Assembly (NCBI GenBank): GCA_023267195.1
Contig: JAHFNT010000005.1
Span: 14,875 to 78,874 of the forward strand
Reading direction: 5' to 3'
DNA: 64,000 nt
DNA from: Candidatus Nomurabacteria bacterium
GTDB taxonomy: Bacteria > Patescibacteriota > Minisyncoccia > Phycocordibacterales > UBA9973
Shown: one piece after another, positions 1 through 64,000 of the stretch
Layout of the letters: each line of letters starts with the position of its first letter
Position numbering within the stretch: position 1 is the stretch's first letter
The notes under the pieces: generated by a model
What the model saw: the letters and a program-made list of their open reading frames with translations, nothing else
Databases searched by the model: none
Told to the model about the DNA's origin: nothing
Translations under genes and position numbers: made by a program

Positions 1-432
1 TTCAAAATGGAAAGCATTAGGAAATGTATAAGAATCATCGGGCCTAGAAGAAATAAATGGGATAGCGCAAAGGTGGGTATTACTGCACCACCCATCAAGA
101 CAAAATATGGTTGGTTGCTTCTTTATCATGGCATTTCAAAATCTCACAACACTTATCGTATTGGGGCTGTTTTGCTTGACCTCAAAGATCCAGCCATTAT
201 GCTCGCTCGCACTTCTGATCCAATATTTGAACCACAGGAAGATTATGAGAAGGTGGGGGTGGTCAATAATGTTGTTTTCCCTTGCGGGATGGTTAAAAGA
301 CCTGCCCGTCGGGGCGGGGAAGATTTGCTTTATATTTATTATGGCGGAGCGGACACCGTCGTCGGGGTGGCCACTATTGAACTGGGAATTGTCCTGCGGG
401 CCTTAACTAGAAGTTTAAAAAAGAAAAAATAA
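1..432 (+). CDS. GH130-like glycosidase/phosphorylase, C-terminal part (frame open to window start)
   Basis: Motifs PPIKTKYGWLLLYHG, YRIGAVLLDLKDP, NVVFPCG and YYGGAD of GH130 beta-propellers. Confidence 0.85.
   Translation, partial: FKMESIRKCIRIIGPRRNKWDSAKVGITAPPIKTKYGWLLLYHGISKSHNTYRIGAVLLDLKDPAIMLARTSDPIFEPQEDYEKVGVVNNVVFPCGMVKRPARRGGEDLLYIYYGGADTVVGVATIELGIVLRALTRSLKKKK
301..318 (+). repeat. GC-rich palindromic mini-element in frame in the glycosidase (encodes PARRGG)
   Basis: CCTG-CCCG-tcgggg-CGGG hairpin; GC island in an AT-rich gene, between VVFPCG and LYIYYG. Confidence 0.55.
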
Positions 433-441
433 AACGTTGTT

Positions 442-1071
442 ATGCACCTATCTATAGAATGGCTCTCGACATTTATTCTGAATTATCCTCTGCTTAAATA
501 TTTGATTGTATTTTTAGGGGCGGGATTTGGGGGAGAGTTTGGCCTCATCTCTTTGGCTTTTTTGGCGGCTCATAAAGTTTTTCCCTTAATTCCTTTTCTA
601 ATTGTCAGCTTTTTAGGGACTATGTCTTCAGATACTTTGTGGTTTTTATGGGGCAAAACCAAATTAGCTGGGAAAATTATTAGTCATCGTTATACAGCCG
701 GCACCGTCTCGGTAATCATGGAAGCAATAAGGAAAATCAGTCGGGGGAATCACCTGCTTGCCCTTATTCTTGCAAAATTTCTTGTTGGGACACGTATTCT
801 GGTCATTATGTATGTAAGTAAAACCAATATAGCTTTCAAAAAATTTATTTTACCAGACCTGGTAGCTATTCTTATCTGGCTTATTACGCTTACGTCAATT
901 GGTTATCTTTCTGGGCTTGGTTTTGCTTATATTTCAAAGATGTTAAAAAACATATATGCTGGCATAGGGTTTATTATTTTAATTGTATTCATAATTATAA
1001 TTATTCAAATATGGCTGAAGCGGTTTTTTCTTAAAAAAGAGGAAGAAATTATCAAACAGCATGATTTGTGA
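442..1071 (+). CDS. DedA/VTT family membrane protein
   Basis: Hydrophobic 209 aa with GTMSSDTLWFLWGK and AKFLVGTR, DedA-like motifs. Confidence 0.75.
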   Translation: MHLSIEWLSTFILNYPLLKYLIVFLGAGFGGEFGLISLAFLAAHKVFPLIPFLIVSFLGTMSSDTLWFLWGKTKLAGKIISHRYTAGTVSVIMEAIRKISRGNHLLALILAKFLVGTRILVIMYVSKTNIAFKKFILPDLVAILIWLITLTSIGYLSGLGFAYISKMLKNIYAGIGFIILIVFIIIIIQIWLKRFFLKKEEEIIKQHDL

Positions 1072-1100
1072 CCCTTCATATAAAATAATTCAGGCCTTCG

Positions 1101-1150
1101 CTCTGAGGCTCAGTCTCGAAGAGGTCATGGTGAGTAAGCCCGAACCATGA
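1101..1150. repeat. Two tandem copies of the GAG..CGA hairpin element upstream of hpf
   Basis: CTCT-GAG-gctcagtct-CGA-AGAG (1101-1123) and TCATGGT-GAG-taagcc-CGA-ACCATGA (1125-1150). Confidence 0.75.
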
Positions 1151-1156
1151 TATAAT
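1148..1156 (+). promoter_or_regulatory. Extended -10 promoter of hpf (leaderless spacing)
   Basis: TGaTATAAT, then 6 nt, then ATG at 1163. Confidence 0.65.
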
Positions 1157-1162
1157 AAACAT

Positions 1163-1561
1163 ATGCAAATAAATTTACAGGGTAAAAATTTTGAGTTGAC
1201 CGAGTCAGTAAAGGACTATGTCCTAAAAAGGGTGACCAATCTGGAGAAATTACTTTCTAGCATAGAAGCGGGCGGAGGTGAAGTGCTAGTTGATTTTGAA
1301 GTGGGCAAGAGCACCAAGCATCATAAATCCGGTGATGTTTTTCATGCAGATTGCAACATTAATATCAACGGAAAAAATTTTTATTCAAGCTCGGATAAAG
1401 AAGACATTTTCCAGGCCATTGATGAAATCAAAGATACAATTTTTAACGATATAAGAAAAAATAAAGATCGGAAACAGACTCTGCTCAAGCGTGGCGCGCT
1501 TAGTATAAAAAAGATGTTGAAAGGCCTTACTAAGAGAAATCCATTTACTTCGAAGTACTAG
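1163..1561 (+). CDS. hpf: Ribosome hibernation factor HPF/RaiA
   Basis: MQINLQGKNFELTESVKDYV...EDIFQAIDE pattern of the S30AE family. Confidence 0.9.
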   Translation: MQINLQGKNFELTESVKDYVLKRVTNLEKLLSSIEAGGGEVLVDFEVGKSTKHHKSGDVFHADCNININGKNFYSSSDKEDIFQAIDEIKDTIFNDIRKNKDRKQTLLKRGALSIKKMLKGLTKRNPFTSKY

Positions 1562-2399
1562 TTTTCAAAAAATCTTCATATTTTATTTCTTTTTTGCCTT
1601 CAGGTAAGACTTTTTTGATTATAAATTTTTCATTTTCAAGCGTTGCTTCGGTTATGATAATTCTCTTGCTGTTTTTAAAAAAGAATGTGCGGGGCCATCT
1701 GGCATAAGCGCGGAATTTGTTATATAAAAAAACCCCATTTTCTTTTTCAATATCTACCAACCCATCTTCTTTTTTGATTTTTTTGCAGTAGCTTGTCTTT
1801 TTCTCATCTTGTGGTACTGTCTTGGTTTTGTTTTCTAAAATATCCGGTAATATTTTCACCAAAAGCTCCCCTCCCATTTTTATCAAACGTTTACGCAACA
1901 CTGAGGCGGTTTCTTCCTTTTCTATATTCGTTTTTTCTTGCGCTACAATATCTCCCGCGTCCATTTTATAAACCATCTTTTGAATAGTGATACCAGTTTC
2001 TATCTCGCCGTTTAAGATAGCGGATTCTATTGGAGAAGCGCCTCGGTATTTCGGTAAGAGTGAATAATGTATATTGATTGAACCAAATTTTGGAAGATTT
2101 AAAATATTTTCTGGAATAATTTTGCCATAGGCTATTACCACAAAAATATCATATTTGTTTTTATTAATTTTTTCCGCAAAATCTGAATCTAGATTTTCTG
2201 GTTTCAGGCAGGGGATATTATTTTCTTCGGCAAATTTGCTGACAGGCGTAGATTCCGTTTTCATACCCCTGCCTTGTTTACTGTCTGGCGAAGTAATGAT
2301 GACAGACGGCAAAAAACCTTTTTGTTTTAAAATTTGAAGTGTTTCAGACGCCACCTCGGGTGTACCCCAAAATGCAAAATTTAAATTATTTTTATTCAC
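1545..2399 (-). CDS. fmt: Methionyl-tRNA formyltransferase
   Basis: FWGTPE, INIHYSLLPKYRGASPI, KMDAGD; adjacent to def. Confidence 0.95.
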   Translation of the reverse strand: MNKNNLNFAFWGTPEVASETLQILKQKGFLPSVIITSPDSKQGRGMKTESTPVSKFAEENNIPCLKPENLDSDFAEKINKNKYDIFVVIAYGKIIPENILNLPKFGSINIHYSLLPKYRGASPIESAILNGEIETGITIQKMVYKMDAGDIVAQEKTNIEKEETASVLRKRLIKMGGELLVKILPDILENKTKTVPQDEKKTSYCKKIKKEDGLVDIEKENGVFLYNKFRAYARWPRTFFFKNSKRIIITEATLENEKFIIKKVLPEGKKEIKYEDFLKTSTSK

Positions 2400-2430
2400 T
2401 TTATAACTTTATTAACTTTCAATTTTATAA

Positions 2431-2982
2431 CTACTTTGGTAATTCTTCTTTTACATCTTTTGCATGATCAATAAAAAGTATGCCATTTAAATGGTCGGTT
2501 TCATGCTGAAAAATTTGCGCTAAAAGCCCGGATGCGCCACGAGTAAATTTTTTCCCTTCCTCGTTATAGGCTGTGACTGTAGCCTTTTTAGACCGGAAAG
2601 TTTTGCCATAGAGCCATCTTACAGACAGGCATCCCTCTGGCACCCAGTCTTTTTCACGTGAGAGCTTGGAAATTTTTGGGTTAATAAAAACAAGATCTTT
2701 ATTCAATTCTTCCGTCGCAGTGGATGATTCAGTGTCGGGGGCACTTGTCTCGTCTCTTTTTTTACCGAAATCTTTTGCAAATATTTTACCGGAAACGATA
2801 AAAATTCGTAGTGGATATCCTATCTGGGGTGCAGCTATCGCTACACCATCGTTTTGGCTTCGGAGGGCTTCAGACATTTCTTTCAATATATTCTGTATTT
2901 TTTTATTTTTGATATCGGGGACACGCACTTCATCTGCTATTTTGCGAAGGACTTTCTCTTTTTGTTGGAGAATTTTCTTCAT
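2431..2982 (-). CDS. def: Peptide deformylase
   Basis: GVAIAAPQIG, EGCLS, QHETDHLNG. Confidence 0.97.
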   Translation of the reverse strand: MKKILQQKEKVLRKIADEVRVPDIKNKKIQNILKEMSEALRSQNDGVAIAAPQIGYPLRIFIVSGKIFAKDFGKKRDETSAPDTESSTATEELNKDLVFINPKISKLSREKDWVPEGCLSVRWLYGKTFRSKKATVTAYNEEGKKFTRGASGLLAQIFQHETDHLNGILFIDHAKDVKEELPK

Positions 2983-2993
2983 ATTTTGCGGTT

Positions 2994-4301
2994 TTATTTA
3001 AGTTCCTTCAAGTATTCGAGGAGCTTGCTTAATTTTACGGTATCTTGAGATCTATTGGACATGTCTCTCACTATTACAGAATCGTCAAGCGCCTCTTTTA
3101 CTCCAAAGATTATTGCATAAGGAATAGAAAGCTTTTCCGCTATTGCCAATTGCGAGCCAAGGCTATCTTTAGATAATGACTGAGCAATAGGTATATGAGC
3201 CTTACGCAATATTTCAATTACGTTTAAACTTTTCAATTTTGCCTCAGACCCCAGTTGGATGAAATATATCTTAGGTTTTTTCATTATCCGTGGCGAGAGT
3301 TTTTTGTACCAAGTAGATGCTATTATGCGATCCACTCCTATAGATATTCCCACCGCTGGCACGTCGCGCTTGTTGCCTATTTGACGAGCCAGATAATCAT
3401 AGCGTCCGCCTCCACCAAGCGCTAGCGGAGTTCCATCCTCGCCCCCGTTTTGCTCTATAATTTCAAAAACAGTGCGGGTATAATAAGAAAGCCCGCGCAC
3501 TAGATTTTTATTTATATTGTAGGCTATGCCCATTTCTTCCAAATATTCAAGCACTTCTTTAAAATGTTTCTTACACGAAACACAGAGAGAAGAAACAGAA
3601 TCAGGAGCGTTTTCGTTTATTATTTTTGTTTTTTCTTCCTTTGAATCAAGTATGCGAAGCGGGTTTGTCTTCAGGCGTTCGCGGTCTACCGAAGGCAGAC
3701 TGCTTATATTTTTTTTATAATAATTGGTAAGTTCTCGTAGATATGTGTTTCGGCACTCTTTATCACCGATTGAATTTATGTCAATTGTCAGATTTTCTGC
3801 TCCGGCTTCCTCTAAGATGCTCATGCCAGCCTTTATCACTAGCGCATCCATAATGCTTTTCTCATTTCCCAAACAATCCAAATCAAATTGCCAAAATTGC
3901 CTATAGCGTCCGCGTTGAGGCTTGTCATGCCTGAAAACTGGACCATATTGATAAAACATCACCGGCTGAGGCATAGTTTGCATTCCGTGTTCTATGTAAG
4001 CTCGCATTAGAGGAGCCGTATGTTCGGGTCGGAGCGCTAGATGATCTCCGCCTTTAGTTTTAAATGCATACATTTCCTTATCCACAATGTCTGTGCCTTC
4101 ACCAATAGAAGAGGTAAAAATTTCTTCATGTTCCAATATTGGAGTATCGATAGGCTTGAACCCATAATAAACGGCAACTTCCTGTGCTTTTTCGAAGAAT
4201 CCCTGAAATCCATAATAATCTTCACTCATCAAATCCCGCATTCCTTTTGGGGATGCGATGTCGGTCATTTTGTTTTTGTTGGTGTGTGCAGTTTTTTTCA
4301 T
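2994..4301 (-). CDS. hisS: Histidine--tRNA ligase (start uncertain)
   Basis: PKGMRD, LRPEHTA, RYRQFWQ, LVRGLSYY, GGGRYD. Confidence 0.95.
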   Translation of the reverse strand: MKKTAHTNKNKMTDIASPKGMRDLMSEDYYGFQGFFEKAQEVAVYYGFKPIDTPILEHEEIFTSSIGEGTDIVDKEMYAFKTKGGDHLALRPEHTAPLMRAYIEHGMQTMPQPVMFYQYGPVFRHDKPQRGRYRQFWQFDLDCLGNEKSIMDALVIKAGMSILEEAGAENLTIDINSIGDKECRNTYLRELTNYYKKNISSLPSVDRERLKTNPLRILDSKEEKTKIINENAPDSVSSLCVSCKKHFKEVLEYLEEMGIAYNINKNLVRGLSYYTRTVFEIIEQNGGEDGTPLALGGGGRYDYLARQIGNKRDVPAVGISIGVDRIIASTWYKKLSPRIMKKPKIYFIQLGSEAKLKSLNVIEILRKAHIPIAQSLSKDSLGSQLAIAEKLSIPYAIIFGVKEALDDSVIVRDMSNRSQDTVKLSKLLEYLKELK

Positions 4302-4305
4302 ATAT

Positions 4306-4893
4306 TTATAACTTATCTTCTTGACTATAACTGCCCGGTAGCACATCTATCTGGCTTATGGGGAGTAAACGCAAAAATGCTTTTCCTGTCAAAAGACTTC
4401 TTTTAACAGCCCCCCAATATCTTGAATCAGAGCTAGCGCTCCTATTATCACCCATGACGAAATATTCATCATCTTTTAATTCAAAATGCGTATCGTTGTT
4501 TGCTTGATTTTTTACAAAAGGTTGCAGAAGTTTAAAACCCTCTTTGTTTTGGGCATTTGTTATTGTTACTTCATTACCCTTTATGTCTACGGTTTCGTTG
4601 GGTAGGCCGATAATTCTCTTGATGAAGAATTTTGTTGTATCACCCGGATAGCGAAAAATAACCACATCATCTCGTTTTGGATCGCCGAGCCTATAAGATA
4701 TTTTATCCACAATTAGATAATCTCCATTGGAAAAAGTCGGCACCATTGAAGAGCCAGAAACAATAAATGGTTCAGCTACCAATACGCGAATTGGCACGAC
4801 GATAAGCAGAGCGATGAGTGCAAAGCGCACCAACTCCCAGAACGACTGTGAAATTGTTTTTTCCGCCGCTCTCTCTTGTATTTTTTCTTCCAT
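4306..4893 (-). CDS. lepB: Signal peptidase I
   Basis: SGSSMVPT, FIKRIIGLP, GDNRSASSDSR. Confidence 0.95.
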   Translation of the reverse strand: MEEKIQERAAEKTISQSFWELVRFALIALLIVVPIRVLVAEPFIVSGSSMVPTFSNGDYLIVDKISYRLGDPKRDDVVIFRYPGDTTKFFIKRIIGLPNETVDIKGNEVTITNAQNKEGFKLLQPFVKNQANNDTHFELKDDEYFVMGDNRSASSDSRYWGAVKRSLLTGKAFLRLLPISQIDVLPGSYSQEDKL

Positions 4894-4992
4894 GGCTACA
4901 ATATAACATAAAAAATCCTTGACAGGGTAGCAAAATTTGTTGGGTAATTCAAAATTATGAATTAAGAATTATTAATTTGTTATCATATAAAG

Positions 4993-5520
4993 ATGAAGCT
5001 AGTAGTTGGTTTAGGAAATCCGGGTGAAGAGTATGAAAAGACCAGGCACAATACTGGGCGGATTTTAGTTTCGATGATAGAGGACAAACTGGAAGGAGAG
5101 AAGATAAAGTTCCTAACGCCGGATACTTTTATGAATAATTCTGGAAAAGCAGTTGTTCCTTTGGTAAAAAATAAAAAAGATTTGGAGAATTTGGTGGTGA
5201 TTTATGATGATATTGATTTACCGCTTGGTAAAATGAAAATTTCTTTCAATCGCTCGAGTGGGGGACATAACGGTTTAAATTCAATTATTAAAGCGCTAAA
5301 GTCTCAAGAATTTCTGCGGATTAGAATTGGTATTTCCCCTGCGACCCCATCAGGCAAAATTAAAAAACCAGTAGGTGAAAAAGCCGTTTTAAATTTCCTG
5401 CTTGGCGAATATAAAAAACCAGAATTAGAAACTCTCAAAAAACTTTCCAAAAAAGTGGCTGAGGCAGTGGAAACTATTTTTACCGAAAGCAAAGAAAAAG
5501 CAATGAGTCTTTATAATTAA
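4993..5520 (+). CDS. pth: Peptidyl-tRNA hydrolase (compact)
   Basis: VGLGNPG, TRHNTG, FMNNSG, GGHNG. Confidence 0.95.
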   Translation: MKLVVGLGNPGEEYEKTRHNTGRILVSMIEDKLEGEKIKFLTPDTFMNNSGKAVVPLVKNKKDLENLVVIYDDIDLPLGKMKISFNRSSGGHNGLNSIIKALKSQEFLRIRIGISPATPSGKIKKPVGEKAVLNFLLGEYKKPELETLKKLSKKVAEAVETIFTESKEKAMSLYN

Positions 5521-5521
5521 T

Positions 5522-8500
5522 TTAAATTTCCTTTACCGCTTCTATCACGATGCTCTTTTCGCCGTTGCGAAGAGAAACTTTGCCAGAGAAGGCTATGCAT
5601 TTTTCTGGGACGAGTATATCTGCAGAATCTTTGAAAATGGAAGGGAAACAAACGGCTTCGATGGTATCGCTCAGGTCTGCAATTTTTAAGAAAACCATGC
5701 GGTCATTGTTTTTAGTGATAACTTGCCTTGCATTTTCAATAATTCCAGCTAGGGTAGTTTGCATTCCGTTGCCGAATTCTTCTTTGACTTTTTTGATGTT
5801 CACAGTGCGTTTTTCTAATTTTTCCCGCAGGCGATCAAGTGGATGTCCGGAAATATAAAGTCCAAGCAGTTCTTTTTCCCAAAGCAATTTTTCTGCTTGG
5901 GTGGCTTCTCCCGCTTTTTGCAATTTGAATTCTGGGGCCTTAATTTCTGCAGAGCCGCCAAAAAGGGAAACCTGATTGCCGTTTTGTTTGGAATTTTCGT
6001 GGTTGTATTCCAACATTGCTTCTAGATTTGCCAAAAGTATTCCACGATCATTCCATTCATCCATGCAGCCGGATTTGATGAGCGCTTCCATAGATTTTTT
6101 ATTTAAATTTTTGTGTTTGATTCTATCCAAGAAATCTGTAATTGATTTGAATTTTCCATTTAATTTTCTTTCTTTGATGATTGCATCCGAAATATCCGTA
6201 CCCAAATTTTTGATTGTATAAAATCCGAATCTTATTTTTTCGCTTCTATTTTCTTTGTCTATGTTGAGCCCAGTTTTAGTCGATAAACAAGTGAATCCGC
6301 CAAAACTTTCGTTGATATTCGGTGGTAAAACCGGAATTTTCATATTTTTACATTCCTCGATTATTTCCGCGATTTTTTCCACATCGCCGGATTCGGCTGT
6401 TAAAATCGCGGCCATGTATTCTACTGGAAAGTGTGCTTTCAAATACGCTGTTTCGTAGGCGACTCGGCCATAGGAAGCAGCGTGCGCTTTATTGAATCCA
6501 TAAGCCTGAAAAGGCTCAAAAAGTTTCCAGAGTTTTTCTGCGAATTCTGGAGTTTGACCGTTTTTGATTATACCCTTGGTAAATTTTTCCCTTTGTGCCG
6601 CCATTTCAGCCGGTATTTTTTTACCGACGGCCTTACGGAATTTATCCGCTTCCTCCCAGTTATAACCAGCGAGTTCTATAGCACAAAAAAGAAGGTCATC
6701 TTGGTACACGATTAGCCCATATGATTCGCCTAGGAATTTTTTCATGCGCGGATCTAAATATTTTACGAGACTTGGATTGTGTTTGCGTTTGATGTACTCC
6801 GGAATTGATTCCATTGGGCCAGGACGGTATAAAGCGACCATGGCATTGATGTCGTGGATTGAAGAAGGTTTTAATTCTTTCAAATATCTAGTCATGCCGG
6901 AACCATTCAATTGGAAAAGCCCTTCTGTTTGGCCGTGTGCCAAAAGTTCAAAGGTTTTCTTGTCGTCGAGTGGTAGCTTGTCTAAATTTATTTCCACTTC
7001 GTAAAATTTTTTAACTAAATTGATTGCGTCTGCCAAAATTGCCAAATTTCTGATTCCCAAAAAGTCGAATTTTAAAAGTCCCGCTTCTTCTGCGCTATAC
7101 ATGTCATATTGGGTAATTATTTTTCCGCCTTTCGGGTCGAGCTGGGTCGGCATGTATTCATAAATAGGCAAGGGCGCGATGACTACTCCGGCGGCATGCA
7201 CCGAAATGTGTCGGACACACCCTTCCAATTTTTTGGCTAAATCTATTATTTCTTTCGTGTCTTTCTCTTTTTTGTAAGCTTCAGCTAGTTCTGGCACGAT
7301 TTCCATAGCGTGATCGATCGTCATCGGCATGCCTTGCGAACCCATCGGAATCATTTTAGAGATTCTATCTCCTACAGAGTAAGGGTAGGCAAGCGCTCGG
7401 GCTACATCTCGCACCGCTCCGCGTGCCATCATCGTACCAAAAGTTCCTATCTGGGCGACTTTATCTTCGCCATACTTTTGTTTGACATATTCAATCATTT
7501 CATCTCGCCTATTATCGGCGTAATCCATATCGATATCTGGAGCCGAAGGGCGGTAGGGGTTCAAAAATCGTTCAAATGGAAGTTTGTATTCAATAGGATT
7601 AATATTTGTAATTCCGATTAAATAAGTAACCATTGAGCCTGCTACCGATCCTCGGATAGCGGTCAGAATGCCGTTTTCTCTGGCATGTCGGAGCAGATCC
7701 CCAACTACTAAAAAATATGGAGAATAGCCTTTATCAAAAATAATTTTTAGTTCATATTCTATGCGGTCTTTTATTTCCGGAGTTTCTTTTATGTTCAAAT
7801 TTTTAAGCCCGGCGTAAGCGAGCTCGCGCAGTTTTGCATCATGTGTTTTACCATCTTCTATCTTTATGTCCGGGAAAACCCAACGCCCAAGTTCAAGCTC
7901 CAAATTGCACATTTCCGCTACTTTTAAAGTGTTATCAACTGCTTCAGGAACATCTTTGAAAATTTCTCTGGCCCTTTTTACGTCAATAAAAGAATAATCG
8001 CCATCCCCAAAGGAAAATTTATTTTCATCCTTAATGTCAGAATTTGTTTGAATGGACAGCAGGGTATCGTGCGCTTTACTGTCTTCTGTGTGGCAATAAT
8101 GTGAATCTATTGTTCCCACCAGAGGAATATTTAGCCGTTTACTTAAGGCAATTAAACCATCTTTGACTTCTTTTCCTCCATCAATTTTTCCATAATCTTG
8201 GATCTCTAGAAAATAATTTTCCTTACCAAAAATTTCTTGATATTCTTTAATTATTTTTTCTCCTGCCTCTGGATTTTTATTTGCCAGCGCTCGGCCAAGT
8301 TCTCCGCCGAGACAGCCGGAAAGCGCAATTAAGCCTTCAGAATATTTTCGTAAGATTTCTTTGTCCATGCGGGGTTTATAATAAAATCCTTCAACATGGG
8401 AAAGTGTCACTAGGCGCATAAGATTTTTATAACCCTGTAGGTTTTTCGCGAGCAGAATGAGATGGTATCTTTTGTTGTCTATGCCGGGGTCTTTATCTAG

Positions 8501-8728
8501 TCGGCCACGGTTTGAGATGTAAGCTTCAACGCCTATAATAGGTTTGACGCCAGCCTTTTTTGCCAGTTTATAGAATTCTATAGCGCCGTACATATTGCCA
8601 TGATCTGTGATAGCTATAGCTGGCATGCCAAATTTCTTGGCCAAATCCACTAAATCTTCAAGCTTTGAAAGCCCGTCCAAGAGGGAATAGTGCGAATGTG
8701 TATGTAGGTGGACAAAACCCTTTTCCAT
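5522..8728 (-). CDS. dnaE: DNA polymerase III alpha subunit
   Basis: [35 protein letters not shown]-terminal OB fold. Confidence 0.97.
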
Positions 8729-8755
8729 TTTTTTATAATAGCATATAATAGACCT
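8729..8755. promoter_or_regulatory. 27-bp divergent promoter region dnaE/gap
   Basis: + strand TATAAT 8744-8749, 6 nt before gap ATG 8756; - strand TGcTATTAT, 6 nt before dnaE ATG. Confidence 0.65.
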
Positions 8756-9808
8756 ATGAAAAAAATACGAGTTGGGATAAATGGTTTCGGCAGAATTGGT
8801 AGAGCTTTTTTAAAAGTTGCTTGGGATAGACCAGAAGTGGAAGTGGTTGCTGTAAATGATTTGGGCGATGTCGCCAACATGGCGTATCTTTTAAAATACG
8901 ACACGGTGTACCGAGAATGGAAACATGATATCAAAGTTGAGGGCGACAGTTTAGTTATTGATGCAAGAGAAGACAGAAAAGTAAAAGTTTTAGCGCAAAA
9001 AGATCCTGCGACGCTGCCATGGAAAGATTTGGGAGTGGATGTCGTCGTAGAATCGACTGGACTTTTTACCAGTTATGATAAAGCAAAAGTGCATTTGGAT
9101 GCTGGGGCAAAGAAAGTGGTGATTTCGGCGCCAGAAAAAGGCGGAGACCCTTCGACAAGCTCAGGGCAAGCGGTTCATGGGGAAACTATTTTGCTTGGCG
9201 TGAATGAAGAAAAATTTGGCACTTGCGATCTTACTTCCAATGCTTCTTGTACGACGAATGCGGCTTCGCCTTTGATCGCTATTCTCAATGAAGCTTTAGG
9301 AGTAGAAAAAGCTATTTTAAATACAGTGCATGGCTATACGGCTTCGCAAGGAATTGTCGATGGACCAAATAAAAAAGATTTTCGGGAAGGTCGCGCCGCA
9401 GCGCAAAATATTGTCCCTTCTTCGACTGGTGCAGCGATCGCCGTGACGAAAGCTTTTCCCGAGCTCGAAGGACTTTTTGATGGTATTTCCATCCGCGTGC
9501 CAGTAGTTGCTGGGTCAATTGTAGACGTTACTTTTATATCAAAAAAAGAAACGACCGCCAAAGAAGTGAATTCTATACTCCAAAAAGCTTCTCAAGATTC
9601 CAGATGGAATAAAATTTTTGCCGTGACCGAAGAGCCTTTAGTTTCTGGTGATATTTTGGGAAGTAGTTATGGTTCAATCGCTGACCTCAAAATGACTCGC
9701 GTCGTCGGCGGCAATCTCGTAAAAGTGATGGGCTGGTACGACAACGAAATGGGGTATACCTATACTCTCGTGGATCATGTAATCAAGACGGGGGAAACTA
9801 TAAAATAA
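8756..9808 (+). CDS. gap: Glyceraldehyde-3-phosphate dehydrogenase (type I)
   Basis: [22 protein letters not shown]; start moved to MKKIRVG. Confidence 0.97.
9146..9170 (+). repeat. In-frame hairpin element in gap (DPSTSSGQ)
   Basis: CCCT-TCG-acaag-CTC-AGGG-CAAG. Confidence 0.8.
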
Positions 9809-9817
9809 ATTAAAATT

Positions 9818-10126
9818 ATGCAAAAAAGATATTGGTTGCGAGGTGGAATAATTGCATTAATTATTTATGCTGTTGTCACAGTTATATTGGTTCCTTTTAG
9901 CACTTTAGGTAAAGAGTGCTCTGTTTTTTGTTTGACCTATTGGTCTATCCCTTCATTTATTGGCTCAATTATTATTTCTTTCCCAATTAAAATACTTACC
10001 GGATCTACTTTTTTCATGCGCGGTTCAAATGTCTTTTTCGGCGCTATCTATTTTTATTTTATTATTGGTATGGTTATCGGTTGGGTGTATGGGAAAATTA
10101 AAAGAAAAAACAATATTAACATTTAA
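9818..10126 (+). CDS. Small membrane protein, unknown function
   Basis: 102 aa, about 3 hydrophobic segments, CSVFC motif. Confidence 0.6.
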   Translation: MQKRYWLRGGIIALIIYAVVTVILVPFSTLGKECSVFCLTYWSIPSFIGSIIISFPIKILTGSTFFMRGSNVFFGAIYFYFIIGMVIGWVYGKIKRKNNINI

Positions 10127-10131
10127 AAAAA

Positions 10132-11112
10132 TTATTTTTCTAATTCCGGCAAGACTTTAAAATACTCGTCTATGTAGGGGAACATAGTGTCGCAAGCGAC
10201 GAAGACAACATTCGTGTTCTTTTTTAACTTCTTTTCTTTTTTTAGTTTGGCCAAAGTTTCTAAAATACCAGCGAGTTGCATGCCGGTCGAAGGGCCGACG
10301 AAAAGGCCTTCGCGGATAAGTTTCAAACTCGTTTCGAAAGCTGGCTCAGTAGCTACTGGGACTTCTTTATCAACTACTTTCTGCCAAGGGAAGAAAAGCT
10401 TTTTCACCGCATCTTCTCCTCGCGAGCCGGGAATCGAGGAGCCAGTTTTTATGGATGTGCCAATTATTAAAATATTTGGAATTTTCTTTTTTAAATAAGA
10501 CCCACTTCCAGTAATCGTTCCACCTGTGCCCAAGCTCATGCAGAAAATATTAATTTTCCTTCCAAATTGTCCATATAGCTCTTTGCCGATTACTTCACTT
10601 GAAGCTTTCGGGCTATTCGGATTTATGTATTGATGCAAATTTTTCCAGCCTGCTTGCTTGCCCATCTGGGTTGCATCCCAAATTCCGCCTATTTCACTTT
10701 TTACATCCGGTGAAGCAGGCCCGTCGGAAATAATGAGATCTGTACCCATCAATTTTAAAATATTTTGTTTATTTTTTGGAACATCCGGGGTGATGATCGC
10801 ATGCATATTGGGGATGCCGAAATGTCGAGCTAGTATCGTCAAAGACAGGACAGTGTTTCCGGAAGAATATTCCACCAAGTGCTTTATTTTTTTTAATTCA
10901 TTTTTTGGAATGCCATCGAGCATATACCAAGCAGGCAGAGATTTGATATTGGCGAGAGGCACGCTTTGCATCAGTTTTATATAAATATGTATGCTGTCTT
11001 TGAGATATGGATTTAGGCGAAGAGGAAGCTCTACGACAGGCGAAGGGCCCATAGAACCGGGTTTTAGATAATCAAATATTGCTTTTTCGCCCTTGAATGT
11101 ATTTTTTTTCAT
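10132..11112 (-). CDS. Cysteine synthase/cystathionine beta-synthase-like PLP enzyme (fold type II)
   Basis: NIKSLPA (PLP Lys), EYSSGNT, HQYINP, GTGGT, VGPSTG. Confidence 0.85.
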   Translation of the reverse strand: MKKNTFKGEKAIFDYLKPGSMGPSPVVELPLRLNPYLKDSIHIYIKLMQSVPLANIKSLPAWYMLDGIPKNELKKIKHLVEYSSGNTVLSLTILARHFGIPNMHAIITPDVPKNKQNILKLMGTDLIISDGPASPDVKSEIGGIWDATQMGKQAGWKNLHQYINPNSPKASSEVIGKELYGQFGRKINIFCMSLGTGGTITGSGSYLKKKIPNILIIGTSIKTGSSIPGSRGEDAVKKLFFPWQKVVDKEVPVATEPAFETSLKLIREGLFVGPSTGMQLAGILETLAKLKKEKKLKKNTNVVFVACDTMFPYIDEYFKVLPELEK

Positions 11113-11897
11113 ATATTTATTTCGCCCTCAAACACACATACAGCCGGACCAGTCAGCCAGATATTTTGATAAACACCTTTTCCAGCTTTTTCAAATTCCA
11201 CAGTCAAATCTCCACCCGGCATTTTTATATGACAAACATTTTCTTTTAAAATCCCAAGATGATGTGAAGCGATTGCCACAGAACAAGCTCCTGTTCCGCA
11301 GGCAAGTGTTTCATCTTCTACACCTCGTTCATAAGTGCGTACATAAAAAATGCCGTTTTTATTTTCTACATAATTCACATTTACCCCTTTGGGGTTTTGG
11401 CCATTGTCGCGAATTTTGCGCGCTTCAATGCAGATAGGGAAGCTTTCTATATTTACGACAAATTGAATATGGTGCGGGGTAGTACCTGAACACAAAAAAG
11501 GTAAGCCATTTTTTTCTCCAATTTCATTTACATTCTGCATTTTTAACTTTATTAAACCACTATCTAATATTTCTGCTTCATGCTCTCCATCTACCGCGAT
11601 GAATTTTACTTTTTTGGGATTTTTGATAATTTTTAAAACACTATTAGCAAAATGTACGATACACCTCCCACCGTTTCCGCACATGCTTCCCATGCTTCCA
11701 TCGTTGTTGATGAAGACCATTCTGAAATCAAAATTTCTCTCTTTTTCTAAAAGTATTACCCCGTCTGCCCCTATCCCAAAGCGTCGATGGCATAAATATT
11801 TGATATTTTCTTGATCGTTTACGGAAAATACTTTCTCTCGATTGTCTATCATTATGAAATCATTTCCGGCGCCATGGTATTTGTAAAATTTGAGCAT
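11109..11897 (-). CDS. dapF: Diaminopimelate epimerase family protein
   Basis: HGAGNDF, GIGADG, MCGNG, ERGVEDETLACGTG (both catalytic Cys). Confidence 0.93.
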   Translation of the reverse strand: MLKFYKYHGAGNDFIMIDNREKVFSVNDQENIKYLCHRRFGIGADGVILLEKERNFDFRMVFINNDGSMGSMCGNGGRCIVHFANSVLKIIKNPKKVKFIAVDGEHEAEILDSGLIKLKMQNVNEIGEKNGLPFLCSGTTPHHIQFVVNIESFPICIEARKIRDNGQNPKGVNVNYVENKNGIFYVRTYERGVEDETLACGTGACSVAIASHHLGILKENVCHIKMPGGDLTVEFEKAGKGVYQNIWLTGPAVCVFEGEINI

Positions 11898-11925
11898 TCT
11901 TGGATTATATACTATAATTTAATAT
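11898..11925. promoter_or_regulatory. 28-bp divergent promoter region dapF/rpiB
   Basis: - strand TATAAT (11904-11909), 6 nt from dapF ATG; + strand TATAAT (11913-11918), 7 nt from rpiB ATG. Confidence 0.65.
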
Positions 11926-12426
11926 ATGAAAATCTATATTGGCTCTGATCACACTGGGTATGAATTAAAAGAAAAATTAAAAAAATATTTAAGTGAACTT
12001 GAGCTTGGATATGAGGTGGTGGATAAGGGTGCCTTTAAATATGATGCTGATGATGATTACCCAGATTTTATCGAGCCGGTGGCGGAAGCTGTCGCTAGTG
12101 AAGAGGGGAGCCTCGGTGTCATTCTCGGCGGCTCAGGGCAAGGAGAAGCCATGTGCGCAAATAGAGTAAGGGGTGCACGAGCAGCAGTGTTTTATAGCGA
12201 AGCTTTTCCTAAAGAAGCTATTGATATAAATGGTGGTAAAAGCGAGGATTCTTTTGAAATTGTAAAGCTTGCAAGAATACATAATAACGCAAATATTTTA
12301 TCTTTAAGCGTCAGATTTTTATCCGAAGATCAAATAAAATTTGCTGTTGAACTTTTTCTTAAAACTCCATTTGGAAACGAAGAGAGGCATGTACGTCGCA
12401 TTAATAAACTAGAGCCTAGTGCCTAA
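11926..12426 (+). CDS. rpiB: Ribose-5-phosphate isomerase B
   Basis: IGSDHTG, DDYPD, GGSGQG, ARIHNNAN, RHVRRI. Confidence 0.93.
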   Translation: MKIYIGSDHTGYELKEKLKKYLSELELGYEVVDKGAFKYDADDDYPDFIEPVAEAVASEEGSLGVILGGSGQGEAMCANRVRGARAAVFYSEAFPKEAIDINGGKSEDSFEIVKLARIHNNANILSLSVRFLSEDQIKFAVELFLKTPFGNEERHVRRINKLEPSA

Positions 12427-12430
12427 TTTT

Positions 12431-13135
12431 ATGGCTGAAATAGTTCCCGCAATTTTAGAAAAGAATTTTAATGAAATAAAAAATAAACTTACCTTTTTGC
12501 GCGGTCGGTCAAGGGTTGCGCATCTGGATTTTTGTGATGGAAGATTTGTGCCGAATCAGACATGGCCTTTCGCCTTCGGCGGGTTTAATGATCTTGATTT
12601 TGCAAAAATTATAAATGAAGAAGAAGGGATGCCCTTTTGGGAAGAATTTGATTTTGAGTTTGATTTAATGGTTGAAAATGCGATAGAAAATTTTGATATT
12701 TACATGAAGTTGGGCCCGAAAAGAATTATTTTTCATCCTCGAGGAGAAAAGGACCTAAAAGAATTCCAGCATTTTTTAGAAGGACTTGATATGTATGTGC
12801 GAGACAACGTAGAAATCGGCTTAGCTTTTCGTCCGAGTGATGATTTATCCGTCGTTTCACACTTGGCAAACAATGTGGACTTTTTGCACTGCATGGGTTC
12901 GGACAAGGTTGGGTTTCAGGGTGCTGGTGTTACTTTTGACGAGCGAACAATCGATAATATAAAATTTCTAAAGAAAAATATAGAAGGCATAGTAATCTCT
13001 GTCGATATTGGTATTAATTTAAATAATGCAGAGGAAATCTTGAAAGCTGGCGCCGACAGACTTTGCATCGGTTCTAGTATTTGGAAAAGTCCGGACCCTG
13101 TCGGCGCGCTCCAAAACTTTCAAAGTTTGGTATAA
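12431..13135 (+). CDS. rpe: Ribulose-phosphate 3-epimerase-like (divergent)
   Basis: IVPAIL, HLDFCDGRFVPN, GADRLCIGS; between rpiB and tkt. Confidence 0.75.
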   Translation: MAEIVPAILEKNFNEIKNKLTFLRGRSRVAHLDFCDGRFVPNQTWPFAFGGFNDLDFAKIINEEEGMPFWEEFDFEFDLMVENAIENFDIYMKLGPKRIIFHPRGEKDLKEFQHFLEGLDMYVRDNVEIGLAFRPSDDLSVVSHLANNVDFLHCMGSDKVGFQGAGVTFDERTIDNIKFLKKNIEGIVISVDIGINLNNAEEILKAGADRLCIGSSIWKSPDPVGALQNFQSLV

Positions 13136-13143
13136 TAAAAAGA

Positions 13144-14013
13144 ATGTCATTCTTGTCTGAAGATAAAATAAAAGAGCTCGCGAAAAAAGCAAACGAGATT
13201 CGGATGTCGATTATTGAAATGTTGGTGGAAGCGAAAAGCGGACACACGGCCGGGCCGCTCGGGATGGCAGATATTTTTACTCTTTTTTATTTTCATGTTT
13301 TAAAACACGATCCAAAAAATCCAAGTTGGGAAGAACGAGACAGGCTCGTGCTTTCAAACGGACACATTTGTCCAGTCTTGTATGCGACGATGGCGCACGC
13401 AGGGTATTTTCCATTAGAGGAATTGAAAACTCTGCGTAAATTCGGCACGCGCTTGCAAGGTCATCCACACCGAGAATATATGCCCTGGGTAGAAAATAGT
13501 TCTGGTCCGCTCGGTTCTGGGCTTTCACAAGCAGTCGGTATGGCGCTCGCAGATAAAATGGATGGTTCGGCTTCGCTCACCACAGGCAAAAAAATGCCAG
13601 ATCGGTTTATTTATGCTTTTTTGTCAGACGGGGAAATGGATGAAGGCAATACCTGGGAAGCGGTGATGCTTGCCGGAAAACATAAACTTCACAACCTGAT
13701 CGCAATTGTGGACCGAAATAATATTCAGATTGAGGGATATACTGAAGACGTGCTGCCACTCGAGCCTTTTCATGCTAAGTGGAAAAGTTTTAATTGGCAT
13801 GTGATAGAAGTTTCTGGACATGATTTTAGATTTCTAAACGAAGTAATAGAAGAAGCGCAAGCTGTTTACGAAAAGCCGACAGTCATCATCGCGCATACGA
13901 TACCCGGTAAAGGCGTCAAAGAATTTGAGAGAAATTATAAATGGCATGGCAAACCGCCCTCCAAAGAAGAAGGGGAAATGGCCTTAGAAGAACTTAATAA
14001 TAATCGATTCTAG
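13144..14013 (+). CDS. tkt: Transketolase, N-terminal (TPP-binding) subunit
   Basis: SGHTAG, LSNGH, LQGHP, SDGEMDEG, WHGKPP; start set at MSFLSE after TGgTATAAT. Confidence 0.95.
   Translation: MSFLSEDKIKELAKKANEIRMSIIEMLVEAKSGHTAGPLGMADIFTLFYFHVLKHDPKNPSWEERDRLVLSNGHICPVLYATMAHAGYFPLEELKTLRKFGTRLQGHPHREYMPWVENSSGPLGSGLSQAVGMALADKMDGSASLTTGKKMPDRFIYAFLSDGEMDEGNTWEAVMLAGKHKLHNLIAIVDRNNIQIEGYTEDVLPLEPFHAKWKSFNWHVIEVSGHDFRFLNEVIEEAQAVYEKPTVIIAHTIPGKGVKEFERNYKWHGKPPSKEEGEMALEELNNNRF
13563..13587 (+). repeat. In-frame hairpin element in tkt (GSASLTTG)
   Basis: TGGT-TCG-gcttcg-CTC-ACCA-CAGG. Confidence 0.8.
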
Positions 14014-14018
14014 AATAT

Positions 14019-14315
14019 ATGAATATAAATTTAAAAAATATATTTCAATTGATCTTTTATGGGTTAATAGCTTATTTTTCTGGTATATTATCTTATGATT
14101 CTATTAGTAGATTTACCAATGATTTATTTCCTGTAATATTTACAGTTGTTTCTTTACTAGGATTTGTAGGTTCTTTGGTTAAAATTGCTCAAATATTAAG
14201 TAATAAAGAGAATACAAAACTTGCAATTTTATCTAATATTGGTATTGGATTTTTTATTGTTATTATTTTTGCAATAATAGCCTATCTTTTTATTATTCTC
14301 TCATTATGGCATTAA
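14019..14315 (+). CDS. Small AT-rich 3-TM membrane protein between the tkt halves
   Basis: 98-aa hydrophobic ORF filling the gap exactly. Confidence 0.6.
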   Translation: MNINLKNIFQLIFYGLIAYFSGILSYDSISRFTNDLFPVIFTVVSLLGFVGSLVKIAQILSNKENTKLAILSNIGIGFFIVIIFAIIAYLFIILSLWH

Positions 14316-14322
14316 TTATTTT

Positions 14323-15321
14323 ATGTTAAACCCAAAGCTAAAACTTAACACTAAACTATTTAATACGGACGTCGAGCAGGTGCCGATCCGTAAAGGTTTT
14401 GGGCAAGGATTACTTATGGCAGGCGAAGCGGATTCCAGTGTCGTCGGACTTTGTGCCGATTTGACTGAAAGCACACAGATGAATTTATTTGCCGATAAAT
14501 TTCCAGATCGGTTTATTCAAGTCGGAGTCGCGGAACAAAATCTGGTAACGGTGGCTTCCGGGATGGCAGCAATGGGAAAAATTCCATTTTGTTCTTCATA
14601 TGCGATGTTTTCACCGGGCAGAAACTGGGAACAAATTCGCACGACGATCACTTATAACGACCGGCCGGTAAAAATCGTCGGCTCACATTCAGGAATTTCT
14701 GTCGGGCCAGACGGAGGGACGCATCAGGCGCTTGAAGACATCGCGCTCATGCGTGTGATGCCGAACATTGATGTCATTTCTCCTTGTGATGCTATCGAAG
14801 CCAAAAAAGCGACGTTGGCGCTCGCCAAAACTGGCAAGCCAGCATATTTGCGTCTGGTTCGCGAGAAAACTCCGATTATTACAACCGAAGAAACTCCTTT
14901 TAATATAAACAAAGCAGAGATTTACTGGCTGCCGGATGTCGGGCTCGCGCAGGTCGGAATCATCGCGACTGGTGGTCTTCTTTACCGCGCACTATTGGCG
15001 GCCAAAGAATTAGAAGCCGAAGGAATAAAAACTAAAGTGCTGAATCTAGCTTCCATCAAGCCGATGGATGTAGAAGCTGTCGTGGCGTTAGCGAAAGAAA
15101 CGAAAGCAATTGTGACCGTGGAAGAACATCAGGTAGCTGGAGGTATGGGAGGGGCGGTGGCAGAAGTGCTCGCGCAAAATTTTCCTGTACCTATGGAATT
15201 TATCGGTGTGCAGGACAAATTTGGGCAAAGTGGTACACCAGACGAACTGGTGGAACATTATGGCATGGGAAAAAATTCTATCAAAGAAGCAGTGCAAAAA
15301 GTATTAGCTAGAAAAATTTAG
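14323..15321 (+). CDS. tkt: Transketolase, C-terminal subunit
   Basis: GVAEQN, GPDGGTHQ, VEEHQ. Confidence 0.95.
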   Translation: MLNPKLKLNTKLFNTDVEQVPIRKGFGQGLLMAGEADSSVVGLCADLTESTQMNLFADKFPDRFIQVGVAEQNLVTVASGMAAMGKIPFCSSYAMFSPGRNWEQIRTTITYNDRPVKIVGSHSGISVGPDGGTHQALEDIALMRVMPNIDVISPCDAIEAKKATLALAKTGKPAYLRLVREKTPIITTEETPFNINKAEIYWLPDVGLAQVGIIATGGLLYRALLAAKELEAEGIKTKVLNLASIKPMDVEAVVALAKETKAIVTVEEHQVAGGMGGAVAEVLAQNFPVPMEFIGVQDKFGQSGTPDELVEHYGMGKNSIKEAVQKVLARKI

Positions 15322-15326
15322 ATTTT

Positions 15327-16337
15327 TTAATTGATTTTGGTAGCTTTATAATCTTCTGGAGCATTTTTTAAATACTCTTCCAATTTTTCACGAGTAAGGA
15401 GGCCTTTTTGCGCGCCAATTTCTTGTACAACTGACATAGAATTAATCGGACCCCAAGTAAAAGCTTCAAGAGGGGAAAAACCTAATGCAAGCGCACAAGC
15501 AATGGTGGAAGAAAAAGCATCTCCCGCGCCAGTGCGTTCGAGTGGTGGTGCGATGTCGGGGTATATTGGAATATGCCAAAGTTCAGCATCTAGATAAAGA
15601 TAAGCCCCATTTGATTCGTCGCTTATTACGACAATTTTAGGACCGAGGGTATGGATACCTTTTGATAATTCTAAGATATCTCTTTTATCTTTCTCTTTTT
15701 GTAGAATTTTCTCTGCCTCTTCAACATTACAGAAAAATATTTCCGATCTTTTGTAAATATCTTTTAGTTTTTCTGTTCCGAGTTTTATCTGAAAAGTTCC
15801 CGGTTGAAAAGCTAGCTTGGTATTTGGATGGTCGTTTAAATATTTTGATATTTCTTCATGATACTCAAGTGAATCTTCTGCAAGCGAGCTTAAATACATC
15901 CAAGCTACTTCCCCAAGTGGTGGTAATTTATAATTAAATTTTCCGTGTTTGATTAAGATTGTTCGGTCAATATCATACCAGAGTACATAATGGTAATTAG
16001 TCAGCTTGTCTTTCTCCGTGGTTATATATTTAGTAGAGACTTTTTCATTTTCTAAGCTTTCTAGGCAGTGCTTGCCATGTTTATCGTCTCCAATATTTGT
16101 GACCAGGGCGGATTTCAAGCCGAGACGGGAGGCGGCAACAGCGGCATTCGGACTATTGCCTACAGCGTGGATGACATCTACTGATTCATAAGGAACTTTA
16201 TCTCCAAAGCGTACACACAGTTCGCAGGCGTCGCTATCTATCTTACAATGCACATGTGCATCTTTCAGCCTAATGAACGCATCTATGACAATATCCCCAA
16301 TTGCCAAAAAGTCTATTGTGTTTTCGTTTTCATCCAT
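15327..16337 (-). CDS. PfkB/ribokinase family sugar kinase
   Basis: NAAVAASRLG, ERTGAGDAF. Confidence 0.9.
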   Translation of the reverse strand: MDENENTIDFLAIGDIVIDAFIRLKDAHVHCKIDSDACELCVRFGDKVPYESVDVIHAVGNSPNAAVAASRLGLKSALVTNIGDDKHGKHCLESLENEKVSTKYITTEKDKLTNYHYVLWYDIDRTILIKHGKFNYKLPPLGEVAWMYLSSLAEDSLEYHEEISKYLNDHPNTKLAFQPGTFQIKLGTEKLKDIYKRSEIFFCNVEEAEKILQKEKDKRDILELSKGIHTLGPKIVVISDESNGAYLYLDAELWHIPIYPDIAPPLERTGAGDAFSSTIACALALGFSPLEAFTWGPINSMSVVQEIGAQKGLLTREKLEEYLKNAPEDYKATKIN

Positions 16338-16383
16338 GTTACCATTGTAGCATAAAATATATAATAAATAATATGCAAATTAT

Positions 16384-17877
16384 ATGTATAAAAAAATAGT
16401 GTTGGTTTTATCCGTAGTTGCTTTTTTCTTTGTATATAATTTCGCATTCGCTAGTTTGGTTATCAATGAAATAATGTATGATTTGTCCGGCTCTGACTCC
16501 ACAAGCAGTAAGAGCAGGGAATGGGTTGAAGTTTACAATCCGGATGGAGTCAATGTTGATGTCGATGCTTCCAAGTGGAGGATTTACGATGGTTCTGCCA
16601 ATAGGACAATTAACGGAGAGGTAAATTTTTCCATTCCTGCTGGCGGATATATTATTTTCGCTGGTGATAAAGATGCTTTCCTTCTAGATCATGCTGGTTT
16701 TTCCGGAATAGTTTATGACACCGGAATTACGAGTTTAAATAATGCCGGTGCAATTTTAAAAGTTTTAGATCAGGATTTGAATATCATTGATTCAGTCACC
16801 TATGCATCTTCGCAGGGCGGGGCTGGAGATGGGAATTCTTTGCAAAAAATTGCAGGCGGTTGGCAAGGCGCCAGCCCCACCCCCGGTGTGCAGAATGAAA
16901 CTTCCGTGCCACCGCCTGTGCCACCAAGCGAAAATAATCAAACAAGCACAAGTTCTTCCACTCAATCAAGTTCAAGTTCTTCAGAGGTAAAAATTCCGAC
17001 TATCGAGGAACGGAAAATTAAAACCCAAATTATTGGCAAGACTCTTGGTTTTGCTGGTGTGCCGGTTTTACTTGAGGGTAGGGTGTACGATTCTGAGGAC
17101 AAGGATGTGCATTACGGAAAGCTCTTTTGGAATTTCGGCGACGGAGATTCTGTAGAAATCAGACTTCCTTACAACAACCCGCAATCCCATATTTATTTTT
17201 ATCCTGGCGACTACGTCGTTTCGCTTGCTTATTATCAAGATTATTATGCCAACGTTCCGGTCGCTACGAGCCAGTTAGGTCTAAAAGTTGTTTCGGCGCA
17301 AATTTCTGTGAGCAAAGTAGGGGATGAAAAAGATTTTTTTGTGGAGCTTTCCAATAACACGGAGTATAATGCGGATTTATCAAATTGGATTTTGTCTGCC
17401 GGCGCAAAAACTTTTGTTTTACCCGTAAATACAAATCTTGGTCCAGGGAAGAAAATTATTATTTCTCCTAAAATTACCAGTTTTTCTTTTGCTGATAAAA
17501 ATTCTCTAAAATTAATGACTGCGCAAAGGGAAATCGTTTTTGATTATGGGGATGCAGAGAAAAGTATAGTAACAGAACCACCCAAATCCTCCTTACCTCG
17601 GGGGCAGAATCCAGATTTTCCCTCTTCTTTTAAGAGGAAGTTAGAAGAAGTCGATGTTCCTATTTCCGTATCTGTTCCCGGTATATCTGAAAATTTACCA
17701 GCTTTAGCTTTAAATAGCGACGGACCAGAATTAGGCCAAGAAAGTTCATATTCTTTTCCATTTATTCCTGTTGTTTCCTTTTTGTTCATCGGAGCTTCAG
17801 CCAGCGCGGTATATTACGTTCGTCGGAAAATGGTTGTTCCCCAGTCCGGAAGTGATTTTGAGATTCTCGATGAGTAG
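16384..17877 (+). CDS. Surface protein with lamin-tail domains, PKD-like domain and C-terminal anchor
   Basis: Signal peptide, VINEIMYD..EWVEVYN, WNFGDG, DLSNWIL, C-terminal TM. Confidence 0.75.
   Translation: MYKKIVLVLSVVAFFFVYNFAFASLVINEIMYDLSGSDSTSSKSREWVEVYNPDGVNVDVDASKWRIYDGSANRTINGEVNFSIPAGGYIIFAGDKDAFLLDHAGFSGIVYDTGITSLNNAGAILKVLDQDLNIIDSVTYASSQGGAGDGNSLQKIAGGWQGASPTPGVQNETSVPPPVPPSENNQTSTSSSTQSSSSSSEVKIPTIEERKIKTQIIGKTLGFAGVPVLLEGRVYDSEDKDVHYGKLFWNFGDGDSVEIRLPYNNPQSHIYFYPGDYVVSLAYYQDYYANVPVATSQLGLKVVSAQISVSKVGDEKDFFVELSNNTEYNADLSNWILSAGAKTFVLPVNTNLGPGKKIIISPKITSFSFADKNSLKLMTAQREIVFDYGDAEKSIVTEPPKSSLPRGQNPDFPSSFKRKLEEVDVPISVSVPGISENLPALALNSDGPELGQESSYSFPFIPVVSFLFIGASASAVYYVRRKMVVPQSGSDFEILDE
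17577..17651 (+). repeat. Degenerate paired CCCCTT..AAGGGG-type palindromes in the linker of the surface protein
   Basis: tcctccttacctcggggg and CCTCTT-ctttt-AAGAGG hairpins about 25 nt apart. Confidence 0.35.
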
Positions 17878-17892
17878 TGATATATTTGATCC

Positions 17893-19740
17893 ATGTGTGG
17901 CATTGTCGGATACATTGGGAAAAGGGAAGCCTATCCTATTTTAATTAAAGGTCTAGAACGATTGGAGTATCGCGGTTATGATTCTGCGGGAGTAGCACTT
18001 TTGAACGAGGGTGTTTTTTCTGTGCATAAGAAAAAAGGCAAGGTCGTAGAGCTAAAGAAGCTTGTTGCACATAAAAAACTTTTAGGCAAAGTGGGAATTG
18101 CGCATACTCGCTGGGCTACTCATGGTATACCTTCAGATAAAAATGCTCACCCGCAGTTATCAAATTCCGGAGACATTATTATCGTACATAACGGTATTAT
18201 AGAAAATTATTTGACCATTAAAAAAGTATTAACAAAAAAAGGCTATAAGTTTTATAGTGATACAGATACGGAAGTTTTAGCAAACTTGATTGAAGACATT
18301 AAAAAAAATACAAAAGTTAACCTTGGCGAAGCAGTACGTTTGGCCCTGCTTGAAATCGATGGCGCTTATGGAATTTTAGTTTTAGCGAAGGACGAGCCTG
18401 ATACTATTGTTGTTGCCAAAATTGGCTCTCCGGCGGTAATCGGAGTTGGCGGAAGCAAAACAAACCCAGAATTTTTTATTGCCTCCGACGCGACACCGAT
18501 CATAGAATATACCGACAGAGTTATTTATTTAGAAGATAGGGAAATGGGAATAATCAAGAATGGGGAACTGACAATCAAAACAATTCAAAATAAGATAGTT
18601 AATCCTTATGTGCATAAGCTGGAGATGAAGATTGAAGAGCTGGAGAAGGGGGGGTTTGAACATTTTATGCTAAAGGAAATTTTCGAACAGCCGGAAGCAC
18701 TACATAGCACCATTCGCGGTCGATTAATTGAAAGTGACGGGAATATAAAATTTGGGGGTTTAGAAAAGTTTCAAAAAGAATTAAAAAATCTTCGCAGTCT
18801 TACAGTGGTGGCTATGGGAACTGCTCGTTTTACCGGACTTATTGGAGAATATGCTCTGGAAGAATTGGCAGATATTCCAACCAAAGTAGAATATGGGTCT
18901 GAGTTTACTTACCGCAAAAAAGCGATTGCAAAAAATTCTGGGTTACTTGCAATTTCTCAATCGGGAGAAACGGCTGATACGCTCAATTCTATTAAAGAAG
19001 CGAAACGTAAAGGTATGTTGACACTCGGTATTGTAAATGTTATCGGCTCAAGTATCGCTCGGGAAGTGGATGCCGGTATTTATAATCACGTGGGTCCTGA
19101 AACAGCCGTAGCCTCGACTAAAGCTTCCACTTCACAAGTTTTACTGCAAATTATGCTGGCAATTTATTTAGGCAGAATGCGCGGGCTTACAAAAAAAGAA
19201 GGGCAGACCATCCTAAAAGAAATACAGAAACTTCCGGAATTGGCGGCAAAAACGCTTAAAAATAGCGACCAAATAAAAAATCTAGCAAAAAAATATAAAA
19301 AAATCGAGCACTTTTTTTTCCTTGGTAGAAAATACAACGCCGGCACAGCTATGGAGGGTGCCCTCAAAATGAAGGAATGTTCATATATCCACGCCGAAGG
19401 TATGAATGCGACAGAATTAAAACACGGTCCGCTTTCCCTTATTGATGAAAATTTTCCTTCATTGGTTATTGCGCCAATGGATAGTATGTACGAAAAAAGT
19501 AAAAGTTCTATTCAGGAAATTAAAGCGCGCGGAGGGCTGGTTATTGCGCTGACCACCGAAGGTAACAAAGAGCTAGAGAAAATTGCCAATGATGTGATTT
19601 ATATTCCTAAAACACTAGAGATGCTCACCCCCATTCTCGCCTTTATTCCAATGCAACTCTTTGCCTATTACATAGCAGTCGAGCGAGGTAACGATGTCGA
19701 CAAGCCTCGCAATTTAGCCAAGAGTGTGACGGTGGAATAA
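17893..19740 (+). CDS. glmS: Glutamine--fructose-6-phosphate aminotransferase
   Basis: MCGIVG, HTRWATHG, SQSGETAD, PRNLAKSVTVE. Confidence 0.98.
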   Translation: MCGIVGYIGKREAYPILIKGLERLEYRGYDSAGVALLNEGVFSVHKKKGKVVELKKLVAHKKLLGKVGIAHTRWATHGIPSDKNAHPQLSNSGDIIIVHNGIIENYLTIKKVLTKKGYKFYSDTDTEVLANLIEDIKKNTKVNLGEAVRLALLEIDGAYGILVLAKDEPDTIVVAKIGSPAVIGVGGSKTNPEFFIASDATPIIEYTDRVIYLEDREMGIIKNGELTIKTIQNKIVNPYVHKLEMKIEELEKGGFEHFMLKEIFEQPEALHSTIRGRLIESDGNIKFGGLEKFQKELKNLRSLTVVAMGTARFTGLIGEYALEELADIPTKVEYGSEFTYRKKAIAKNSGLLAISQSGETADTLNSIKEAKRKGMLTLGIVNVIGSSIAREVDAGIYNHVGPETAVASTKASTSQVLLQIMLAIYLGRMRGLTKKEGQTILKEIQKLPELAAKTLKNSDQIKNLAKKYKKIEHFFFLGRKYNAGTAMEGALKMKECSYIHAEGMNATELKHGPLSLIDENFPSLVIAPMDSMYEKSKSSIQEIKARGGLVIALTTEGNKELEKIANDVIYIPKTLEMLTPILAFIPMQLFAYYIAVERGNDVDKPRNLAKSVTVE

Positions 19741-19744
19741 AATT

Positions 19745-20077
19745 ATGGAAATAATTTCAACAAAAGAAAATAAAAGTTATGGAATAAAATTTGAAGCCAA
19801 AGAAGACAAGAAGCTTTTTGGGTGGGCGTATCTTTATATTATGTATAACGATTTGCACGAAGAGCCATTTGGGTTTCTGGAAAATGTTTTTGTAAAGGAA
19901 GAACATCGGGGCAAGGGAATAGGCAAAAAGTTGATTGAAAATGTAATTAACGAAGCTAAACGTCATAATTGCTATAAGTTGGTTGGCACTAGCCGCTATG
20001 AGCGGTCGGAAGTGCATGCTATGTATATTAAAATTGGTTTTAAGGACTACGGAAAAGAATTTAGAATGGATTTTTAA
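19745..20077 (+). CDS. GNAT acetyltransferase (possibly glucosamine-6-P N-acetyltransferase-like)
   Basis: ENVFVKEEHRGKGIG acetyl-CoA motif, CYKL; directly after glmS. Confidence 0.8.
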   Translation: MEIISTKENKSYGIKFEAKEDKKLFGWAYLYIMYNDLHEEPFGFLENVFVKEEHRGKGIGKKLIENVINEAKRHNCYKLVGTSRYERSEVHAMYIKIGFKDYGKEFRMDF

Positions 20078-20093
20078 TATAATAAATATATCT

Positions 20094-21044
20094 ATGCAAG
20101 AAAAAATTTTAGTTATCGGGGCGTGCGGACAAATTGGGGTAGAGCTTACGGCAACCTTGCGTAAAAAATATGGGAGTGAGAATATAATTGCTTCAGATGT
20201 TCGCGAAGAAAATGCGCTTCTTGTGGGTACTGGACCGTTTGTTATTTTAGATGCGATGAATAAGGGAACGATTCAGACACTCATAAAAAAAGAAAAAATT
20301 ACCATAGTATATTTGCTAGCAGCGCTCCTGTCTGCGACTGGTGAAAAAAATCCAAAACTTTGCTGGGAACTCAATATGGAGAGTTTACAAAATGTTTTAG
20401 ACATTGGTGTAGAAGAAAAGTTAAAAATATTTTGGCCTTCCTCTATTGCTGTTTTTGGCACCACAACCCCAAGAGAAAATACCCCACAAAAGACCGTTAT
20501 TGAGCCGACGACAATGTATGGGGTGACTAAATATGCAGGAGAGCTTTTGTGCCAGTATTATAAAAAAAGATTTGGTCTCGATGTTAGGAGTGTGCGTTAT
20601 CCCGGACTTATTAGTTGGAAGTCCGAGCCAGGCGGGGGAACTACAGACTACGCGGTAGATATATTTTATGGAGCGATTAGAGAGGGTAAATATACTAGCT
20701 TTCTTTCCGAAAATACATATTTGCCGATGATGTATATGGATGATGCCATCCGGGCGACACTGGAATTAATGACTGCACCGAAAGAAAAGTTAAAAAATAG
20801 CCTGGCATATAACTTATCCGCCATTAGTTTTTCTCCTAAGGAAATTGCCGAAGCCATAAAAAAGCGAATACCAAATTTTGAAATTAGTTATGAGCCAGAT
20901 TTTCATCAGCCAATTGCGGATAGCTGGCCGAAGAGTATTGATGATAGTGTAGCTAGAGCAGACTGGGGCTGGCACCATGAGTATGATTTAGAAAAAATGG
21001 TGAGTGTGATGCTAGAGAATTTAAAAATGAAATTGGTAAAATAA
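20094..21044 (+). CDS. tdh: L-threonine 3-dehydrogenase (SDR/epimerase type)
   Basis: IGACGQIG, LLSATGE, PSSIAVFG, YGVTK, PGGGTTDYAV; upstream of kbl. Confidence 0.88.
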   Translation: MQEKILVIGACGQIGVELTATLRKKYGSENIIASDVREENALLVGTGPFVILDAMNKGTIQTLIKKEKITIVYLLAALLSATGEKNPKLCWELNMESLQNVLDIGVEEKLKIFWPSSIAVFGTTTPRENTPQKTVIEPTTMYGVTKYAGELLCQYYKKRFGLDVRSVRYPGLISWKSEPGGGTTDYAVDIFYGAIREGKYTSFLSENTYLPMMYMDDAIRATLELMTAPKEKLKNSLAYNLSAISFSPKEIAEAIKKRIPNFEISYEPDFHQPIADSWPKSIDDSVARADWGWHHEYDLEKMVSVMLENLKMKLVK

Positions 21045-21047
21045 TTT

Positions 21048-22274
21048 ATGTATTCAAAAAAACTTATAGATTCTATTGAAAAGGAATTTGAAACGCTGAA
21101 AAGCGCTGGGAAATTTAAAGTGGAGAGGGAATTGGATGGAGCTCAGGGGGCAGAGGTGCGGATTGCGGGCAGACAAGTCCTGATGTTCGCCTCAAATAAT
21201 TATTTAGGTCTGGCTAATCATCCGGAAATTGTAAAAGCGGGGAAGGAGGCCATAGAGCAATACGGCTTCGGCTTGTCATCCGTCAGGTTTATTTCCGGCA
21301 CAGAAACGATTCACAAAATTTTAGAAAAAAAGTTAGCAGAATTTTTGGGCGTGGAGGATAGTATCTTGTATTCCACTAATTTCATGTCTAATCTAGGATT
21401 TTTTGCAACGATTACCAATGAAACTTTCGGCGACAGCGCTCCATACCTAGACGCGATTTATAGCGATGAGCTAAATCATGCTAGCATCATAGATGCTTTC
21501 AAGCTCTGCAAAAAAGAAAACGTTGTAAAAAGAATTTATTCTCATGGTGATGTTGCTTTACTGGAAAAAATGCTGGAAGAAGATAAAGAAAAAAATTATC
21601 GTTTTAAAATAATTGTAACAGATGGAGTTTTTTCTATGGAAGGATATCTGGCGCAACTGCCGGAACTAAAAAAGTTGGCAGAAAAATATGAGGCTATGCT
21701 TTTTGTGGATGATGCGCATGCCATCGGGGTGCTTGGGAAGACTGGCGCCGGAACGCCGGAACATTTTAATTTGCATGGGCAGGTGGATGTCCTTTCGGGG
21801 ACCTTCGGCAAAGCGCTAGGCGGAGCTGTGGGCGGATATATTGCCGGCAAGAAAAAAATAATAGAACTGCTTCGCCAAAAATCCCGCACGTATCTTTTTT
21901 CAAATTCTGTGCCTCCGTCTGTTGTCATCGCATCTATAAAGGCACTTGATTTATTAAAAGAAAAAAGAGAACTTTTGGACAAAGTAAGAGAAAATTCTGA
22001 ATACTTTAGAGCTGGAGCGCGAAAATTAGGTTTTAAAGTTTTAGAAGGCATTCATCCGATTGTGCCAGTAATGCTGGGTGATGCCGCTAAAACGCAAGAA
22101 ATTAGTCAGAAACTTTTAGCCAAAGGATTATTCGTTGTTGGATTATGGTTTCCGGTGGTGCCAGAAGGTGCTGCCCGCTTGCGTTTCCAAATTTCTGCCG
22201 CGCACACACATGAACAAATTGACCAAGCGCTCGAAATTTTATCAGAGGTAGGCAAAGAAATGAAAATAATTTAA
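21048..22274 (+). CDS. kbl: 2-amino-3-ketobutyrate CoA ligase (glycine C-acetyltransferase)
   Basis: SNNYLGL, SVRFISGT, DELNHASIID, DGVFSMEG, GTFGKALGG. Confidence 0.92.
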   Translation: MYSKKLIDSIEKEFETLKSAGKFKVERELDGAQGAEVRIAGRQVLMFASNNYLGLANHPEIVKAGKEAIEQYGFGLSSVRFISGTETIHKILEKKLAEFLGVEDSILYSTNFMSNLGFFATITNETFGDSAPYLDAIYSDELNHASIIDAFKLCKKENVVKRIYSHGDVALLEKMLEEDKEKNYRFKIIVTDGVFSMEGYLAQLPELKKLAEKYEAMLFVDDAHAIGVLGKTGAGTPEHFNLHGQVDVLSGTFGKALGGAVGGYIAGKKKIIELLRQKSRTYLFSNSVPPSVVIASIKALDLLKEKRELLDKVRENSEYFRAGARKLGFKVLEGIHPIVPVMLGDAAKTQEISQKLLAKGLFVVGLWFPVVPEGAARLRFQISAAHTHEQIDQALEILSEVGKEMKII

Positions 22275-22281
22275 TTTTTTT

Positions 22282-22497
22282 ATGTTCAAAAACTTTTTAC
22301 TGAAAAAAATGCTTCGCACGCAAGGCGTGCCCGAAGCGCAAATAGAAATGTTCATAGTGATGATGGAGAAAAATCCAGAGCTTTTTAAAACTATAGCCGA
22401 AGAAGTGCAAACAAAAATGAAAGAGGGAATGAGCCAAATGGATGCGGGAATGCAGGTGATGAAAAAATACGAAGCGGATCTCAGAAAATTGGTGTAG
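22282..22497 (+). CDS. Small Met-rich helical hypothetical protein
   Basis: 71-aa ORF, operon-like spacing after kbl. Confidence 0.65.
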   Translation: MFKNFLLKKMLRTQGVPEAQIEMFIVMMEKNPELFKTIAEEVQTKMKEGMSQMDAGMQVMKKYEADLRKLV

Positions 22498-22544
22498 ATT
22501 AAAAAGTGGAAAACTCCCACATTCGCAAGCTCGGTATTTTCAAC

Positions 22545-22573
22545 TTGACAATACCCCCTAGGGGGTATATACT
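22545..22573 (+). promoter_or_regulatory. Sigma70 promoter overlapped by a CsoR operator
   Basis: TTGACA(22545)-17 nt-TATACT(22568); spacer holds the perfect palindrome ATACCCCCTAGGGGGTAT (22551-22568), a C-tract/G-tract CsoR-type site. Confidence 0.9.
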
Positions 22574-22579
22574 TCCCCT

Positions 22580-22843
22580 ATGCACACAAATAAACAAAAA
22601 GTCATTCGCCGACTGAAGATTCTAGAAGGCCAAGTGCGGGGCTTGCAAAATATGGTTGAAAAAGATACTTACTGTATTGATGTCATAACGCAGACTTCTG
22701 CAGTGAAGCAGGGTCTTTCTAATGTTGAAGATATTTTGATGGATGGGCATTTGGGGCATTGTGTTATTAATCAAATCAAAAAAGGAGAAACAGCTAAAGC
22801 CAAAACGGAAATATTAAAAGTTTATAAATTAAAAAGAAAATAG
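22580..22843 (+). CDS. csoR: CsoR/RcnR family metal-sensing repressor
   Basis: RLKILEGQVRGL, YCIDVITQ, HLGHC. Confidence 0.92.
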   Translation: MHTNKQKVIRRLKILEGQVRGLQNMVEKDTYCIDVITQTSAVKQGLSNVEDILMDGHLGHCVINQIKKGETAKAKTEILKVYKLKRK

Positions 22844-22852
22844 ATCGACAAG

Positions 22853-22872
22853 GGCTTCGACTGGGCTCAGCC
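22853..22872 (+). repeat. Intergenic hairpin element between csoR and copA
   Basis: GGCT-TCG-actggg-CTC-AGCC. Confidence 0.75.
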
Positions 22873-22894
22873 GAAAATCCTCACTATAAATAGT

Positions 22895-25219
22895 ATGAAC
22901 ACATTTAAAACATACAAGGTAAAAGGAATGCATTGCGCGTCTTGCGCCAGTATTATTGAAAGAACTATCAAGAAAATTGAGGGGGTAGCAAATATTGAGG
23001 TGAATCCGGGCACCGAAAATGCCAAGATTTCTTTTGATACAAACAAAACCAACGCGGAACAATTTAATCAAAAACTTGAACCACTTGGTTACTCGCTACA
23101 CAATATGAACATGTCAGCAAACGCTTCGGCTGTGCTCAGTGCAAGTGATATGAATATGAGTGAAGATGAACATAAAGAGCATTTGGGACTGAATCAAACT
23201 AAAAAAGAAAAGTTGGCAGAACTGAAGGACATGAAGAATAAACTTCTTTCTCTAATTCCTATTGTGCTCATTAGTATTTTTGTAATGAGTTACGATATTT
23301 TGGCGCAGTTTAAAGTTATTGCCGAGATGTCTTATTTCTGGAATGAATTTTTCCATCATCTTTTACCAGTTTTGGCCACTTACACGCTATTTGTAGTTGG
23401 TAAGCCATACTTACTCGGCTTATATCGTTTTTTTCGTCATGGACAAGCCAACATGGACACACTTATTGGTCTCGGTACGCTAGTGGCTTTTTTATATAGT
23501 TTTATTGTTAGCGCTTTTGAAGAAAGTTTAAAGGCTTTTATAAATGTCAATCAAAGTTATTACGATGTTACTATCATTGTGATTGCTTTCATTACACTTG
23601 GAAAATATCTGGAAGCGCGTTCAAAATTAAAAACAGGCGATGCGATTGAAAAACTTTTAAATCTACAGGCGAAAACTGCTTTAGTGGTTCGCGGTGAAAG
23701 GGAAGTTGAAATTCCGGTAGATCAAGTTATGCATGGTGATATTATTATCGTAAAACCCGGGGCAAAAATTCCAGTTGATGGCCTGATTGTTTCAGGATTT
23801 TCTTATGTTGATGAATCAATGGTGACCGGCGAACCAATGCCAGTAGAAAAAAAAGAGGGAGATGCTGTAGTATCTGGGACGATTAATACAACGGGATCTT
23901 TCACTTTTAGGGCGACGAAAGTTGGTGGAGAAACTCTGCTTGCCCATATTGTGAAAATGGTGGAAGAAGCACAAGGGAGTAAGGCACCGATACAGGCTTT
24001 GGCGGACAAAATTTCCAGTATCTTTGTGCCGGTTGTTTTGGGGATTGCAGTTTTGACTTTAGTGTTATGGCTTTTAGTTGGTATGCAATATTTTGGTTTC
24101 TCCCAAGCGCTTTCTTTTGGTTTGGTTTCTTTTGTGGGGATTTTGGTTATTGCATGTCCATGCGCTCTCGGTCTGGCGACACCGACGGCAATCATTGTTG
24201 GTGTAGGCAAAGGTGCGCGCGAAGGAATTTTAATCAAAGATGCGGCAACATTGCAAAAATTACACCAAGTCAATGTAGTTGTCGTGGATAAAACAGGTAC
24301 TTTGACTATGGGGAAACCCGAGCTTATTGCAGTTAAAAATTTTTCAAATAAAAATGATGATGAGCTGGTTTCTATTCTGGCCACTTTAGAAAATAAATCA
24401 GAACACCCTATTGCTCACGCCGTAATAAATTATGCAAAATCAAAAAAGCTAAAAATTAGCGAGCTGAATGATTTTGAAATTATAAAGGGCAAAGGACTTA
24501 AAGGAAGGGTTGACGGGGTAGAATATTTTGCTGGTAATACTAGACTAATTGAGGATCTAAATCTGCCGTTTGATAAAAATCTTTTGGAAAAAGAAACCTT
24601 GGAAGGCAAGACCCCGATAATTTTGGCGAATCAAAATGCAGTGCTCTGTGTGGTTTTGATAGCGGACGCGATAAAACCGGAAGCGATCGAGGCAGTAAAT
24701 AATTTACACAAACTCGGCGTCAAAATTGTGATGTTGACAGGAGACCATAAAAATACTGCTAAATATATTGCGAAGCTTGTCGGTATTGATGATATCGTGT
24801 CGGAAGCAATGCCGGAGAGTAAATTAGATAAAATCAAAGAATTGCAAGCGGAAGGCCAGGTCGTGGCGATGGCTGGAGATGGAGTAAATGACGCACCGGC
24901 GCTCGCGCAAGCGGATGTGGGTATTGCTATGGCTACTGGGACAGATGTGGCGATTGAAAGCGCTGGCATTACACTTCTACATGGCGATATTTCCAAACTA
25001 GTGAAAGCTATAAAACTTTCTAAAATGACAATGCGTGGAATCAAGCAGAATCTTTTCTGGGCTTTTGTTTATAATATTATTGGAATTCCGCTCGCATCTG
25101 GAATTTTCTTCCCATTCTTTGGTTGGTTGCTTTCGCCAGTCTTTGCTGGGTTTGCCATGGCGATGTCTTCAGTGTCTGTGGTAGGGAATTCGCTTCGCAT
25201 TAAGAGTAAAAAATTGTAA
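22895..25219 (+). CDS. copA: Cu(I)-translocating P1B-type ATPase
   Basis: GMHCASC, TGE, CPC, DKTGT, SEHP, GDGVND, YN and MAMSS. Confidence 0.96.
23117..23144 (+). repeat. In-frame hairpin element in copA (NASAVLSA) flanked by a GCAA direct repeat
   Basis: GCAA-a-CGCT-TCG-gctgtg-CTC-AGT-GCAA; the GCAA copies are 24 nt apart. Confidence 0.75.
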
Positions 25220-25265
25220 AATTATAAAGGGTCGAATTTTTATAAGCAATAATTAAAATAAATTT

Positions 25266-25385
25266 ATGATGGGATATGGATATGGTGGAATGATGGGGGG
25301 CGGTTTTGGTTCTATTGTAGCCTTAATAGTGTTGGTTGATCTTGTTTTGTTCGGTATCTGGCTTTATAAAAATATTAATAAATAA
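25266..25385 (+). CDS. 39-aa Met/Gly-rich single-TM peptide (not in ORF track)
   Basis: MMGYGYGGMMGGGFGSIVALIVLVDLVLFGIWLYKNINK; ends 3 nt before the next ATG. Confidence 0.7.
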   Translation: MMGYGYGGMMGGGFGSIVALIVLVDLVLFGIWLYKNINK

Positions 25386-25388
25386 AAA

Positions 25389-25793
25389 ATGTATTTACGG
25401 AACAGAAAATTATTCATAGGTGTTTGCATTTTACTTGCTTATATAAGCATTGGAGTATTTGGCTTGCTTAAGCTTGACCATAAGATTGAAATGCCTATGG
25501 ATAATTGTCCGTATGCCCAAAATAGTTATGCAATATGTGAGAATAGTCTTGACCATATAAATAACTGGCAGCAATTTTTAAACGCAATTTCGCCATCTCT
25601 TTTCATATTTTCAATTTTAATTCTAGGAATAGTTTTATATTTAGTTACCAAACACAATTTTTTAAATCAAAAAAGTTATTTTTATAAATGGAAGTATTGC
25701 TTATATAATAAAAAATTATATCCTTACTCGAACATAATAATAAAATGGCTAGCATTTTTTGAAAACAGCCCTTCCTTTTTCTACAGGGCGTAG
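25389..25793 (+). CDS. Two-TM protein with extracytoplasmic Cys/His/Met loop
   Basis: TM-HKIEMPMDNCPY..ICENSLDH-TM-basic tail ending WLAFFENSPS. Confidence 0.6.
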   Translation: MYLRNRKLFIGVCILLAYISIGVFGLLKLDHKIEMPMDNCPYAQNSYAICENSLDHINNWQQFLNAISPSLFIFSILILGIVLYLVTKHNFLNQKSYFYKWKYCLYNKKLYPYSNIIIKWLAFFENSPSFFYRA

Positions 25794-25833
25794 CTAATTA
25801 TTTTGTCGTAAAATTTTTAGCTTTGCCTTCTGG

Positions 25834-25853
25834 TCCTCATATGAGGATTTTTT
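25834..25853 (+). terminator. Hairpin plus U-tract inside the copper cluster
   Basis: TCCTC-atat-GAGGA-TTTTTT. Confidence 0.45.
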
Positions 25854-25877
25854 ACTATTCTAATTATCTACAATATT

Positions 25878-26411
25878 ATGGACAAAAAAACAATTATCTC
25901 GTTATTAATTATCTTTGCTTTTGTTGGAGGTTTAGCGTGGTGGAGTAAATCAGTATCAATAGAAGAAAAAGAATCTCGCGCATTTGAACTTGGGGGTTCG
26001 CATCTGGTAAAAATTGGCAATACGGCAAATGTGCTTACTGCCATGGAAACCTTCTATGACTTCGGTACGATCTCCATGAAGAACGGGAATGTGAGCAAAA
26101 TATTCAAGCTAACTAATTCAACAAACGAAGATATATTGGTGCCGAGCGTAAGTACTTCCTGCATGTGTACTACCGCGTATGTACTCAAGGGTGGGGTAAG
26201 AAGCAGGCCTTATGGAATGCCGGGGCACGGTGGAGCGGTTCCGAAGGCAAATGAAATTGTAAAAGCGGGCGAATCGCTTGAGATTGAAGTAGTATATGAT
26301 CCCAATGCTCACGGTCCTGCTGGTGTCGGTTTGATTGAGCGCTCTGTGTTCGTGGAAGACGAGAATACAAATGTAACAGAACTCAAGTTCAAGGTTAACG
26401 TAACCCCATAA
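25878..26411 (+). CDS. DUF1573-like Ig-fold membrane-anchored protein
   Basis: YDFGTI, TSCMCT, GMPGHG, YDPNAHGPAG. Confidence 0.75.
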   Translation: MDKKTIISLLIIFAFVGGLAWWSKSVSIEEKESRAFELGGSHLVKIGNTANVLTAMETFYDFGTISMKNGNVSKIFKLTNSTNEDILVPSVSTSCMCTTAYVLKGGVRSRPYGMPGHGGAVPKANEIVKAGESLEIEVVYDPNAHGPAGVGLIERSVFVEDENTNVTELKFKVNVTP

Positions 26412-26415
26412 AAAT

Positions 26416-27195
26416 ATGAAAAAAATTATTATTATAATCAGCCTTGTGCTAATCGCCATAATTGGCATAGTTATTCTAAAAAACAATCCCGCAACTTCGG
26501 CTATTGTTTGGAACATAAGCAAAGAAGGTACCTGGCTTTTGCCGCTTCTTTTAGTGTCGGCGATTCTAGACAGCGTGCATCCTTGTTCGTTCTCAATTCT
26601 GCTGATCACAATAGCATTTCTGTTTGGTATTCAACTTAGCCGAGAGAAAATTCTTAAATTGGGCGGAACATACATTGCTGGAATATTCACAGCCTATTTC
26701 TTGATTGGGTTGGGAATTCTGAAAGTACTTCACTTGTTCAATACTCCACACTTCATGGGTAAATTAGGATCAACACTTCTGATTACTTTCGGAGTGATAA
26801 ATATTCTAAATCGTTTTTTCCCGAAATTTCCAATCAAGTTAAAGATTCCTGGAATTTCTCACTCGGCGATGGGTCGCTTGATGGACAGAGCTTCATTTCC
26901 AGCAGTATTTGGGCTCGGATTGCTTGTCGGTATTTGCCAATTCCCATGTATGGGTGGCCCGTATCTTATGGTTATCGGGCTCTTGCGTGATCAAGTGACA
27001 TATTTGAGCGGATTTAACTACCTTCTCTTGTATAATCTTATCTTAATTATTCCTCTGGTTGTGGTGTTATTTATCTCAGCTGATAAGTTACTGGTGGAAA
27101 AAGTGCAAATTTGGAAACGCGACAATTTAGGCGGATTAAAACTCTGGACCGGTATTGCGATGATTATTATTGGTATCTTAATATTCCTTATCTAA
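26416..27195 (+). CDS. CcdA/DsbD-type transmembrane thiol-redox protein
   Basis: DSVHPCSF and CQFPCMGGPY in a multi-TM protein. Confidence 0.8.
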   Translation: MKKIIIIISLVLIAIIGIVILKNNPATSAIVWNISKEGTWLLPLLLVSAILDSVHPCSFSILLITIAFLFGIQLSREKILKLGGTYIAGIFTAYFLIGLGILKVLHLFNTPHFMGKLGSTLLITFGVINILNRFFPKFPIKLKIPGISHSAMGRLMDRASFPAVFGLGLLVGICQFPCMGGPYLMVIGLLRDQVTYLSGFNYLLLYNLILIIPLVVVLFISADKLLVEKVQIWKRDNLGGLKLWTGIAMIIIGILIFLI

Positions 27196-27199
27196 ATAT

Positions 27200-27694
27200 A
27201 TGACTAAAAAAATAATAGAAATAGATGAATTTATAAATAAAATAAATTCACTCAAAGAAAAAGTGGGGGTGGACATATCAACCGCCGAAGACCTGAGTAT
27301 GGCTGTGATGAATCTAATTAGCCTTGAAGAACATTTCTTTTTTACTGGCGTTAAAACAGGCAAGGATGAATATTTTGACACAACACTTGAAATACGCGAG
27401 GTGAGAAAAGACTTATTGGCCAAACTTATGCCAAATAATGAAGGCGAGACCTGGTGTATCTCAAAACACCTGTTGGCCACGACCATGCGACTTATAGAAG
27501 TTGGGAACAAACTTAATTCCGAGGGTAAAAAAGAGAAAGCCAAAGAAATCTTTCAAAAAGCGTACCAAGTATATTCGATTTTCTGGGCGCTTAAATTGAA
27601 ATTAATCAGTGGGGAGAAAATACAACAAAAAGCTAAAGACAGTTCGCGTTTGGAAGACTTGGTCGATAAATTAGCTGACTGTTGTGATGAATAG
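27200..27694 (+). CDS. Hypothetical helical protein with Cys/His motifs
   Basis: LEEHFFF, WCISKHLL, C-terminal DCCDE. Confidence 0.7.
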   Translation: MTKKIIEIDEFINKINSLKEKVGVDISTAEDLSMAVMNLISLEEHFFFTGVKTGKDEYFDTTLEIREVRKDLLAKLMPNNEGETWCISKHLLATTMRLIEVGNKLNSEGKKEKAKEIFQKAYQVYSIFWALKLKLISGEKIQQKAKDSSRLEDLVDKLADCCDE

Positions 27695-27701
27695 ATTAAA
27701 T

Positions 27702-28382
27702 ATGAAAAATAAAATAAAAGAAATACTATATTCAGTTCTGGCTATTATTGTGATCGTATTCTTGGGTCTTGCCCCTATGGGAGAAAAAGCATTTGCCCTA
27801 AATTGGGGCAACCTGGGAATGAAAATGATGGAAGCGGGTGTGATTGATCAAGAGAAATTTGAAAATCTGTATCAGGAACGAGGTGGGCTTAACGAGGCGG
27901 ATAAAAAGTTACTCTATAGTGCGCGCAATAAAAATCTAATTATCACCCCGGAGAATTCTCACATGATGCTCAATATGCTCTGGGCCTTAGGGCTCGGAAA
28001 TAAAAATCCCATTCTTGAAAATGGGCCAATGATGGACCCACGATATGGGGGAGCAGCGAATTTCGCATCTACCGGTGGCTGGATCCTGGCTAAAGGAAAC
28101 GCAATGGATCATTACAGTATGCATGAGTTCATAAAATTAACACCCGAAGAGCAAGGGCTAGTGGAAAAAGTGGCCAAAAATATTTATCGTCCTTGCTGTA
28201 GTAATCCAGCGTATTTTCCGGATTGTAATCATGGTATGGCGATGCTAGGACTTCTTGAAATGATGGCTTCGCAAGGCGCAGCGGAAGAAGAAATGTATAA
28301 ACTTGCGACAGAAGTAAATACTCTTTGGTTTCCAGAATTACAAAAGCAACAACAAAAAGGTGGGACAGGTTGTGGAGCTTAA
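27702..28382 (+). CDS. Membrane-anchored hypothetical protein with Cys cluster (start uncertain)
   Basis: RPCCSNPAYFPDCNHGMAM, C-terminal GCGA. Confidence 0.7.
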   Translation: MKNKIKEILYSVLAIIVIVFLGLAPMGEKAFALNWGNLGMKMMEAGVIDQEKFENLYQERGGLNEADKKLLYSARNKNLIITPENSHMMLNMLWALGLGNKNPILENGPMMDPRYGGAANFASTGGWILAKGNAMDHYSMHEFIKLTPEEQGLVEKVAKNIYRPCCSNPAYFPDCNHGMAMLGLLEMMASQGAAEEEMYKLATEVNTLWFPELQKQQQKGGTGCGA

Positions 28383-28409
28383 GTTTTTGTGATAAGATGT
28401 ATCTTTATT

Positions 28410-29441
28410 ATGAGATATTATACATTTCATGTTCAAGGCACTCATTGCGCATCGTGTAAAATCTTAATTGAAGATGTTTTGGAAGAGCAAGATTTTATCA
28501 AAAGGGTGCAGGTGAATCTAAAAAGAGAAATAGTGGAAATAGAAACGGAAAGCGAAAAGAGCCCAGAAGAACTTATTGCAATCTTAAATCCAAAAATAAA
28601 ACAAAATGGCTATGTGCTTTCTCTAGATGGTTCGGCTCCTCTCACCACAGGAAAAAATACAGAAATAAAAAATGACAACAATGTGCTTTGGCAAGCGATA
28701 CCCATCGGACTTGTATTCTTAGCGTTGTTTTTTTTATTACAAAAATCTGGCATTTTAGATCTTGGCTTTGGGGGCGAGACGACGCCAGCGACCAGTTTTC
28801 TTATTGGTTTGATCGCCTCAGTTTCGAGTTGTCTGGCGGTCGTTGGTGGCTTGGTTTTGTCTTTATCCGCCAAGATATCAGAAGATGATGAAAGCGACAC
28901 AAAAACTTTTATACTTTTTCACTCCGGTAGATTGTTTAGTTTTGCCATTTTAGGTGGGGCGCTAGGATTAATAGGCAACGCTATTGGTATTAATTTTACC
29001 TTTACGGCAATATTGGGTTTGGTCGCGTCTTTAGTGATGCTATTTCTTGGTTTGAATTTAGTGGGCGTGTTTACTAAAAATAAAATAACTTTGCCGTCTG
29101 GAATTTTTAACTTCTTTAGAAAAATTGAGCACAAGACTTTTACTCCGCTCATTATTGGTTTTGCCACTTTTTTTCTGCCATGCGGATTTACCCAATCAAT
29201 GCAAGTTGTTGCACTCTCCAGCGGATCATTTGTGTCTGGGCTCTTAATTATGTTGGCTTTTGCTTTAGGAACTTTGCCTATGCTTTTATTATTATCGTTC
29301 GGGTCAGCGTCTTTTGCCCATTCAAAATATGCGCCGCTATTTTTCAAATCAGCTGGAGTGGTGGTAATAGGTCTAGGAGTATTTGCGCTGCTTGCAGGGT
29401 TGGCTGGTTTGGGAATTATAAATCCACTATTTAATATTTGA
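28410..29441 (+). CDS. HMA domain fused to DsbD_2/TauE-like membrane domain
   Basis: GTHCASC, SSCLAVVGG, FHSGRL, FFLPCGFTQ. Confidence 0.85.
   Translation: MRYYTFHVQGTHCASCKILIEDVLEEQDFIKRVQVNLKREIVEIETESEKSPEELIAILNPKIKQNGYVLSLDGSAPLTTGKNTEIKNDNNVLWQAIPIGLVFLALFFLLQKSGILDLGFGGETTPATSFLIGLIASVSSCLAVVGGLVLSLSAKISEDDESDTKTFILFHSGRLFSFAILGGALGLIGNAIGINFTFTAILGLVASLVMLFLGLNLVGVFTKNKITLPSGIFNFFRKIEHKTFTPLIIGFATFFLPCGFTQSMQVVALSSGSFVSGLLIMLAFALGTLPMLLLLSFGSASFAHSKYAPLFFKSAGVVVIGLGVFALLAGLAGLGIINPLFNI
28628..28651 (+). repeat. In-frame hairpin element (GSAPLTTG) in the HMA-TM linker
   Basis: TGGT-TCG-gctcct-CTC-ACCA-CAGG, near-identical to the tkt copy. Confidence 0.8.
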
Positions 29442-29462
29442 TTTGCTATAATTAACTATCTT

Positions 29463-29837
29463 ATGAATAAAACAGTTTCAATCATAATTACATTAGGGCT
29501 CGTTGTTGCCATCGCGATTATTTTTACCGGCGGGGGAGATAAGTTTGCAGAAAAGGTAGAAATAAGGGATGGGGTTCAATATGTCACAGTTAATGCTAAG
29601 GGTGGGTATTTCCCTAGGGTTTCAAATGCCAAAGCTGGCATTCCGACTAAACTGCTGGTGAAGACTAGTGGTACTTATGACTGTTCAGCTTCTTTGGTGA
29701 TTAAGTCCATTAATTATCAAAAAATTCTTCCCCAAAATGGAGTGACTGAAATTGATATTGGCACACCCGGGGCGGGTAAACCCCTCCAGGGAGTGTGTGG
29801 AATGGGAATGTATAGTTTTCAAGTTAATTTTCAATAG
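29463..29837 (+). CDS. Cupredoxin-fold protein (CupA-like)
   Basis: N-terminal TM, GYFP, YDC, CGMGMY. Confidence 0.8.
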   Translation: MNKTVSIIITLGLVVAIAIIFTGGGDKFAEKVEIRDGVQYVTVNAKGGYFPRVSNAKAGIPTKLLVKTSGTYDCSASLVIKSINYQKILPQNGVTEIDIGTPGAGKPLQGVCGMGMYSFQVNFQ

Positions 29838-29905
29838 TTGTTTCTAAAACTTTTTAGAATATTTATATTTGCATATAAAGCTTTCTATATTATAATTACT
29901 TTATT

Positions 29906-31474
29906 ATGACTTTCATGCATAGGATCTTAAATTTCTTAAAAAATAAGAAGTATGTTTGTGGTGCTATTGCGCTAGCCCTGGTAATTGGCGGTATATTTGT
30001 GTTCAAAAATAATAAAGTAGCGAACGATACTCTCATAGTCCACTCAGCTGATTTCGTGAATCAGGTTTCGGTTTCTGGAAAAGTTGTAGCGTCGGATGAT
30101 GTTAGTCTTGGTTTTTCACAAGGTGGCAGAATAGCTTCCGTCCGTTTTAAGGTTGGTGATATTGTCACCGATGGAACACTTTTAGCTAGTGTGGAAAATG
30201 GAGATTTACGGGCTGATTTAACTCAAAAAGAAGCGGCTCTAGAAAAAGTACAGGCAGATTTAAAATCTTTGCAAATTGGGACTAGGCCGGAACAAATTGC
30301 TATTACAGAATCTGCGCTTGCAAGCGCAGAGACCGCTTTCGGTCAAGCGGGGCAGGGTGTTGTTAATTCTATCAACGATGCTTATACAAAATCAGACGAT
30401 GCGATTAAAAACAAAATAGACCAATTTTTTAGAAATCCATTATCTAATGATCCATATATCAGGTTGTCTGTGGATGACAACCTTCTGATATCTTCAGTCA
30501 ATCAAGAAAGAAAAGCTGTTGGTTTGACTCTTGCATCATGGGAAAAATCTGTTTTAGAAATGAATTCAGGGACGAATTTAGATAAATATATTTCTGAGGC
30601 AGAAAAAAATATGAATCAACTCAAAACATTTTTGGCGAAAGTTTCTTTGATTACCAATGATCCTGAAGTTACGTATGATGGGAATAATACTATTCCAAGT
30701 ACTTGGAAAACTGACACCTCAACAGCCCGATTGGCGGTTGATACGGCGGTTTCAAGTTTAGCTTCTGCTGTTACTTCATATAGAAGCGCCGAGTCTGATC
30801 TTATTACCAAGCAAAATAATTTAAAACTTGAACAAGCTGGATCGACACAAGAAGAGTTGGATGCAAAAACGGCAGAGATCAAGGGGGCAGAAGCAAGTGT
30901 TTTGAGCGCGAAAGCCAATTTACAGAAAACCTTAATTGTTGCTCCGTTCGATGGGATAATAACAAAAATAGATGCAAAGATTGGAGAAGTTGCATCTGCT
31001 AATGTTTCTGTTGTGGAGATGATGAGTGTAGGAACTTTCCAAATAGAAAGCTATGTGCCGGAAATTAATATCGCCTTAATTAAACTCGGCAATGATGCTG
31101 ATGTTACCCTAGATGCTTACGGCGAGAGTGTGTTGTTTAAAGCAAAAGTTGTTTCCATTGATCCAGCTGAAACAATTCGCGACGGAGTTTCTACTTACAA
31201 AATAAAACTTCAATTCAGTGAGAAGGATGAACGTATAAAATCTGGAATGACAGCTAATGTTTCTATTACGGTTTTCAACAAGCCTGGCGTGATAGCCATT
31301 CCTGGAGGAATTGTTTTTGAGAAAGAAGGAAAAAAATTTGTACAAGTAAAAGTTGATGAAGTGGTAGAAGACAAGGAAGTAATTCTCGGAAGTGTTTCTG
31401 CTCTAGGCAAAGTTGAGGTTGTTTCCGGCTTGGTGGATGGCGATATGGTTATTCTTAATCCGGAAATAAAATAA
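29906..31474 (+). CDS. HlyD/MacA-like periplasmic adaptor
   Basis: VSGKV, lipoyl-like halves (VKVGD-type; APFDGII), long coiled coil, GMTANV. Confidence 0.88.
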   Translation: MTFMHRILNFLKNKKYVCGAIALALVIGGIFVFKNNKVANDTLIVHSADFVNQVSVSGKVVASDDVSLGFSQGGRIASVRFKVGDIVTDGTLLASVENGDLRADLTQKEAALEKVQADLKSLQIGTRPEQIAITESALASAETAFGQAGQGVVNSINDAYTKSDDAIKNKIDQFFRNPLSNDPYIRLSVDDNLLISSVNQERKAVGLTLASWEKSVLEMNSGTNLDKYISEAEKNMNQLKTFLAKVSLITNDPEVTYDGNNTIPSTWKTDTSTARLAVDTAVSSLASAVTSYRSAESDLITKQNNLKLEQAGSTQEELDAKTAEIKGAEASVLSAKANLQKTLIVAPFDGIITKIDAKIGEVASANVSVVEMMSVGTFQIESYVPEINIALIKLGNDADVTLDAYGESVLFKAKVVSIDPAETIRDGVSTYKIKLQFSEKDERIKSGMTANVSITVFNKPGVIAIPGGIVFEKEGKKFVQVKVDEVVEDKEVILGSVSALGKVEVVSGLVDGDMVILNPEIK

Positions 31475-31475
31475 T

Positions 31476-32732
31476 ATGTTTTCCTCATTAAATATTCGTA
31501 TTGGATTTTTCCTGGCGAAGCGTCAGATAAGGAGGTCAAATCCATGGACCACTGTACTCATAATTTTTGTGATGTTTTTTACTTTTCTAAATTTGGTGGT
31601 GGTAAGTGGAATTTTAGTCGGACTTATCCAGGGGGCAATCGATGCTGTGCGTACTCACTACACAAGCGATGTGATTATTTCCTCACTCAATAATAAAACT
31701 TATATAGAAAACAGTCCCGAAGTTTTAAGCATTGTTAAATCGATACCAGAGATAGAAGTTTTTTCTGCACGATACTTAGATGGAGGCACACTAGAGGCAA
31801 ATTATAAAACGCGGACAAATGAAAAAGAAAAACCAAACACGGCGGTAGCTTCAATAACAGGCATAGATCCAATTGCAGAGAACGAGGTGACGAATCTTTC
31901 CAAGTTTATAGTAGAAGGTGAGTATTTAGCGCCAGGAGACTATGATCAGGTGCTCTTGGGGGCTTATCTTGATAAAAAATATTTGCCGATTGATTCTCCT
32001 GGGTTTTCTGCGCTTAATAATGTTGAACCAGGTACTAAAATTAGGCTGAAAGTTCATGGGGTGGAACGCGAAGTTACTATTAAAGGTATTATAAAGGCAA
32101 AAGTCGATGAACTTAGTATGAGAGTATTCATGGTTGATTCTCAGCTGCGTAGTATGATTGGGCGCAATGATTATAATGTGGCCGAAATATCTATAAAATT
32201 AAAACCAGGGACTGATCCCAATATAGTTCGAGATATTTTAAAACTAAATGGAGTTGATAAAGTTGCCAAAGTTCAGACCTATGCCGATGCTCAGCCGAAA
32301 TTTATTAAAGATATGGTGGACACTTTTGCTTTGCTTGGAAACATGCTTTCCTCTATCGGGCTAGTAGTTGCTTCCATTACGATTTTTATCGTGATTTTTA
32401 TTAACGCCATAACCAGAAGGAAATTCATCGGCATTTTAAAGGGAATTGGTATTAACGAAAGAGCTATTGAAATATCGTATATTTTGCAATCTTTCTTTTA
32501 TGCATTTTGCGGTTCGCTTGTGGGTATTATTGTGCTTTATGCATTTCTCCAACCGTTTATGTCGGCGCACCCAATCGATTTTCCTTTTAGTGACGGAATT
32601 CTGGTAGCTCCAATCAGTGGTACGATAGCACGCATAGCTCTGTTGATGATTACTACGATTGTTGCCGGTTTCATTCCAGCCCGTCTGGTCGTTCGCAAGA
32701 ATACACTAGATTCAATATTAGGCAGAAATTAA
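31476..32732 (+). CDS. FtsX/MacB-type ABC permease
   Basis: TM1, large extracytoplasmic domain, IGILKGIG, 3 TM, PARL. Confidence 0.88.
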   Translation: MFSSLNIRIGFFLAKRQIRRSNPWTTVLIIFVMFFTFLNLVVVSGILVGLIQGAIDAVRTHYTSDVIISSLNNKTYIENSPEVLSIVKSIPEIEVFSARYLDGGTLEANYKTRTNEKEKPNTAVASITGIDPIAENEVTNLSKFIVEGEYLAPGDYDQVLLGAYLDKKYLPIDSPGFSALNNVEPGTKIRLKVHGVEREVTIKGIIKAKVDELSMRVFMVDSQLRSMIGRNDYNVAEISIKLKPGTDPNIVRDILKLNGVDKVAKVQTYADAQPKFIKDMVDTFALLGNMLSSIGLVVASITIFIVIFINAITRRKFIGILKGIGINERAIEISYILQSFFYAFCGSLVGIIVLYAFLQPFMSAHPIDFPFSDGILVAPISGTIARIALLMITTIVAGFIPARLVVRKNTLDSILGRN

Positions 32733-32742
32733 TTGAGAATTT

Positions 32743-33417
32743 ATGATTGAAGTAAAAAATTTAAAAAAATCATTCAAAGATGGGGAAAGTATCACCGAAG
32801 TCTTGAAAGGAATAGATTTTGTGGCCAAAAGCGGAGAATTTGTTGCTATCATGGGACGTTCAGGCGCCGGCAAAAGTACCTTTCTTTATCAAATGAGCCT
32901 TCTGGACGAGCCGACAAGTGGAGAGATTCTTATTGATGGAAAAAATGTTTCTTCTTTGACGGTAGGCGAAAAAACAAACTTCCGTCTTTCTGATTTAGGA
33001 TATGTTTTTCAAGATTATGCCCTGCTTCCAGAAATGACCGCATTAGAAAATGTCGCCTTGCCGCTTTTAATGCAAGGTTTCAGTGAAAAAAAAGCATTAG
33101 AAAAAGCGACAGAACATTTGATTTTGGTCGGTCTTGGAGAAAGATTAAAGAATTTACCAAGCCAACTTTCTGGCGGAGAACAACAGAGGGTAAGTGTTGC
33201 GCGGGCTATCGCTCATGAGCCGAAAATTTTATTCGCTGACGAACCAACAGCTAACCTAGATAATGAATCATCTCGCGTTATTATGAATATTTTGAAAGAG
33301 TTGCACAAGGAAGGACAAACGATAATAATGGTTACGCACGAAGTTGAATATAGCAAATTTGCAGAACGCATAATTCACCTAGATGATGGGAAAATAGTCT
33401 CTATTGATAAAAATTAA
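32743..33417 (+). CDS. ABC ATPase (LolD/MacB type)
   Basis: GRSGAGKST, LSGGEQQR, ADEPTANLD. Confidence 0.95.
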   Translation: MIEVKNLKKSFKDGESITEVLKGIDFVAKSGEFVAIMGRSGAGKSTFLYQMSLLDEPTSGEILIDGKNVSSLTVGEKTNFRLSDLGYVFQDYALLPEMTALENVALPLLMQGFSEKKALEKATEHLILVGLGERLKNLPSQLSGGEQQRVSVARAIAHEPKILFADEPTANLDNESSRVIMNILKELHKEGQTIIMVTHEVEYSKFAERIIHLDDGKIVSIDKN

Positions 33418-33456
33418 CTAAATGAGTTATTATGTAGTATATATAAAGATTGTATT

Positions 33457-34365
33457 ATGTTAAATAAAAATAAATTTATATTAACACTCGCTGGAGTTCT
33501 TGCTTTGGTTCTTATGGGGGGAGCCGTGGCTTTTGCCGAGCAGGCTGTACCGGGAGATTCGCTTTACAGAGTAAAGATTTTTGTAAATGAACCAATTGCT
33601 GGAATCTTTGCTTTATCACAAGAAGAAAAAACGGAATGGGTAGAGCGTCTGGTAGAAAGACGGCTAGAAGAATCAAGAAAACTTGCCTTCAATGGCAATC
33701 TCGATGGATCTGCAAGAGTTAATCTCCAAAATCAAATAGAAAGTAAAATTAATGAATTTAACTTAAGTGTAGGTCAGCTTGCTCTTAAAAAGGGTGAATT
33801 AACTAACGCATCAAACCTAAATATAAGACTACAGGCATCGCTTAAGGCTTATCAAAACGTGCTAGAAAAGCTTTTAGCTGATACCAACATTAAAGCAGAT
33901 ACAAAACAAGAGACCGAAAAATTAATTTTCACCCTCGCGGGATTCCAAAATGAAATGAACAATGCTAGTAAAAAAATCGAGTTGGTTAATAGGGCGGTAC
34001 TCGATTTAGCGTCGGTGCTTAATGAGCAAAGTATGGCTGAGAATTTACTAAATTCAATAAAACTTTCGTACCAAAAAGAAAAAATAAATTTATCTTTAAA
34101 TATACAAAATCAAATCAATGGCAAGCTCGCAAAAGCAGAAAATTTACTTGACGAGGGGAAGCTGTTTGTGGCCTCTGCTGATTATCAAATCGCGAATGAT
34201 AAATTTCAGTTGGTGATAACCCTAGTAAATGAAGGAAAACTTCTCTTGTTGTCTAATGTGATAAGAAGGGAAATTGATGATGGGGATGATATTAGAGAGG
34301 ATGAAGATGTTGATGACTACGGTAATTTTATTGAAGATGAAAGCTTCGAGTTCGAGGGTGACTGA
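33457..34365 (+). CDS. Secreted helical protein (DUF5667-like) with acidic tail
   Basis: Signal peptide, AVPGDSLYRVK..E, ERRLEE. Confidence 0.7.
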   Translation: MLNKNKFILTLAGVLALVLMGGAVAFAEQAVPGDSLYRVKIFVNEPIAGIFALSQEEKTEWVERLVERRLEESRKLAFNGNLDGSARVNLQNQIESKINEFNLSVGQLALKKGELTNASNLNIRLQASLKAYQNVLEKLLADTNIKADTKQETEKLIFTLAGFQNEMNNASKKIELVNRAVLDLASVLNEQSMAENLLNSIKLSYQKEKINLSLNIQNQINGKLAKAENLLDEGKLFVASADYQIANDKFQLVITLVNEGKLLLLSNVIRREIDDGDDIREDEDVDDYGNFIEDESFEFEGD

Positions 34366-34419
34366 ATAAGTTTTGAGATTCACGGGGAATTCATTCCAAA
34401 TATTTAATGTAATAAATAT

Positions 34420-34920
34420 ATGAAGAAAATAGCCTTATCTTTATTTGTGATTTTTGCTTTTGCGGCATATGTACTGTATGTGCGTATTATTGGTACTAAT
34501 GTGCCATTTGTCGTATTGACACCTGAACCCAATAAGCCAAAAACAAGTTTGTCTTTGCCTAAGTATGGCGGAAATACAAATACCAATACAAATGTAACCC
34601 CAAAATCAAAATCTATACCCACGACAAACAACTTAAAGTATAAAGACGGAAATTATATTGGTAAAACAATAGATGCATATTATGGCAACGTGCAAGTAAG
34701 GGCTATAATTTCTGGCGGGAAAATAACCGACGTGCAATTTTTAGATTACCCGCAAGACAGGCAGAATTCTATCCGTATTAATACCAGGGCTATGCCATAT
34801 TTGATTAGTGAAGCCATTTCAGTTCAAGATTCAAACGTGGATACAATTTCTGGTGCATCATTTACCAGTGCCGCGTATCGTGAATCACTATCGTCTGCTC
34901 TACTGCAAGCAAAAATATAA
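34420..34920 (+). CDS. FMN-binding (flavinylated) extracytoplasmic protein
   Basis: YKDGNYIG, GNVQV, DTISGASFTS flavinylation motif. Confidence 0.9.
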   Translation: MKKIALSLFVIFAFAAYVLYVRIIGTNVPFVVLTPEPNKPKTSLSLPKYGGNTNTNTNVTPKSKSIPTTNNLKYKDGNYIGKTIDAYYGNVQVRAIISGGKITDVQFLDYPQDRQNSIRINTRAMPYLISEAISVQDSNVDTISGASFTSAAYRESLSSALLQAKI

Positions 34921-34922
34921 AA

Positions 34923-35696
34923 ATGAAACAAGTGCAAATTATTATGGGAACGCCAGTCGCTGTTGAGATCGTGGATAGGGAAGCAAATCAAAAACTTTTT
35001 GATGAAGTTTTTGATTACTTTAAGTATGTGGATGAAAAGTTTAGTACCTATAAAGACACTAGTGAAATTAGCGCGATAAACAATAAAAAAAATAAAGGAG
35101 AGAATACCCAAAATATATTTGGAGGAATGAGCAAAGATATGAAAGTAGTTTTTGAATTATCTCTAGAAACAAAGAAAATAACCAATGGCTACTTTGATAT
35201 CATTACTCCAAGTGGAAGCTATGACACTTCTGGCTTGGTGAAAGGATGGGCAATTTTTAATGCCAGTAATATTCTAAAAACTCGTGGGGTAAAAAACTTT
35301 TGCGTGGAAGCCGGCGGAGATATTCAAGTTTCAGGCAGAAATGAAAAAGGAGAAGCCTGGTCTATAGGCATTCAAAATCCATTTAATAAGAAAAGGGAGA
35401 TTATAAAGAAAGTTTATCTTGGCAACAATGAAGGCATAGCTACTTCTGGCACTTACGTGCGCGGGTGCCATATATACAATCCCAAAGATAAAAATGATAA
35501 ACTAGAGGAAGTTGTGAGTCTGACAGTTATAGGTTCGAATATATTTGAAGCTGACCGCTACGCTACTGGGGCTTTCGCTATGGGACAAAATGGAATATTT
35601 TTTATAGAAAGCAAGGAAAACCTAGAAGGATACGCTATAGACAAAAACGGTGTAGCAACCATGACTATTGGCTTTAAGAAATACATCAAAGAATAA
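34923..35696 (+). CDS. apbE: FAD:protein FMN transferase
   Basis: MGT, SEIS, GLVKGW, AGGDI, IATSG, ADRYAT. Confidence 0.9.
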   Translation: MKQVQIIMGTPVAVEIVDREANQKLFDEVFDYFKYVDEKFSTYKDTSEISAINNKKNKGENTQNIFGGMSKDMKVVFELSLETKKITNGYFDIITPSGSYDTSGLVKGWAIFNASNILKTRGVKNFCVEAGGDIQVSGRNEKGEAWSIGIQNPFNKKREIIKKVYLGNNEGIATSGTYVRGCHIYNPKDKNDKLEEVVSLTVIGSNIFEADRYATGAFAMGQNGIFFIESKENLEGYAIDKNGVATMTIGFKKYIKE

Positions 35697-35700
35697 AATC

Positions 35701-37230
35701 ATGTTTAGATTTATAGACAACTTTTTGAATAAGACAACTATGTATAGAGTAGTTCTTTATGTTCTCTTCTTTATGTTTTGTTCTGCTTTTATGCTCGCGG
35801 TGTTCAAACTTTTACCTTACACACCCATAGACCTAATAGTATCGCTCTTGGTTATTTTATTTATTTCTTTTATGGCAAATTTTATCTTCTCTTTTGTTTA
35901 TGAAGCGCCTACTAATGTGGAATCGGTGTATATCACAGCTTTGATTTTGTTCTTCGTAATTACTCCAGCCCAAGGCGGGGTATATTCGCAGTTTTTGCCC
36001 CTGGCTTTCTGGGCCTCAGTCTGGGCCGTTGCTTCAAAATATATTTTGGCTATTAATCGCAAACACCTTTTTAATCCAGTGGCTTTTGCTATAATGCTTA
36101 CCGCTCTTACTATCAACCAATCTGCTAGTTGGTGGGTAGGCACCGAGACCATGCTGCCCTTTGTTGTTTTAGGCGGACTGCTTGTGGTTAGAAAAATTCG
36201 CCGCGCTGATATGGTAACAAGTTTTTTAATTTCGGCGCTTCTTACAATTACAATGTTAGCTGTGCTAAAAAATTCAGAAATTGTTAGCACCCTATTCAAA
36301 ACGCTTAAAGATTCAGCTTTCTTTTTCTTTGCTTTCATTATGCTTACTGAACCGCTTACTGCTCCAGCTACCTTCTGGCCTCGGATAATTTATGGCGTTT
36401 TAGTTGGGTTTTTGTTTGCACCGTCGCTACACATTGGTCCATATTTTTCGACACCCGAGTTGGCTTTGGTTATGGGAAATATATTTGCGTATTTAACAAG
36501 CCCCAAGGAGAAACTATTTTTGAAATTAAAAAAACGAGTTGAGGTAGGCGCCAATACATTTGATTTTATTTTTGAGAAAGATAAAAATTTCTCTTTTCTG
36601 CCCGGGCAGTATATGGAATGGACATTAAAACATCGTGATCCTGACACTCGCGGCAATCGCCGTTATTTTACTCTAGCCTCATCACCTACGGAGCCCGAAA
36701 TACACCTAGGCGTGAAGTTTTACCAAGAACCAAGCAGTTTCAAAAATCGCCTGCTAGCCCTGCCGACAGGTGGAGAAATGATAGCTTCCAGCAGATCTGG
36801 AGATTTTGTTATGCCGAAGAGAAAAGATCAAGGTCTGGTGTTTATTGCCGGTGGCATAGGAATTACACCATTTAGAAGTATGATCCAGTACCTAATTGAC
36901 AAAAAGGAAAAAAGAGAAATAACGTTGTTTTATTCAAACAAAAAAATTTCTGATATAGCCTATAAAGAAATATTTGACAAAGCACAAAATGAACTTGGTA
37001 TAAAAATTATTTACAATATTACCGACGAAGAAAATCTGCCGCCATCGCAATCTATTAGGAAAGGTTTTGTTGACATGGAAATTATCAAAAAAGAAGTTCC
37101 AGATTATTTGCAAAAAACTTTTTATATTTCCGGTCCGCGAAGTATGGTAGAAGCTTTCAAGAGCACCCTCCGATCTATCGGGGTTAAAAGAAGAAATATA
37201 AAAATTGATTTCTTCCCGGGTTTTGCTTAA
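35701..37230 (+). CDS. RnfD/NqrB-like membrane domain fused to FNR-type FAD/NAD(P)H oxidoreductase
   Basis: KHLFNP and MLTEPLT membrane part; PGQY, RRYFTLASSP, IAGGIGITPF, YISGP. Confidence 0.85.
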   Translation: MFRFIDNFLNKTTMYRVVLYVLFFMFCSAFMLAVFKLLPYTPIDLIVSLLVILFISFMANFIFSFVYEAPTNVESVYITALILFFVITPAQGGVYSQFLPLAFWASVWAVASKYILAINRKHLFNPVAFAIMLTALTINQSASWWVGTETMLPFVVLGGLLVVRKIRRADMVTSFLISALLTITMLAVLKNSEIVSTLFKTLKDSAFFFFAFIMLTEPLTAPATFWPRIIYGVLVGFLFAPSLHIGPYFSTPELALVMGNIFAYLTSPKEKLFLKLKKRVEVGANTFDFIFEKDKNFSFLPGQYMEWTLKHRDPDTRGNRRYFTLASSPTEPEIHLGVKFYQEPSSFKNRLLALPTGGEMIASSRSGDFVMPKRKDQGLVFIAGGIGITPFRSMIQYLIDKKEKREITLFYSNKKISDIAYKEIFDKAQNELGIKIIYNITDEENLPPSQSIRKGFVDMEIIKKEVPDYLQKTFYISGPRSMVEAFKSTLRSIGVKRRNIKIDFFPGFA

Positions 37231-37277
37231 CCTTTTGATTACAAGACTTTTTTACTTTATTTTGCTATATTTTCTCC

Positions 37278-38096
37278 ATGTCTTTAAGTATCGGGATTGT
37301 TGGTTTGCCGAACGTGGGAAAATCCACGCTTTTTAATGCGTTGACCAAAAAAGGCGTACCGGCGGAAAATTATCCTTTTTGCACCATTGATCCATCGGTT
37401 GGGATTGTGCCGGTGCCAGACGAAAGACTCACGAAACTAACAGAGATTTCTAAATCTAAAAAAACAATCCCTGCGGTAGTTGAATTTGTGGATATCGCGG
37501 GGTTGGTGAAGGGTGCATCACTAGGCGCGGGTCTTGGAAATAAATTTCTTTCACACATTCGCGAAGTAGATGCGATTGTAGAAGTGGTGCGAATTTTTGA
37601 AGACAAAGATATGATTCACGTGCATGAGAAGATCGATCCGCTTTTTGATATTGAAGTTATAAATTTTGAACTAGAGCAGGCGGGGATTAAAAAACCGACA
37701 CTGTACGTATTAAATACTTCTGCTGTAGCTGATAACATAAAAAAAGATTTTGTATCAAAACTCCCTAGTCCTTATATTGAAGTCGATCCGATTTTTGGTA
37801 CTGGTCTAGATAATTTAATTAAAGCTGGCTACGATCTACTTAATTTAATTACCTTTTTTACGACCGGAGAAGACGAATCGCGCGCTTGGACGACAGTTCG
37901 TGGAGCGACAGCGCCGACAGCCGGAAAATCCATTCATACAGACTTTAGAGACAAATTCATTCGTGCAGAAGTGGTGGCATATGAAAAACTTATAGAAGCA
38001 GGCAGTTTTGCCAAGGCAAGAGAAAAGGGTTGGGTGCGGACAGAGGGTAAAGAATATATTGTACAAGACGGCGACGTAATAGAATTTTTGATATGA
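37278..38096 (+). CDS. ychF: YchF/Ola1 ATPase (short form)
   Basis: [33 protein letters not shown] domain YIVQDGD. Confidence 0.93.
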
Positions 38097-40795
38097 AATT
38101 TAAAACTTTGTTTAAATCAAGTGTTTTTTTTATCAAAAAATTAGTATTTTTTAGTTTTTTTATTGTTGCTAATTTATTTTTCTTTGTATCATACGTGCAG
38201 GCAAGTTCACTCTCTAGTACTCCAGCTGATTATTGGGTGACTAATGGAACAGTTAGTGCTATTGCATTAGGGTCTGATGGCACAACTTATATTGGCGGAA
38301 GTTTTACTAGCGTTGGCTTAAATGCCGGTTACGGTGCTGCTATTGATACAATCTCTGCTGTTCCTGATCTTAATTTTCCGAATGTTAATGGAATAATTCA
38401 TGCGGTTGTCTCAGATGGTTCTGGCGGTTGGTATATAGGGGGTATTTTTACCCAAGTTGGTAGTGTTTCGAGAAATAATATTGCCCATATTCTCTCTGAC
38501 AAATCAGTAGATCTTAATTGGAATCCGAATGCTAGTAATTTGGCCGGTAATGCTACTGTTTTTGCTCTTGCCGTAAGTGGTACGACAGTTTATGTTGGTG
38601 GAAGTTTTACTACCATCGGCGGCCAAACAAGAAACCGCATTGCAGCGATCGATTCAGATGGTTTAGCGACGAGTTGGGATCCGAACGCGAATGCAACTGT
38701 AAATACTCTTGCCGTAAGTGGTACGACAGTTTATGTTGGTGGAAGTTTTACTACCATCGGCGGCCAAACAAGAAACCGCATCGCAGCGATCGATTCAGAC
38801 GGTTTAGCGACGAGTTGGGATCCGAACGCTGACAGTATTGTATATGTGCTTACTGCGAATGGTACAACAATCTACGCCGGGGGAGCCTTTACCACTATTG
38901 GTGGCCAAACCAGAAATCATATCGCAGCAATCGATTCGGACGGTCTAGCGACAAACTGGGATCCAAATGCAAATAGCGATGTACGTTCACTTGTAATAAA
39001 TGGTACAACAATCTACGCCGGGGGAGCCTTTACTACTATCGGTGGCCAAACCAGAAATCATATCGCAGCGATCGATTCAGACGGCCTGGCGACAAGCTGG
39101 AATCCAAATGCTAACTCTACTGTTAATACTCTTGCCGTCAGTGGCAGCATAGTTTACGCCGGAGGATATTTTATTACCATCGGTGGCCAAACTAGAAATC
39201 ATATCGCAGCGATCGATTCAGACGGTTTAGCTACGAGCTGGGATCCAAATACGAATGATGTTGTTCATAAAATTGCTGTAAGTGGAAACGTAGTCTATGC
39301 AGGGGGTGCTTTTGTTACCATAGGTGGTCAAACAAGAAACCGCATCGCGGCTATTGGTCCTGATGGTCTCATTACCAGTTGGAATCCAAATGCTAACTCT
39401 ACTGTTAATACTCTTGCCGTCAGTGGCAGCATAGTTTACGCCGGAGGAGATTTTACCACTATCGGCGGTCAAACTAGAAATAGTATCGCAGCGATCGATT
39501 CAGACGGCCTGGCGACAAGCTGGAATCCAAATGCTAACTCTACTGTTAATACTCTTGCCGTCAGTGGCAGCATAGTTTACGCCGGAGGATATTTTAGAAC
39601 CATCGGCGGTCAAGCAAGAAACCGTATCGCAGCGATCGATTCAGACGGCCTGGCGACAAGCTGGAATCCAAATGCCAATAGTACTATTTGGGCTCTTGCT
39701 GTAAACGGGAACGTAGTTTACACCGGGGGAGATTTTACTTCTATCGGCGGTCAAGCAAGAAACCGTATCGCAGCGATCGATTCAGACGGTTTAGCTACGA
39801 GCTGGGATCCAAATGCAAGCAATACTATTTATGCTCTTGTGGTAGATAATTCTACCGTTTACACCGGGGGAGATTTTACTTCTATCGGCGGTGAAACAAG
39901 ACGTTATGTCGCGGCTCTTGATTTAAATACTGGCCTAGCCACTTCCTGGAACCCGAACGCTAGTACTAGTATTTATGCTTTAGCTTTTAGTGGTACGGCC
40001 GTTTACGCCGGGGGAGATTTTACTTCTATCGGCGGTGAAACAAGACGTTATGTCGCGGCTCTTGATTTAAATACTGGCCTAGCCACTTCCTGGAACCCGA
40101 ACGCTGGAAGTAGTTCCGTTTGGGCTCTTGCCGCTAACGATATTGCGGTTTATGTAGGTGGGACTTTTAACGTAATTAGTGGAAATTTCCGACCAAAATT
40201 TGCCAAATTTAATAAATCTTTTAATCTTTCATATGCCCCAGGTTCCAATGGTTCAATCACTGGTTCTGTTTTACAAACAGTAAATGGCGGGGATGATGGT
40301 ACAACAGTAACAGCAGTTCCAAATTCCGGTTACCATTTCTCCGGTTGGAGTGATGGATTTCTGGTCGCTTCCAGAACTGATACAAATATTTCTAGTGACA
40401 TTACAATTACTGCAAATTTTGAAGTTGATGCATCTGTTGTTAATATATACCAAAGCAGTGGTCTCAGTGTTCCATTAATCAGTCGCCCACTTGTCACCGT
40501 TTGCGAGTCAGGACATAAATTCAATATTAAAACCGGTTTACTTTGCCCTTCTTATAAAGAAAAACCCCAGTATACATCTTTACCTTCTAGGTGTTTTGTT
40601 ACTAAGCCTATGAAGTTGGGGAGCAGGGGCAAAGATGTAAAATGTTTGCAAACTAATCTAAAAGTTGTTCCGATTACCAGTTTTTTTGGGCAAAAAACAA
40701 AATCAGCCGTTATTGCTTTTCAAAAATTACACAAACTTGTCCCAGATGGAATTGTGGGGAAGAAAACAAGAGCAGTATTAAATAATAATTTATGA
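38093..40795 (+). CDS. Secreted repeat beta-propeller protein with InlB-B-like repeat and peptidoglycan-binding domain
   Basis: Signal peptide; about 47-aa W[ND]PN..VYAGGxF..RNxIAAID repeats; [15 protein letters not shown]; [20 protein letters not shown]. Confidence 0.85.
38519..40103 (+). repeat. Coding tandem repeats, about 141-nt unit
   Basis: 12 W[ND]PN units with long nucleotide-identical blocks (e.g. ggaatccaaatgctaactctactgttaatactcttgccgtcagtggcagcatagtttacgccggagga three times). Confidence 0.9.
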
Positions 40796-41694
40796 TTAAA
40801 ATGGAAAATCAAACTAAGCTTTTTTATTTGAAAGACGTAGAAGACTTTAGGGACTATGAGATGTTAGATACTGGTGGAGGAGAGAAATTAGAACGATTCG
40901 GCAAATATGTTTTTGTTCGTCCGTATGAAGATGCTATTTGGCCAAAAACTTTTTCCTATCAAGATTGGGGTAAAGCTGATGGTAAATTTTGGAGTTCTAA
41001 GGTTGGGGCGAAAGCAGGGTGGAAAATAACAAAAAAAATTACAGCAAAATGGGAAATGGAATACAAAAGTATTAAATTTCTGGTATCTCCAACACCTTTT
41101 AGGCATTTGGGATTTTTCCCAGAGCAAGCAAGTATATGGGATTTTATTGAAAATAAAATAAAAAACTCTAGCAGGAAAGTTAAATTTTTGAATTTATTTG
41201 GTTATACCGGAATCGCGAGTTTGTTTGCCTTGCGCGCTGGCGCGGAAGTGACGCATGTAGATGCTTCTAAGCAAACATTGAATTGGGCCAAGGAAAATCA
41301 AAAAGTTTCTGGCTTAGAAAATTTGCCTATGCGAATCATAGCAGATGACGCTCTCAAATTTTTGGAGCGTGAAGAAAAACGTGGTAATAAATATGATGCG
41401 GTAATCATGGATCCGCCTAAATTTGGTCGGGGTCCCAAAGGGGAAGTATGGAAAATAGAAGAAATGTTGCCGAAACTCCTTGCTCAAGTGCAAAAAGTTT
41501 TAAGCAACGAACCACTTTTCGTAATTCTGACTTCTTACGCCACCGATTCATCAGCACTTTCCTTGGGATATGCGCTTTCTGAAATAATGCAAAGGTGGGA
41601 AGGACGAACGGAAGCAGGCGAATTATGTGTCTTGGAAAAATCAAACAATCGCGCAATCTCGCTTGCGAATACCGCGCTCTGGAGTGCTAAATAA
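40792..41694 (+). CDS. Class I SAM-dependent methyltransferase (RlmI/RlmK-like)
   Basis: HLGFFPEQ, LNLFGYTG, VDAS, DPPKFGRG. Confidence 0.88.
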   Translation: MIKMENQTKLFYLKDVEDFRDYEMLDTGGGEKLERFGKYVFVRPYEDAIWPKTFSYQDWGKADGKFWSSKVGAKAGWKITKKITAKWEMEYKSIKFLVSPTPFRHLGFFPEQASIWDFIENKIKNSSRKVKFLNLFGYTGIASLFALRAGAEVTHVDASKQTLNWAKENQKVSGLENLPMRIIADDALKFLEREEKRGNKYDAVIMDPPKFGRGPKGEVWKIEEMLPKLLAQVQKVLSNEPLFVILTSYATDSSALSLGYALSEIMQRWEGRTEAGELCVLEKSNNRAISLANTALWSAK

Positions 41695-41697
41695 AAT

Positions 41698-42036
41698 CTA
41701 TTCTTTGCTTTCGGGCTGAATCTCTTCCACGTCTTCCTGAATCTCTTCCACGTCTTCCTGAATCTCTTCCACGTCTTCCTGAATCTCTTCAATATCTTCT
41801 GATACTTCTTCGAGCTCCTCGCTGTGTTTATTTACGGTCATTTGTATGAATATCGAAAGATAAATAGCTTCCAATGAAACTATGGTGGTTAAAATAAGCA
41901 GTACATCAGAACTTGAAAAATCAAAGAAACGCAAGGCAAAAATGCCAACAAAAAATACAGTATGCGCTAAAATGGATTGGGGCGATCCAATCCAATAAGT
42001 TAGTTTTCTAGAAAATTCCTCAAACTTTTTATTCAT
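41698..42036 (-). CDS. DUF1003-like membrane protein with acidic heptad tail
   Basis: WIGS, LTTIVSLEAIYLSIFIQM, (EDVEEIQ)n. Confidence 0.75.
   Translation of the reverse strand: MNKKFEEFSRKLTYWIGSPQSILAHTVFFVGIFALRFFDFSSSDVLLILTTIVSLEAIYLSIFIQMTVNKHSEELEEVSEDIEEIQEDVEEIQEDVEEIQEDVEEIQPESKE
41716..41799. repeat. 21-nt tandem repeat (3 exact copies plus 1 degenerate)
   Basis: ctgaatctcttccacgtcttc x3, then ctgaatctcttcaatatcttc. Confidence 0.95.
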
Positions 42037-42141
42037 GTCAATCGGTTAATAAGCTCATAATATACCTTTTTAAAAAGCAATACAACTGTCGGTCAAAATT
42101 GTTTACTTTAATTTAGAATGTTTTTATGGTATGATGCGTTT

Positions 42142-43158
42142 ATGGAAACAAATAAACCAAAACTAAATATAGGTTTCTTCTTTTTGTGCCTAGGATTATT
42201 AATAACATTAATAACTTCAGTTGTTTCATTCCTTAATCTTGTTTTTAACACTCTAGATAAAAGATTTCCAGATGTTTTAAACGCTACGTATCAATATGGA
42301 TATTCCACTTACGAATATGAAAGTATCCGCATGGCGCTCGCTACCCTCATAATCTTCTTTCCAGTTTTCTTGGTCATTTCTTATTTTTGGAGAAAATTCT
42401 TGAAGGGCGCAATGGGGCATTTTGATGAAATTATTAAAAAATGGGTGGTGTATATTATTCTATTTCTTTCGGCAATAGTTACGATGGTAGACTTGGTTGC
42501 TCTGATCAGGTATTTCATCTCTGGAGAAATAACTACCAGATTTATTTTGAAAGTATTGATCACCCTAGTGGTGGCTGTGTTGGTTGGTGGATATTACATA
42601 CTTTTGCTGCGGGAAAAGCCGTACCTTGATAAACTTAGCAAAATTTTTGCGGGTATTGGACTTTTGCTGGTAATACTGGCTGTAGTTTATAGTTTCTCCA
42701 TTATGGGTAGTCCGTTTAAGCAGAGAATGCTTCGTTTAGATGACAGAAGAATCGGCGATCTGCAAGGCATTCAATATCAAGTAATAAATTATTGGCAACA
42801 AAAGGAAAAATTGCCAGAGAAACTCTCAGATCTTTCTAATCCTCTGTCTGGATATTCTCTGCCGGTTGATCCGGAATTTGAAAAAGGGAGCATTTATGAA
42901 TATTCAGTCAAAGACAAACAAAAATTAATCTTTGAACTTTGCGCAACTTTTGCTTTGCCAATACCGAAAGGGTGGAGGGAGTATAGCGGTGGTGTAGTAG
43001 CTCCTATGTATTATGGCGAAAAAGATATTGCCAATACTTCCTATCCATACGGAGGCGGAGGAGTGAATGAATCTTGGGATCATCAAGCAGGTCGCACTTG
43101 TTTTGAACGAACTATTGATAAAGATATTTATCCTCCGTTTCCTAAACCAGTGAGATAA
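42142..43158 (+). CDS. Membrane protein (DUF5671-like) with pilin-like C-terminal part
   Basis: About 5 TM, then DDRRIGDL..YWQQKEKLP..DP..FELCATF; start after TGgTATGAT-N6. Confidence 0.7.
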   Translation: METNKPKLNIGFFFLCLGLLITLITSVVSFLNLVFNTLDKRFPDVLNATYQYGYSTYEYESIRMALATLIIFFPVFLVISYFWRKFLKGAMGHFDEIIKKWVVYIILFLSAIVTMVDLVALIRYFISGEITTRFILKVLITLVVAVLVGGYYILLLREKPYLDKLSKIFAGIGLLLVILAVVYSFSIMGSPFKQRMLRLDDRRIGDLQGIQYQVINYWQQKEKLPEKLSDLSNPLSGYSLPVDPEFEKGSIYEYSVKDKQKLIFELCATFALPIPKGWREYSGGVVAPMYYGEKDIANTSYPYGGGGVNESWDHQAGRTCFERTIDKDIYPPFPKPVR

Positions 43159-43162
43159 AGAT

Positions 43163-46012
43163 ATGAGGTTGTATGATCATAAGAAAATAGAGAAAAAATG
43201 GCAAAATATTTGGGAGAAAAAGGGGATTTATCATGCTATAGACCCGGTCAAGGGCGGGGCAAGTAAACCAAAAAAGCCCAAATATTATAGCTTGATAGAA
43301 TTTCCATATCCCTCAGGGGATGGTTTGCATGTGGGTCATCCCAGGCCATATATCGGGATGGATATAATCTCAAGGAAAAGAAGGCTGCAGGGTTTTAATG
43401 TTTTGTACCCGATCGGCTGGGATGCGTTTGGTCTTCCGACGGAAAACTTTGCCATAAAGACAGGTAAGGATCCACGATTTGTTACGAAGAAAAATAGCGA
43501 AAATTTCAAACAACAGATACAATCGCTTGGAATTTCTTTTGATTGGTCTCGAGAAATAAATACAACTGATCCGAAATATTATAAATGGACACAGTGGATA
43601 TTTTTGCAGTTTTTGAAGAAAGGATTGGCCTATAAGGCCAAAATGAATATCAACTGGTGTCCGAAGGACAAGATCGGTCTTGCGAATGAAGAAGTTATAG
43701 GCGGTTGTTGCGAGCGATGTGGGGCACAGGTAGAAAAAAGAGAGAAAGAGCAGTGGGTGTTGGCGATCACTAAATATGCAGAGCGTTTAGATAAAGACTT
43801 AGATGGTGTGGATTATTTGCCACAAATTAAACTTGCTCAAAGAAATTGGATAGGGAAGTCGGAGGGTGCGGAGATAGAATTTAAGATTACGGATTATGAG
43901 TTAAAAATTAAAGTTTTCACCACTCGTCCCGATACTATTTTCGGCGCGACTTATGTTGTTTTAGCACCGGAACACCAATTGATCAATGACCTAAAATCAA
44001 GAATTTCCAACTGGACTGAAGCGGAAGATTATATTAAAAAAACAAAACAAGAAACAGAGATAGAGCGCACGGCAGAAAATAAAACAAAAACAGGAGTAGA
44101 GTTAAAAGGGGTAAAGGCGATCAATCCCGGGAGCAAAGAAGAAATTCCTATCTGGATTGCCGACTATGTGCTTGCAAATTATGGCACAGGGGCTATCATG
44201 GCTGTGCCGGCGCACGATGAAAGGGATTTTGAATTTGCGAAGAAATATAATTTGGAGATAAAGCAAGTCATTCAACCAATTTTTGGTATAGAAAATAAAA
44301 GAAAAGAAGCAGTACACAGAAACACTATTACTGGTATTGTGAAAAGTCGTGACGGGAAGAAAATTTTAATGTTAAAATGGAAAGATTATGATTGGTTAAG
44401 TGGTGTAATAGGAGGTATTGAGGGTGATGAGTCTCCAGAACAAGCAGCGGAGCGAGAAGTGTTAGAAGAAACAGGATATAAAACTAAAGCTATTTTTGTT
44501 TCCCCAATAAAAGTTGAATCGCATTTTTTTGCTGAACATAAAAATGAATGGCGTTCGAGGATAGACACCCCAGTTGTTTTGGAGTTGGTGGATGAGAAGC
44601 CAGAAATAATTTCCGAGAAAGAACAAGCAAAACATGAGGTAAGGTGGGTTGATATAAAAGAAGTTTTTGCTTCAACTATGTTTGGAAACAATAAACTTGC
44701 AATAGAATTAGCACTTTCACGAAGTGCCTATACTGGTTTTAATGGAGACCAAAGAGACTCCTTAATAAATTCTGGCAGATTTGATGGAATGGATTCCCAA
44801 AAAGCCAAGAAAGAAATTATAAAATTTGTTGAGGGAAAAGAAAAAACCACTTTCAAGCTTCGCGACTGGATATTTTCCCGTCAGCGATATTGGGGTGAGC
44901 CGATACCGGTTGTACGATGCGAGAAATGCGGGTTAGTTCCTGTGCCGGAGAAGGATCTGCCAGTAGAACTTCCAAAAGTGAAAAATTATCAGCCGACGGA
45001 TAGCGGAGAATCGCCACTCGCAAATATTTCAAAATGGGTCAATACTAAATGTCCTAAATGTAAAGGCAACGCAAAAAGGGAAACAGATACCATGCCAAAC
45101 TGGGCAGGATCCAGTTGGTATTATTTACGATACACAGATCCCAAAAATTCTAAAGAGTTTGCTGGTAAGAAAAATTTGAAATATTGGACGCCGGTAGATT
45201 GGTATAACGGAGGAAATGAACACACCACACTTCATCTTTTATATTCACGTTTTTGGCATAAATTTTTATATGATTTGAAACTAGTGCCCACAAGCGAGCC
45301 CTACATGAAACGTACCTCGCATGGGATGATTTTAGGCGAGGGGGGCGTAAAGATGTCCAAATCGCTAGGTAATGTCATAAATCCGGACGAAATGGTAAAA
45401 ATTTACGGCGCGGATACGCTTCGCATCTATGAGATGTTTATGGGGCCATTTGATCAATCTGTAGCTTGGTCTACAGAAAGTATTATTGGCGCGAGGAGAT
45501 TTATAGAAAAAATTTGGCGGTTGCAATTTAAGGTGGGTAAAACAAGCGATAGTGGAATAAAGAAAATTTTAAATAAAACCATAAAAAAAGTTTCTGAAGA
45601 TATTGAGAATATGAATTTTAATACAGCAATTTCTTCTATGATGATCTTGGCAACTGAGATAGAAAATGAAAAAAGTGTCTCAAGAGAAGACTATAAAAAA
45701 TTCTTGCAAATACTTTCTCCCTTTGCGCCGCATATAACCGAAGAATTGTGGAGCTTGCTCGGAGAGAAAAAATCTATCAATCTTTCCACTTGGCCAAAAG
45801 TGGATGAAACTTTTCTCAAGGATGAAGAAATTAAAATCGTGATTCAGATCAATGGCAAAGTCAGAGCGCAAATTATTGTGAAAGCTTCTGATCCAGAAGA
45901 AAAGATAAAAGAAAGAGTTTTTAGCGACCCCAGCGTGTTAAAACATTTAGGGAACAAGGGGATCAAAAGAACAATTTACATTAAAAATAGACTTATCAAC
46001 CTTGTGGTTTGA
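43163..46012 (+). CDS. leuS: Leucine--tRNA ligase with inserted Nudix domain
   Basis: FPYPSGDGLHVGH, FTTRPDT, GTGAIMAVPAHDERD, SRQRYWG, KMSKS. Confidence 0.96.
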   Translation: MRLYDHKKIEKKWQNIWEKKGIYHAIDPVKGGASKPKKPKYYSLIEFPYPSGDGLHVGHPRPYIGMDIISRKRRLQGFNVLYPIGWDAFGLPTENFAIKTGKDPRFVTKKNSENFKQQIQSLGISFDWSREINTTDPKYYKWTQWIFLQFLKKGLAYKAKMNINWCPKDKIGLANEEVIGGCCERCGAQVEKREKEQWVLAITKYAERLDKDLDGVDYLPQIKLAQRNWIGKSEGAEIEFKITDYELKIKVFTTRPDTIFGATYVVLAPEHQLINDLKSRISNWTEAEDYIKKTKQETEIERTAENKTKTGVELKGVKAINPGSKEEIPIWIADYVLANYGTGAIMAVPAHDERDFEFAKKYNLEIKQVIQPIFGIENKRKEAVHRNTITGIVKSRDGKKILMLKWKDYDWLSGVIGGIEGDESPEQAAEREVLEETGYKTKAIFVSPIKVESHFFAEHKNEWRSRIDTPVVLELVDEKPEIISEKEQAKHEVRWVDIKEVFASTMFGNNKLAIELALSRSAYTGFNGDQRDSLINSGRFDGMDSQKAKKEIIKFVEGKEKTTFKLRDWIFSRQRYWGEPIPVVRCEKCGLVPVPEKDLPVELPKVKNYQPTDSGESPLANISKWVNTKCPKCKGNAKRETDTMPNWAGSSWYYLRYTDPKNSKEFAGKKNLKYWTPVDWYNGGNEHTTLHLLYSRFWHKFLYDLKLVPTSEPYMKRTSHGMILGEGGVKMSKSLGNVINPDEMVKIYGADTLRIYEMFMGPFDQSVAWSTESIIGARRFIEKIWRLQFKVGKTSDSGIKKILNKTIKKVSEDIENMNFNTAISSMMILATEIENEKSVSREDYKKFLQILSPFAPHITEELWSLLGEKKSINLSTWPKVDETFLKDEEIKIVIQINGKVRAQIIVKASDPEEKIKERVFSDPSVLKHLGNKGIKRTIYIKNRLINLVV

Positions 46013-46037
46013 TTAACAGTAGTAGTATAATTGCAAT

Positions 46038-48125
46038 ATGCGTTCAGATATATTTGATAAGATTTCTTTCATATTATTATTTTTAGTTATTATTTTATTA
46101 CCAGTTTTCTGTTTGCCCTTTACTAAAATTCCAGTTGAAACTTCTAAGGGGTTTTTGTTAGTTTTGGGTCTTACTGTTTCTGTCGTGACTTGGGCTATTG
46201 CCAGATTTTTGGATGGAAAAATTGTTTTCCCTAAATCTTGGCTGTTGGTTTCTGGTTTCAGCATCTCCCTGGTTTTTCTATTGTCGGCTATTTTTTCTGA
46301 GATTCCCCAGGTTTCTCTTTTTGGAATAATGTTTGACACTCCTTCTTTTTGGTTTATTTTCTTTGCCTTTGTCTTAATGTTATTTTCCTCTATTGTTATA
46401 AAGACTTCCAAGCGCGCAAAAATAGTTTTATTTGGAACGGTATTATCTTCCGCCTTCGTATTAGTTTTTCAGATTTTCCATTTATTCATGCCATCTGTTT
46501 TATCACTAGGGATTTTATCCGGCAAAACCGGCAATATTTTAGGTTCTTGGAATACACTTGGGCTTTTTGCTGGTTTTTCCAGTCTTTTATTTCTTTTGGT
46601 TGTAGAATTTTTTCCGATTTCTCGACTCGGAAAAATTTTTCTTAATATATTTATTGCATTTTCGATATTTTTGGCTGCGGCGGTAAATTTTCAATTAGTC
46701 TGGATACTTCTAGGAATTTCTAGCTTGATTATTTTTGTTTACAAAGTATCAATTACTCTGGAAAATAGCAAAAAAGAAGAAGACGAAAAAAATAAGAAAT
46801 ATTTTCCTTTAGTCTCTTTTATTGTGGTGATCATTTCTTTACTGTTCTTTTTATCCGCTGGTTTTGTTGGCAACATTATTCCGAATTATTTGAAGGTATC
46901 AAATTCCGAGGTTAATCCTTCTCTGGGTACAACTTTTTCCATAACTAAACAAGTGTTTATAAAGGATCCTCTCTTGGGAATCGGCCCGAATAGATTTGGA
47001 GAAGCTTGGGCGATGTATAAACCTGCCATTATAAACAATACTCAATTTTGGAATGTTTCCTTCAATTCTGGGTCTGGATTGCTTCCCTCTTTAACGGCTA
47101 CTACCGGGATGCTTGGTATTCTAGCCTGGCTTCTATTTCTTGTTCTATTTTTATTTACTGGCGCCAAGTCAGTATTTTCAAGCGTTAAGAATGGGGTTAA
47201 TTGGGAAACAATGTCATTCTTTGTATTGTCTCTTTATTTATTTGTTTCTTCATTCTTCTATTTTACCGGGGTGGCAGTATTCTTGCTCGCTTTTGCCTTC
47301 ACTGGAATATTTGCGGGATTGAGTGCGTCTTCCTCGGGTAAAGAAGTAATAATATCGTTTTTGGATAATCACAAGAAAAGCTTTTTTTCTATTCTTGCCC
47401 TAATTATTTTAGTTATTTCTTTTATTGCTATTTCTTTCAAATATGTAGAGCGATTTATTTCTGTATCATATTTTGGAAAAACATTGGCTGCGACAGAAGA
47501 ATCGACGGCTGAGATTCTTATCAATAAAGCCGTTTCTCTTTATTCAAATGATTTATATTTACGCACCTACGCGCAGGTTTATCTTGTGAAATTAAATTCT
47601 CTGGCAACCAAAGGCGGAGCGTTGTCCGACAAAGATAAGGTTGATTTACAGACAAGTTTGAATCAAGCGGTAAACGGCGCGCAAATGGCGGTGGCATACA
47701 ACCCACAAAACTATCTAAATTTTGAATCTCTCGGATTGGTATATCAGACTGCTGGATCGCTCGGGGTAAAAAATGCTTACACGGAGGCATTTACCGCTTA
47801 TCAAACTGCTTCCGCTTTAAATCCATTAAATCCAGGTCTCAAACTTGCTATGGCCAATGCTTCATTTTTTGATGGAAAAATTAAAGAAGCAAAAGACTAT
47901 GCAAAAGGGGCTCTCGAGTTAAAGCCTGATTATATTGACGCACTGCTGACCCTTTCCCAAATAGCTAAGGACGAGGGAAACAATAACGAAGCTATTGCTT
48001 ACGGAGAGGCCGCTCTTTCTGTCTCTCCGAGCGATAAAAATTTGATAAATTATGTAAACTCATTGAAAAATCCAGCGCCAGCAAAAGAACCCGCTTCGGA
48101 CAAATCAAATAATCCTAAAAATTAA
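46038..48125 (+). CDS. Polytopic O-antigen-ligase-like membrane protein with C-terminal TPRs
   Basis: About 12 TM, PLLGIGPNRF, TPR helices (LNPLNP, LKPDY); upstream of murJ. Confidence 0.7.
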   Translation: MRSDIFDKISFILLFLVIILLPVFCLPFTKIPVETSKGFLLVLGLTVSVVTWAIARFLDGKIVFPKSWLLVSGFSISLVFLLSAIFSEIPQVSLFGIMFDTPSFWFIFFAFVLMLFSSIVIKTSKRAKIVLFGTVLSSAFVLVFQIFHLFMPSVLSLGILSGKTGNILGSWNTLGLFAGFSSLLFLLVVEFFPISRLGKIFLNIFIAFSIFLAAAVNFQLVWILLGISSLIIFVYKVSITLENSKKEEDEKNKKYFPLVSFIVVIISLLFFLSAGFVGNIIPNYLKVSNSEVNPSLGTTFSITKQVFIKDPLLGIGPNRFGEAWAMYKPAIINNTQFWNVSFNSGSGLLPSLTATTGMLGILAWLLFLVLFLFTGAKSVFSSVKNGVNWETMSFFVLSLYLFVSSFFYFTGVAVFLLAFAFTGIFAGLSASSSGKEVIISFLDNHKKSFFSILALIILVISFIAISFKYVERFISVSYFGKTLAATEESTAEILINKAVSLYSNDLYLRTYAQVYLVKLNSLATKGGALSDKDKVDLQTSLNQAVNGAQMAVAYNPQNYLNFESLGLVYQTAGSLGVKNAYTEAFTAYQTASALNPLNPGLKLAMANASFFDGKIKEAKDYAKGALELKPDYIDALLTLSQIAKDEGNNNEAIAYGEAALSVSPSDKNLINYVNSLKNPAPAKEPASDKSNNPKN

Positions 48126-48139
48126 ATATTATATAAAGA

Positions 48140-49819
48140 ATGGAGAAAATTTTGCGAATTTTTACAAAAGAATCTGGCAGCATAAATCAAGCAGCCCTTC
48201 TTTTGGGTTCTCTTACTTTGCTTTCTCAAATTTTAGGGCTTCTCCGTGATCGATCTATTGCGCATTTCATCGGGCCCTCATCAACTCTCGATGCTTATTA
48301 TGCCGCTTTTCGCGTACCGGATCTTATTTTTATTTGTGTGGCATCGCTGGCCTCTGTTACGGTGATAATTCCTTTTATTGTTGCTCGGATGAATGGTGGA
48401 GAAGTAACCAAGGAAGCGCAAAAATACCTAAACGACATCTTTACGGTTTTTTTTAGTTTGATAGTCCTGGTTTCTTTAGCAGCATTTTTTCTGATGCCAT
48501 ATTTTGTGCATTATGTTGCCCCAGGTTTTACCGAGTATTATCAGGTAGAAGTTATTTTACTTTCTAGGATAATGTTGTTCTCGCCAATCTTGATGGGATT
48601 GTCAAATCTTTTTGGCTCCATTACCCAGCTTTTTCGGAAATTTTTTATTTATTCTTTAAGCCCGATTTTTTATAATTTGGGAATTATTGCCGGAGTTGTA
48701 CTTTTTTATCCCAAATTTGGAATTTCAGGATTAGCTTACGGGGTGGCACTGGGAGCTCTGATGCATTTTTTGGTGCAGGCTTTTGCTTCACATGGTTCTG
48801 GCTTTACCCCCCAGTTTTCCCTAACTATTAATTTTAAAGATATAAAACAAATAGCACTCACTTCGCTCCCGAGGACCATGGGTCTCGCTTTCAATAATCT
48901 CGCCCTGATTGCGATAATTGCTCTTGCTTCCTACTTAAAGAGTGGTTCTATCTCCGTATTCAATCTTTCTTTCAACCTTCAATCAGTACCGCTTAACATC
49001 ATAGGCATCTCATATGCGGTGGCCGCTTTTCCAACTCTGGCAAAATCTTTTGTTGGTGATAAAAAGGATGAATTCAAAAAACATTTGAAAGCTACTGCGA
49101 GAGCGATAGTTTTTTGGTCTTTGCCCGTTATCTTTCTTTTTATTGTGGTGCGGGCGCAGATTGTGCGCGTAATTTTGGGCTCCGGATCTTTTTCCTGGGA
49201 AGATACTCGTTTGGTGGCTGCCTGCCTAGCCATTTTTTCTATTTCAATTTTGGCCCAGGGTATGATCGCGCTTCTTTCTCGTTCGTATTATGCGACAGGG
49301 AATACTAAGCGCCCGCTGATTGTAAACTTTTCCTGTTCTGTTTTAATTATAATTTTATCCTACGTGCTTATTTATGTTTTCCAACATATGCCAATGTTCA
49401 GATATTTCATAGAATCATTGCTCAAGGTTAGCGATATCGCGGGGACGGAGGTATTGATGTTGCCACTCGCATATTCTATTGGCACAATTTTGAATTTTAT
49501 CCTGCATTGGATATTTATCAAGAAAGATTTCCTGCCAGACGAATCTTTCATTACTAAGACTTTCTTTCAGAGTTTGGGTGCGTCGTTTTTCTTGGGAGCT
49601 GTTGCTTATGTGAGTCTCAATATTCTCTCTCCAATTTTTGGCACGACGACTTTCTGGGGAGTTTTCTTACAGGGTTTTATTTCTGGTATTCTCGGCATTA
49701 TCGCTGCCGTGATCGTCTTGTATTTATTAAAGAACGAAGAATTAAAAGATCTTACTCAAACCCTCAAAACAAAATTCTGGCAGGCAAAAATCATCGCCCC
49801 AGCCCAAGAAGAGCTTTAA
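48140..49819 (+). CDS. murJ: Lipid II flippase MurJ/MviN
   Basis: LGLLRDR, DAYYAAFRVPD, AAFPTL, RSYYA. Confidence 0.92.
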   Translation: MEKILRIFTKESGSINQAALLLGSLTLLSQILGLLRDRSIAHFIGPSSTLDAYYAAFRVPDLIFICVASLASVTVIIPFIVARMNGGEVTKEAQKYLNDIFTVFFSLIVLVSLAAFFLMPYFVHYVAPGFTEYYQVEVILLSRIMLFSPILMGLSNLFGSITQLFRKFFIYSLSPIFYNLGIIAGVVLFYPKFGISGLAYGVALGALMHFLVQAFASHGSGFTPQFSLTINFKDIKQIALTSLPRTMGLAFNNLALIAIIALASYLKSGSISVFNLSFNLQSVPLNIIGISYAVAAFPTLAKSFVGDKKDEFKKHLKATARAIVFWSLPVIFLFIVVRAQIVRVILGSGSFSWEDTRLVAACLAIFSISILAQGMIALLSRSYYATGNTKRPLIVNFSCSVLIIILSYVLIYVFQHMPMFRYFIESLLKVSDIAGTEVLMLPLAYSIGTILNFILHWIFIKKDFLPDESFITKTFFQSLGASFFLGAVAYVSLNILSPIFGTTTFWGVFLQGFISGILGIIAAVIVLYLLKNEELKDLTQTLKTKFWQAKIIAPAQEEL

Positions 49820-49891
49820 ACTTAACGTTTTTATTTCTACGTGGTATAATGACGAAACGGACGGAAATGTCCATTTTTCTGTTTTAATGAT

Positions 49892-51667
49892 ATGGAAAAA
49901 GATTATTCAAATTTACACCGAAATTTGGTGCTCAAATATTTTTGGCAAGTAATTAGAAATTATAAAGTTTCTTTTTTTACCATTATTATTAGCATAATAA
50001 TTTTTGTTGGTTTTGATATTTTTATTCCTTTACAGTTTCTTAAACTTTGGAACATATTGAGTTCTAGCAATTTTGACTCTATAAATAATGCAAGAAGCAT
50101 AGTTATCCTTATCCTTATTTTGGGGCTCATTCGCATGTTGTTTAGACGACTTATGGATTTTTCAAGTTCTTACCTAAAAGCAAATGTTATGGCAGGACTT
50201 CGCGAACAGGCATTTTCTTATATGATTGGACATTCACACTCTTTTTTTGCAAATAAATTTGCAGGATCTTTAACCCAAAAGATAGGTAAATATGCTAGAT
50301 CTTTTGACAGATTGATGGATGGGTTAATTAGAGATGGGATTCCATTAATTATTAGGTCTGCCGGTACTATTATTGCTATTTATTTTATCGCCCCCAAATA
50401 CGCTTATATATTAGCTGTGTTTTGTTTTATATTTTTGGTGACAGCTTTAATTTACACTAGACTTAAATTAAAATATGATGTAATTGCTGCTTTAGCAGAT
50501 ACAAAAACTACTGGAGTACTAGCTGACTCAATAAGTAACCATTCTTCCATTCAACTATTCACAGGCCATGAATACGAAAGAGAACGTGTTGGTAGAGTTA
50601 TTCAAGAACAAAAAAAGGTGACCCTTTTTAATTGGAACTTATGGAATGGATTAGGTGCCATACAGGTCTCTTATGTATTAACTATAGAATTTATTATTTT
50701 TTGGACCGCTATTGGTGACTGGAGAGTTGGGCTAATAGGGTTGCCAGTAATAGTACTTATCCAGAGTTATTTTGGTCGTTTAATGGACGGTCTTTGGGAT
50801 TTTGCAGGCATTATACGCATTTTTTATGATGGTTTTGCCGATGCGCAAGAAATGGCGCTTATTTTAAACACACCCTATGAAATTCTTGATAAAACAGCAG
50901 AAGTTGTCAGGAACCCAGGAGGGGGAATTGTTTTTGATAATGTAACTTATGTTTATGAAAATAATACCTCAAAAGTGTTAGATAATTTTTCTCTAATCAT
51001 TCCCGTGGGACAAAAAATTGCAATTGTTGGTTCCTCAGGAGCAGGAAAAACAACATTTGTTCGTCTTTTAATGAGATTGTTTGATCTTACTTCTGGAAAA
51101 ATTATGATTGATGGGATTGATATAAGTAAAATTTCTCAACAAAATCTTCGAGAGCAGATTGCTTTTGTGCCACAAGACCCGGTCTTGTTTCACCGTACTC
51201 TTATGGAGAATATTCGTTATGGTAGGCGTGATGCGACAGATGAAGAAGTTTTAGATGCTGCACGCCTTTCACACTGTAATGATTTTATTGCAACCTTACC
51301 AGAAGGATATGAAACGAAGGTGGGTGAAAGAGGAATTAAACTTTCAGGGGGAGAACGTCAGCGTGTAGCTATTGCCCGGGCAATTTTAAAAAATGCACCA
51401 ATTTTAATTTTAGACGAGGCGACTTCTTCGCTGGACTCTCATTCTGAATATTTAATTCAAGATGCATTACGCACGCTCATGAGGGGCAAAACAACAATTG
51501 TTATTGCACACAGGCTTTCAACTATACGTGAGATGGATAGAATTGTTGTAATAGAAAAAGGAAAAATTATTGAGGATGGGGGGCACAATGAACTCTTGAA
51601 TCAAGAGGGTGGATTATATAAAAAATTGTGGGACCTGCAAGCGGGAGGATTTAAAAATATAATATAG
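49892..51667 (+). CDS. ABC exporter, fused permease/ATPase
   Basis: TMD plus GSSGAGKTT, LSGGERQR, LDEATSSLD. Confidence 0.93.
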   Translation: MEKDYSNLHRNLVLKYFWQVIRNYKVSFFTIIISIIIFVGFDIFIPLQFLKLWNILSSSNFDSINNARSIVILILILGLIRMLFRRLMDFSSSYLKANVMAGLREQAFSYMIGHSHSFFANKFAGSLTQKIGKYARSFDRLMDGLIRDGIPLIIRSAGTIIAIYFIAPKYAYILAVFCFIFLVTALIYTRLKLKYDVIAALADTKTTGVLADSISNHSSIQLFTGHEYERERVGRVIQEQKKVTLFNWNLWNGLGAIQVSYVLTIEFIIFWTAIGDWRVGLIGLPVIVLIQSYFGRLMDGLWDFAGIIRIFYDGFADAQEMALILNTPYEILDKTAEVVRNPGGGIVFDNVTYVYENNTSKVLDNFSLIIPVGQKIAIVGSSGAGKTTFVRLLMRLFDLTSGKIMIDGIDISKISQQNLREQIAFVPQDPVLFHRTLMENIRYGRRDATDEEVLDAARLSHCNDFIATLPEGYETKVGERGIKLSGGERQRVAIARAILKNAPILILDEATSSLDSHSEYLIQDALRTLMRGKTTIVIAHRLSTIREMDRIVVIEKGKIIEDGGHNELLNQEGGLYKKLWDLQAGGFKNII

Positions 51668-51670
51668 TTT

Positions 51671-53497
51671 ATGGATCTCAAACACATCAGAAATTTTTCA
51701 ATCATCGCGCACATTGATCACGGCAAGAGCACCTTGGCAGATAGAATGCTTGAGATCACGCATACAATCGAAACTCGCAAAATGCGAGATCAGGTACTGG
51801 ATTCAATGGATTTGGAACGAGAGCGGGGGATTACCATCAAAATGCAACCTGTGCGAATGGAGTATGAATTTAAAGGGGAAAAATATATTTTAAACCTGAT
51901 CGATACCCCTGGGCACATAGATTTTTCCTATGAGGTTTCTCGCGCTTTAAAGGCCGTAGAAGGCTCTATTTTGCTCATAGATTCTACCCAGGGGGTACAA
52001 GCTCAGACTCTTACCACGCTTAATATGGCACGTCAGGGAGGCCTTAAAATCATCCCTGTGCTGTCTAAAATTGACTCCCTGTTGTCTAGGGTACCCGAAG
52101 TAAGAGAAGAGGTTATAAAGCTTTTAAATTGCGACCCGGAAGAAATCTTATTAGTCTCTGGTCGTACAGGTGAGGGAGTAGAAAATTTATTGCAAGAGGT
52201 TATAAAACGAGTACCAGAGCCCGTAGAAACAAATCATGGGGAAAATATATTGCGCGCGCTTGTTTTCGATTTTAAATATTCCAACCATAAAGGGGTGATA
52301 GTTTTTGTGCGGGTGCTTGATGGCAAAGTTCAAAAAGGGGATACCCTGCTTTTCGCTGTTTCGGAAGAAAAATTTATTGCGCTCGAAGTTGGTATTTTTT
52401 CACCCGAGGAAACCCCGCGCGATTCTCTTTCAGGTGGAGAGACAGGTTATATCGTTACCGGAATTAAAAAGCCTGGCATAGCTTCTGTTGGAGATACAAT
52501 TACCATGTTTAAAAACCCCTTACCAGCCTTTCCCGGTTATAGGCAACCGATGCCTGTTGTTTGGGCTTCAGTTTTTCCGGAAGATGCGGACGATTTTGCT
52601 GAATTAAAACTTGCCTTGGGTAAATTAAAACTTTCTGACTCAGCTTTCTCTTACGAAGAAGAGGCTTCAGGTTCCCTGGGGAAAGGATTCAGATGTGGAT
52701 TTTTGGGAATGCTTCATCTGGAAATTATCACCGAGCGTTTAAAACGCGAATTCAATCTGGAGTTGGTTATCACCACCCCTTCTATCACCTATGAAGTTTT
52801 ACTGAAAAATGGCCCCTCGGTTCCGCTCGGGACAGGCAAGCGCGAAAAAATTTATTCCCCATACTTTTTTCCCGACGACGGTCTTGTGGAAAAAGTTTTT
52901 GAGCCTTGGGTAAATTTAAAAATAATTACCCCAGTAGAATACATTGGTAGCATCATGCAGCTTTTGTTTGACCACGAAGGGGAAATAGGCGAAACGGATA
53001 ATTTTGGGGACAATAGGTCATCCATCTCAGTGCAGATTCCTTTGCGTGAACTGATGCGCAACTTTTTCGATGAATTAAAAAGTGCCACTTCGGGCTATGG
53101 TTCCATTTCCTATGAAATGGGCGAGATGCGCGAGGCAAATGTAACCAGGCTTGATTTATTGGTGGCGGATGAAGTGATACCGGCTTTCTCTAGGGTTGTA
53201 TCAAGAAAAAGAGCCGAAGAAGAAGCAGAAGAAGCAGTTGAAAAACTGGCAAATCTTTTGCCCAGGCAGATGTTTACTCTGAAAATTCAGGGTCGGGCGC
53301 TTGGGCGAATTATTTCTTCACGCACTCTCTCAGGGATGAAAAAAGATGTCACTCAACACATGTATGGGGGCGATATTACTCGCAAAATGAAACTTCGTGA
53401 GAAGCAAAAGAAAGGCAAGAAGAAAATGAAAGAAAGAGGGAAAGTAAATATTCCACAAGATGTGTTTTTAAAGATGATGCGCGCCGGTGAAAAATAG
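51671..53497 (+). CDS. lepA: Elongation factor 4
   Basis: AHIDHGKST, ERGITIK, GFLGMLH, YGGDITRK. Confidence 0.97.
   Translation: MDLKHIRNFSIIAHIDHGKSTLADRMLEITHTIETRKMRDQVLDSMDLERERGITIKMQPVRMEYEFKGEKYILNLIDTPGHIDFSYEVSRALKAVEGSILLIDSTQGVQAQTLTTLNMARQGGLKIIPVLSKIDSLLSRVPEVREEVIKLLNCDPEEILLVSGRTGEGVENLLQEVIKRVPEPVETNHGENILRALVFDFKYSNHKGVIVFVRVLDGKVQKGDTLLFAVSEEKFIALEVGIFSPEETPRDSLSGGETGYIVTGIKKPGIASVGDTITMFKNPLPAFPGYRQPMPVVWASVFPEDADDFAELKLALGKLKLSDSAFSYEEEASGSLGKGFRCGFLGMLHLEIITERLKREFNLELVITTPSITYEVLLKNGPSVPLGTGKREKIYSPYFFPDDGLVEKVFEPWVNLKIITPVEYIGSIMQLLFDHEGEIGETDNFGDNRSSISVQIPLRELMRNFFDELKSATSGYGSISYEMGEMREANVTRLDLLVADEVIPAFSRVVSRKRAEEEAEEAVEKLANLLPRQMFTLKIQGRALGRIISSRTLSGMKKDVTQHMYGGDITRKMKLREKQKKGKKKMKERGKVNIPQDVFLKMMRAGEK
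52811..52837 (+). repeat. In-frame hairpin element in lepA (GPSVPLGTG) flanked by a GGC direct repeat
   Basis: GGC-CCC-TCG-gttccg-CTC-GGG-aca-GGC; the GGC copies are 24 nt apart. Confidence 0.75.
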
Positions 53498-53508
53498 GTT
53501 GAAATATT

Positions 53509-53616
53509 TTATCTAAATATTGGGCTATAAAGCAGAATCATACTGATGATTATCAGTATGCTTACTACCGCCCAAGCAAACTGTATTCTCTTTTGATGTT
53601 TTTTATTGAAAAGCAT
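53509..53616 (-). CDS. 35-aa single-TM small protein (not in ORF track)
   Basis: MLFNKKHQKRIQFAWAVVSILIIISMILLYSPIFR; upstream TGcTATACT. Confidence 0.65.
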   Translation of the reverse strand: MLFNKKHQKRIQFAWAVVSILIIISMILLYSPIFR

Positions 53617-53649
53617 ATACTAGAGCGTAGTATAGCATATTTTTATTTT

Positions 53650-54024
53650 ATGAGAAATTTTAATCACAATGGACGATTAGAACGTGCAATACGGTCAAAA
53701 CCAGTTTTAATACTTCTCGGTATTTTGATATTGATTTTTTCGTGGAGTACTTTACGTTTTTGGAACAAAATGAGAGAAACAGCCCAAAATAAAGAGTTAG
53801 TTGAAAGTAAAGTAGCGGAATTAGAAAAACAAAAAGAAAAACTCACAAATGACATCAATAGTTTAAAAACATCAGACGGTAAGGAAAAAGTTTTTCGAGA
53901 TAGTTTTGGATTGGCGAAAGACGGAGAAGAGGTTATCGTGATCGTGGATGATAAGAATGCACAAAAGGCGTCTGAAGAAGATTCCAAAGGATTTTTCTCT
54001 TTTTTAAAGAATTGGTTTAAATGA
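53650..54024 (+). CDS. Septum formation initiator FtsB/DivIC family
   Basis: TM, coiled coil, EKVFRDSFGLAKDGEEVI. Confidence 0.8.
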   Translation: MRNFNHNGRLERAIRSKPVLILLGILILIFSWSTLRFWNKMRETAQNKELVESKVAELEKQKEKLTNDINSLKTSDGKEKVFRDSFGLAKDGEEVIVIVDDKNAQKASEEDSKGFFSFLKNWFK

Positions 54025-54045
54025 ATAATATGCTACAATTAGGGT

Positions 54046-55062
54046 ATGAAAATTGCATTTTTTGAAGTTTCAGTGCCTAAAGTAGACGAGCCCTTGGTTT
54101 TACAGGCGCTCGCTGGCAACCAAGTTTATTTTTATGAAGAGAAATTAAATGAAAGTACTCTGGAGAAAGCAAAAGAGGCTGATATTATTTCAGTCTTTAT
54201 AAATTCAACAATTGATAACAAGGTAATTGATGCCTTGCCTAATTTGAAATTCATAGCTGCTCGCTCTACTGGGTTTGACCACATTGATTGCGAGTATGCT
54301 AAAGCTAAAGGGATAAAAGTTTCTAACGTTTCTGCTTATGGCTCTCATACAGTGGCGGAGTTTGCATTGGGATTAATTTTAACTTTTGCCAGAAATATAA
54401 AGTTAAATGCTGATAATTATATTAAAGAATCTGCCAACTTTGATTACTCTAAAGCGATGGCAGGATTTGATTTATGTGGCAAGACTTTGGGAGTTATCGG
54501 TACTGGCAAGATTGGCAAGAATTTAATTAAAATAGCCAAGGGGCTTGAGATGAAAATTGTGGCACATGATTTATTCCCAGATTTAGATTTTGCCAGAGAA
54601 AATAACTTTGAGTACAAAAGCCTGAAGGAAGTTATTTCTGTTTCCGATATTGTTTCTTTGCATACTCCATACAGCAAGGAAAATCATCACCTAATAAACC
54701 AAGAAATTATTTCTAAAATGAAAAAAGGCGTTTACCTTATAAACACAGCGCGAGGGGAGCTTGTAGACACTACGGCTCTAGTCTCTGGGTTGAGAAATGG
54801 TACTATTGCTGGTTTTGGTGCTGATGTGATTGAAGCGGAAAAACAATTTAAAAATGAAGCTCAATTATCTTCTGCTCAAAAATTAACAGAAGAAGAAAAG
54901 GTAATAATTAATTTAAATCACGAACTTATGAAAATGCCTAACGTAGTAATTACTCCACATATAGCCTTTTTTACCCATGAAGCAGTGGCAGTAATTTTAC
55001 AAACAACAATTGATAACATCAGGGCCTTTATTTCCAGCAATCCTATTAATTTAGTAAATTAG
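54046..55062 (+). CDS. D-isomer-specific 2-hydroxyacid dehydrogenase
   Basis: RSTGFDHID, GTGKIG, INTARG, TPHIAF. Confidence 0.92.
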   Translation: MKIAFFEVSVPKVDEPLVLQALAGNQVYFYEEKLNESTLEKAKEADIISVFINSTIDNKVIDALPNLKFIAARSTGFDHIDCEYAKAKGIKVSNVSAYGSHTVAEFALGLILTFARNIKLNADNYIKESANFDYSKAMAGFDLCGKTLGVIGTGKIGKNLIKIAKGLEMKIVAHDLFPDLDFARENNFEYKSLKEVISVSDIVSLHTPYSKENHHLINQEIISKMKKGVYLINTARGELVDTTALVSGLRNGTIAGFGADVIEAEKQFKNEAQLSSAQKLTEEEKVIINLNHELMKMPNVVITPHIAFFTHEAVAVILQTTIDNIRAFISSNPINLVN

Positions 55063-55068
55063 AAAGAT

Positions 55069-56358
55069 ATGCAAAAAAGCTTGATTCAGAATTTTGATGA
55101 GTTGGCTGTGACTTCGAATCGCAAGATGGCTCTAGAAATAATGGAGTCTGGGTTAAAAGCTATCAATACCAAAGAAGTTATTTTTAATTCTGTTAAGTTG
55201 ACGGGGAATGTTTTAAATATTGAGGGGCAAAGTTTTGATTTGTCTAAATTTAAAAAGATCAAGATTGTTGGTTTTGGAAAATCTTCCCCAGAAGCCGCGC
55301 TGGCCCTAGAGAATATTTTAGGTGGAAAGATTGACGCTGGGGTAGTAATTGGACTTTCCAAAATAAATTTAAAATATATTGAAACCTTTGTTGGTAGCCA
55401 CCCTCGGCCCAGTGAAGTTAATTTCGAAGCTGGGGAGAAAATATATAAAATCGCCGAGAATGCCACCGAGGATGATTTGGTCATTGTAATTGTTTCCGGA
55501 GGAGGTTCGGCGCTCTTGTGCCATGGTAAAGAGGAGTGCGAAAGCGGAATCAAACTTTATGATTCTTTTTTAAAATCCGGAAAAACAATTGCCGAAATAA
55601 ATACTGTCAGAAAACACCTGTCGTTTTTGAAAGGCGGAGGCTTGGCTAAAATCGCTTACCCGGCCACGATTGTAGCGCTTATTTTTTCAGACATACCCGG
55701 AGATAATTTTGAAAATGTTGCTTCCGGACCGACCTATAAAGATATGACTACGGTGGATGATGCAAATAAAATTATTAGAGAAAATAACCTAGGAGAATTC
55801 AACTTAATTGAAACTCCAAAGGAGGATAAATATTTTGAAAAAGTTCACAATTTTGTTTTAGTTTCCAATCAGACCGCGGTAGAAGCGATGGCGCAAAAAG
55901 CGCAAGAATTTAATTTAGAGACAGACATTATTTCCACCCGATTGTTCGATGAAGCAAGCAGTGTTTTAAAGAAAATATTTTCTTCCAAGCTTTATTTCCA
56001 CAAAGAAAATTCTGTTGTCTTGGCTGCCGGTGAGCCTAGTATTGTGATTTCTCCAAATAGAGGCAAGGGTGGGAGGAATATGCATATGGGGTTATTGGCC
56101 ATAAAGAATAAAACCATTGATGAAAATACTGTTTTTATTTCTTTTGCCTCTGATGGCATGGACAACAGCGATGCGGCTGGAGTTGTCGTGGATAAAATTA
56201 ACATAAAAAATGCAGAAAAACTAAGATTGGATGTAGATGACTATCTGGAGCGTTTTGATTCCTATTCTTTTTTTTCTAAAGCAGGTGGTATAATCAAGAC
56301 TGGCCCTACGGGTGCCAATGTTTCTGATTTAATGATTTTGTTAAAGAAAAAATTATGA
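55069..56358 (+). CDS. Glycerate 2-kinase (MOFRL/DUF4147 type)
   Basis: GFGK, HPRP, SGGGSAL, VRKHLS..KGG, GGRN, SDGMD, TGANVSD. Confidence 0.9.
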   Translation: MQKSLIQNFDELAVTSNRKMALEIMESGLKAINTKEVIFNSVKLTGNVLNIEGQSFDLSKFKKIKIVGFGKSSPEAALALENILGGKIDAGVVIGLSKINLKYIETFVGSHPRPSEVNFEAGEKIYKIAENATEDDLVIVIVSGGGSALLCHGKEECESGIKLYDSFLKSGKTIAEINTVRKHLSFLKGGGLAKIAYPATIVALIFSDIPGDNFENVASGPTYKDMTTVDDANKIIRENNLGEFNLIETPKEDKYFEKVHNFVLVSNQTAVEAMAQKAQEFNLETDIISTRLFDEASSVLKKIFSSKLYFHKENSVVLAAGEPSIVISPNRGKGGRNMHMGLLAIKNKTIDENTVFISFASDGMDNSDAAGVVVDKINIKNAEKLRLDVDDYLERFDSYSFFSKAGGIIKTGPTGANVSDLMILLKKKL

Positions 56359-57578
56359 ACAAGATTACTAAAATCATCGCGGAAGAAATAAAAGATTCAA
56401 GGGGTAATCCGACAATCAAGACCACAGTTTTTTGTGGGGAAAAATTCGCCAGTTTTTCTGTGCCTTCAGGGGCATCTACCGGCGCGCATGAAGCTCATGA
56501 ATTGCGCGATGAAGACGGAAAGGGTGTGAAAATTGCAATAGATAAAGTCAACAATGCCATTGCCCCCTTGCTTCTTGGTCAGGACGTTTTTAATCAAATG
56601 GAAATAGACAGAATGATGATTGAGCTTGATGGAACCTACAATAAAGACAATCTCGGCGCTAATTCTATGGTGGGTGTGAGTATCGCCTGCGCTAAAGTCG
56701 CTGCCATCCTTTCCGGAAAAGAAATTTTTGAATATTTACAGACCCTTGCCCAAATAAAACATTCCCGGAAGGTTCCTTATTTATATATGAATTTAATAAA
56801 TGGAGGCAAACATGCCCACAATAATCTTGTATTTCAAGAATATATGATTGTACCAGACACCGATAATGCAAAGGAGGCAGTAGAAATTGGCATAAAAATT
56901 CAAAATAGTTTAAGGGAAATAATAATCAATGAACTAGGAAGAGAGTCTATTATACTTGGCGACGAAGGGGGTTTTGCGCCAAAAATAAGTGACATAAAAC
57001 AACCTCTCTTTTATCTGAATAAGGCCATAAAAGAAAATCATTTAGAAGGCAGAGTTCGGTTTGCCATGGATGTTGCTTCTTCCTCTTTCTATGGAGGTGA
57101 AACTTATATAATAAATGGTAAAGATACTAAAAAAGAAGAATTGCTGGATTTTTATAATTCATTGGTCAAAGAGTTTGGTCTGTTTTCCATAGAGGATCCG
57201 TTTGATGAAGAGGATTTTGACAGTTTTAAAAAATTAAAAAATGATAACAAAAATCTCTTGGTTGTGGGGGATGACTTAACTGTAACCAATATTTCGCTTC
57301 TGGAAAAGGCAATCAAAAAAGACAGCATCAATGCGATAATCATCAAGCCAAATCAGATAGGTACGCTTTCTGAAACACTCAAAGCTATGCAGTTGGCTCG
57401 AGAGAATGGCGTAGAAATTATTGTCAGTCACAGGAGCGGGGAGACAGATGATGATTTTATTGCAGATCTTGCCTTTGCGTTTAAATGTTTTGGTTTGAAG
57501 GCTGGCGCTCCAGCTAAACCGGAAAGAATGATAAAATATCAAAGGTTGATGCAGATTGCTAGCCGCTCCAGCGCCTAG
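56355..57578 (+). CDS. eno: Enolase
   Basis: DSRGNPT, PSGASTG, GDEGGF, VGDDL, SHRSGET. Confidence 0.96.
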   Translation: MNKITKIIAEEIKDSRGNPTIKTTVFCGEKFASFSVPSGASTGAHEAHELRDEDGKGVKIAIDKVNNAIAPLLLGQDVFNQMEIDRMMIELDGTYNKDNLGANSMVGVSIACAKVAAILSGKEIFEYLQTLAQIKHSRKVPYLYMNLINGGKHAHNNLVFQEYMIVPDTDNAKEAVEIGIKIQNSLREIIINELGRESIILGDEGGFAPKISDIKQPLFYLNKAIKENHLEGRVRFAMDVASSSFYGGETYIINGKDTKKEELLDFYNSLVKEFGLFSIEDPFDEEDFDSFKKLKNDNKNLLVVGDDLTVTNISLLEKAIKKDSINAIIIKPNQIGTLSETLKAMQLARENGVEIIVSHRSGETDDDFIADLAFAFKCFGLKAGAPAKPERMIKYQRLMQIASRSSA

Positions 57579-57586
57579 ACAAATTT

Positions 57587-59995
57587 ATGACAGAAGAAAA
57601 AAATTTTGTTAAGTGGTATAGCGAGGTAGGTATTGCCGACGTTCCTGTCGTGGGGGGTAAAAATGCGGCGCTCGGTGAGATGTATGCAAACCTCGTGCCG
57701 CTTGGAGTAAACATACCAGATGGTTTTGCGTTGACCGCAGATGCCTATAGGCACTTTTTCAAAAGTACTGGTTTAGATGAAAAAATAAAAGAAATTCTGG
57801 CGGATCTTGATACAAGTGACATGCGCAATCTGCAAATTCGAGGCAAGAAAATTCGCAAGGAAATTTTAAAAGCTGATTTACCAGAAGACCTGAAAGATAT
57901 AATCGCGAAGTCTTACGAAGAATTGTGTCAGAAATATGGAAAGGATAGTGATGTGGCGGTGCGCTCCTCAGCTACGGCAGAGGATTTACCTGGTGCCTCT
58001 TTTGCTGGTCAGCAAGAGACTTATCTTAATGTTCATGGTATAGACAATGTTCTTATTGCGACCAAGAAATGCATTGCTTCGCTTTTTACTGATCGTGCTA
58101 TTTCTTATCGTAAAGATAAAGGATTTTCGCATTTTGAGGCGGCTCTTTCGGTAGGCATACAGATTATGGTTCGGTCTGATCTGTCGTCTTCGGGAGTAGC
58201 CTTCACGATTGATACAGAAACTGGTTTTGACAAAGTTATCGTTATCAATGGTATCTATGGTCTCGGGGAGTTTATCGTACAGGGCAAAGTCATTCCAGAT
58301 GAGTTTATGGTTTTTAAGCCGTCACTTGATAATGGCGTCAGCAATCCAATTATCGGTAAAAGTATTGGTCAGAAAAATATTAAATTAGTTTATGCAAAAA
58401 ACGGTACTAAGCAAGAAAAAGTTTCGCCTAGAGATCAGCAGAAATTTTGCCTGACAGACGAAGAGGTTGTGAAGCTGGCGAAATGGTGTTACGAGGTGGA
58501 AAAATATTTCTCGCAAAAGCATGGCCATTATCAACCAATGGATTTGGAGTGGGCAAAAAATGGCAAGACCGGCGAGCTTTTTATTGTGCAAGCTAGGCCC
58601 GAGACAGTTATTTCGTCACTAGATAAAAATATTTTAAAAGAATACAAATTGCAAAAAACGAGCAGAGTTTTAGCTAGCGGAATTGCTGTTGGTTTAAAAA
58701 TTGGCAGTGGCAAGGTTCGCATTTTGCATAACGCTAAAAATATTAATGATTTTCAAAAAGGGGAAGTTTTGGTAACTGAGATCACTGATCCAGACTGGGA
58801 ACCAATTATGAAAATTGCGAGCGCGATCGTGACCGATAAAGGTGGACGTACCTCTCATGCGGCGATCGTTTCCCGCGAATTGGGTATTCCTTGTATCGTA
58901 GGAGCCAATAATGCCACTAAAGCACTCAAAAAAGGGCAGGAGGTTACCGTAGATGCCTCCCTCGGGCAAGTTGGCAATGTATATGAAGGCATTATTCCTT
59001 TTGAAATTATTGAACATCGCCTGGATAAAATACCAAAAGTAGCAACCAAGATTATGGTCAACATCGGTTCTCCCGACGAAGCGTTTAAAAGCCATGCCTT
59101 GCCGGCCGAAGGGGTTGGTTTGGGTAGGCTAGAGTTTATTATCGCTTCGCATGTTCGCTTCCACCCGAATGCGCTGATTGATTATCAAAAGTTAAAGCTT
59201 GGCAAGCAAACTCCATACATCAAAAAATTAATTAAAGAAATTGATAATTTGACGCCTCTATATAAAGACAAAACAGATTTTTATGTGGACCAGCTTGCGC
59301 TTGGTATCGCGAAGGTTGCCGCTACGTTTTACCCACATCCGGTCATTATCCGTTTTTCCGATTTTAAAACCAATGAGTACCGCACTCTCTTGGGTGGGGA
59401 ATTGTACGAGCCCCATGAAGAGAATCCGATGTTGGGTTGGCGCGGGGCATCTAGATATTATGATCCAAAATTCAAAACGGCTTTTGGTCTTGAGTGTAAG
59501 GCGATGCAGAAAGTCCGAACGGAAATGGGTTTTACAAATGTGGTTCCGATGATTCCATTTTGTCGAACTCCCGAGGAAGGTAAAAAGGTAATTGAGACAA
59601 TGAAAGAATTTGGTTTGGATAAAGCGCAAGATAATACTTTGAAGGTTTATGTCATGTGTGAAATTCCTTCAAATATTCTGCTAGCGGATGAATTTTTGGA
59701 GATTTTTGATGGTATGTCTATCGGTTCAAATGATCTGACTCAACTTACACTCGGGCTCGATCGTGATTCTGGCATAGTTACTCATATTGCGAACGAAAAC
59801 AATGGAGCAGTTAAGAAGCTGATCGCAGAGATTATTCACAAGTGCAAAGAAAAAGGGAAGTATATTGGTATTTGTGGGCAGGCGCCTTCGGATTATCCAG
59901 ATTTTGCCAAGTTTTTGGTAAGTGAAGGCATCGAAAGTATTTCCCTCAATCCGGATACAGTTATCAAAATAATTTTGGCACTTTCAAATAAGTAA
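57587..59995 (+). CDS. ppsA: Phosphoenolpyruvate synthase
   Basis: GGKNA, VRSSATAED, GGRTSHAAI, IGSNDL, CGQAPS. Confidence 0.96.
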   Translation: MTEEKNFVKWYSEVGIADVPVVGGKNAALGEMYANLVPLGVNIPDGFALTADAYRHFFKSTGLDEKIKEILADLDTSDMRNLQIRGKKIRKEILKADLPEDLKDIIAKSYEELCQKYGKDSDVAVRSSATAEDLPGASFAGQQETYLNVHGIDNVLIATKKCIASLFTDRAISYRKDKGFSHFEAALSVGIQIMVRSDLSSSGVAFTIDTETGFDKVIVINGIYGLGEFIVQGKVIPDEFMVFKPSLDNGVSNPIIGKSIGQKNIKLVYAKNGTKQEKVSPRDQQKFCLTDEEVVKLAKWCYEVEKYFSQKHGHYQPMDLEWAKNGKTGELFIVQARPETVISSLDKNILKEYKLQKTSRVLASGIAVGLKIGSGKVRILHNAKNINDFQKGEVLVTEITDPDWEPIMKIASAIVTDKGGRTSHAAIVSRELGIPCIVGANNATKALKKGQEVTVDASLGQVGNVYEGIIPFEIIEHRLDKIPKVATKIMVNIGSPDEAFKSHALPAEGVGLGRLEFIIASHVRFHPNALIDYQKLKLGKQTPYIKKLIKEIDNLTPLYKDKTDFYVDQLALGIAKVAATFYPHPVIIRFSDFKTNEYRTLLGGELYEPHEENPMLGWRGASRYYDPKFKTAFGLECKAMQKVRTEMGFTNVVPMIPFCRTPEEGKKVIETMKEFGLDKAQDNTLKVYVMCEIPSNILLADEFLEIFDGMSIGSNDLTQLTLGLDRDSGIVTHIANENNGAVKKLIAEIIHKCKEKGKYIGICGQAPSDYPDFAKFLVSEGIESISLNPDTVIKIILALSNK

Positions 59996-60004
59996 AAATT
60001 AATG

Positions 60005-60075
60005 TGCGAGTAGGGGGAATCGAACCCCCGTCTAATCCTTGGGAAGGACTCATTCTACCACTAAACCATACTCGC
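60005..60075 (-). tRNA. tRNA-Gly(CCC)
   Basis: GCGAGTA acceptor, loop TT-CCC-AA, GGTTCGATT T-arm; CCA not encoded. Confidence 0.95.
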
Positions 60076-60157
60076 TTATAAGAGAATATAACTTTATTTA
60101 AACTGCTTGACAAGTATGCTATAATTTAAATATTAGAAAATAAATGAAGAAAAATTT

Positions 60158-60403
60158 ATGCCCAACACAATGCCAGCCGTAACAATCTATTCAACCCCAA
60201 CTTGCCATTTTTGCCATATGGCTAAAGATTTTTTTACCAAAAACGGTATTGTTTACACAGAATATAACGTAGCGAGTGATTTAGAAAAACGCAAAGAAAT
60301 GGTAGAAAAGTCTGGCCAGCTGGGCGTGCCTGTTATTATTATCGGCGATGAACTTACGGTGGGTTTTAATCAGCCTAAAATTGCGGGATTACTCGGGTTG
60401 TAG
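60158..60403 (+). CDS. Glutaredoxin-like (NrdH/YruB type)
   Basis: YSTPTCHFC, GVPVI. Confidence 0.9.
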   Translation: MPNTMPAVTIYSTPTCHFCHMAKDFFTKNGIVYTEYNVASDLEKRKEMVEKSGQLGVPVIIIGDELTVGFNQPKIAGLLGL

Positions 60404-60409
60404 GGCTTG

Positions 60410-60481
60410 TGTCCTCGGCAGGAATCGAACCTGCAATTACTCCTTAGGACGGAGTCGTTATATCCATTTAACTACGAAGAC
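60410..60481 (-). tRNA. tRNA-Arg(CCT)
   Basis: GTCTTCG acceptor, ACTCC-GT-CCT-AA-GGAGT, GGTTCGATT. Confidence 0.93.
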
Positions 60482-60554
60482 TATCTGTATAATCTAGCAC
60501 AGAAAGGCCCCTTTTGAAATTGGTATTTCATTGGTTTATGCTATAATAACAACT

Positions 60555-61352
60555 ATGAATATTGATGGAAAGAAAAATTCACTTGAATTGCCAAGACGAG
60601 ACCTGCGTGGTTTGCATGAAGCGAGAACTGGCGATATTCCATTTGAACAACCTTCAGTTGGATTTATTACATTGAAAGACAAAATTGAAACCAGCTCCGA
60701 CGTTTCTTCGGTGGATTTAGAAGATGCCCTTGTTTCCAAGGATCCTAATATAAAAATTAATGAGTTAGAGTGTTTCGCTTTGATGCGCATGCTTCTCAAG
60801 AGGACAGAAGCGGAAAGAGAAATGTTTAAAGGACAGGCTATTCTCGACGGGTTAACTGGTGTTTTGAATCGTCGTGGTCTTGACCAAGAATTAAATGAAG
60901 TAAAAGAAAGATTAAAACACACAAAAGAAGGAGTTGAAAAACGTAAATCACACCCTGGTCATGTTTTATTTTTTATAGTTGATGTTAATGACTTCAAGAA
61001 AATAAATGATACATATGGCCATGATAAGGGAGACGAAGCCTTGAAATTGGTTGCCTCGTGTTTAAAAGAAGAAGCTATCGAAAGAGGTGGCAAAGCCGCC
61101 AGAGTGGGAGGTGATGAGTTTGCAATTTTAGAAGAAAGTTCTGTGGGTTGTACTACTACCGAAGCCCAAGTAATCTCTTCAAGAATTGAAGAAAAAATAA
61201 ATTCTCTTTTATTTGTGTTAGATGATGATGGGAAAGAGGTTCGTTTTACGGTTTCGATTGGAGGTGCGGTTTTGAACAGCGGTGAGGATAGAACGATTGA
61301 TCAATTAAAAAAAGAGGCCGATACTGCGATGTATAAAAGAAAGAGCCGTTAA
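60555..61352 (+). CDS. GGDEF diguanylate cyclase domain protein
   Basis: DGLTGVLNRR, DVNDFKKINDTYGHDKGD, RVGGDEF, ADTAMY. Confidence 0.92.
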   Translation: MNIDGKKNSLELPRRDLRGLHEARTGDIPFEQPSVGFITLKDKIETSSDVSSVDLEDALVSKDPNIKINELECFALMRMLLKRTEAEREMFKGQAILDGLTGVLNRRGLDQELNEVKERLKHTKEGVEKRKSHPGHVLFFIVDVNDFKKINDTYGHDKGDEALKLVASCLKEEAIERGGKAARVGGDEFAILEESSVGCTTTEAQVISSRIEEKINSLLFVLDDDGKEVRFTVSIGGAVLNSGEDRTIDQLKKEADTAMYKRKSR

Positions 61353-61393
61353 GAATCCTTTTGTTTTATAAAAAAATATGCTAAATTATCTCC

Positions 61394-61666
61394 ATGGATC
61401 CTGAATCCAAAAAATTATTAGAGGCGACTTTTGAGCTTGCCGAAGAGAACAATAAAATGCTTCGCAAGGTGCGGAGTATCCAAAAATGGGGAGTTTTTTG
61501 GCACTCACTCAAAATGATTCTAATAATTGGAGTTACGTTGGGGGCTTTTTATTTTCTGGAGCCCTATGTAAACAAAATGGTAGACCTGTATAATTCAATT
61601 TCTGGCACAGCCGAGAAACTGAATACTACCAGGGATTCATTTCAAGAGTTTTTGAAGAAATTTTAA
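61394..61666 (+). CDS. Small single-TM hypothetical protein
   Basis: 90 aa, LAEENNKML, TM; TGcTAAATT-N6-ATG. Confidence 0.7.
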   Translation: MDPESKKLLEATFELAEENNKMLRKVRSIQKWGVFWHSLKMILIIGVTLGAFYFLEPYVNKMVDLYNSISGTAEKLNTTRDSFQEFLKKF

Positions 61667-61670
61667 ATTT

Positions 61671-61742
61671 GCCTGGGTAGCTCAGTAGTAGAGCTCTCCC
61701 CTGAAGAGGGATAGGTCGGCAGTGCGATTCTGCCCCCAGGCA
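61671..61742 (+). tRNA. tRNA-Phe(GAA), non-canonical D/T loops
   Basis: GCCTGGG/CCCAGGC acceptor, GCTC/GAGC D-stem, CT-GAA-GA loop, GGCAG-TGCGATT-CTGCC. Confidence 0.9.
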
Positions 61743-61761
61743 CAAAAGCGGAGCTTTTGTG
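61741..61761. terminator. 9-bp perfect hairpin between convergent tRNA-Phe and hsp20
   Basis: CACAAAAGC-gga-GCTTTTGTG. Confidence 0.55.
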
Positions 61762-61775
61762 AGTCCGTAGATAAA

Positions 61776-62249
61776 TTAGATTGATCTCACTTTTACGTTA
61801 TTCCTTTTTTCCTTGTCCACTTTTTTGATTTTGATGGTCACAAGGCCATGCTTTTCGGTGGCCTCGACTTCTTCCGGTTCTACTTCGGCGGGAAGCGAGA
61901 TGGTGCGGGAAAACTTTCCCCAATAAAGCTCTTTTCTAAAATAGTTTTCTTCATCTATGGTTCTAGACTCTTCTCGTTTGCCACTTATAGTAAACATGTC
62001 TCTAGAAATTGAGAGTTCCAAATCTTCTGGTTTTACCCCAGCAGTCATCGCTTGAATTACTATTTCTGTGGGGGTCTGATATACATCAATAGACAACTCT
62101 GCTTCATCGTTTTCTTCTTCAATCCAATTGCCATTGCCTTTTTTATCTCCATTTTTACCTTTTACCACTCCGTATTCTCCCTCTTTTTCTTCTTCGATTC
62201 CCATGCTACCCGTTAATCTCTCAAAAAAACTTCTTTTTTTATTATTCAT
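61776..62249 (-). CDS. Hsp20/alpha-crystallin small heat-shock protein
   Basis: IDVYQT, AGVKPEDL, ELYWGKFSRTISLP, HGLVTI. Confidence 0.9.
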   Translation of the reverse strand: MNNKKRSFFERLTGSMGIEEEKEGEYGVVKGKNGDKKGNGNWIEEENDEAELSIDVYQTPTEIVIQAMTAGVKPEDLELSISRDMFTISGKREESRTIDEENYFRKELYWGKFSRTISLPAEVEPEEVEATEKHGLVTIKIKKVDKEKRNNVKVRSI

Positions 62250-62268
62250 AACTATAAATTATATTTTT

Positions 62269-62970
62269 CTAATAATCCTCACTCAGTCTTCTTACTTTTT
62301 CAAAAAGTAGCATAACAATAATTGTGACGACCCACAAAAATGCAAATACTTTTAAAAAATCTCCGCCGTTGTTTCTCATTATAAAAAAATTAAAGGTACT
62401 ATGCAAGGCTATGGCCACTATAAATCCGACAGCCAGATGCCATTCCTTTTTAAAATTTCCCGCATGGAGCGAGATTCCCATAGCAATACCCAAGATACCA
62501 GAGGAAACAGCGTGCAGTAGTGTGGACCCAAGGAATCTAAGCTGGCCAGTGAGCAAGCCCACCACTGTATCACTCGCTAGGAATGGTTTAACTAAAAACA
62601 GTGTATTTTCAAGCGCCGCAAAGCCCAAAGCGGCTGTAATCATATAAATAGGCCAATCTATCGGTTTATCAGCATTGTGTGTTTTATAAAGGACAAGAAG
62701 AACAGCCAGATATTTTAATATTTCTTCTGCGCTGGCCCAAAGTACCAACTCTAATTCATTGGAGTTTATGTTTGTTTGTATAAATTTTTGGATAGGCAAG
62801 ACTATTAGCACCGCCAGCATGCCCATAATGAATACTATGGTAAGCAGCCCAGATGGCTCAGGGTACTCATCATCTTCTTTAAGCCAGAACCAGAGCCACA
62901 AAAGCGAGGGAATAATTCCAGTCAGAAGCGCCAAAGCCAAAATTTTTGGATCAGTTGTTAAAAGGGTCAT
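62269..62970 (-). CDS. PrsW family intramembrane protease
   Basis: EEILK, GFAALEN, LLH, LHSTFN; ATGA overlap with valS stop. Confidence 0.88.
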   Translation of the reverse strand: MTLLTTDPKILALALLTGIIPSLLWLWFWLKEDDEYPEPSGLLTIVFIMGMLAVLIVLPIQKFIQTNINSNELELVLWASAEEILKYLAVLLVLYKTHNADKPIDWPIYMITAALGFAALENTLFLVKPFLASDTVVGLLTGQLRFLGSTLLHAVSSGILGIAMGISLHAGNFKKEWHLAVGFIVAIALHSTFNFFIMRNNGGDFLKVFAFLWVVTIIVMLLFEKVRRLSEDY

Positions 62971-64000
62971 AAATCCTGAGAGCCTTCGAAGGGCCATTGT
63001 TCGATCATTAGCAATTTTTTATTCTTTGAAGGCAGCATCGACCAGATTTCTTCGGTAACGAAGGGGACGAAAGGATGCAAAATTTTTATACAGTCTTCCC
63101 AAATCAATAAAAGTGTCGGTAATAATTCAGGTTGCTTTTTACTTTCTTCTACAAGTTCATCGGCAAATCGGTGCCAGGCGTATTGATATATTTTCTCACT
63201 TGCTAAATGGAAGCGATAATTTTCCATGTCAGAAGTTATATCTTTTTTGATTTTATCAAATTCCAAAGTTAATTCATTTTTAATATTTTCTTGTCTGGTT
63301 ACTTTGTGTTTCTCCATGTTTTCTAAAATAAATCGTGTGATATTCCAAATTTTATTTGCAAAATTTTTATAGGCCTTAAGTTTATCATTGCCAAGTTTAC
63401 TATCGGATCCAGGGCCTACTCCTACAATGAGAGCCATTCGGAGGGCGTCAGTGCCATATGCGTTGACAATATCGAGCGGGTCAATATTTCCACCAAGTGA
63501 CTTGCTTATTTTTTCTCCTTTTTCATTTCGCACAAGCCCGTGCAAATATACAGTTTTAAATGGAACTTCACCGAGGAGAAATTGCGACATGAGTATCATG
63601 CGTGCAACCCAAAAGAAAAGAATGTCATAGCCTGTTTCCAGTACGTCTGTTGGGTGATAAACTTTTAGATCATTTGTTTCATCCGGCCAGCCTAGCGTAG
63701 AAAAGGTCCAGAGTCCAGAGGAGAACCACGTATCGAGTGTGTCTTCGTCCTGAGTCCAGCCACTTTCTTTTGGCGCTTCGGTATCGCAATAAATTTCTTC
63801 TCCTTTATACCACACAGGGATTCTATGCCCATACCAAAGCTGTCTAGAGATACACCAATCACGAAGATTGTCGATCCAGTTGAAATAAATACGTTCAAAA
63901 TTGTTTGGCAATATTTTAATCTTGCTTTCTCGCACTGGTTCGAGCATTAATTCCTTGAGTGTTTTGTTGCCGCGCGATTCAATTTTTTTGTTTACATTTA
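62967..64000 (-). CDS. valS: Valine--tRNA ligase, C-terminal part (continues beyond window)
   Basis: DWCISRQLWYGHRIP, DTWFSS, TGYDILFFW, KISKS; frame open to window edge. Confidence 0.95.
   Translation of the reverse strand, partial: NVNKKIESRGNKTLKELMLEPVRESKIKILPNNFERIYFNWIDNLRDWCISRQLWYGHRIPVWYKGEEIYCDTEAPKESGWTQDEDTLDTWFSSGLWTFSTLGWPDETNDLKVYHPTDVLETGYDILFFWVARMILMSQFLLGEVPFKTVYLHGLVRNEKGEKISKSLGGNIDPLDIVNAYGTDALRMALIVGVGPGSDSKLGNDKLKAYKNFANKIWNITRFILENMEKHKVTRQENIKNELTLEFDKIKKDITSDMENYRFHLASEKIYQYAWHRFADELVEESKKQPELLPTLLLIWEDCIKILHPFVPFVTEEIWSMLPSKNKKLLMIEQWPFEGSQDL

Follow-up and report, generated by a model that had tools for sequence, protein, structure and literature searches.

A miniature tandem-GA hairpin repeat inserted into core genes of a Candidatus Nomurabacteria genome and its likely link to small GIY-YIG nucleases

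We identified a family of very short hairpin repeats in the genome of a Candidatus Nomurabacteria bacterium (G000, 91% complete). About 30 copies of a 23–24-base hairpin occur genome-wide, many of which add an 8-amino acid loop to housekeeping proteins. The family is real and its copies are likely selfish repeats. We interpret them as inserted units of 23–24 nt that are probably non-autonomous and probably owe their spread to small single-domain GIY-YIG nucleases, a reading to which we give a probability of roughly 0.6. In-frame insertion of palindromes is already known, and the family represents a known repeat type in a new, miniature form.

The unit consists of a 4-bp outer stem enclosing an interior of 11–12 nt (TCG, 5–6 nt and CTC), with a 4-nt foot after the second stem arm; the other side of the stem has no fixed tail. 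A scan for stem-TCG-N5..7-CTC-stem hairpins (at least 4 Watson-Crick stem pairs, loop of 5–7 nt) found 36 in the 648-kb genome, compared with averages of 2.4–2.9 in shuffled versions (synonymous-codon shuffles, n = 20, mean 2.35, maximum 6; codon shuffles, n = 20, mean 2.85, maximum 7). The comparison with codon-shuffled controls proposed in the preliminary description showed a clear enrichment. The TCG/CTC core noticed there also came first genome-wide when every pair of trinucleotides enclosed by such stems was counted (32, versus 10 for the runner-up). Tails among 35 genome copies were CAAG (9), CAGG (4), TGAC (3), TAAA (3) and various others.

All eight copies that had been described in the window (the whole 64-kb stretch of DNA that was analysed) were present, with the start of the lepA unit corrected to 52813, and a probable ninth was added (Table 1). 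The five coding copies lie on the sense strand with TCG as a Ser codon and a CAAG or CAGG tail, as described, and the three non-coding copies have other tails. No mobilising gene is present within the window, again as described. The two-hairpin unit that begins at 1101 recurs elsewhere in the genome, at C7:37608 and in part at C6:71477.

Table 1. Hairpin copies in the window
Position	Strand	Feature	Remark
1101..1123	-	Intergenic hairpin, 9-nt loop, CGAA tail	First half of two-hairpin unit
1124..1147	-	Intergenic hairpin, 7-bp stem, TGAC tail	GTCA foot on GA strand
9148..9170	+	gap copy, 23 nt, 5-nt loop, CAAG foot	Net +6 residues
13563..13586	+	Transketolase N subunit (tkt) copy, 24 nt	+8 residues in helix-strand loop
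22853..22876	+	Intergenic copy, GAAA tail, just upstream of copA	
23122..23145	+	CopA variable His/Met linker copy, 24 nt, two G-T pairs, CAAG foot	
28628..28651	+	HMA-DsbD_2 gene copy, 24 nt	Exact +8 residues
52813..52836	+	lepA copy, 24 nt	Exact +8 residues
62970..62993	-	Probable ninth copy, imperfect (3 pairs + mismatch)	3' end of ORF 62967-63947

Of 23 coding copies that could be compared with orthologs, 16 are net insertions, ranging from +6 to +11 and amounting to exactly +8 at eight sites; four matches had no indel and three were ambiguous. In most orthologs the copy was absent at the matching site. For example, the lepA site was empty in 24 of 29 orthologs, and four relatives had related or unrelated palindromes in the same loop. 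The HMA-DsbD_2 copy was absent in 15 of 16 orthologs, and the remaining one had a different copy in another frame. Some insertions were common to relatives, including the same gap hairpin in G017, the copy at C1:105478 in G018 and G022, and the miaA copy in G021. The locus C1:105478 provided a nested series: it was empty in G013, occupied by the outer copy only in G018 and G022, and occupied by the outer copy plus an inner 24-mer in G000. A second nested copy, in the same loop position, was found at C5:157400. Matches in rpiB (window position 12113; chance) and at C5:141660, 128367, 111597 and 71211 were rejected as chance or overwritten because orthologs had no indel there. In public sequencing data there were at least three DNA runs of one study, one of them possibly the source, with no RNA run and no empty allele among the matches listed.

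These comparisons refined several claims made from the window. The addition of about 7–8 residues holds for tkt, HMA-DsbD and lepA. The gain in gap is +6, and for CopA, whose copy fits the family, the change in the variable linker is ambiguous (−2 to +3 relative to the three closest orthologs) and the expected clean indel was not seen. The fixed orientation and Ser frame apply to the window and not to the genome: among the 16 confirmed insertions, 10 are read in the Ser frame and 3 in another frame of the sense strand, and 3 lie antisense. The encoded peptides differ with frame and strand, and the 23-nt copies required a compensating change to keep the frame. The broader idea of a non-autonomous element that is kept by structure and adds short peptides in frame is supported. 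Of 19 registers compared at 8 gap-free sites, the one running from stem to foot ranked first, alone or in a tie, at 6 and came close to the top at the other 2; the best-fitting unit on these alignments is 24 nt, from the 4-bp stem through the 4-nt foot. The proposed C[CT]TG foot belongs to the inserted unit. There was no target duplication at dsbD, uvrB, C7:32791 or a palindrome-centred viral copy (L438), and elsewhere only microhomologies of 1–3 nt were seen, as at lepA and miaA. The mark of a MITE, terminal inverted repeats together with a target-site duplication of constant length, was not seen at these sites.

The claim that the hairpin is stable on one strand only has indirect support. 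In all 35 genome copies examined, the pair closing the GA tandem is pyrimidine-purine, and a GNA triloop was found on the GA strand versus the opposite strand in 17 versus 2 of 39 copies in this bacterial group, counts that include insertions common to kin and thus overstate significance. In viral contigs (127 copies) the corresponding numbers were 63 and 4, the triloops being GAA (24), GGA (20), GCA (11) and GTA (8). The measured stability of mini-hairpins follows the same rank, GAA > GGA > GCA > GTA (PMC13037366). The tkt copy has a GAA mini-hairpin on the template strand. On the GAG..CGA strand, the predicted fold would comprise the foot, the stem, two sheared G.A pairs in Y-GA-R context and a G-C pair, beyond which a pyrimidine would bulge out below a final C-G pair that bears a GNA triloop or a TT mini-loop. 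By contrast, DNA folding with ViennaRNA gave no asymmetry, with strand differences never beyond 0.8 kcal/mol and no significant z-score; presumably, this model has no sheared-pair terms.

Insertion sites were also biased. Tips of other hairpins held 16 of 126 viral-contig copies versus a control rate of 2.1%, and a pyrimidine occupied position +1 in 111 of 127 viral-contig copies and in 31 of 42 copies of this bacterial group; significance is overstated for the tip counts and the group counts by insertions common to kin.

The candidate mobilising enzyme was found in relatives and metagenomes. Of 30 GIY-YIG loci in relatives, selected by Pfam only, five are directly preceded by a hairpin, and two of these five are from the same genus. 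Among 74 distinct metagenome relatives of the nuclease, picked by protein alone, 23 had a hairpin within 200 nt upstream, whereas 51 had none and only 5 had the CA[AG]G-footed form. The upstream regions of these loci contained at least 31 matches in 14.4 kb versus 13 in 104.7 kb of far flank, an approximately 17-fold difference. In 12 of 17 loci chosen by their upstream hairpin, an inverted copy that had not been selected for was also present at the gene end. The cassettes often lie just after tRNA-Gln or tmRNA genes, and the hairpins that precede them share the TCG/CTC core and, in some cases, the CA[AG]G foot as well. PF01541 matched all four proteins checked, and an NCBIfam search gave no specific family; most partner proteins probably resemble a neighbouring GIY-YIG group, UPF0213/cd10456, and not cd10448. 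In a tree with weak deep support, hairpin-flanked proteins fell in several groups outside a 16-member hairpin-free clade; its hairpin labels omit L063, L064 and L127 because of cut-offs, and the tree served only for placing that clade. An AlphaFold model made without an alignment was too low in confidence for use (pLDDT 40). No GIY-YIG motif was detected within 400 nt of the unit in 129 viral loci with a CA[AG]G unit, and the 91%-complete G000 yielded no member of the hairpin-linked clade. The sole small GIY-YIG gene of this genome, beside tRNA-Leu at C5:10512, is broken and of another type; it was rejected as a partner, being flanked by other palindromes and belonging to a type without such hairpins in relatives.

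In the reading that we prefer, the predicted target of the nucleases is the hairpin in single-stranded form. Most likely, single-stranded DNA would be nicked at the foot, and host repair would take the short piece into an exposed single-stranded site, such as a hairpin tip, with preference for A|Y. Copies in genes would persist only if in frame and within tolerant loops. G000 presumably lost the nuclease gene or carries it outside the assembled part, and its copies are thus probably relics. One published result counts against nicking at the foot: SsnA cuts 4 nt upstream of the CGTC foot, giving a 20-nt product of oligo NTS75 (PMC11893778, Supplementary data 8), whereas the units described here end at the foot. 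In a bolder version, which we consider unlikely, the 80-residue GIY-YIG protein would itself be the transposase, inserting a 24-nt structure-defined element without duplication at exposed A|Y sites after the element is excised or copied as a single-stranded mini-hairpin. We know of no strand joining by GIY-YIG nucleases, which also favours an explanation that leaves copying to the host: the nuclease would only cut at the hairpins, and the host, by switching templates or recombining at stalled forks and at the tips of cruciforms, would copy a very stable mini-hairpin into new sites, with no step dedicated to mobilisation. The enrichment of copies at the tips of other hairpins, the nesting, the departure from +8 in net size at 8 of 16 sites and the microhomologies at lepA and miaA agree with host copying. 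However, the stem-to-foot boundary is the same at unrelated sites and in unrelated hosts, and nested inner and outer copies have different stems and are thus not local duplications; we regard host copying as unlikely.

An HUH transposase of the IS200/IS605 or RAYT type, reading the hairpin and its 4-nt foot while the GIY-YIG link is secondary, is a still weaker candidate. HUH peel-and-paste chemistry produces no target duplication and involves a 4-nt terminal foot and one-strand structure, in line with the features of the units described here, and the unit boundary falls exactly at the foot. Nevertheless, PF01797 had no match at E<=1 in the 91%-complete genome, the genes adjoining hairpins elsewhere encode GIY-YIG nucleases, and no transposase gene flanked by CGTC repeats was found in PMC3733652. 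A RAYT-type mobiliser, which the preliminary description had considered, is not supported; of the neighbours it had named, GIY-YIG genes were found in relatives, whereas Y1 transposase and DUF559 genes were absent from this 91%-complete genome. No control matched in the Y2 search. Least probable, and in our view very unlikely, is that the copies serve the host, as DNA-binding or restriction-like sites in DNA uptake similar to the NTS of Neisseria, or as useful protein loops. Transformation is modulated by SsnA and NTS (PMC11893778), and the insertions at gap, C1:105478 and miaA are common to relatives. On the other hand, the strict pattern is patchy among relatives (15 of 41 genomes), frames and peptides differ, and the loops holding copies also accept unrelated palindromes, with copies that decay or lose flanking codons.

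Among described repeats, the family behaves like the Ssn/SRM pair and the CGTC and Rickettsia intragenic repeats, but fails the SRM motif. As described in PMC11893778, NTS/SRM are short directional hairpins that bear a 5' foot, occur scattered through the genome and also flank an 80–105-residue GIY-YIG gene, often as hairpin-gene-inverted hairpin; this flanking was found here in relatives and public data (the 5/30, 23/74 and 12/17 loci above), but not in G000. Unlike NTS, these units have a GA/GA tandem breaking the stem and a foot that is mostly C[CT]TG, and 26 of 39 candidate copies lie in called ORFs compared with 2% of NTS (PMC11893778). The published SRM pattern, as we read its gap notation, had no match in G000 and two unrelated matches in 127 nuclease loci. 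CGTC REPs, including RPE-4 and RPE-6 of Rickettsia, are described as 20–40-nt palindromes with a 4-nt foot and no dedicated transposase, occurring as single in-frame copies of 8–9 residues in housekeeping genes (PMC3733652); in-frame insertion absent from orthologs was likewise seen here at the 16 of 23 testable coding copies. Such repeats are already tabulated (PMC3733652, Additional file 3), and the preliminary description overstated the novelty. They have 8–9-bp stems, 4–5-nt loops and a CCA tail (PMC3733652), as opposed to a 4-bp stem, an invariant TCG/CTC core and no CCA tail, and in place of a terminal CGTC, TGTC or CCTC tag the commonest tails found here are CAAG and CAGG. Rickettsia palindromic elements of ~150 bp also occur in frame in unrelated metabolic genes of a reduced genome, but are six times longer with a conserved peptide (PMC10969869), whereas the peptides here depend on frame and strand. 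GTAG REPs, which are linked to RAYT transposases, share the hairpin, the tetranucleotide foot and the non-autonomous nature (PMC3733652), but there was no GTAG foot here. Rfam gave no repeat-family match in the window or 17 nuclease loci, tRNAs being the only meaningful matches at E<=10. Flavo-1 RNA, which we took for a look-alike, was rejected: RF01705 was unmatched in the genome and its alignment rows look unrelated. We found no description of the tandem-GA variant in the open-access literature.

Di Nocera et al. 2013 did not settle what the mover of CGTC-type repeats is (PMC3733652), and for Chenal et al. 2025 the spread of hairpins by Ssn-type nucleases was no more than an idea (PMC11893778). 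The present family lends itself to a sharp test: the 24-nt unit has defined ends and a target bias, sister genomes hold filled, empty and nested alleles, and there are candidate enzymes of ~80 residues. If the nucleases cut the hairpin, sequence-specific ssDNA nucleases would extend beyond the published motif. If a GIY-YIG protein were indeed a transposase, it would stand beside HUH enzymes as a third chemistry for single-strand mobility, explain the spread of CGTC and Rickettsia-type repeats without a transposase and provide a continuing supply of 8-residue loops in core proteins of ultra-small bacteria, and the 24-nt element would be among the smallest possible mobile elements. Inserted peptides of this kind account for unusual loops and wrongly called starts in such genomes.

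A further resemblance to the CGTC and SRM repeats lies in the foot: some tandem-GA hairpins are GTCA-footed on the GA strand, as in NTS/SRM (PMC11893778), including the copy at 1124 in the window, although in this genome such feet are limited to the 3 TGAC copies among 35. At one locus (L381), a unit was located within the loop of an NTS-type hairpin.

All eight hairpins listed in the preliminary description were found at their stated positions in the window, and we extended the search to its source genome (G000; 648 kb, 7 contigs, 91% complete). Stems of at least four Watson-Crick pairs enclosing TCG-N5..7-CTC occurred 36 times, compared with means of 2.35 in 20 synonymous shuffles and 2.85 in 20 codon shuffles, which bears out the proposed enrichment over codon-shuffled controls; among the 5–7-nt loops scanned, the excess was confined to 5- and 6-nt loops. 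When all trinucleotide pairs within such stems were ranked, TCG..CTC came first (32 versus 10). Because of this excess and this rank, about 30 copies in G000 are genuine. Candidates taken genome-wide numbered 39, including 13 intergenic and 26 within called ORFs.

Hairpin copies in genes are insertions. Alignable orthologs (from relatives' genomes G013 and G022, part of G018, and fetched loci) were available for 23 of the 26 ORF copies: 16 were net insertions, 4 had no indel and 3 were unclear. The insertions added 6 to 11 residues, exactly 8 in half of the cases (8/16). The clean indels previously anticipated were evident in lepA (exactly 8 residues missing in 24/29 orthologs), HMA-DsbD (copy absent from 15/16, the remaining one having a different copy in another frame) and tkt (18/21 orthologs shorter by 7–9 residues; another related copy occupies this site in one ortholog); 25/29 gap orthologs were shorter by 4–7 residues, and the CopA copy lay within a variable linker with no clean indel. 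Other lepA orthologs had related hairpins (two), a decayed copy (one) or an unrelated palindrome (one) in this loop. An AlphaFold model (20 sequences, pLDDT 78) placed the tkt insert in a coil of low confidence that connects a helix to a strand. In-frame palindromes of unrelated families were observed in sister genomes in the gap loop (L012, L016), lepA loop (L036) and copA linker (L165); these protein loops therefore appear to be shared landing sites. The gap hairpin was common to G000 and a relative, G017, whose gap (L004) was 85% identical to that of G000 and lepA only 72%, and horizontal transfer of gap is possible.

The single orientation and Ser frame described for coding copies did not extend to the whole genome. 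Ten of the 16 insertions used the Ser frame, three used other sense frames and three were antisense; the Ser frame is thus preferred but not fixed. Acidic peptides of the E-G-P-E-x-x-E-G type, recurrent in Glu-rich linkers, were encoded by CCTT-tailed antisense copies.

When the 24 nt running from the first base of the stem through the 4-nt tail were removed, the match to orthologs ranked best or tied for best among 19 registers at 6 of 8 gap-free sites and almost best at the remaining 2. At 4 further sites, no gap-free ortholog was available. Comparison of insertion sites with orthologs revealed no fixed target duplication flanking the unit. A loop of 5 nt shortens the unit to 23 nt, and such copies can keep the frame only with a compensating change. 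At C1:105478 of G000, G013 was empty, G018 and G022 had one 24-mer and G000 had two, the inner one with a different stem and seated in the loop of the first; in another nested pair, the inner copy occupied the identical loop position. Among 42 CA[AG]G-tailed copies of the G000 group, A preceded the unit in 30 and a pyrimidine followed in 31. An A|Y preference would favor insertion between the second and third bases of Asp/Asn/Glu/Lys codons and may thereby explain the bias toward the Ser frame; alternatively, small polar residues may be selected in loops. The CA[AG]G unit was also common in GC-rich prokaryotic virus contigs (L373-L501; at least 129 stretches), often within REP-type or NTS-type hairpins among the matches listed. 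Among these listed matches, A preceded the unit in 40/127 and a pyrimidine followed in 111/127, and 16/126 copies lay within the tip of another hairpin versus 2.1% of control positions.

Y-GA-R is the favored context for tandem GA mismatches, and the strand opposite to TCG..CTC (GA strand) read Y-GAG..CGA-R in all 35 G000 copies with four Watson-Crick pairs. Strong stacking of tandem GA mismatches in DNA is described in PMC8163305. Of the six-base loops, 39/56 closed a C-G pair with a bulged base next to it on the following side, as did 26/33 five-base loops. GNA triloops favored the GA strand, 17 versus 2 in copies of the G000 group and 63 versus 4 in viral contigs among the matches listed, in the order GAA > GGA > GCA > GTA, which is also the order of measured DNA mini-hairpin stability in PMC13037366. 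This bias and order suggest that the structure forms in single-stranded DNA, on the usual template strand, and not in mRNA. ViennaRNA reproduced no strand asymmetry of folding, so the strand-specific fold is putative.

Movement by an HUH/RAYT-type enzyme is improbable, as no Y1 transposase match was detected in the 91% complete G000. DUF559 was likewise without a match there. The neighbors recorded beside copies in relatives were GIY-YIG genes, one of the candidates previously proposed. G000 lacked the hairpin-linked GIY-YIG clade in its 91% complete assembly; its only small GIY-YIG gene was frameshifted and flanked by other palindromes, those preceding it being of a different family. This gene type has a terminal K-S/T-G-x-G-R motif and is common beside relatives' tRNA genes. 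Among 30 GIY-YIG loci of relatives, selected by Pfam score only, five had a hairpin directly before the start codon (two in the genus of G000), four of them close to tRNA-Gln or tmRNA genes. A metagenome survey with one hairpin-linked protein as query (best 80 of 549 relatives; 74 distinct loci with enough flank) detected a hairpin within 200 nt upstream at 23/74 loci, 17 in the GAG orientation and 5 CA[AG]G-tailed, and none at 51. Matches numbered at least 31 in the 14.4 kb upstream of these genes, compared with 13 across 104.7 kb of more distant flank. At nuclease loci, the CA[AG]G-tailed form often started at the tRNA 3' end, which offers a source for the foot. Searching 185,579 genomes for the hairpin with a YVYI[LF] motif after it identified 17 loci spread over many phyla; the GIY-YIG-like frame was open at 14, broken at 2 and unconfirmed at 1. 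At 12 of the 17 loci, the gene ended in an inverted hairpin, a feature outside the search pattern. No nuclease motif lay within 400 nt of the unit at the 129 viral loci among the matches listed.

We favor, with a probability of about 0.6, a non-autonomous hairpin spread by small GIY-YIG proteins on single-stranded DNA and filtered for frame and loop tolerance. These proteins would recognize the hairpin as single-stranded DNA and cut it, the pieces would be joined at new sites, and selection would keep in-frame copies in tolerant loops. Sequence comparison establishes the insertions, the ends of the unit, its nesting and its neighboring genes, whereas the fold, its recognition and the cutting and joining steps belong to the proposal. 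Chemistry is the weak link of this proposal, and we know of no joining activity for the GIY-YIG fold. The cleavage site of SsnA lies 4 nt upstream of the foot of its own hairpin (PMC11893778). Host-driven copying of the hairpin is unlikely, though the strongest competitor, and retention of copies for a host function seems very doubtful. The Ssn/SRM pair and intragenic CGTC/RPE repeats work in the same way as the proposed family, and single in-frame copies of 8–9 residues are already tabulated for the latter (PMC3733652, within Additional file 3). The G000 hairpins differ from the published SRM motif and from CGTC REPs in tag and stem length, and fall outside Rfam and MITE criteria; by published tests they belong to none of these classes. 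In the open literature that was searched, we found no description of the tandem-GA variant or its spread in CPR genes. This analysis contributes the exact ends of the 24-nt unit, the series of empty, single and nested sites, the target bias, and an association test on loci selected by protein.

Coordinates of features associated with the hairpin family (C, contigs of G000 unless another genome is named; L, individual loci)
Feature	Coordinates	Strand	Remark
Broken small GIY-YIG gene	C5:10375-10625 (L001 1374-1614)	minus	directly upstream of tRNA-Leu(CAA)
Two-hairpin intergenic unit	window 1101-1147; C7:37608-37650; C6:71477; C4:167-205		
TAGT/ACTA subfamily	C7:125183, C7:125749		flanks a single ribosomal-protein-like gene; occurs in G018, G022 and G046 as well
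Antisense CCTT-tail copies	C7:45592; G018 C2:11929; G022 C2:43686, C3:28724; L043:3181		
Copy at tRNA-Pro	C6:71620		adjoins tRNA 3' end
Hairpin-like stretch	C5:190598-190712		after tRNA-Gln(CTG) at contig end, the relatives' usual nuclease-cassette site
Starts called too far upstream	window 8708, 13081, 62269-62997		gap, tkt, PrsW-like gene; orthologs align from a later Met
Imperfect copy	window 62970-62993		false 5' extension of PrsW-like ORF

Between genes, a recurring unit joined a 9-nt-loop hairpin to a GTCA-footed hairpin and was near-identical at two loci. The TAGT/ACTA-stem subfamily, with a TAAA tail, was present only between genes, where it may have acquired a role in marking gene boundaries.

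Follow-up and report, generated by a model that had tools for sequence, protein, structure and literature searches.

The window, a stretch of 64,000 nt, carries two adjoining ORFs on the minus strand, which the ORF list places where the initial annotation had put them. One is dapF (11109..11897), encoding a diaminopimelate epimerase of 262 aa, an assignment based on the TIGR00652 model, on PDB matches that are all DapF or DcsC, and on the predicted model. The other (10132..11112) encodes a PLP-dependent beta-replacement enzyme of 326 aa, which its PALP domain, PDB matches and predicted model assign to the AMA-synthase branch, in a short form without the rhodanese domain. At the junction (...AAT ATA TGA AAA) the stop of dapF and the start of the PLP-enzyme gene overlap by the four letters ATGA (11109..11112, minus strand), through which the two genes are probably translationally coupled. 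The neighbours on both sides, a 102-aa ORF ending at 10126 and rpiB from 11926, run in the opposite orientation, and thus dapF and the PLP enzyme form a two-gene unit. Coordinates, junction and flanking orientation therefore bear out the initial description of the pair.

Just upstream of dapF lies a weak sigma-70-like promoter match (TTTTCA-17-TATAAT, 11904..11932, minus strand; 10 of 12 consensus bases). The region has 10 such sites and its shuffled versions 7.4 +/- 2.8, and the promoter, terminator and GC scans of the region gave no signal exceeding chance. The unit is bordered by gap (GAPDH; 8708..9808, plus strand), an ORF named from its sequence, and by rpiB (11926..12426, plus strand), recognised from family matches and from the loci of relatives. 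In these relatives the gap-rpiB site is a recurrent home of the dap operon, dapF and cysteine-synthase-fold genes.

Identity of the two enzymes

The 262-aa protein passes the DapF equivalog model TIGR00652 with 202 bits (cut-off 114.65), and its predicted model (pLDDT 93.6) has DapF structures as top Foldseek matches. Both catalytic cysteines, C73 and C200, are present (CGNG, CGTG), and the distal-site residues are N64, N173, E190 and R191. When the distal site of C. glutamicum (N74/N159/N194/R213) is mapped by motif, N64, N173 and R191 are kept and Asn159 becomes Thr140. The same Thr, at a position where most DapF have Asn, occurs in the DapF that a complete dap operon encodes in G207, a genome of the same genus, and that is 70% identical to our protein. 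The enzyme therefore resembles the DapF of a DapL-type DAP pathway in model score, catalytic cysteines and identity, and differs from it in one of four distal-site residues, as the G207 operon enzyme does, and in that no upstream L,L-DAP supply was found here. G46 occupies a site that is Gly in lanthionine-tolerant DapF and is compatible with such tolerance, being non-discriminating since dap-operon DapFs have the same Gly. Where DapF enzymes have Gly at the position of H. influenzae Gln44, lanthionine and DAP are epimerised at equal speed (PMC12039745), and the two lanthionine-tolerant enzymes of that study are the top sequence matches of our protein. A HisR/CntK-type racemase was rejected, the protein being closer to true DapF (E 1e-26, 27-31% identity) than to HisR/CntK (E 1e-14, 16-18%). 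A glutamate racemase was likewise rejected, given that MurI is present in the genome (TIGR00067, 193 > 146.65); the model of the bifunctional DapF/glutamate racemase of Chlamydia is failed (NF038284, 107 < 350).

PALP (PF00291) is the sole domain of the 326-aa protein. The protein matches 19 NCBIfam families, all of them below the curated cut-off, with cysKM the best (125.6 vs 344.15). It fails the cysM (114.3 < 394.2), cysK (106 < 350.95) and SbnA (TIGR03945, 96 < 350) models, and an SbnB partner is absent from the two-gene unit. Invariant alignment columns mark the PLP lysine K57 (NIKSL), the EYSSGNT loop (81-87), GTGGT (195-199) and R231, which we take to be the arginine associated with O-phosphoserine use. 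The NIKSLPA motif around K57, reported initially as atypical, is indeed there, but it is the norm of the family and not a defect. Among PDB sequences the best matches are those of AMA synthase (8H4Q/8H4H; 187 bits vs 92 for the next), the AMA-synthase profile scores 267 bits vs 112 for the next, and the predicted model (pLDDT 92.5) superposes on AMA synthetase with TM 0.92-0.93 and rmsd 1.6-1.7 Å at 33-34% identity. The entry 5XEM, which we take to be Fusobacterium FN1220, reaches 56 bits and ranks 42 of 114 PDB matches. Judged by these comparisons, the PLP enzyme is not a Fusobacterium-type lanthionine synthase, and its nearest solved relative is the fungal aspergillomarasmine A (AMA) synthase.

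With AMA synthase (8H4H, 8H4Q) and Fusarium Fda4 it has in common the catalytic-domain fold and the N-x-K-x-x-P, EYSSG and PG-x-R motifs, and O-phosphoserine is a likely donor for it too. It is, however, a shortened relative of this metal-chelator synthase (326 vs 525 aa), minus the C-terminal rhodanese-like domain and with changed loops (ITPDVP, CDTM, GMQL). Its partner is DapF rather than the transport or NRPS genes of the fungal systems, and the nucleophiles of AMA synthase and Fda4 are the amines of Asp or Ala, AMA synthase turning O-phosphoserine and L-Asp into toxin A and then AMA, unlike the thiol chemistry proposed below. Long relatives in other Paceibacteria retain the rhodanese domain; they adjoin Fur, a P-loop ATPase and once a ZIP transporter.

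These affinities raise the question of a metallophore or secondary-metabolite pair, that is, an AMA-like synthase with a DapF-fold racemase, in the manner of CntK in staphylopine or DcsC/DcsD in D-cycloserine. There too a DapF-fold racemase stands beside a biosynthetic enzyme, DcsD (3X43) has the cysteine-synthase fold and DcsC (7VDY) is among our DapF matches; the AMA synthetase structure and the Fur, ATPase and ZIP neighbours of the long relatives point the same way. Yet the short clade has no rhodanese domain, the loci read showed no recognisable Fur or metal-transport gene nearby, and the unit has no further cluster genes. Moreover, DapF proper outranks DcsC and far outranks CntK, the protein is 70% identical to a dap-operon DapF and sits nearer true DapFs (E 1e-26) than CntK/HisR (E 1e-14), and partner DapFs of the second of two deep clades interleave with dap-operon enzymes. 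We therefore regard a metallophore role as very improbable.

Wall genes and pathway searches in the source genome

The source genome (G000), from an uncultured organism, is 91% complete. Its Mur ligases give five matches at four genes, and its MurE, with a DNPR motif (TADNPRSE), passes the DAP-ligase model NF001126 (451.9 > 373) and not the Lys-ligase model NF010628 (252.5 < 536), which argues against the Lys-specific MurE that the initial annotation had named as fatal to its proposal. To our knowledge, the DNPR motif is unable to tell DAP from lanthionine.

Genome-wide searches at this completeness found no dapA, dapB, asd or lysC, no hexapeptide-repeat protein (DapD/CysE) and no dapL, the DapL fragments of relatives giving no tblastn hit. 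Thus, the window holds no other dap, lys or cys genes, as first described, and no full DAP pathway was found elsewhere in the 91%-complete genome. Several candidates were discarded. A PF02784 match is an unlikely LysA: arginine-decarboxylase models score higher, though all cut-offs are missed, the protein is 26% identical to the operon LysA of a relative, and the genome has aguA/aguB-like genes. A class I aminotransferase considered as DapL ranks with AspC-type models, two amino-acid-kinase matches are PyrH and ProB, and profile matches to dapL and lysA were discounted as the profiles contained proteins of this very genome.

Serine kinase, SerC and CysE were likewise not found in these genome-wide searches, which leaves the donor without an evident source unless cysteine itself serves. 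Two cysteine-desulfurase-type genes, cysteine consumers, are present in the genome. Regarding a homocysteine source, no Cys/Met-metabolism PLP enzyme was seen in G000 except a weak cross-hit to an aminotransferase, and LuxS, SahH, MetE and MetK gave nothing in a weak test with short motifs.

Distribution of the enzyme types across the genus

Our main sample comprises 181 genomes of the genus, each at least 85% complete. Among the 23 with an AMA-type enzyme, 22 have dapF and none has dapA. Viewed from the other side, the enzyme occurs in 22 of the 44 genomes that have dapF without dapA and in 1 of the 111 that have neither gene, and none of the 26 dapA genomes has it. In 7 of the 22 genomes the two genes are unlinked, at different sites, and therefore linkage alone is not the explanation of their co-occurrence. 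As to physical proximity, dapF lies within 3 kb of the AMA-type enzyme in 32 of 93 loci (not dereplicated) and in 20 of the 41 having at least 1.5 kb on both sides. On both counts the pairing exceeds chance. The enzyme is paired with both deep DapF clades, which alternate along the tree of the enzyme, and at four chromosomal sites; the four AMA-type genomes on the 58-genome MurE tree do not form one clade. An AMA-type enzyme without dapF was seen in G148, G101, G102 and G045 (78% complete). In a first sample of 61 genomes with all enzyme types pooled, an enzyme was present in 7 of the 14 genomes with orphan dapF and in 12 of the 38 lacking dapF, which is no enrichment; the association is visible only after the subfamily split in the 181 genomes, made by score and length and not by dapF state.

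The genus has further types of cysteine-synthase-fold enzyme. The genomes with dapA (26), AMA-type (23), CBS-like (18) and SbnA-like (17) genes have no member in common, a mutual exclusion with a naive chance of 1e-8, overstated by kinship; none of the 58 enzymes is found in the 26 dapA genomes. This count omits the SbnA-like gene of G205, since it adjoins an SbnB-like gene, and with it the figures become 1/26 vs 58/155 (p 4e-4). Also omitted were G144 (a true CysK), G059 (CBS beside a gamma-lyase-like gene), G027 (long form) and G132 (broken gene); with G144, G059 and G205 counted, p is 0.007. As 13 of 18 CBS-like and 16 of 17 SbnA-like genomes have no dapF, these two types cannot use the same two steps as the AMA type. 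A cysteine-synthase-fold gene is absent from 16 of the 44 orphan-dapF genomes.

None of these genes occurs in 79 of the 181 genomes, and all 26 of this kind read in the smaller sample have a DNPR-like MurE; evidently, then, scavenging or an unseen route suffices there. The MurE motif proved uninformative as a discriminator within the genus, with 53 DNPR, 4 DNSR and 1 DNSL in the 58 of 61 genomes, of every state, whose motif was read. Beyond the genus, the AMA-type short clade occurs in genomes with a DNPR MurE (G101, G103, G104, G621) and in G102, which yielded no MurE; the MurE of other genera has EDPY in 10 of 11 read. The premise that CPR bacteria generally lack amino-acid biosynthesis fails for this genus, where dapA is present in 26 of 181 genomes and the operons read hold dapB, dapA, dapL, asd, lysC and dapF.

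A regulatory context links the types. Of the ACT-type genes, 27 of the 32 read, in a sample enriched for such loci, have a dap/lys, cysteine-synthase-fold or serine-kinase gene divergently upstream, and the dap operon and all three enzyme types face the same ACT-type gene, which is missing from G000. In G233 the ACT-type gene stands opposite lysC-dapF-serK-enzyme, which looks like a half-way operon. Serine kinases (ParB-fold, SerK-like) adjoin 6 of the 93 loci, flanking both AMA-type and SbnA-like enzymes. Transposase-like and TrpR-like ORFs, labelled by reading, occupy the same sites. Taken together, the distribution shows that the AMA-type enzyme replaces the upstream dap genes while dapF is retained.

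The serine kinases bring to mind Thermococcus kodakarensis, where SerK and CysK make cysteine (PMC5120207) and a ParB-fold serine kinase likewise works with a cysteine-synthase-fold enzyme. In an alternative scenario of this archaeal style the pair would do two unrelated jobs, the PLP enzyme being an O-phosphoserine sulfhydrylase making cysteine and DapF a remnant of the dap operon epimerising scavenged L,L-DAP, both at shared tolerant sites under one amino-acid-sensing regulator. The SerK-like neighbours, the 16 orphan-dapF genomes without such an enzyme and the unrelated accessory genes at the same sites would fit, and redundancy in cysteine synthesis would explain the mutual exclusion of the three enzyme types. 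However, this scenario predicts neither the 22/23 co-occurrence with dapF, 7 of them unlinked, nor the 0/58 enzymes in the 26 dapA genomes, and the CysK and CysM models are failed by wide margins. The kinase, moreover, is about 135 aa here vs 242, no CysE, SerC or SerK was seen in G000 to feed cysteine synthesis, and the archaeal route has no epimerase. We consider two separate jobs unlikely.

Far less probable still is the reverse direction, in which scavenged meso-lanthionine, converted to L,L-lanthionine by DapF, would be cleaved by the PLP enzyme to recover cysteine. DapF is reversible, PLP beta-replacement chemistry can proceed in both directions, and the organism combines a reduced genome with two cysteine-consuming desulfurase-type genes. 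Salvage would not account for why the dap operon is excluded, why the ACT site is shared or why serine kinases adjoin the enzyme, and we give it hardly any weight.

A candidate route to the wall diamino acid

Because the AMA-type enzyme is nearly always accompanied by dapF and has never been found with a normal DAP pathway, the pair likely makes some DAP stand-in, whatever the molecule. For this molecule we favour lanthionine, with a probability of roughly 0.55 that L,L-lanthionine is made by the PLP enzyme, epimerised by DapF and ligated by MurE. The PLP enzyme would convert an activated serine to aminoacrylate and add the thiol of L-cysteine; genomes with a serine kinase would use O-phosphoserine as donor, and G000 probably cysteine itself. 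DapF would then invert one centre, as shown for other DapF enzymes, giving meso-lanthionine, which the DAP-type MurE would ligate into the stem peptide in place of meso-DAP. We infer both the product and cysteine as its source. It counts against lanthionine that AMA synthase, the closest relative of solved structure, couples O-phosphoserine with the amines of amino acids and not with thiols, and that the enzyme is remote from FN1220 (56 bits).

The two-step route was first proposed by analogy with Fusobacterium nucleatum. The absence of a DAP pathway from the searches and the DAP-type MurE support it, but the precedent is partly wrong. The cysteine-synthase-fold lanthionine synthase stands: it is reported to be essential and rescued by lanthionine (PMC9600241). 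The DapF homologue FN1732, however, has proved to be a racemase of histidine, which it turns over some 10,000 times faster than lanthionine; its knockout is viable, Fusobacterium can obtain the meso form from L-Cys and D-Cys, and the homologue is dispensable (PMC11602996). Like the CysK1/FN1220 system, our pair includes a PLP enzyme of the cysteine-synthase fold, belongs to an organism with no known DAP pathway and would yield the same end product; unlike it, its enzyme is of a different branch (AMA synthase 187 bits, 5XEM 56), it has a true DapF as near-constant partner, and its lanthionine is predicted, that of Fusobacterium having been measured. The closest model of the two-step logic is provided by E. 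coli DAP auxotrophs that cysteine thioethers rescue (Richaud et al. 1993, as cited in later work), in which L,L-lanthionine is reportedly epimerised in a dapF-dependent manner and meso-lanthionine enters the wall; that system is a laboratory suppressor relying on MetB/MetC-type metabolism, without a dedicated natural gene pair.

The distribution evidence as a whole would fit any DAP stand-in, and another mimic in the same role deserves consideration. It could be L-cystathionine, with homocysteine as nucleophile and epimerisation leading to the L-allo form, or an analogue bridged by nitrogen, arising from C-N chemistry of the AMA type. The walls of E. coli can incorporate L-allo-cystathionine, the nearest structure belongs to an enzyme that forms C-N bonds twice in series, and an O-phosphoserine donor is suggested by the serine kinases adjoining 6 of the 93 loci. 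Nevertheless, no homocysteine source was seen in G000, and a toxin-A-type alpha-amine adduct would, by structural inference, be one atom shorter than DAP and devoid of the distal primary amine that cross-linking requires. Furthermore, no SbnB-like oxidase to free diaminopropionate was recognised beside the enzyme, the unlabelled neighbours being partly read. Neither mimic seems a probable product.

Lanthionine is documented as a natural peptidoglycan constituent of Fusobacterium, whose presumed epimerase is a histidine racemase. In the literature searched, with subscription journals mostly outside its scope, we found no published description of a pair like ours, and the route of a dedicated synthase plus DapF has laboratory precedent only. 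In a broader and more tentative scenario, somewhat less probable than the route itself, a lineage with a DAP-type wall repeatedly lost its six-gene DAP operon and swapped it in place, under the same regulator, for one of three unrelated cysteine-synthase-fold enzymes, one of them a metallophore synthase minus its rhodanese domain, rewired with DapF to supply the cross-linker. The natural stem residue in 58 of 181 genomes (about a third) might then be lanthionine or else a DAP mimic with a nitrogen bridge, of a kind never yet seen, with an origin independent of Fusobacterium. If true, the pair would be a one-enzyme answer to the supply of the wall diamino acid in CPR bacteria, a clean non-orthologous displacement, and a case of a secondary-metabolism enzyme, AMA synthase, recruited to cell-wall synthesis.

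The dapF-PLP enzyme pair and its host genome

The dapF gene (window positions 11897-11109, minus strand, 262 aa) and the PLP enzyme gene (11112-10132, minus strand, 326 aa) match the initial annotation in their reading frames, their ATGA overlap and the NIKSLPA motif of the enzyme. The two-gene unit is bordered by a gap and a 102-aa ORF and by rpiB, on the strand opposite to both. The pair had been proposed to lead to lanthionine as a stand-in for diaminopimelate (DAP) in the cell wall, and its host genome (G000; 648 kb, 7 contigs, 91% complete; named relatives in Candidatus Nomurabacteria / Paceibacterota) is in line with this. No match was found there for dapA, dapB, asd, lysC, the 218-aa ACT-type gene or hexapeptide-repeat proteins, while control genomes gave matches for each pathway family searched; because 9% of the markers are missing, these negatives mean "not found" rather than "absent". 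MurI is present, and short motifs suggest that Alr and Ddl are encoded as well. MurE passes a DAP-ligase model and carries the DNPR motif, whose significance is taken from PMC3681970.

Other loci of this genome include an NAD-dependent epimerase/dehydrogenase gene and, after it, kbl for glycine C-acetyltransferase (window 19983-22274), resembling a threonine-to-glycine pair. Arginine-decarboxylase-like, aguA-like and aguB-like genes (L079:1054-2442 and L344), all under curated cut-offs, form a probable putrescine route. A secreted repeat protein of 900 aa (window 38093-40795) has a C-terminal segment that, going by a motif, resembles a peptidoglycan-binding domain.

Affinities of the two proteins

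A true DapF, the 262-aa protein exceeds the TIGR00652 cut-off, has C73 and C200, and its predicted model ranks DapF structures first, with HisR and CntK about twelve orders of magnitude lower by E-value. With the DapF that G207 encodes in a complete dap operon it shares 70% identity, and its top sequence matches are the Anabaena and Arabidopsis DapFs. According to PMC12039745, these two enzymes epimerise lanthionine as fast as DAP whereas H. influenzae DapF does not, a difference that its authors suggest may stem from Gly in place of Gln44; the G000 protein carries Gly46 at this site, as do dap-operon DapFs of the genus. The initial annotation had also invoked lanthionine epimerisation by a Fusobacterium DapF homologue, which finds no support: according to PMC11602996, FN1732 is a histidine racemase whose knockout is viable, and the lanthionine synthase itself yields the meso form from L- and D-cysteine. 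The pair would work in the manner of the lanthionine wall in Fusobacterium; its PLP enzyme lies outside the lanthionine-synthase family of that organism and derives from the aspergillomarasmine A (AMA) synthase branch.

Among the families touched, the 326-aa PLP enzyme falls under every curated cut-off. AMA synthase is its best match by PDB sequence (187 vs. 92 bits for the next), profile (267 vs. 112 bits) and fold (TM 0.92-0.93; next listed 0.71-0.82). Unlike AMA synthase, it has no rhodanese domain, and in the tree it belongs to a short clade apart from the long forms with a rhodanese domain in other Paceibacteria, a possible source of that clade. AMA synthase and Fusarium Fda4 join O-phosphoserine to amino-acid amines (PMC12751119 and bioRxiv 2025.10.30.685158). 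The closest relative with a solved structure makes C-N bonds, which counts against lanthionine as the product; so does the lack of any visible source of activated serine in the 91% complete G000, where neither SerK nor SerC was found, the strong SerC matches being cysteine-desulfurase-like by sequence. A small ParB-fold gene that matches SerK, the free serine kinase of archaea (E 3e-6), adjoins 6 of 93 related loci and suggests that those genomes use O-phosphoserine as donor. At window 54046-59995, a D-2-hydroxyacid dehydrogenase gene is followed in a row by glycerate-kinase-like, enolase-like and PEP-synthase-like genes (these three named from sequence), from which a promiscuous phosphoserine route is conceivable.

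Long AMA-synthase-like genes with the rhodanese domain adjoin Fur and a CbiA/ParA-type ATPase at L339 (G255), L340 (G085), L341 (G027) and L342 (G075); in G255 the order is Fur, ATPase, SerK-like gene and synthase (L339:5526-10208), with a ZIP zinc transporter adjacent. Such CPR loci are candidate zincophore clusters. Four more distant rhodanese-less relatives (L335-L338, in G327, G458, G594 and G478) occur in EDP[YF]-MurE genomes without dapF and probably serve a different small-molecule pathway; an aspartate decarboxylase lies near three of the four, and an F420-ligase-like gene beside two (Pfam checked for G594 only).

Distribution across the genus

The first sample took in 60 genomes of the genus, G000 itself, and 40 other genera of the order. 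Within the genus we found dapF in 23/61, dapA in 9/61 and the ACT gene in 22/61, against 0/40 each over cut-off elsewhere. The MurE motif is DN[PS][RL] in all 58 genus genomes read, and EDPY in 10 of the 11 read from other genera; G042 and G052 hold both EDPY and DNPR types (loci L127-L166 and L097-L126).

A second search covered every genus genome with a completeness of 85% or more (181 in total), with dapA in 26, dapF in 66 and a cysteine-synthase fold in 63. By score and frame length, the latter split into AMA-type short enzymes like that of the window (23), CBS-like (18), SbnA-like (18) and others (4), calls checked by sequence for all 23, 13/18 and 9/18 of the three named types, respectively. 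Genomes with the AMA-type enzyme have dapF in 22 of 23 cases and dapA in none; among the 155 genomes without dapA, the enzyme occurs in 22/44 with dapF versus 1/111 without. In those 22 genomes the two genes are adjacent in 11 (one across a contig end), separated by one gene in 4 and at different sites in 7. The pair singled out in the window is real and conserved. If an SbnA-SbnB pair in G205 is set aside, no genome combines the dap pathway with any of the three enzyme types, or two of these types with each other. Since kin genomes are not independent, the p-values overstate the case; this worry is limited by the two deep DapF clades, which both partner the AMA-type enzyme and alternate on its tree, by the four sites at which the pair occurs, and by the scatter of genome states on the MurE tree (58 genomes, FastTree, one gene). 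Among 401 genomes drawn across the class, the short clade appeared in 4/9 of its own family and 0/392 elsewhere. The unpublished genome G059 accounts for a single dapA genome among the 26, an ACT-dapB example, a row in the MurE and DapF comparisons and an excluded CBS gene, and could be dropped without changing any conclusion.

Complete DapL-type DAP operons occur in this CPR genus at L080, L081, L173 and L287; those of G042 and G207 include lysA, and that of G046 a homoserine-dehydrogenase-like gene. The sole genus enzyme without dapF in this set (1/23; G148, L286) sits on a longer branch than its sisters (0.31 against 0.11-0.17) and shows motif changes, possibly reflecting relaxed selection.

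A probable stand-in for DAP

The 218-aa ACT-type protein (L065:2931-3587) has no Pfam match; the atlas places it with ACT-domain and DUF7523 clusters, and it may be a regulator. In genomes with a dap operon its gene diverges from dapB or lysA, and in others from a CBS-like, SbnA-like or AMA-type gene, dapF alone or an aspartokinase remnant; of the 32 distinct copies read, 27 have such a divergent partner, the sample being enriched for these loci. The ACT gene is a marker of the dap operon's site and of what replaces the operon there. In G233 it lies opposite lysC-dapF-serK-enzyme, which looks like the end of a dap operon with new genes appended.

Several observations weigh against the pair making a DAP stand-in. 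Of the genus genomes, 79/181 have none of dapA, dapF and cysteine-synthase-fold genes, and 16/44 orphan-dapF genomes have no such enzyme; neither gene is therefore needed for a DNPR wall. AMA-type enzymes without dapF occur in G148, G101, G102 and G045 (78% complete), and other accessory genes occupy the pair's insertion sites. Moreover, dapF is missing from 13/18 CBS-like and 16/17 SbnA-like genomes. A second, aspartate-racemase-like Asp/Glu racemase was found in 4/8 CBS-like genomes versus 4/53 others of the first sample (L181-L184, in G041, G051, G056 and G014); speculatively, it could supply D-cysteine, explaining why CBS-like genomes mostly go without dapF.

Co-occurrence suggests that the product of the PLP enzyme would be the substrate of DapF, and exclusion, the shared site and MurE type that it would substitute for DAP; we put the probability that the pair makes any DAP stand-in at about 0.7. 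Overall, we see odds a little better than even that the pair makes lanthionine, the DAP isostere that a beta-replacement enzyme could make from common metabolites and that is also reported to be accepted by DapF and by a DAP-type wall pathway. Where these uncultured bacteria get the diamino acid of their walls thereby becomes directly testable in E. coli.
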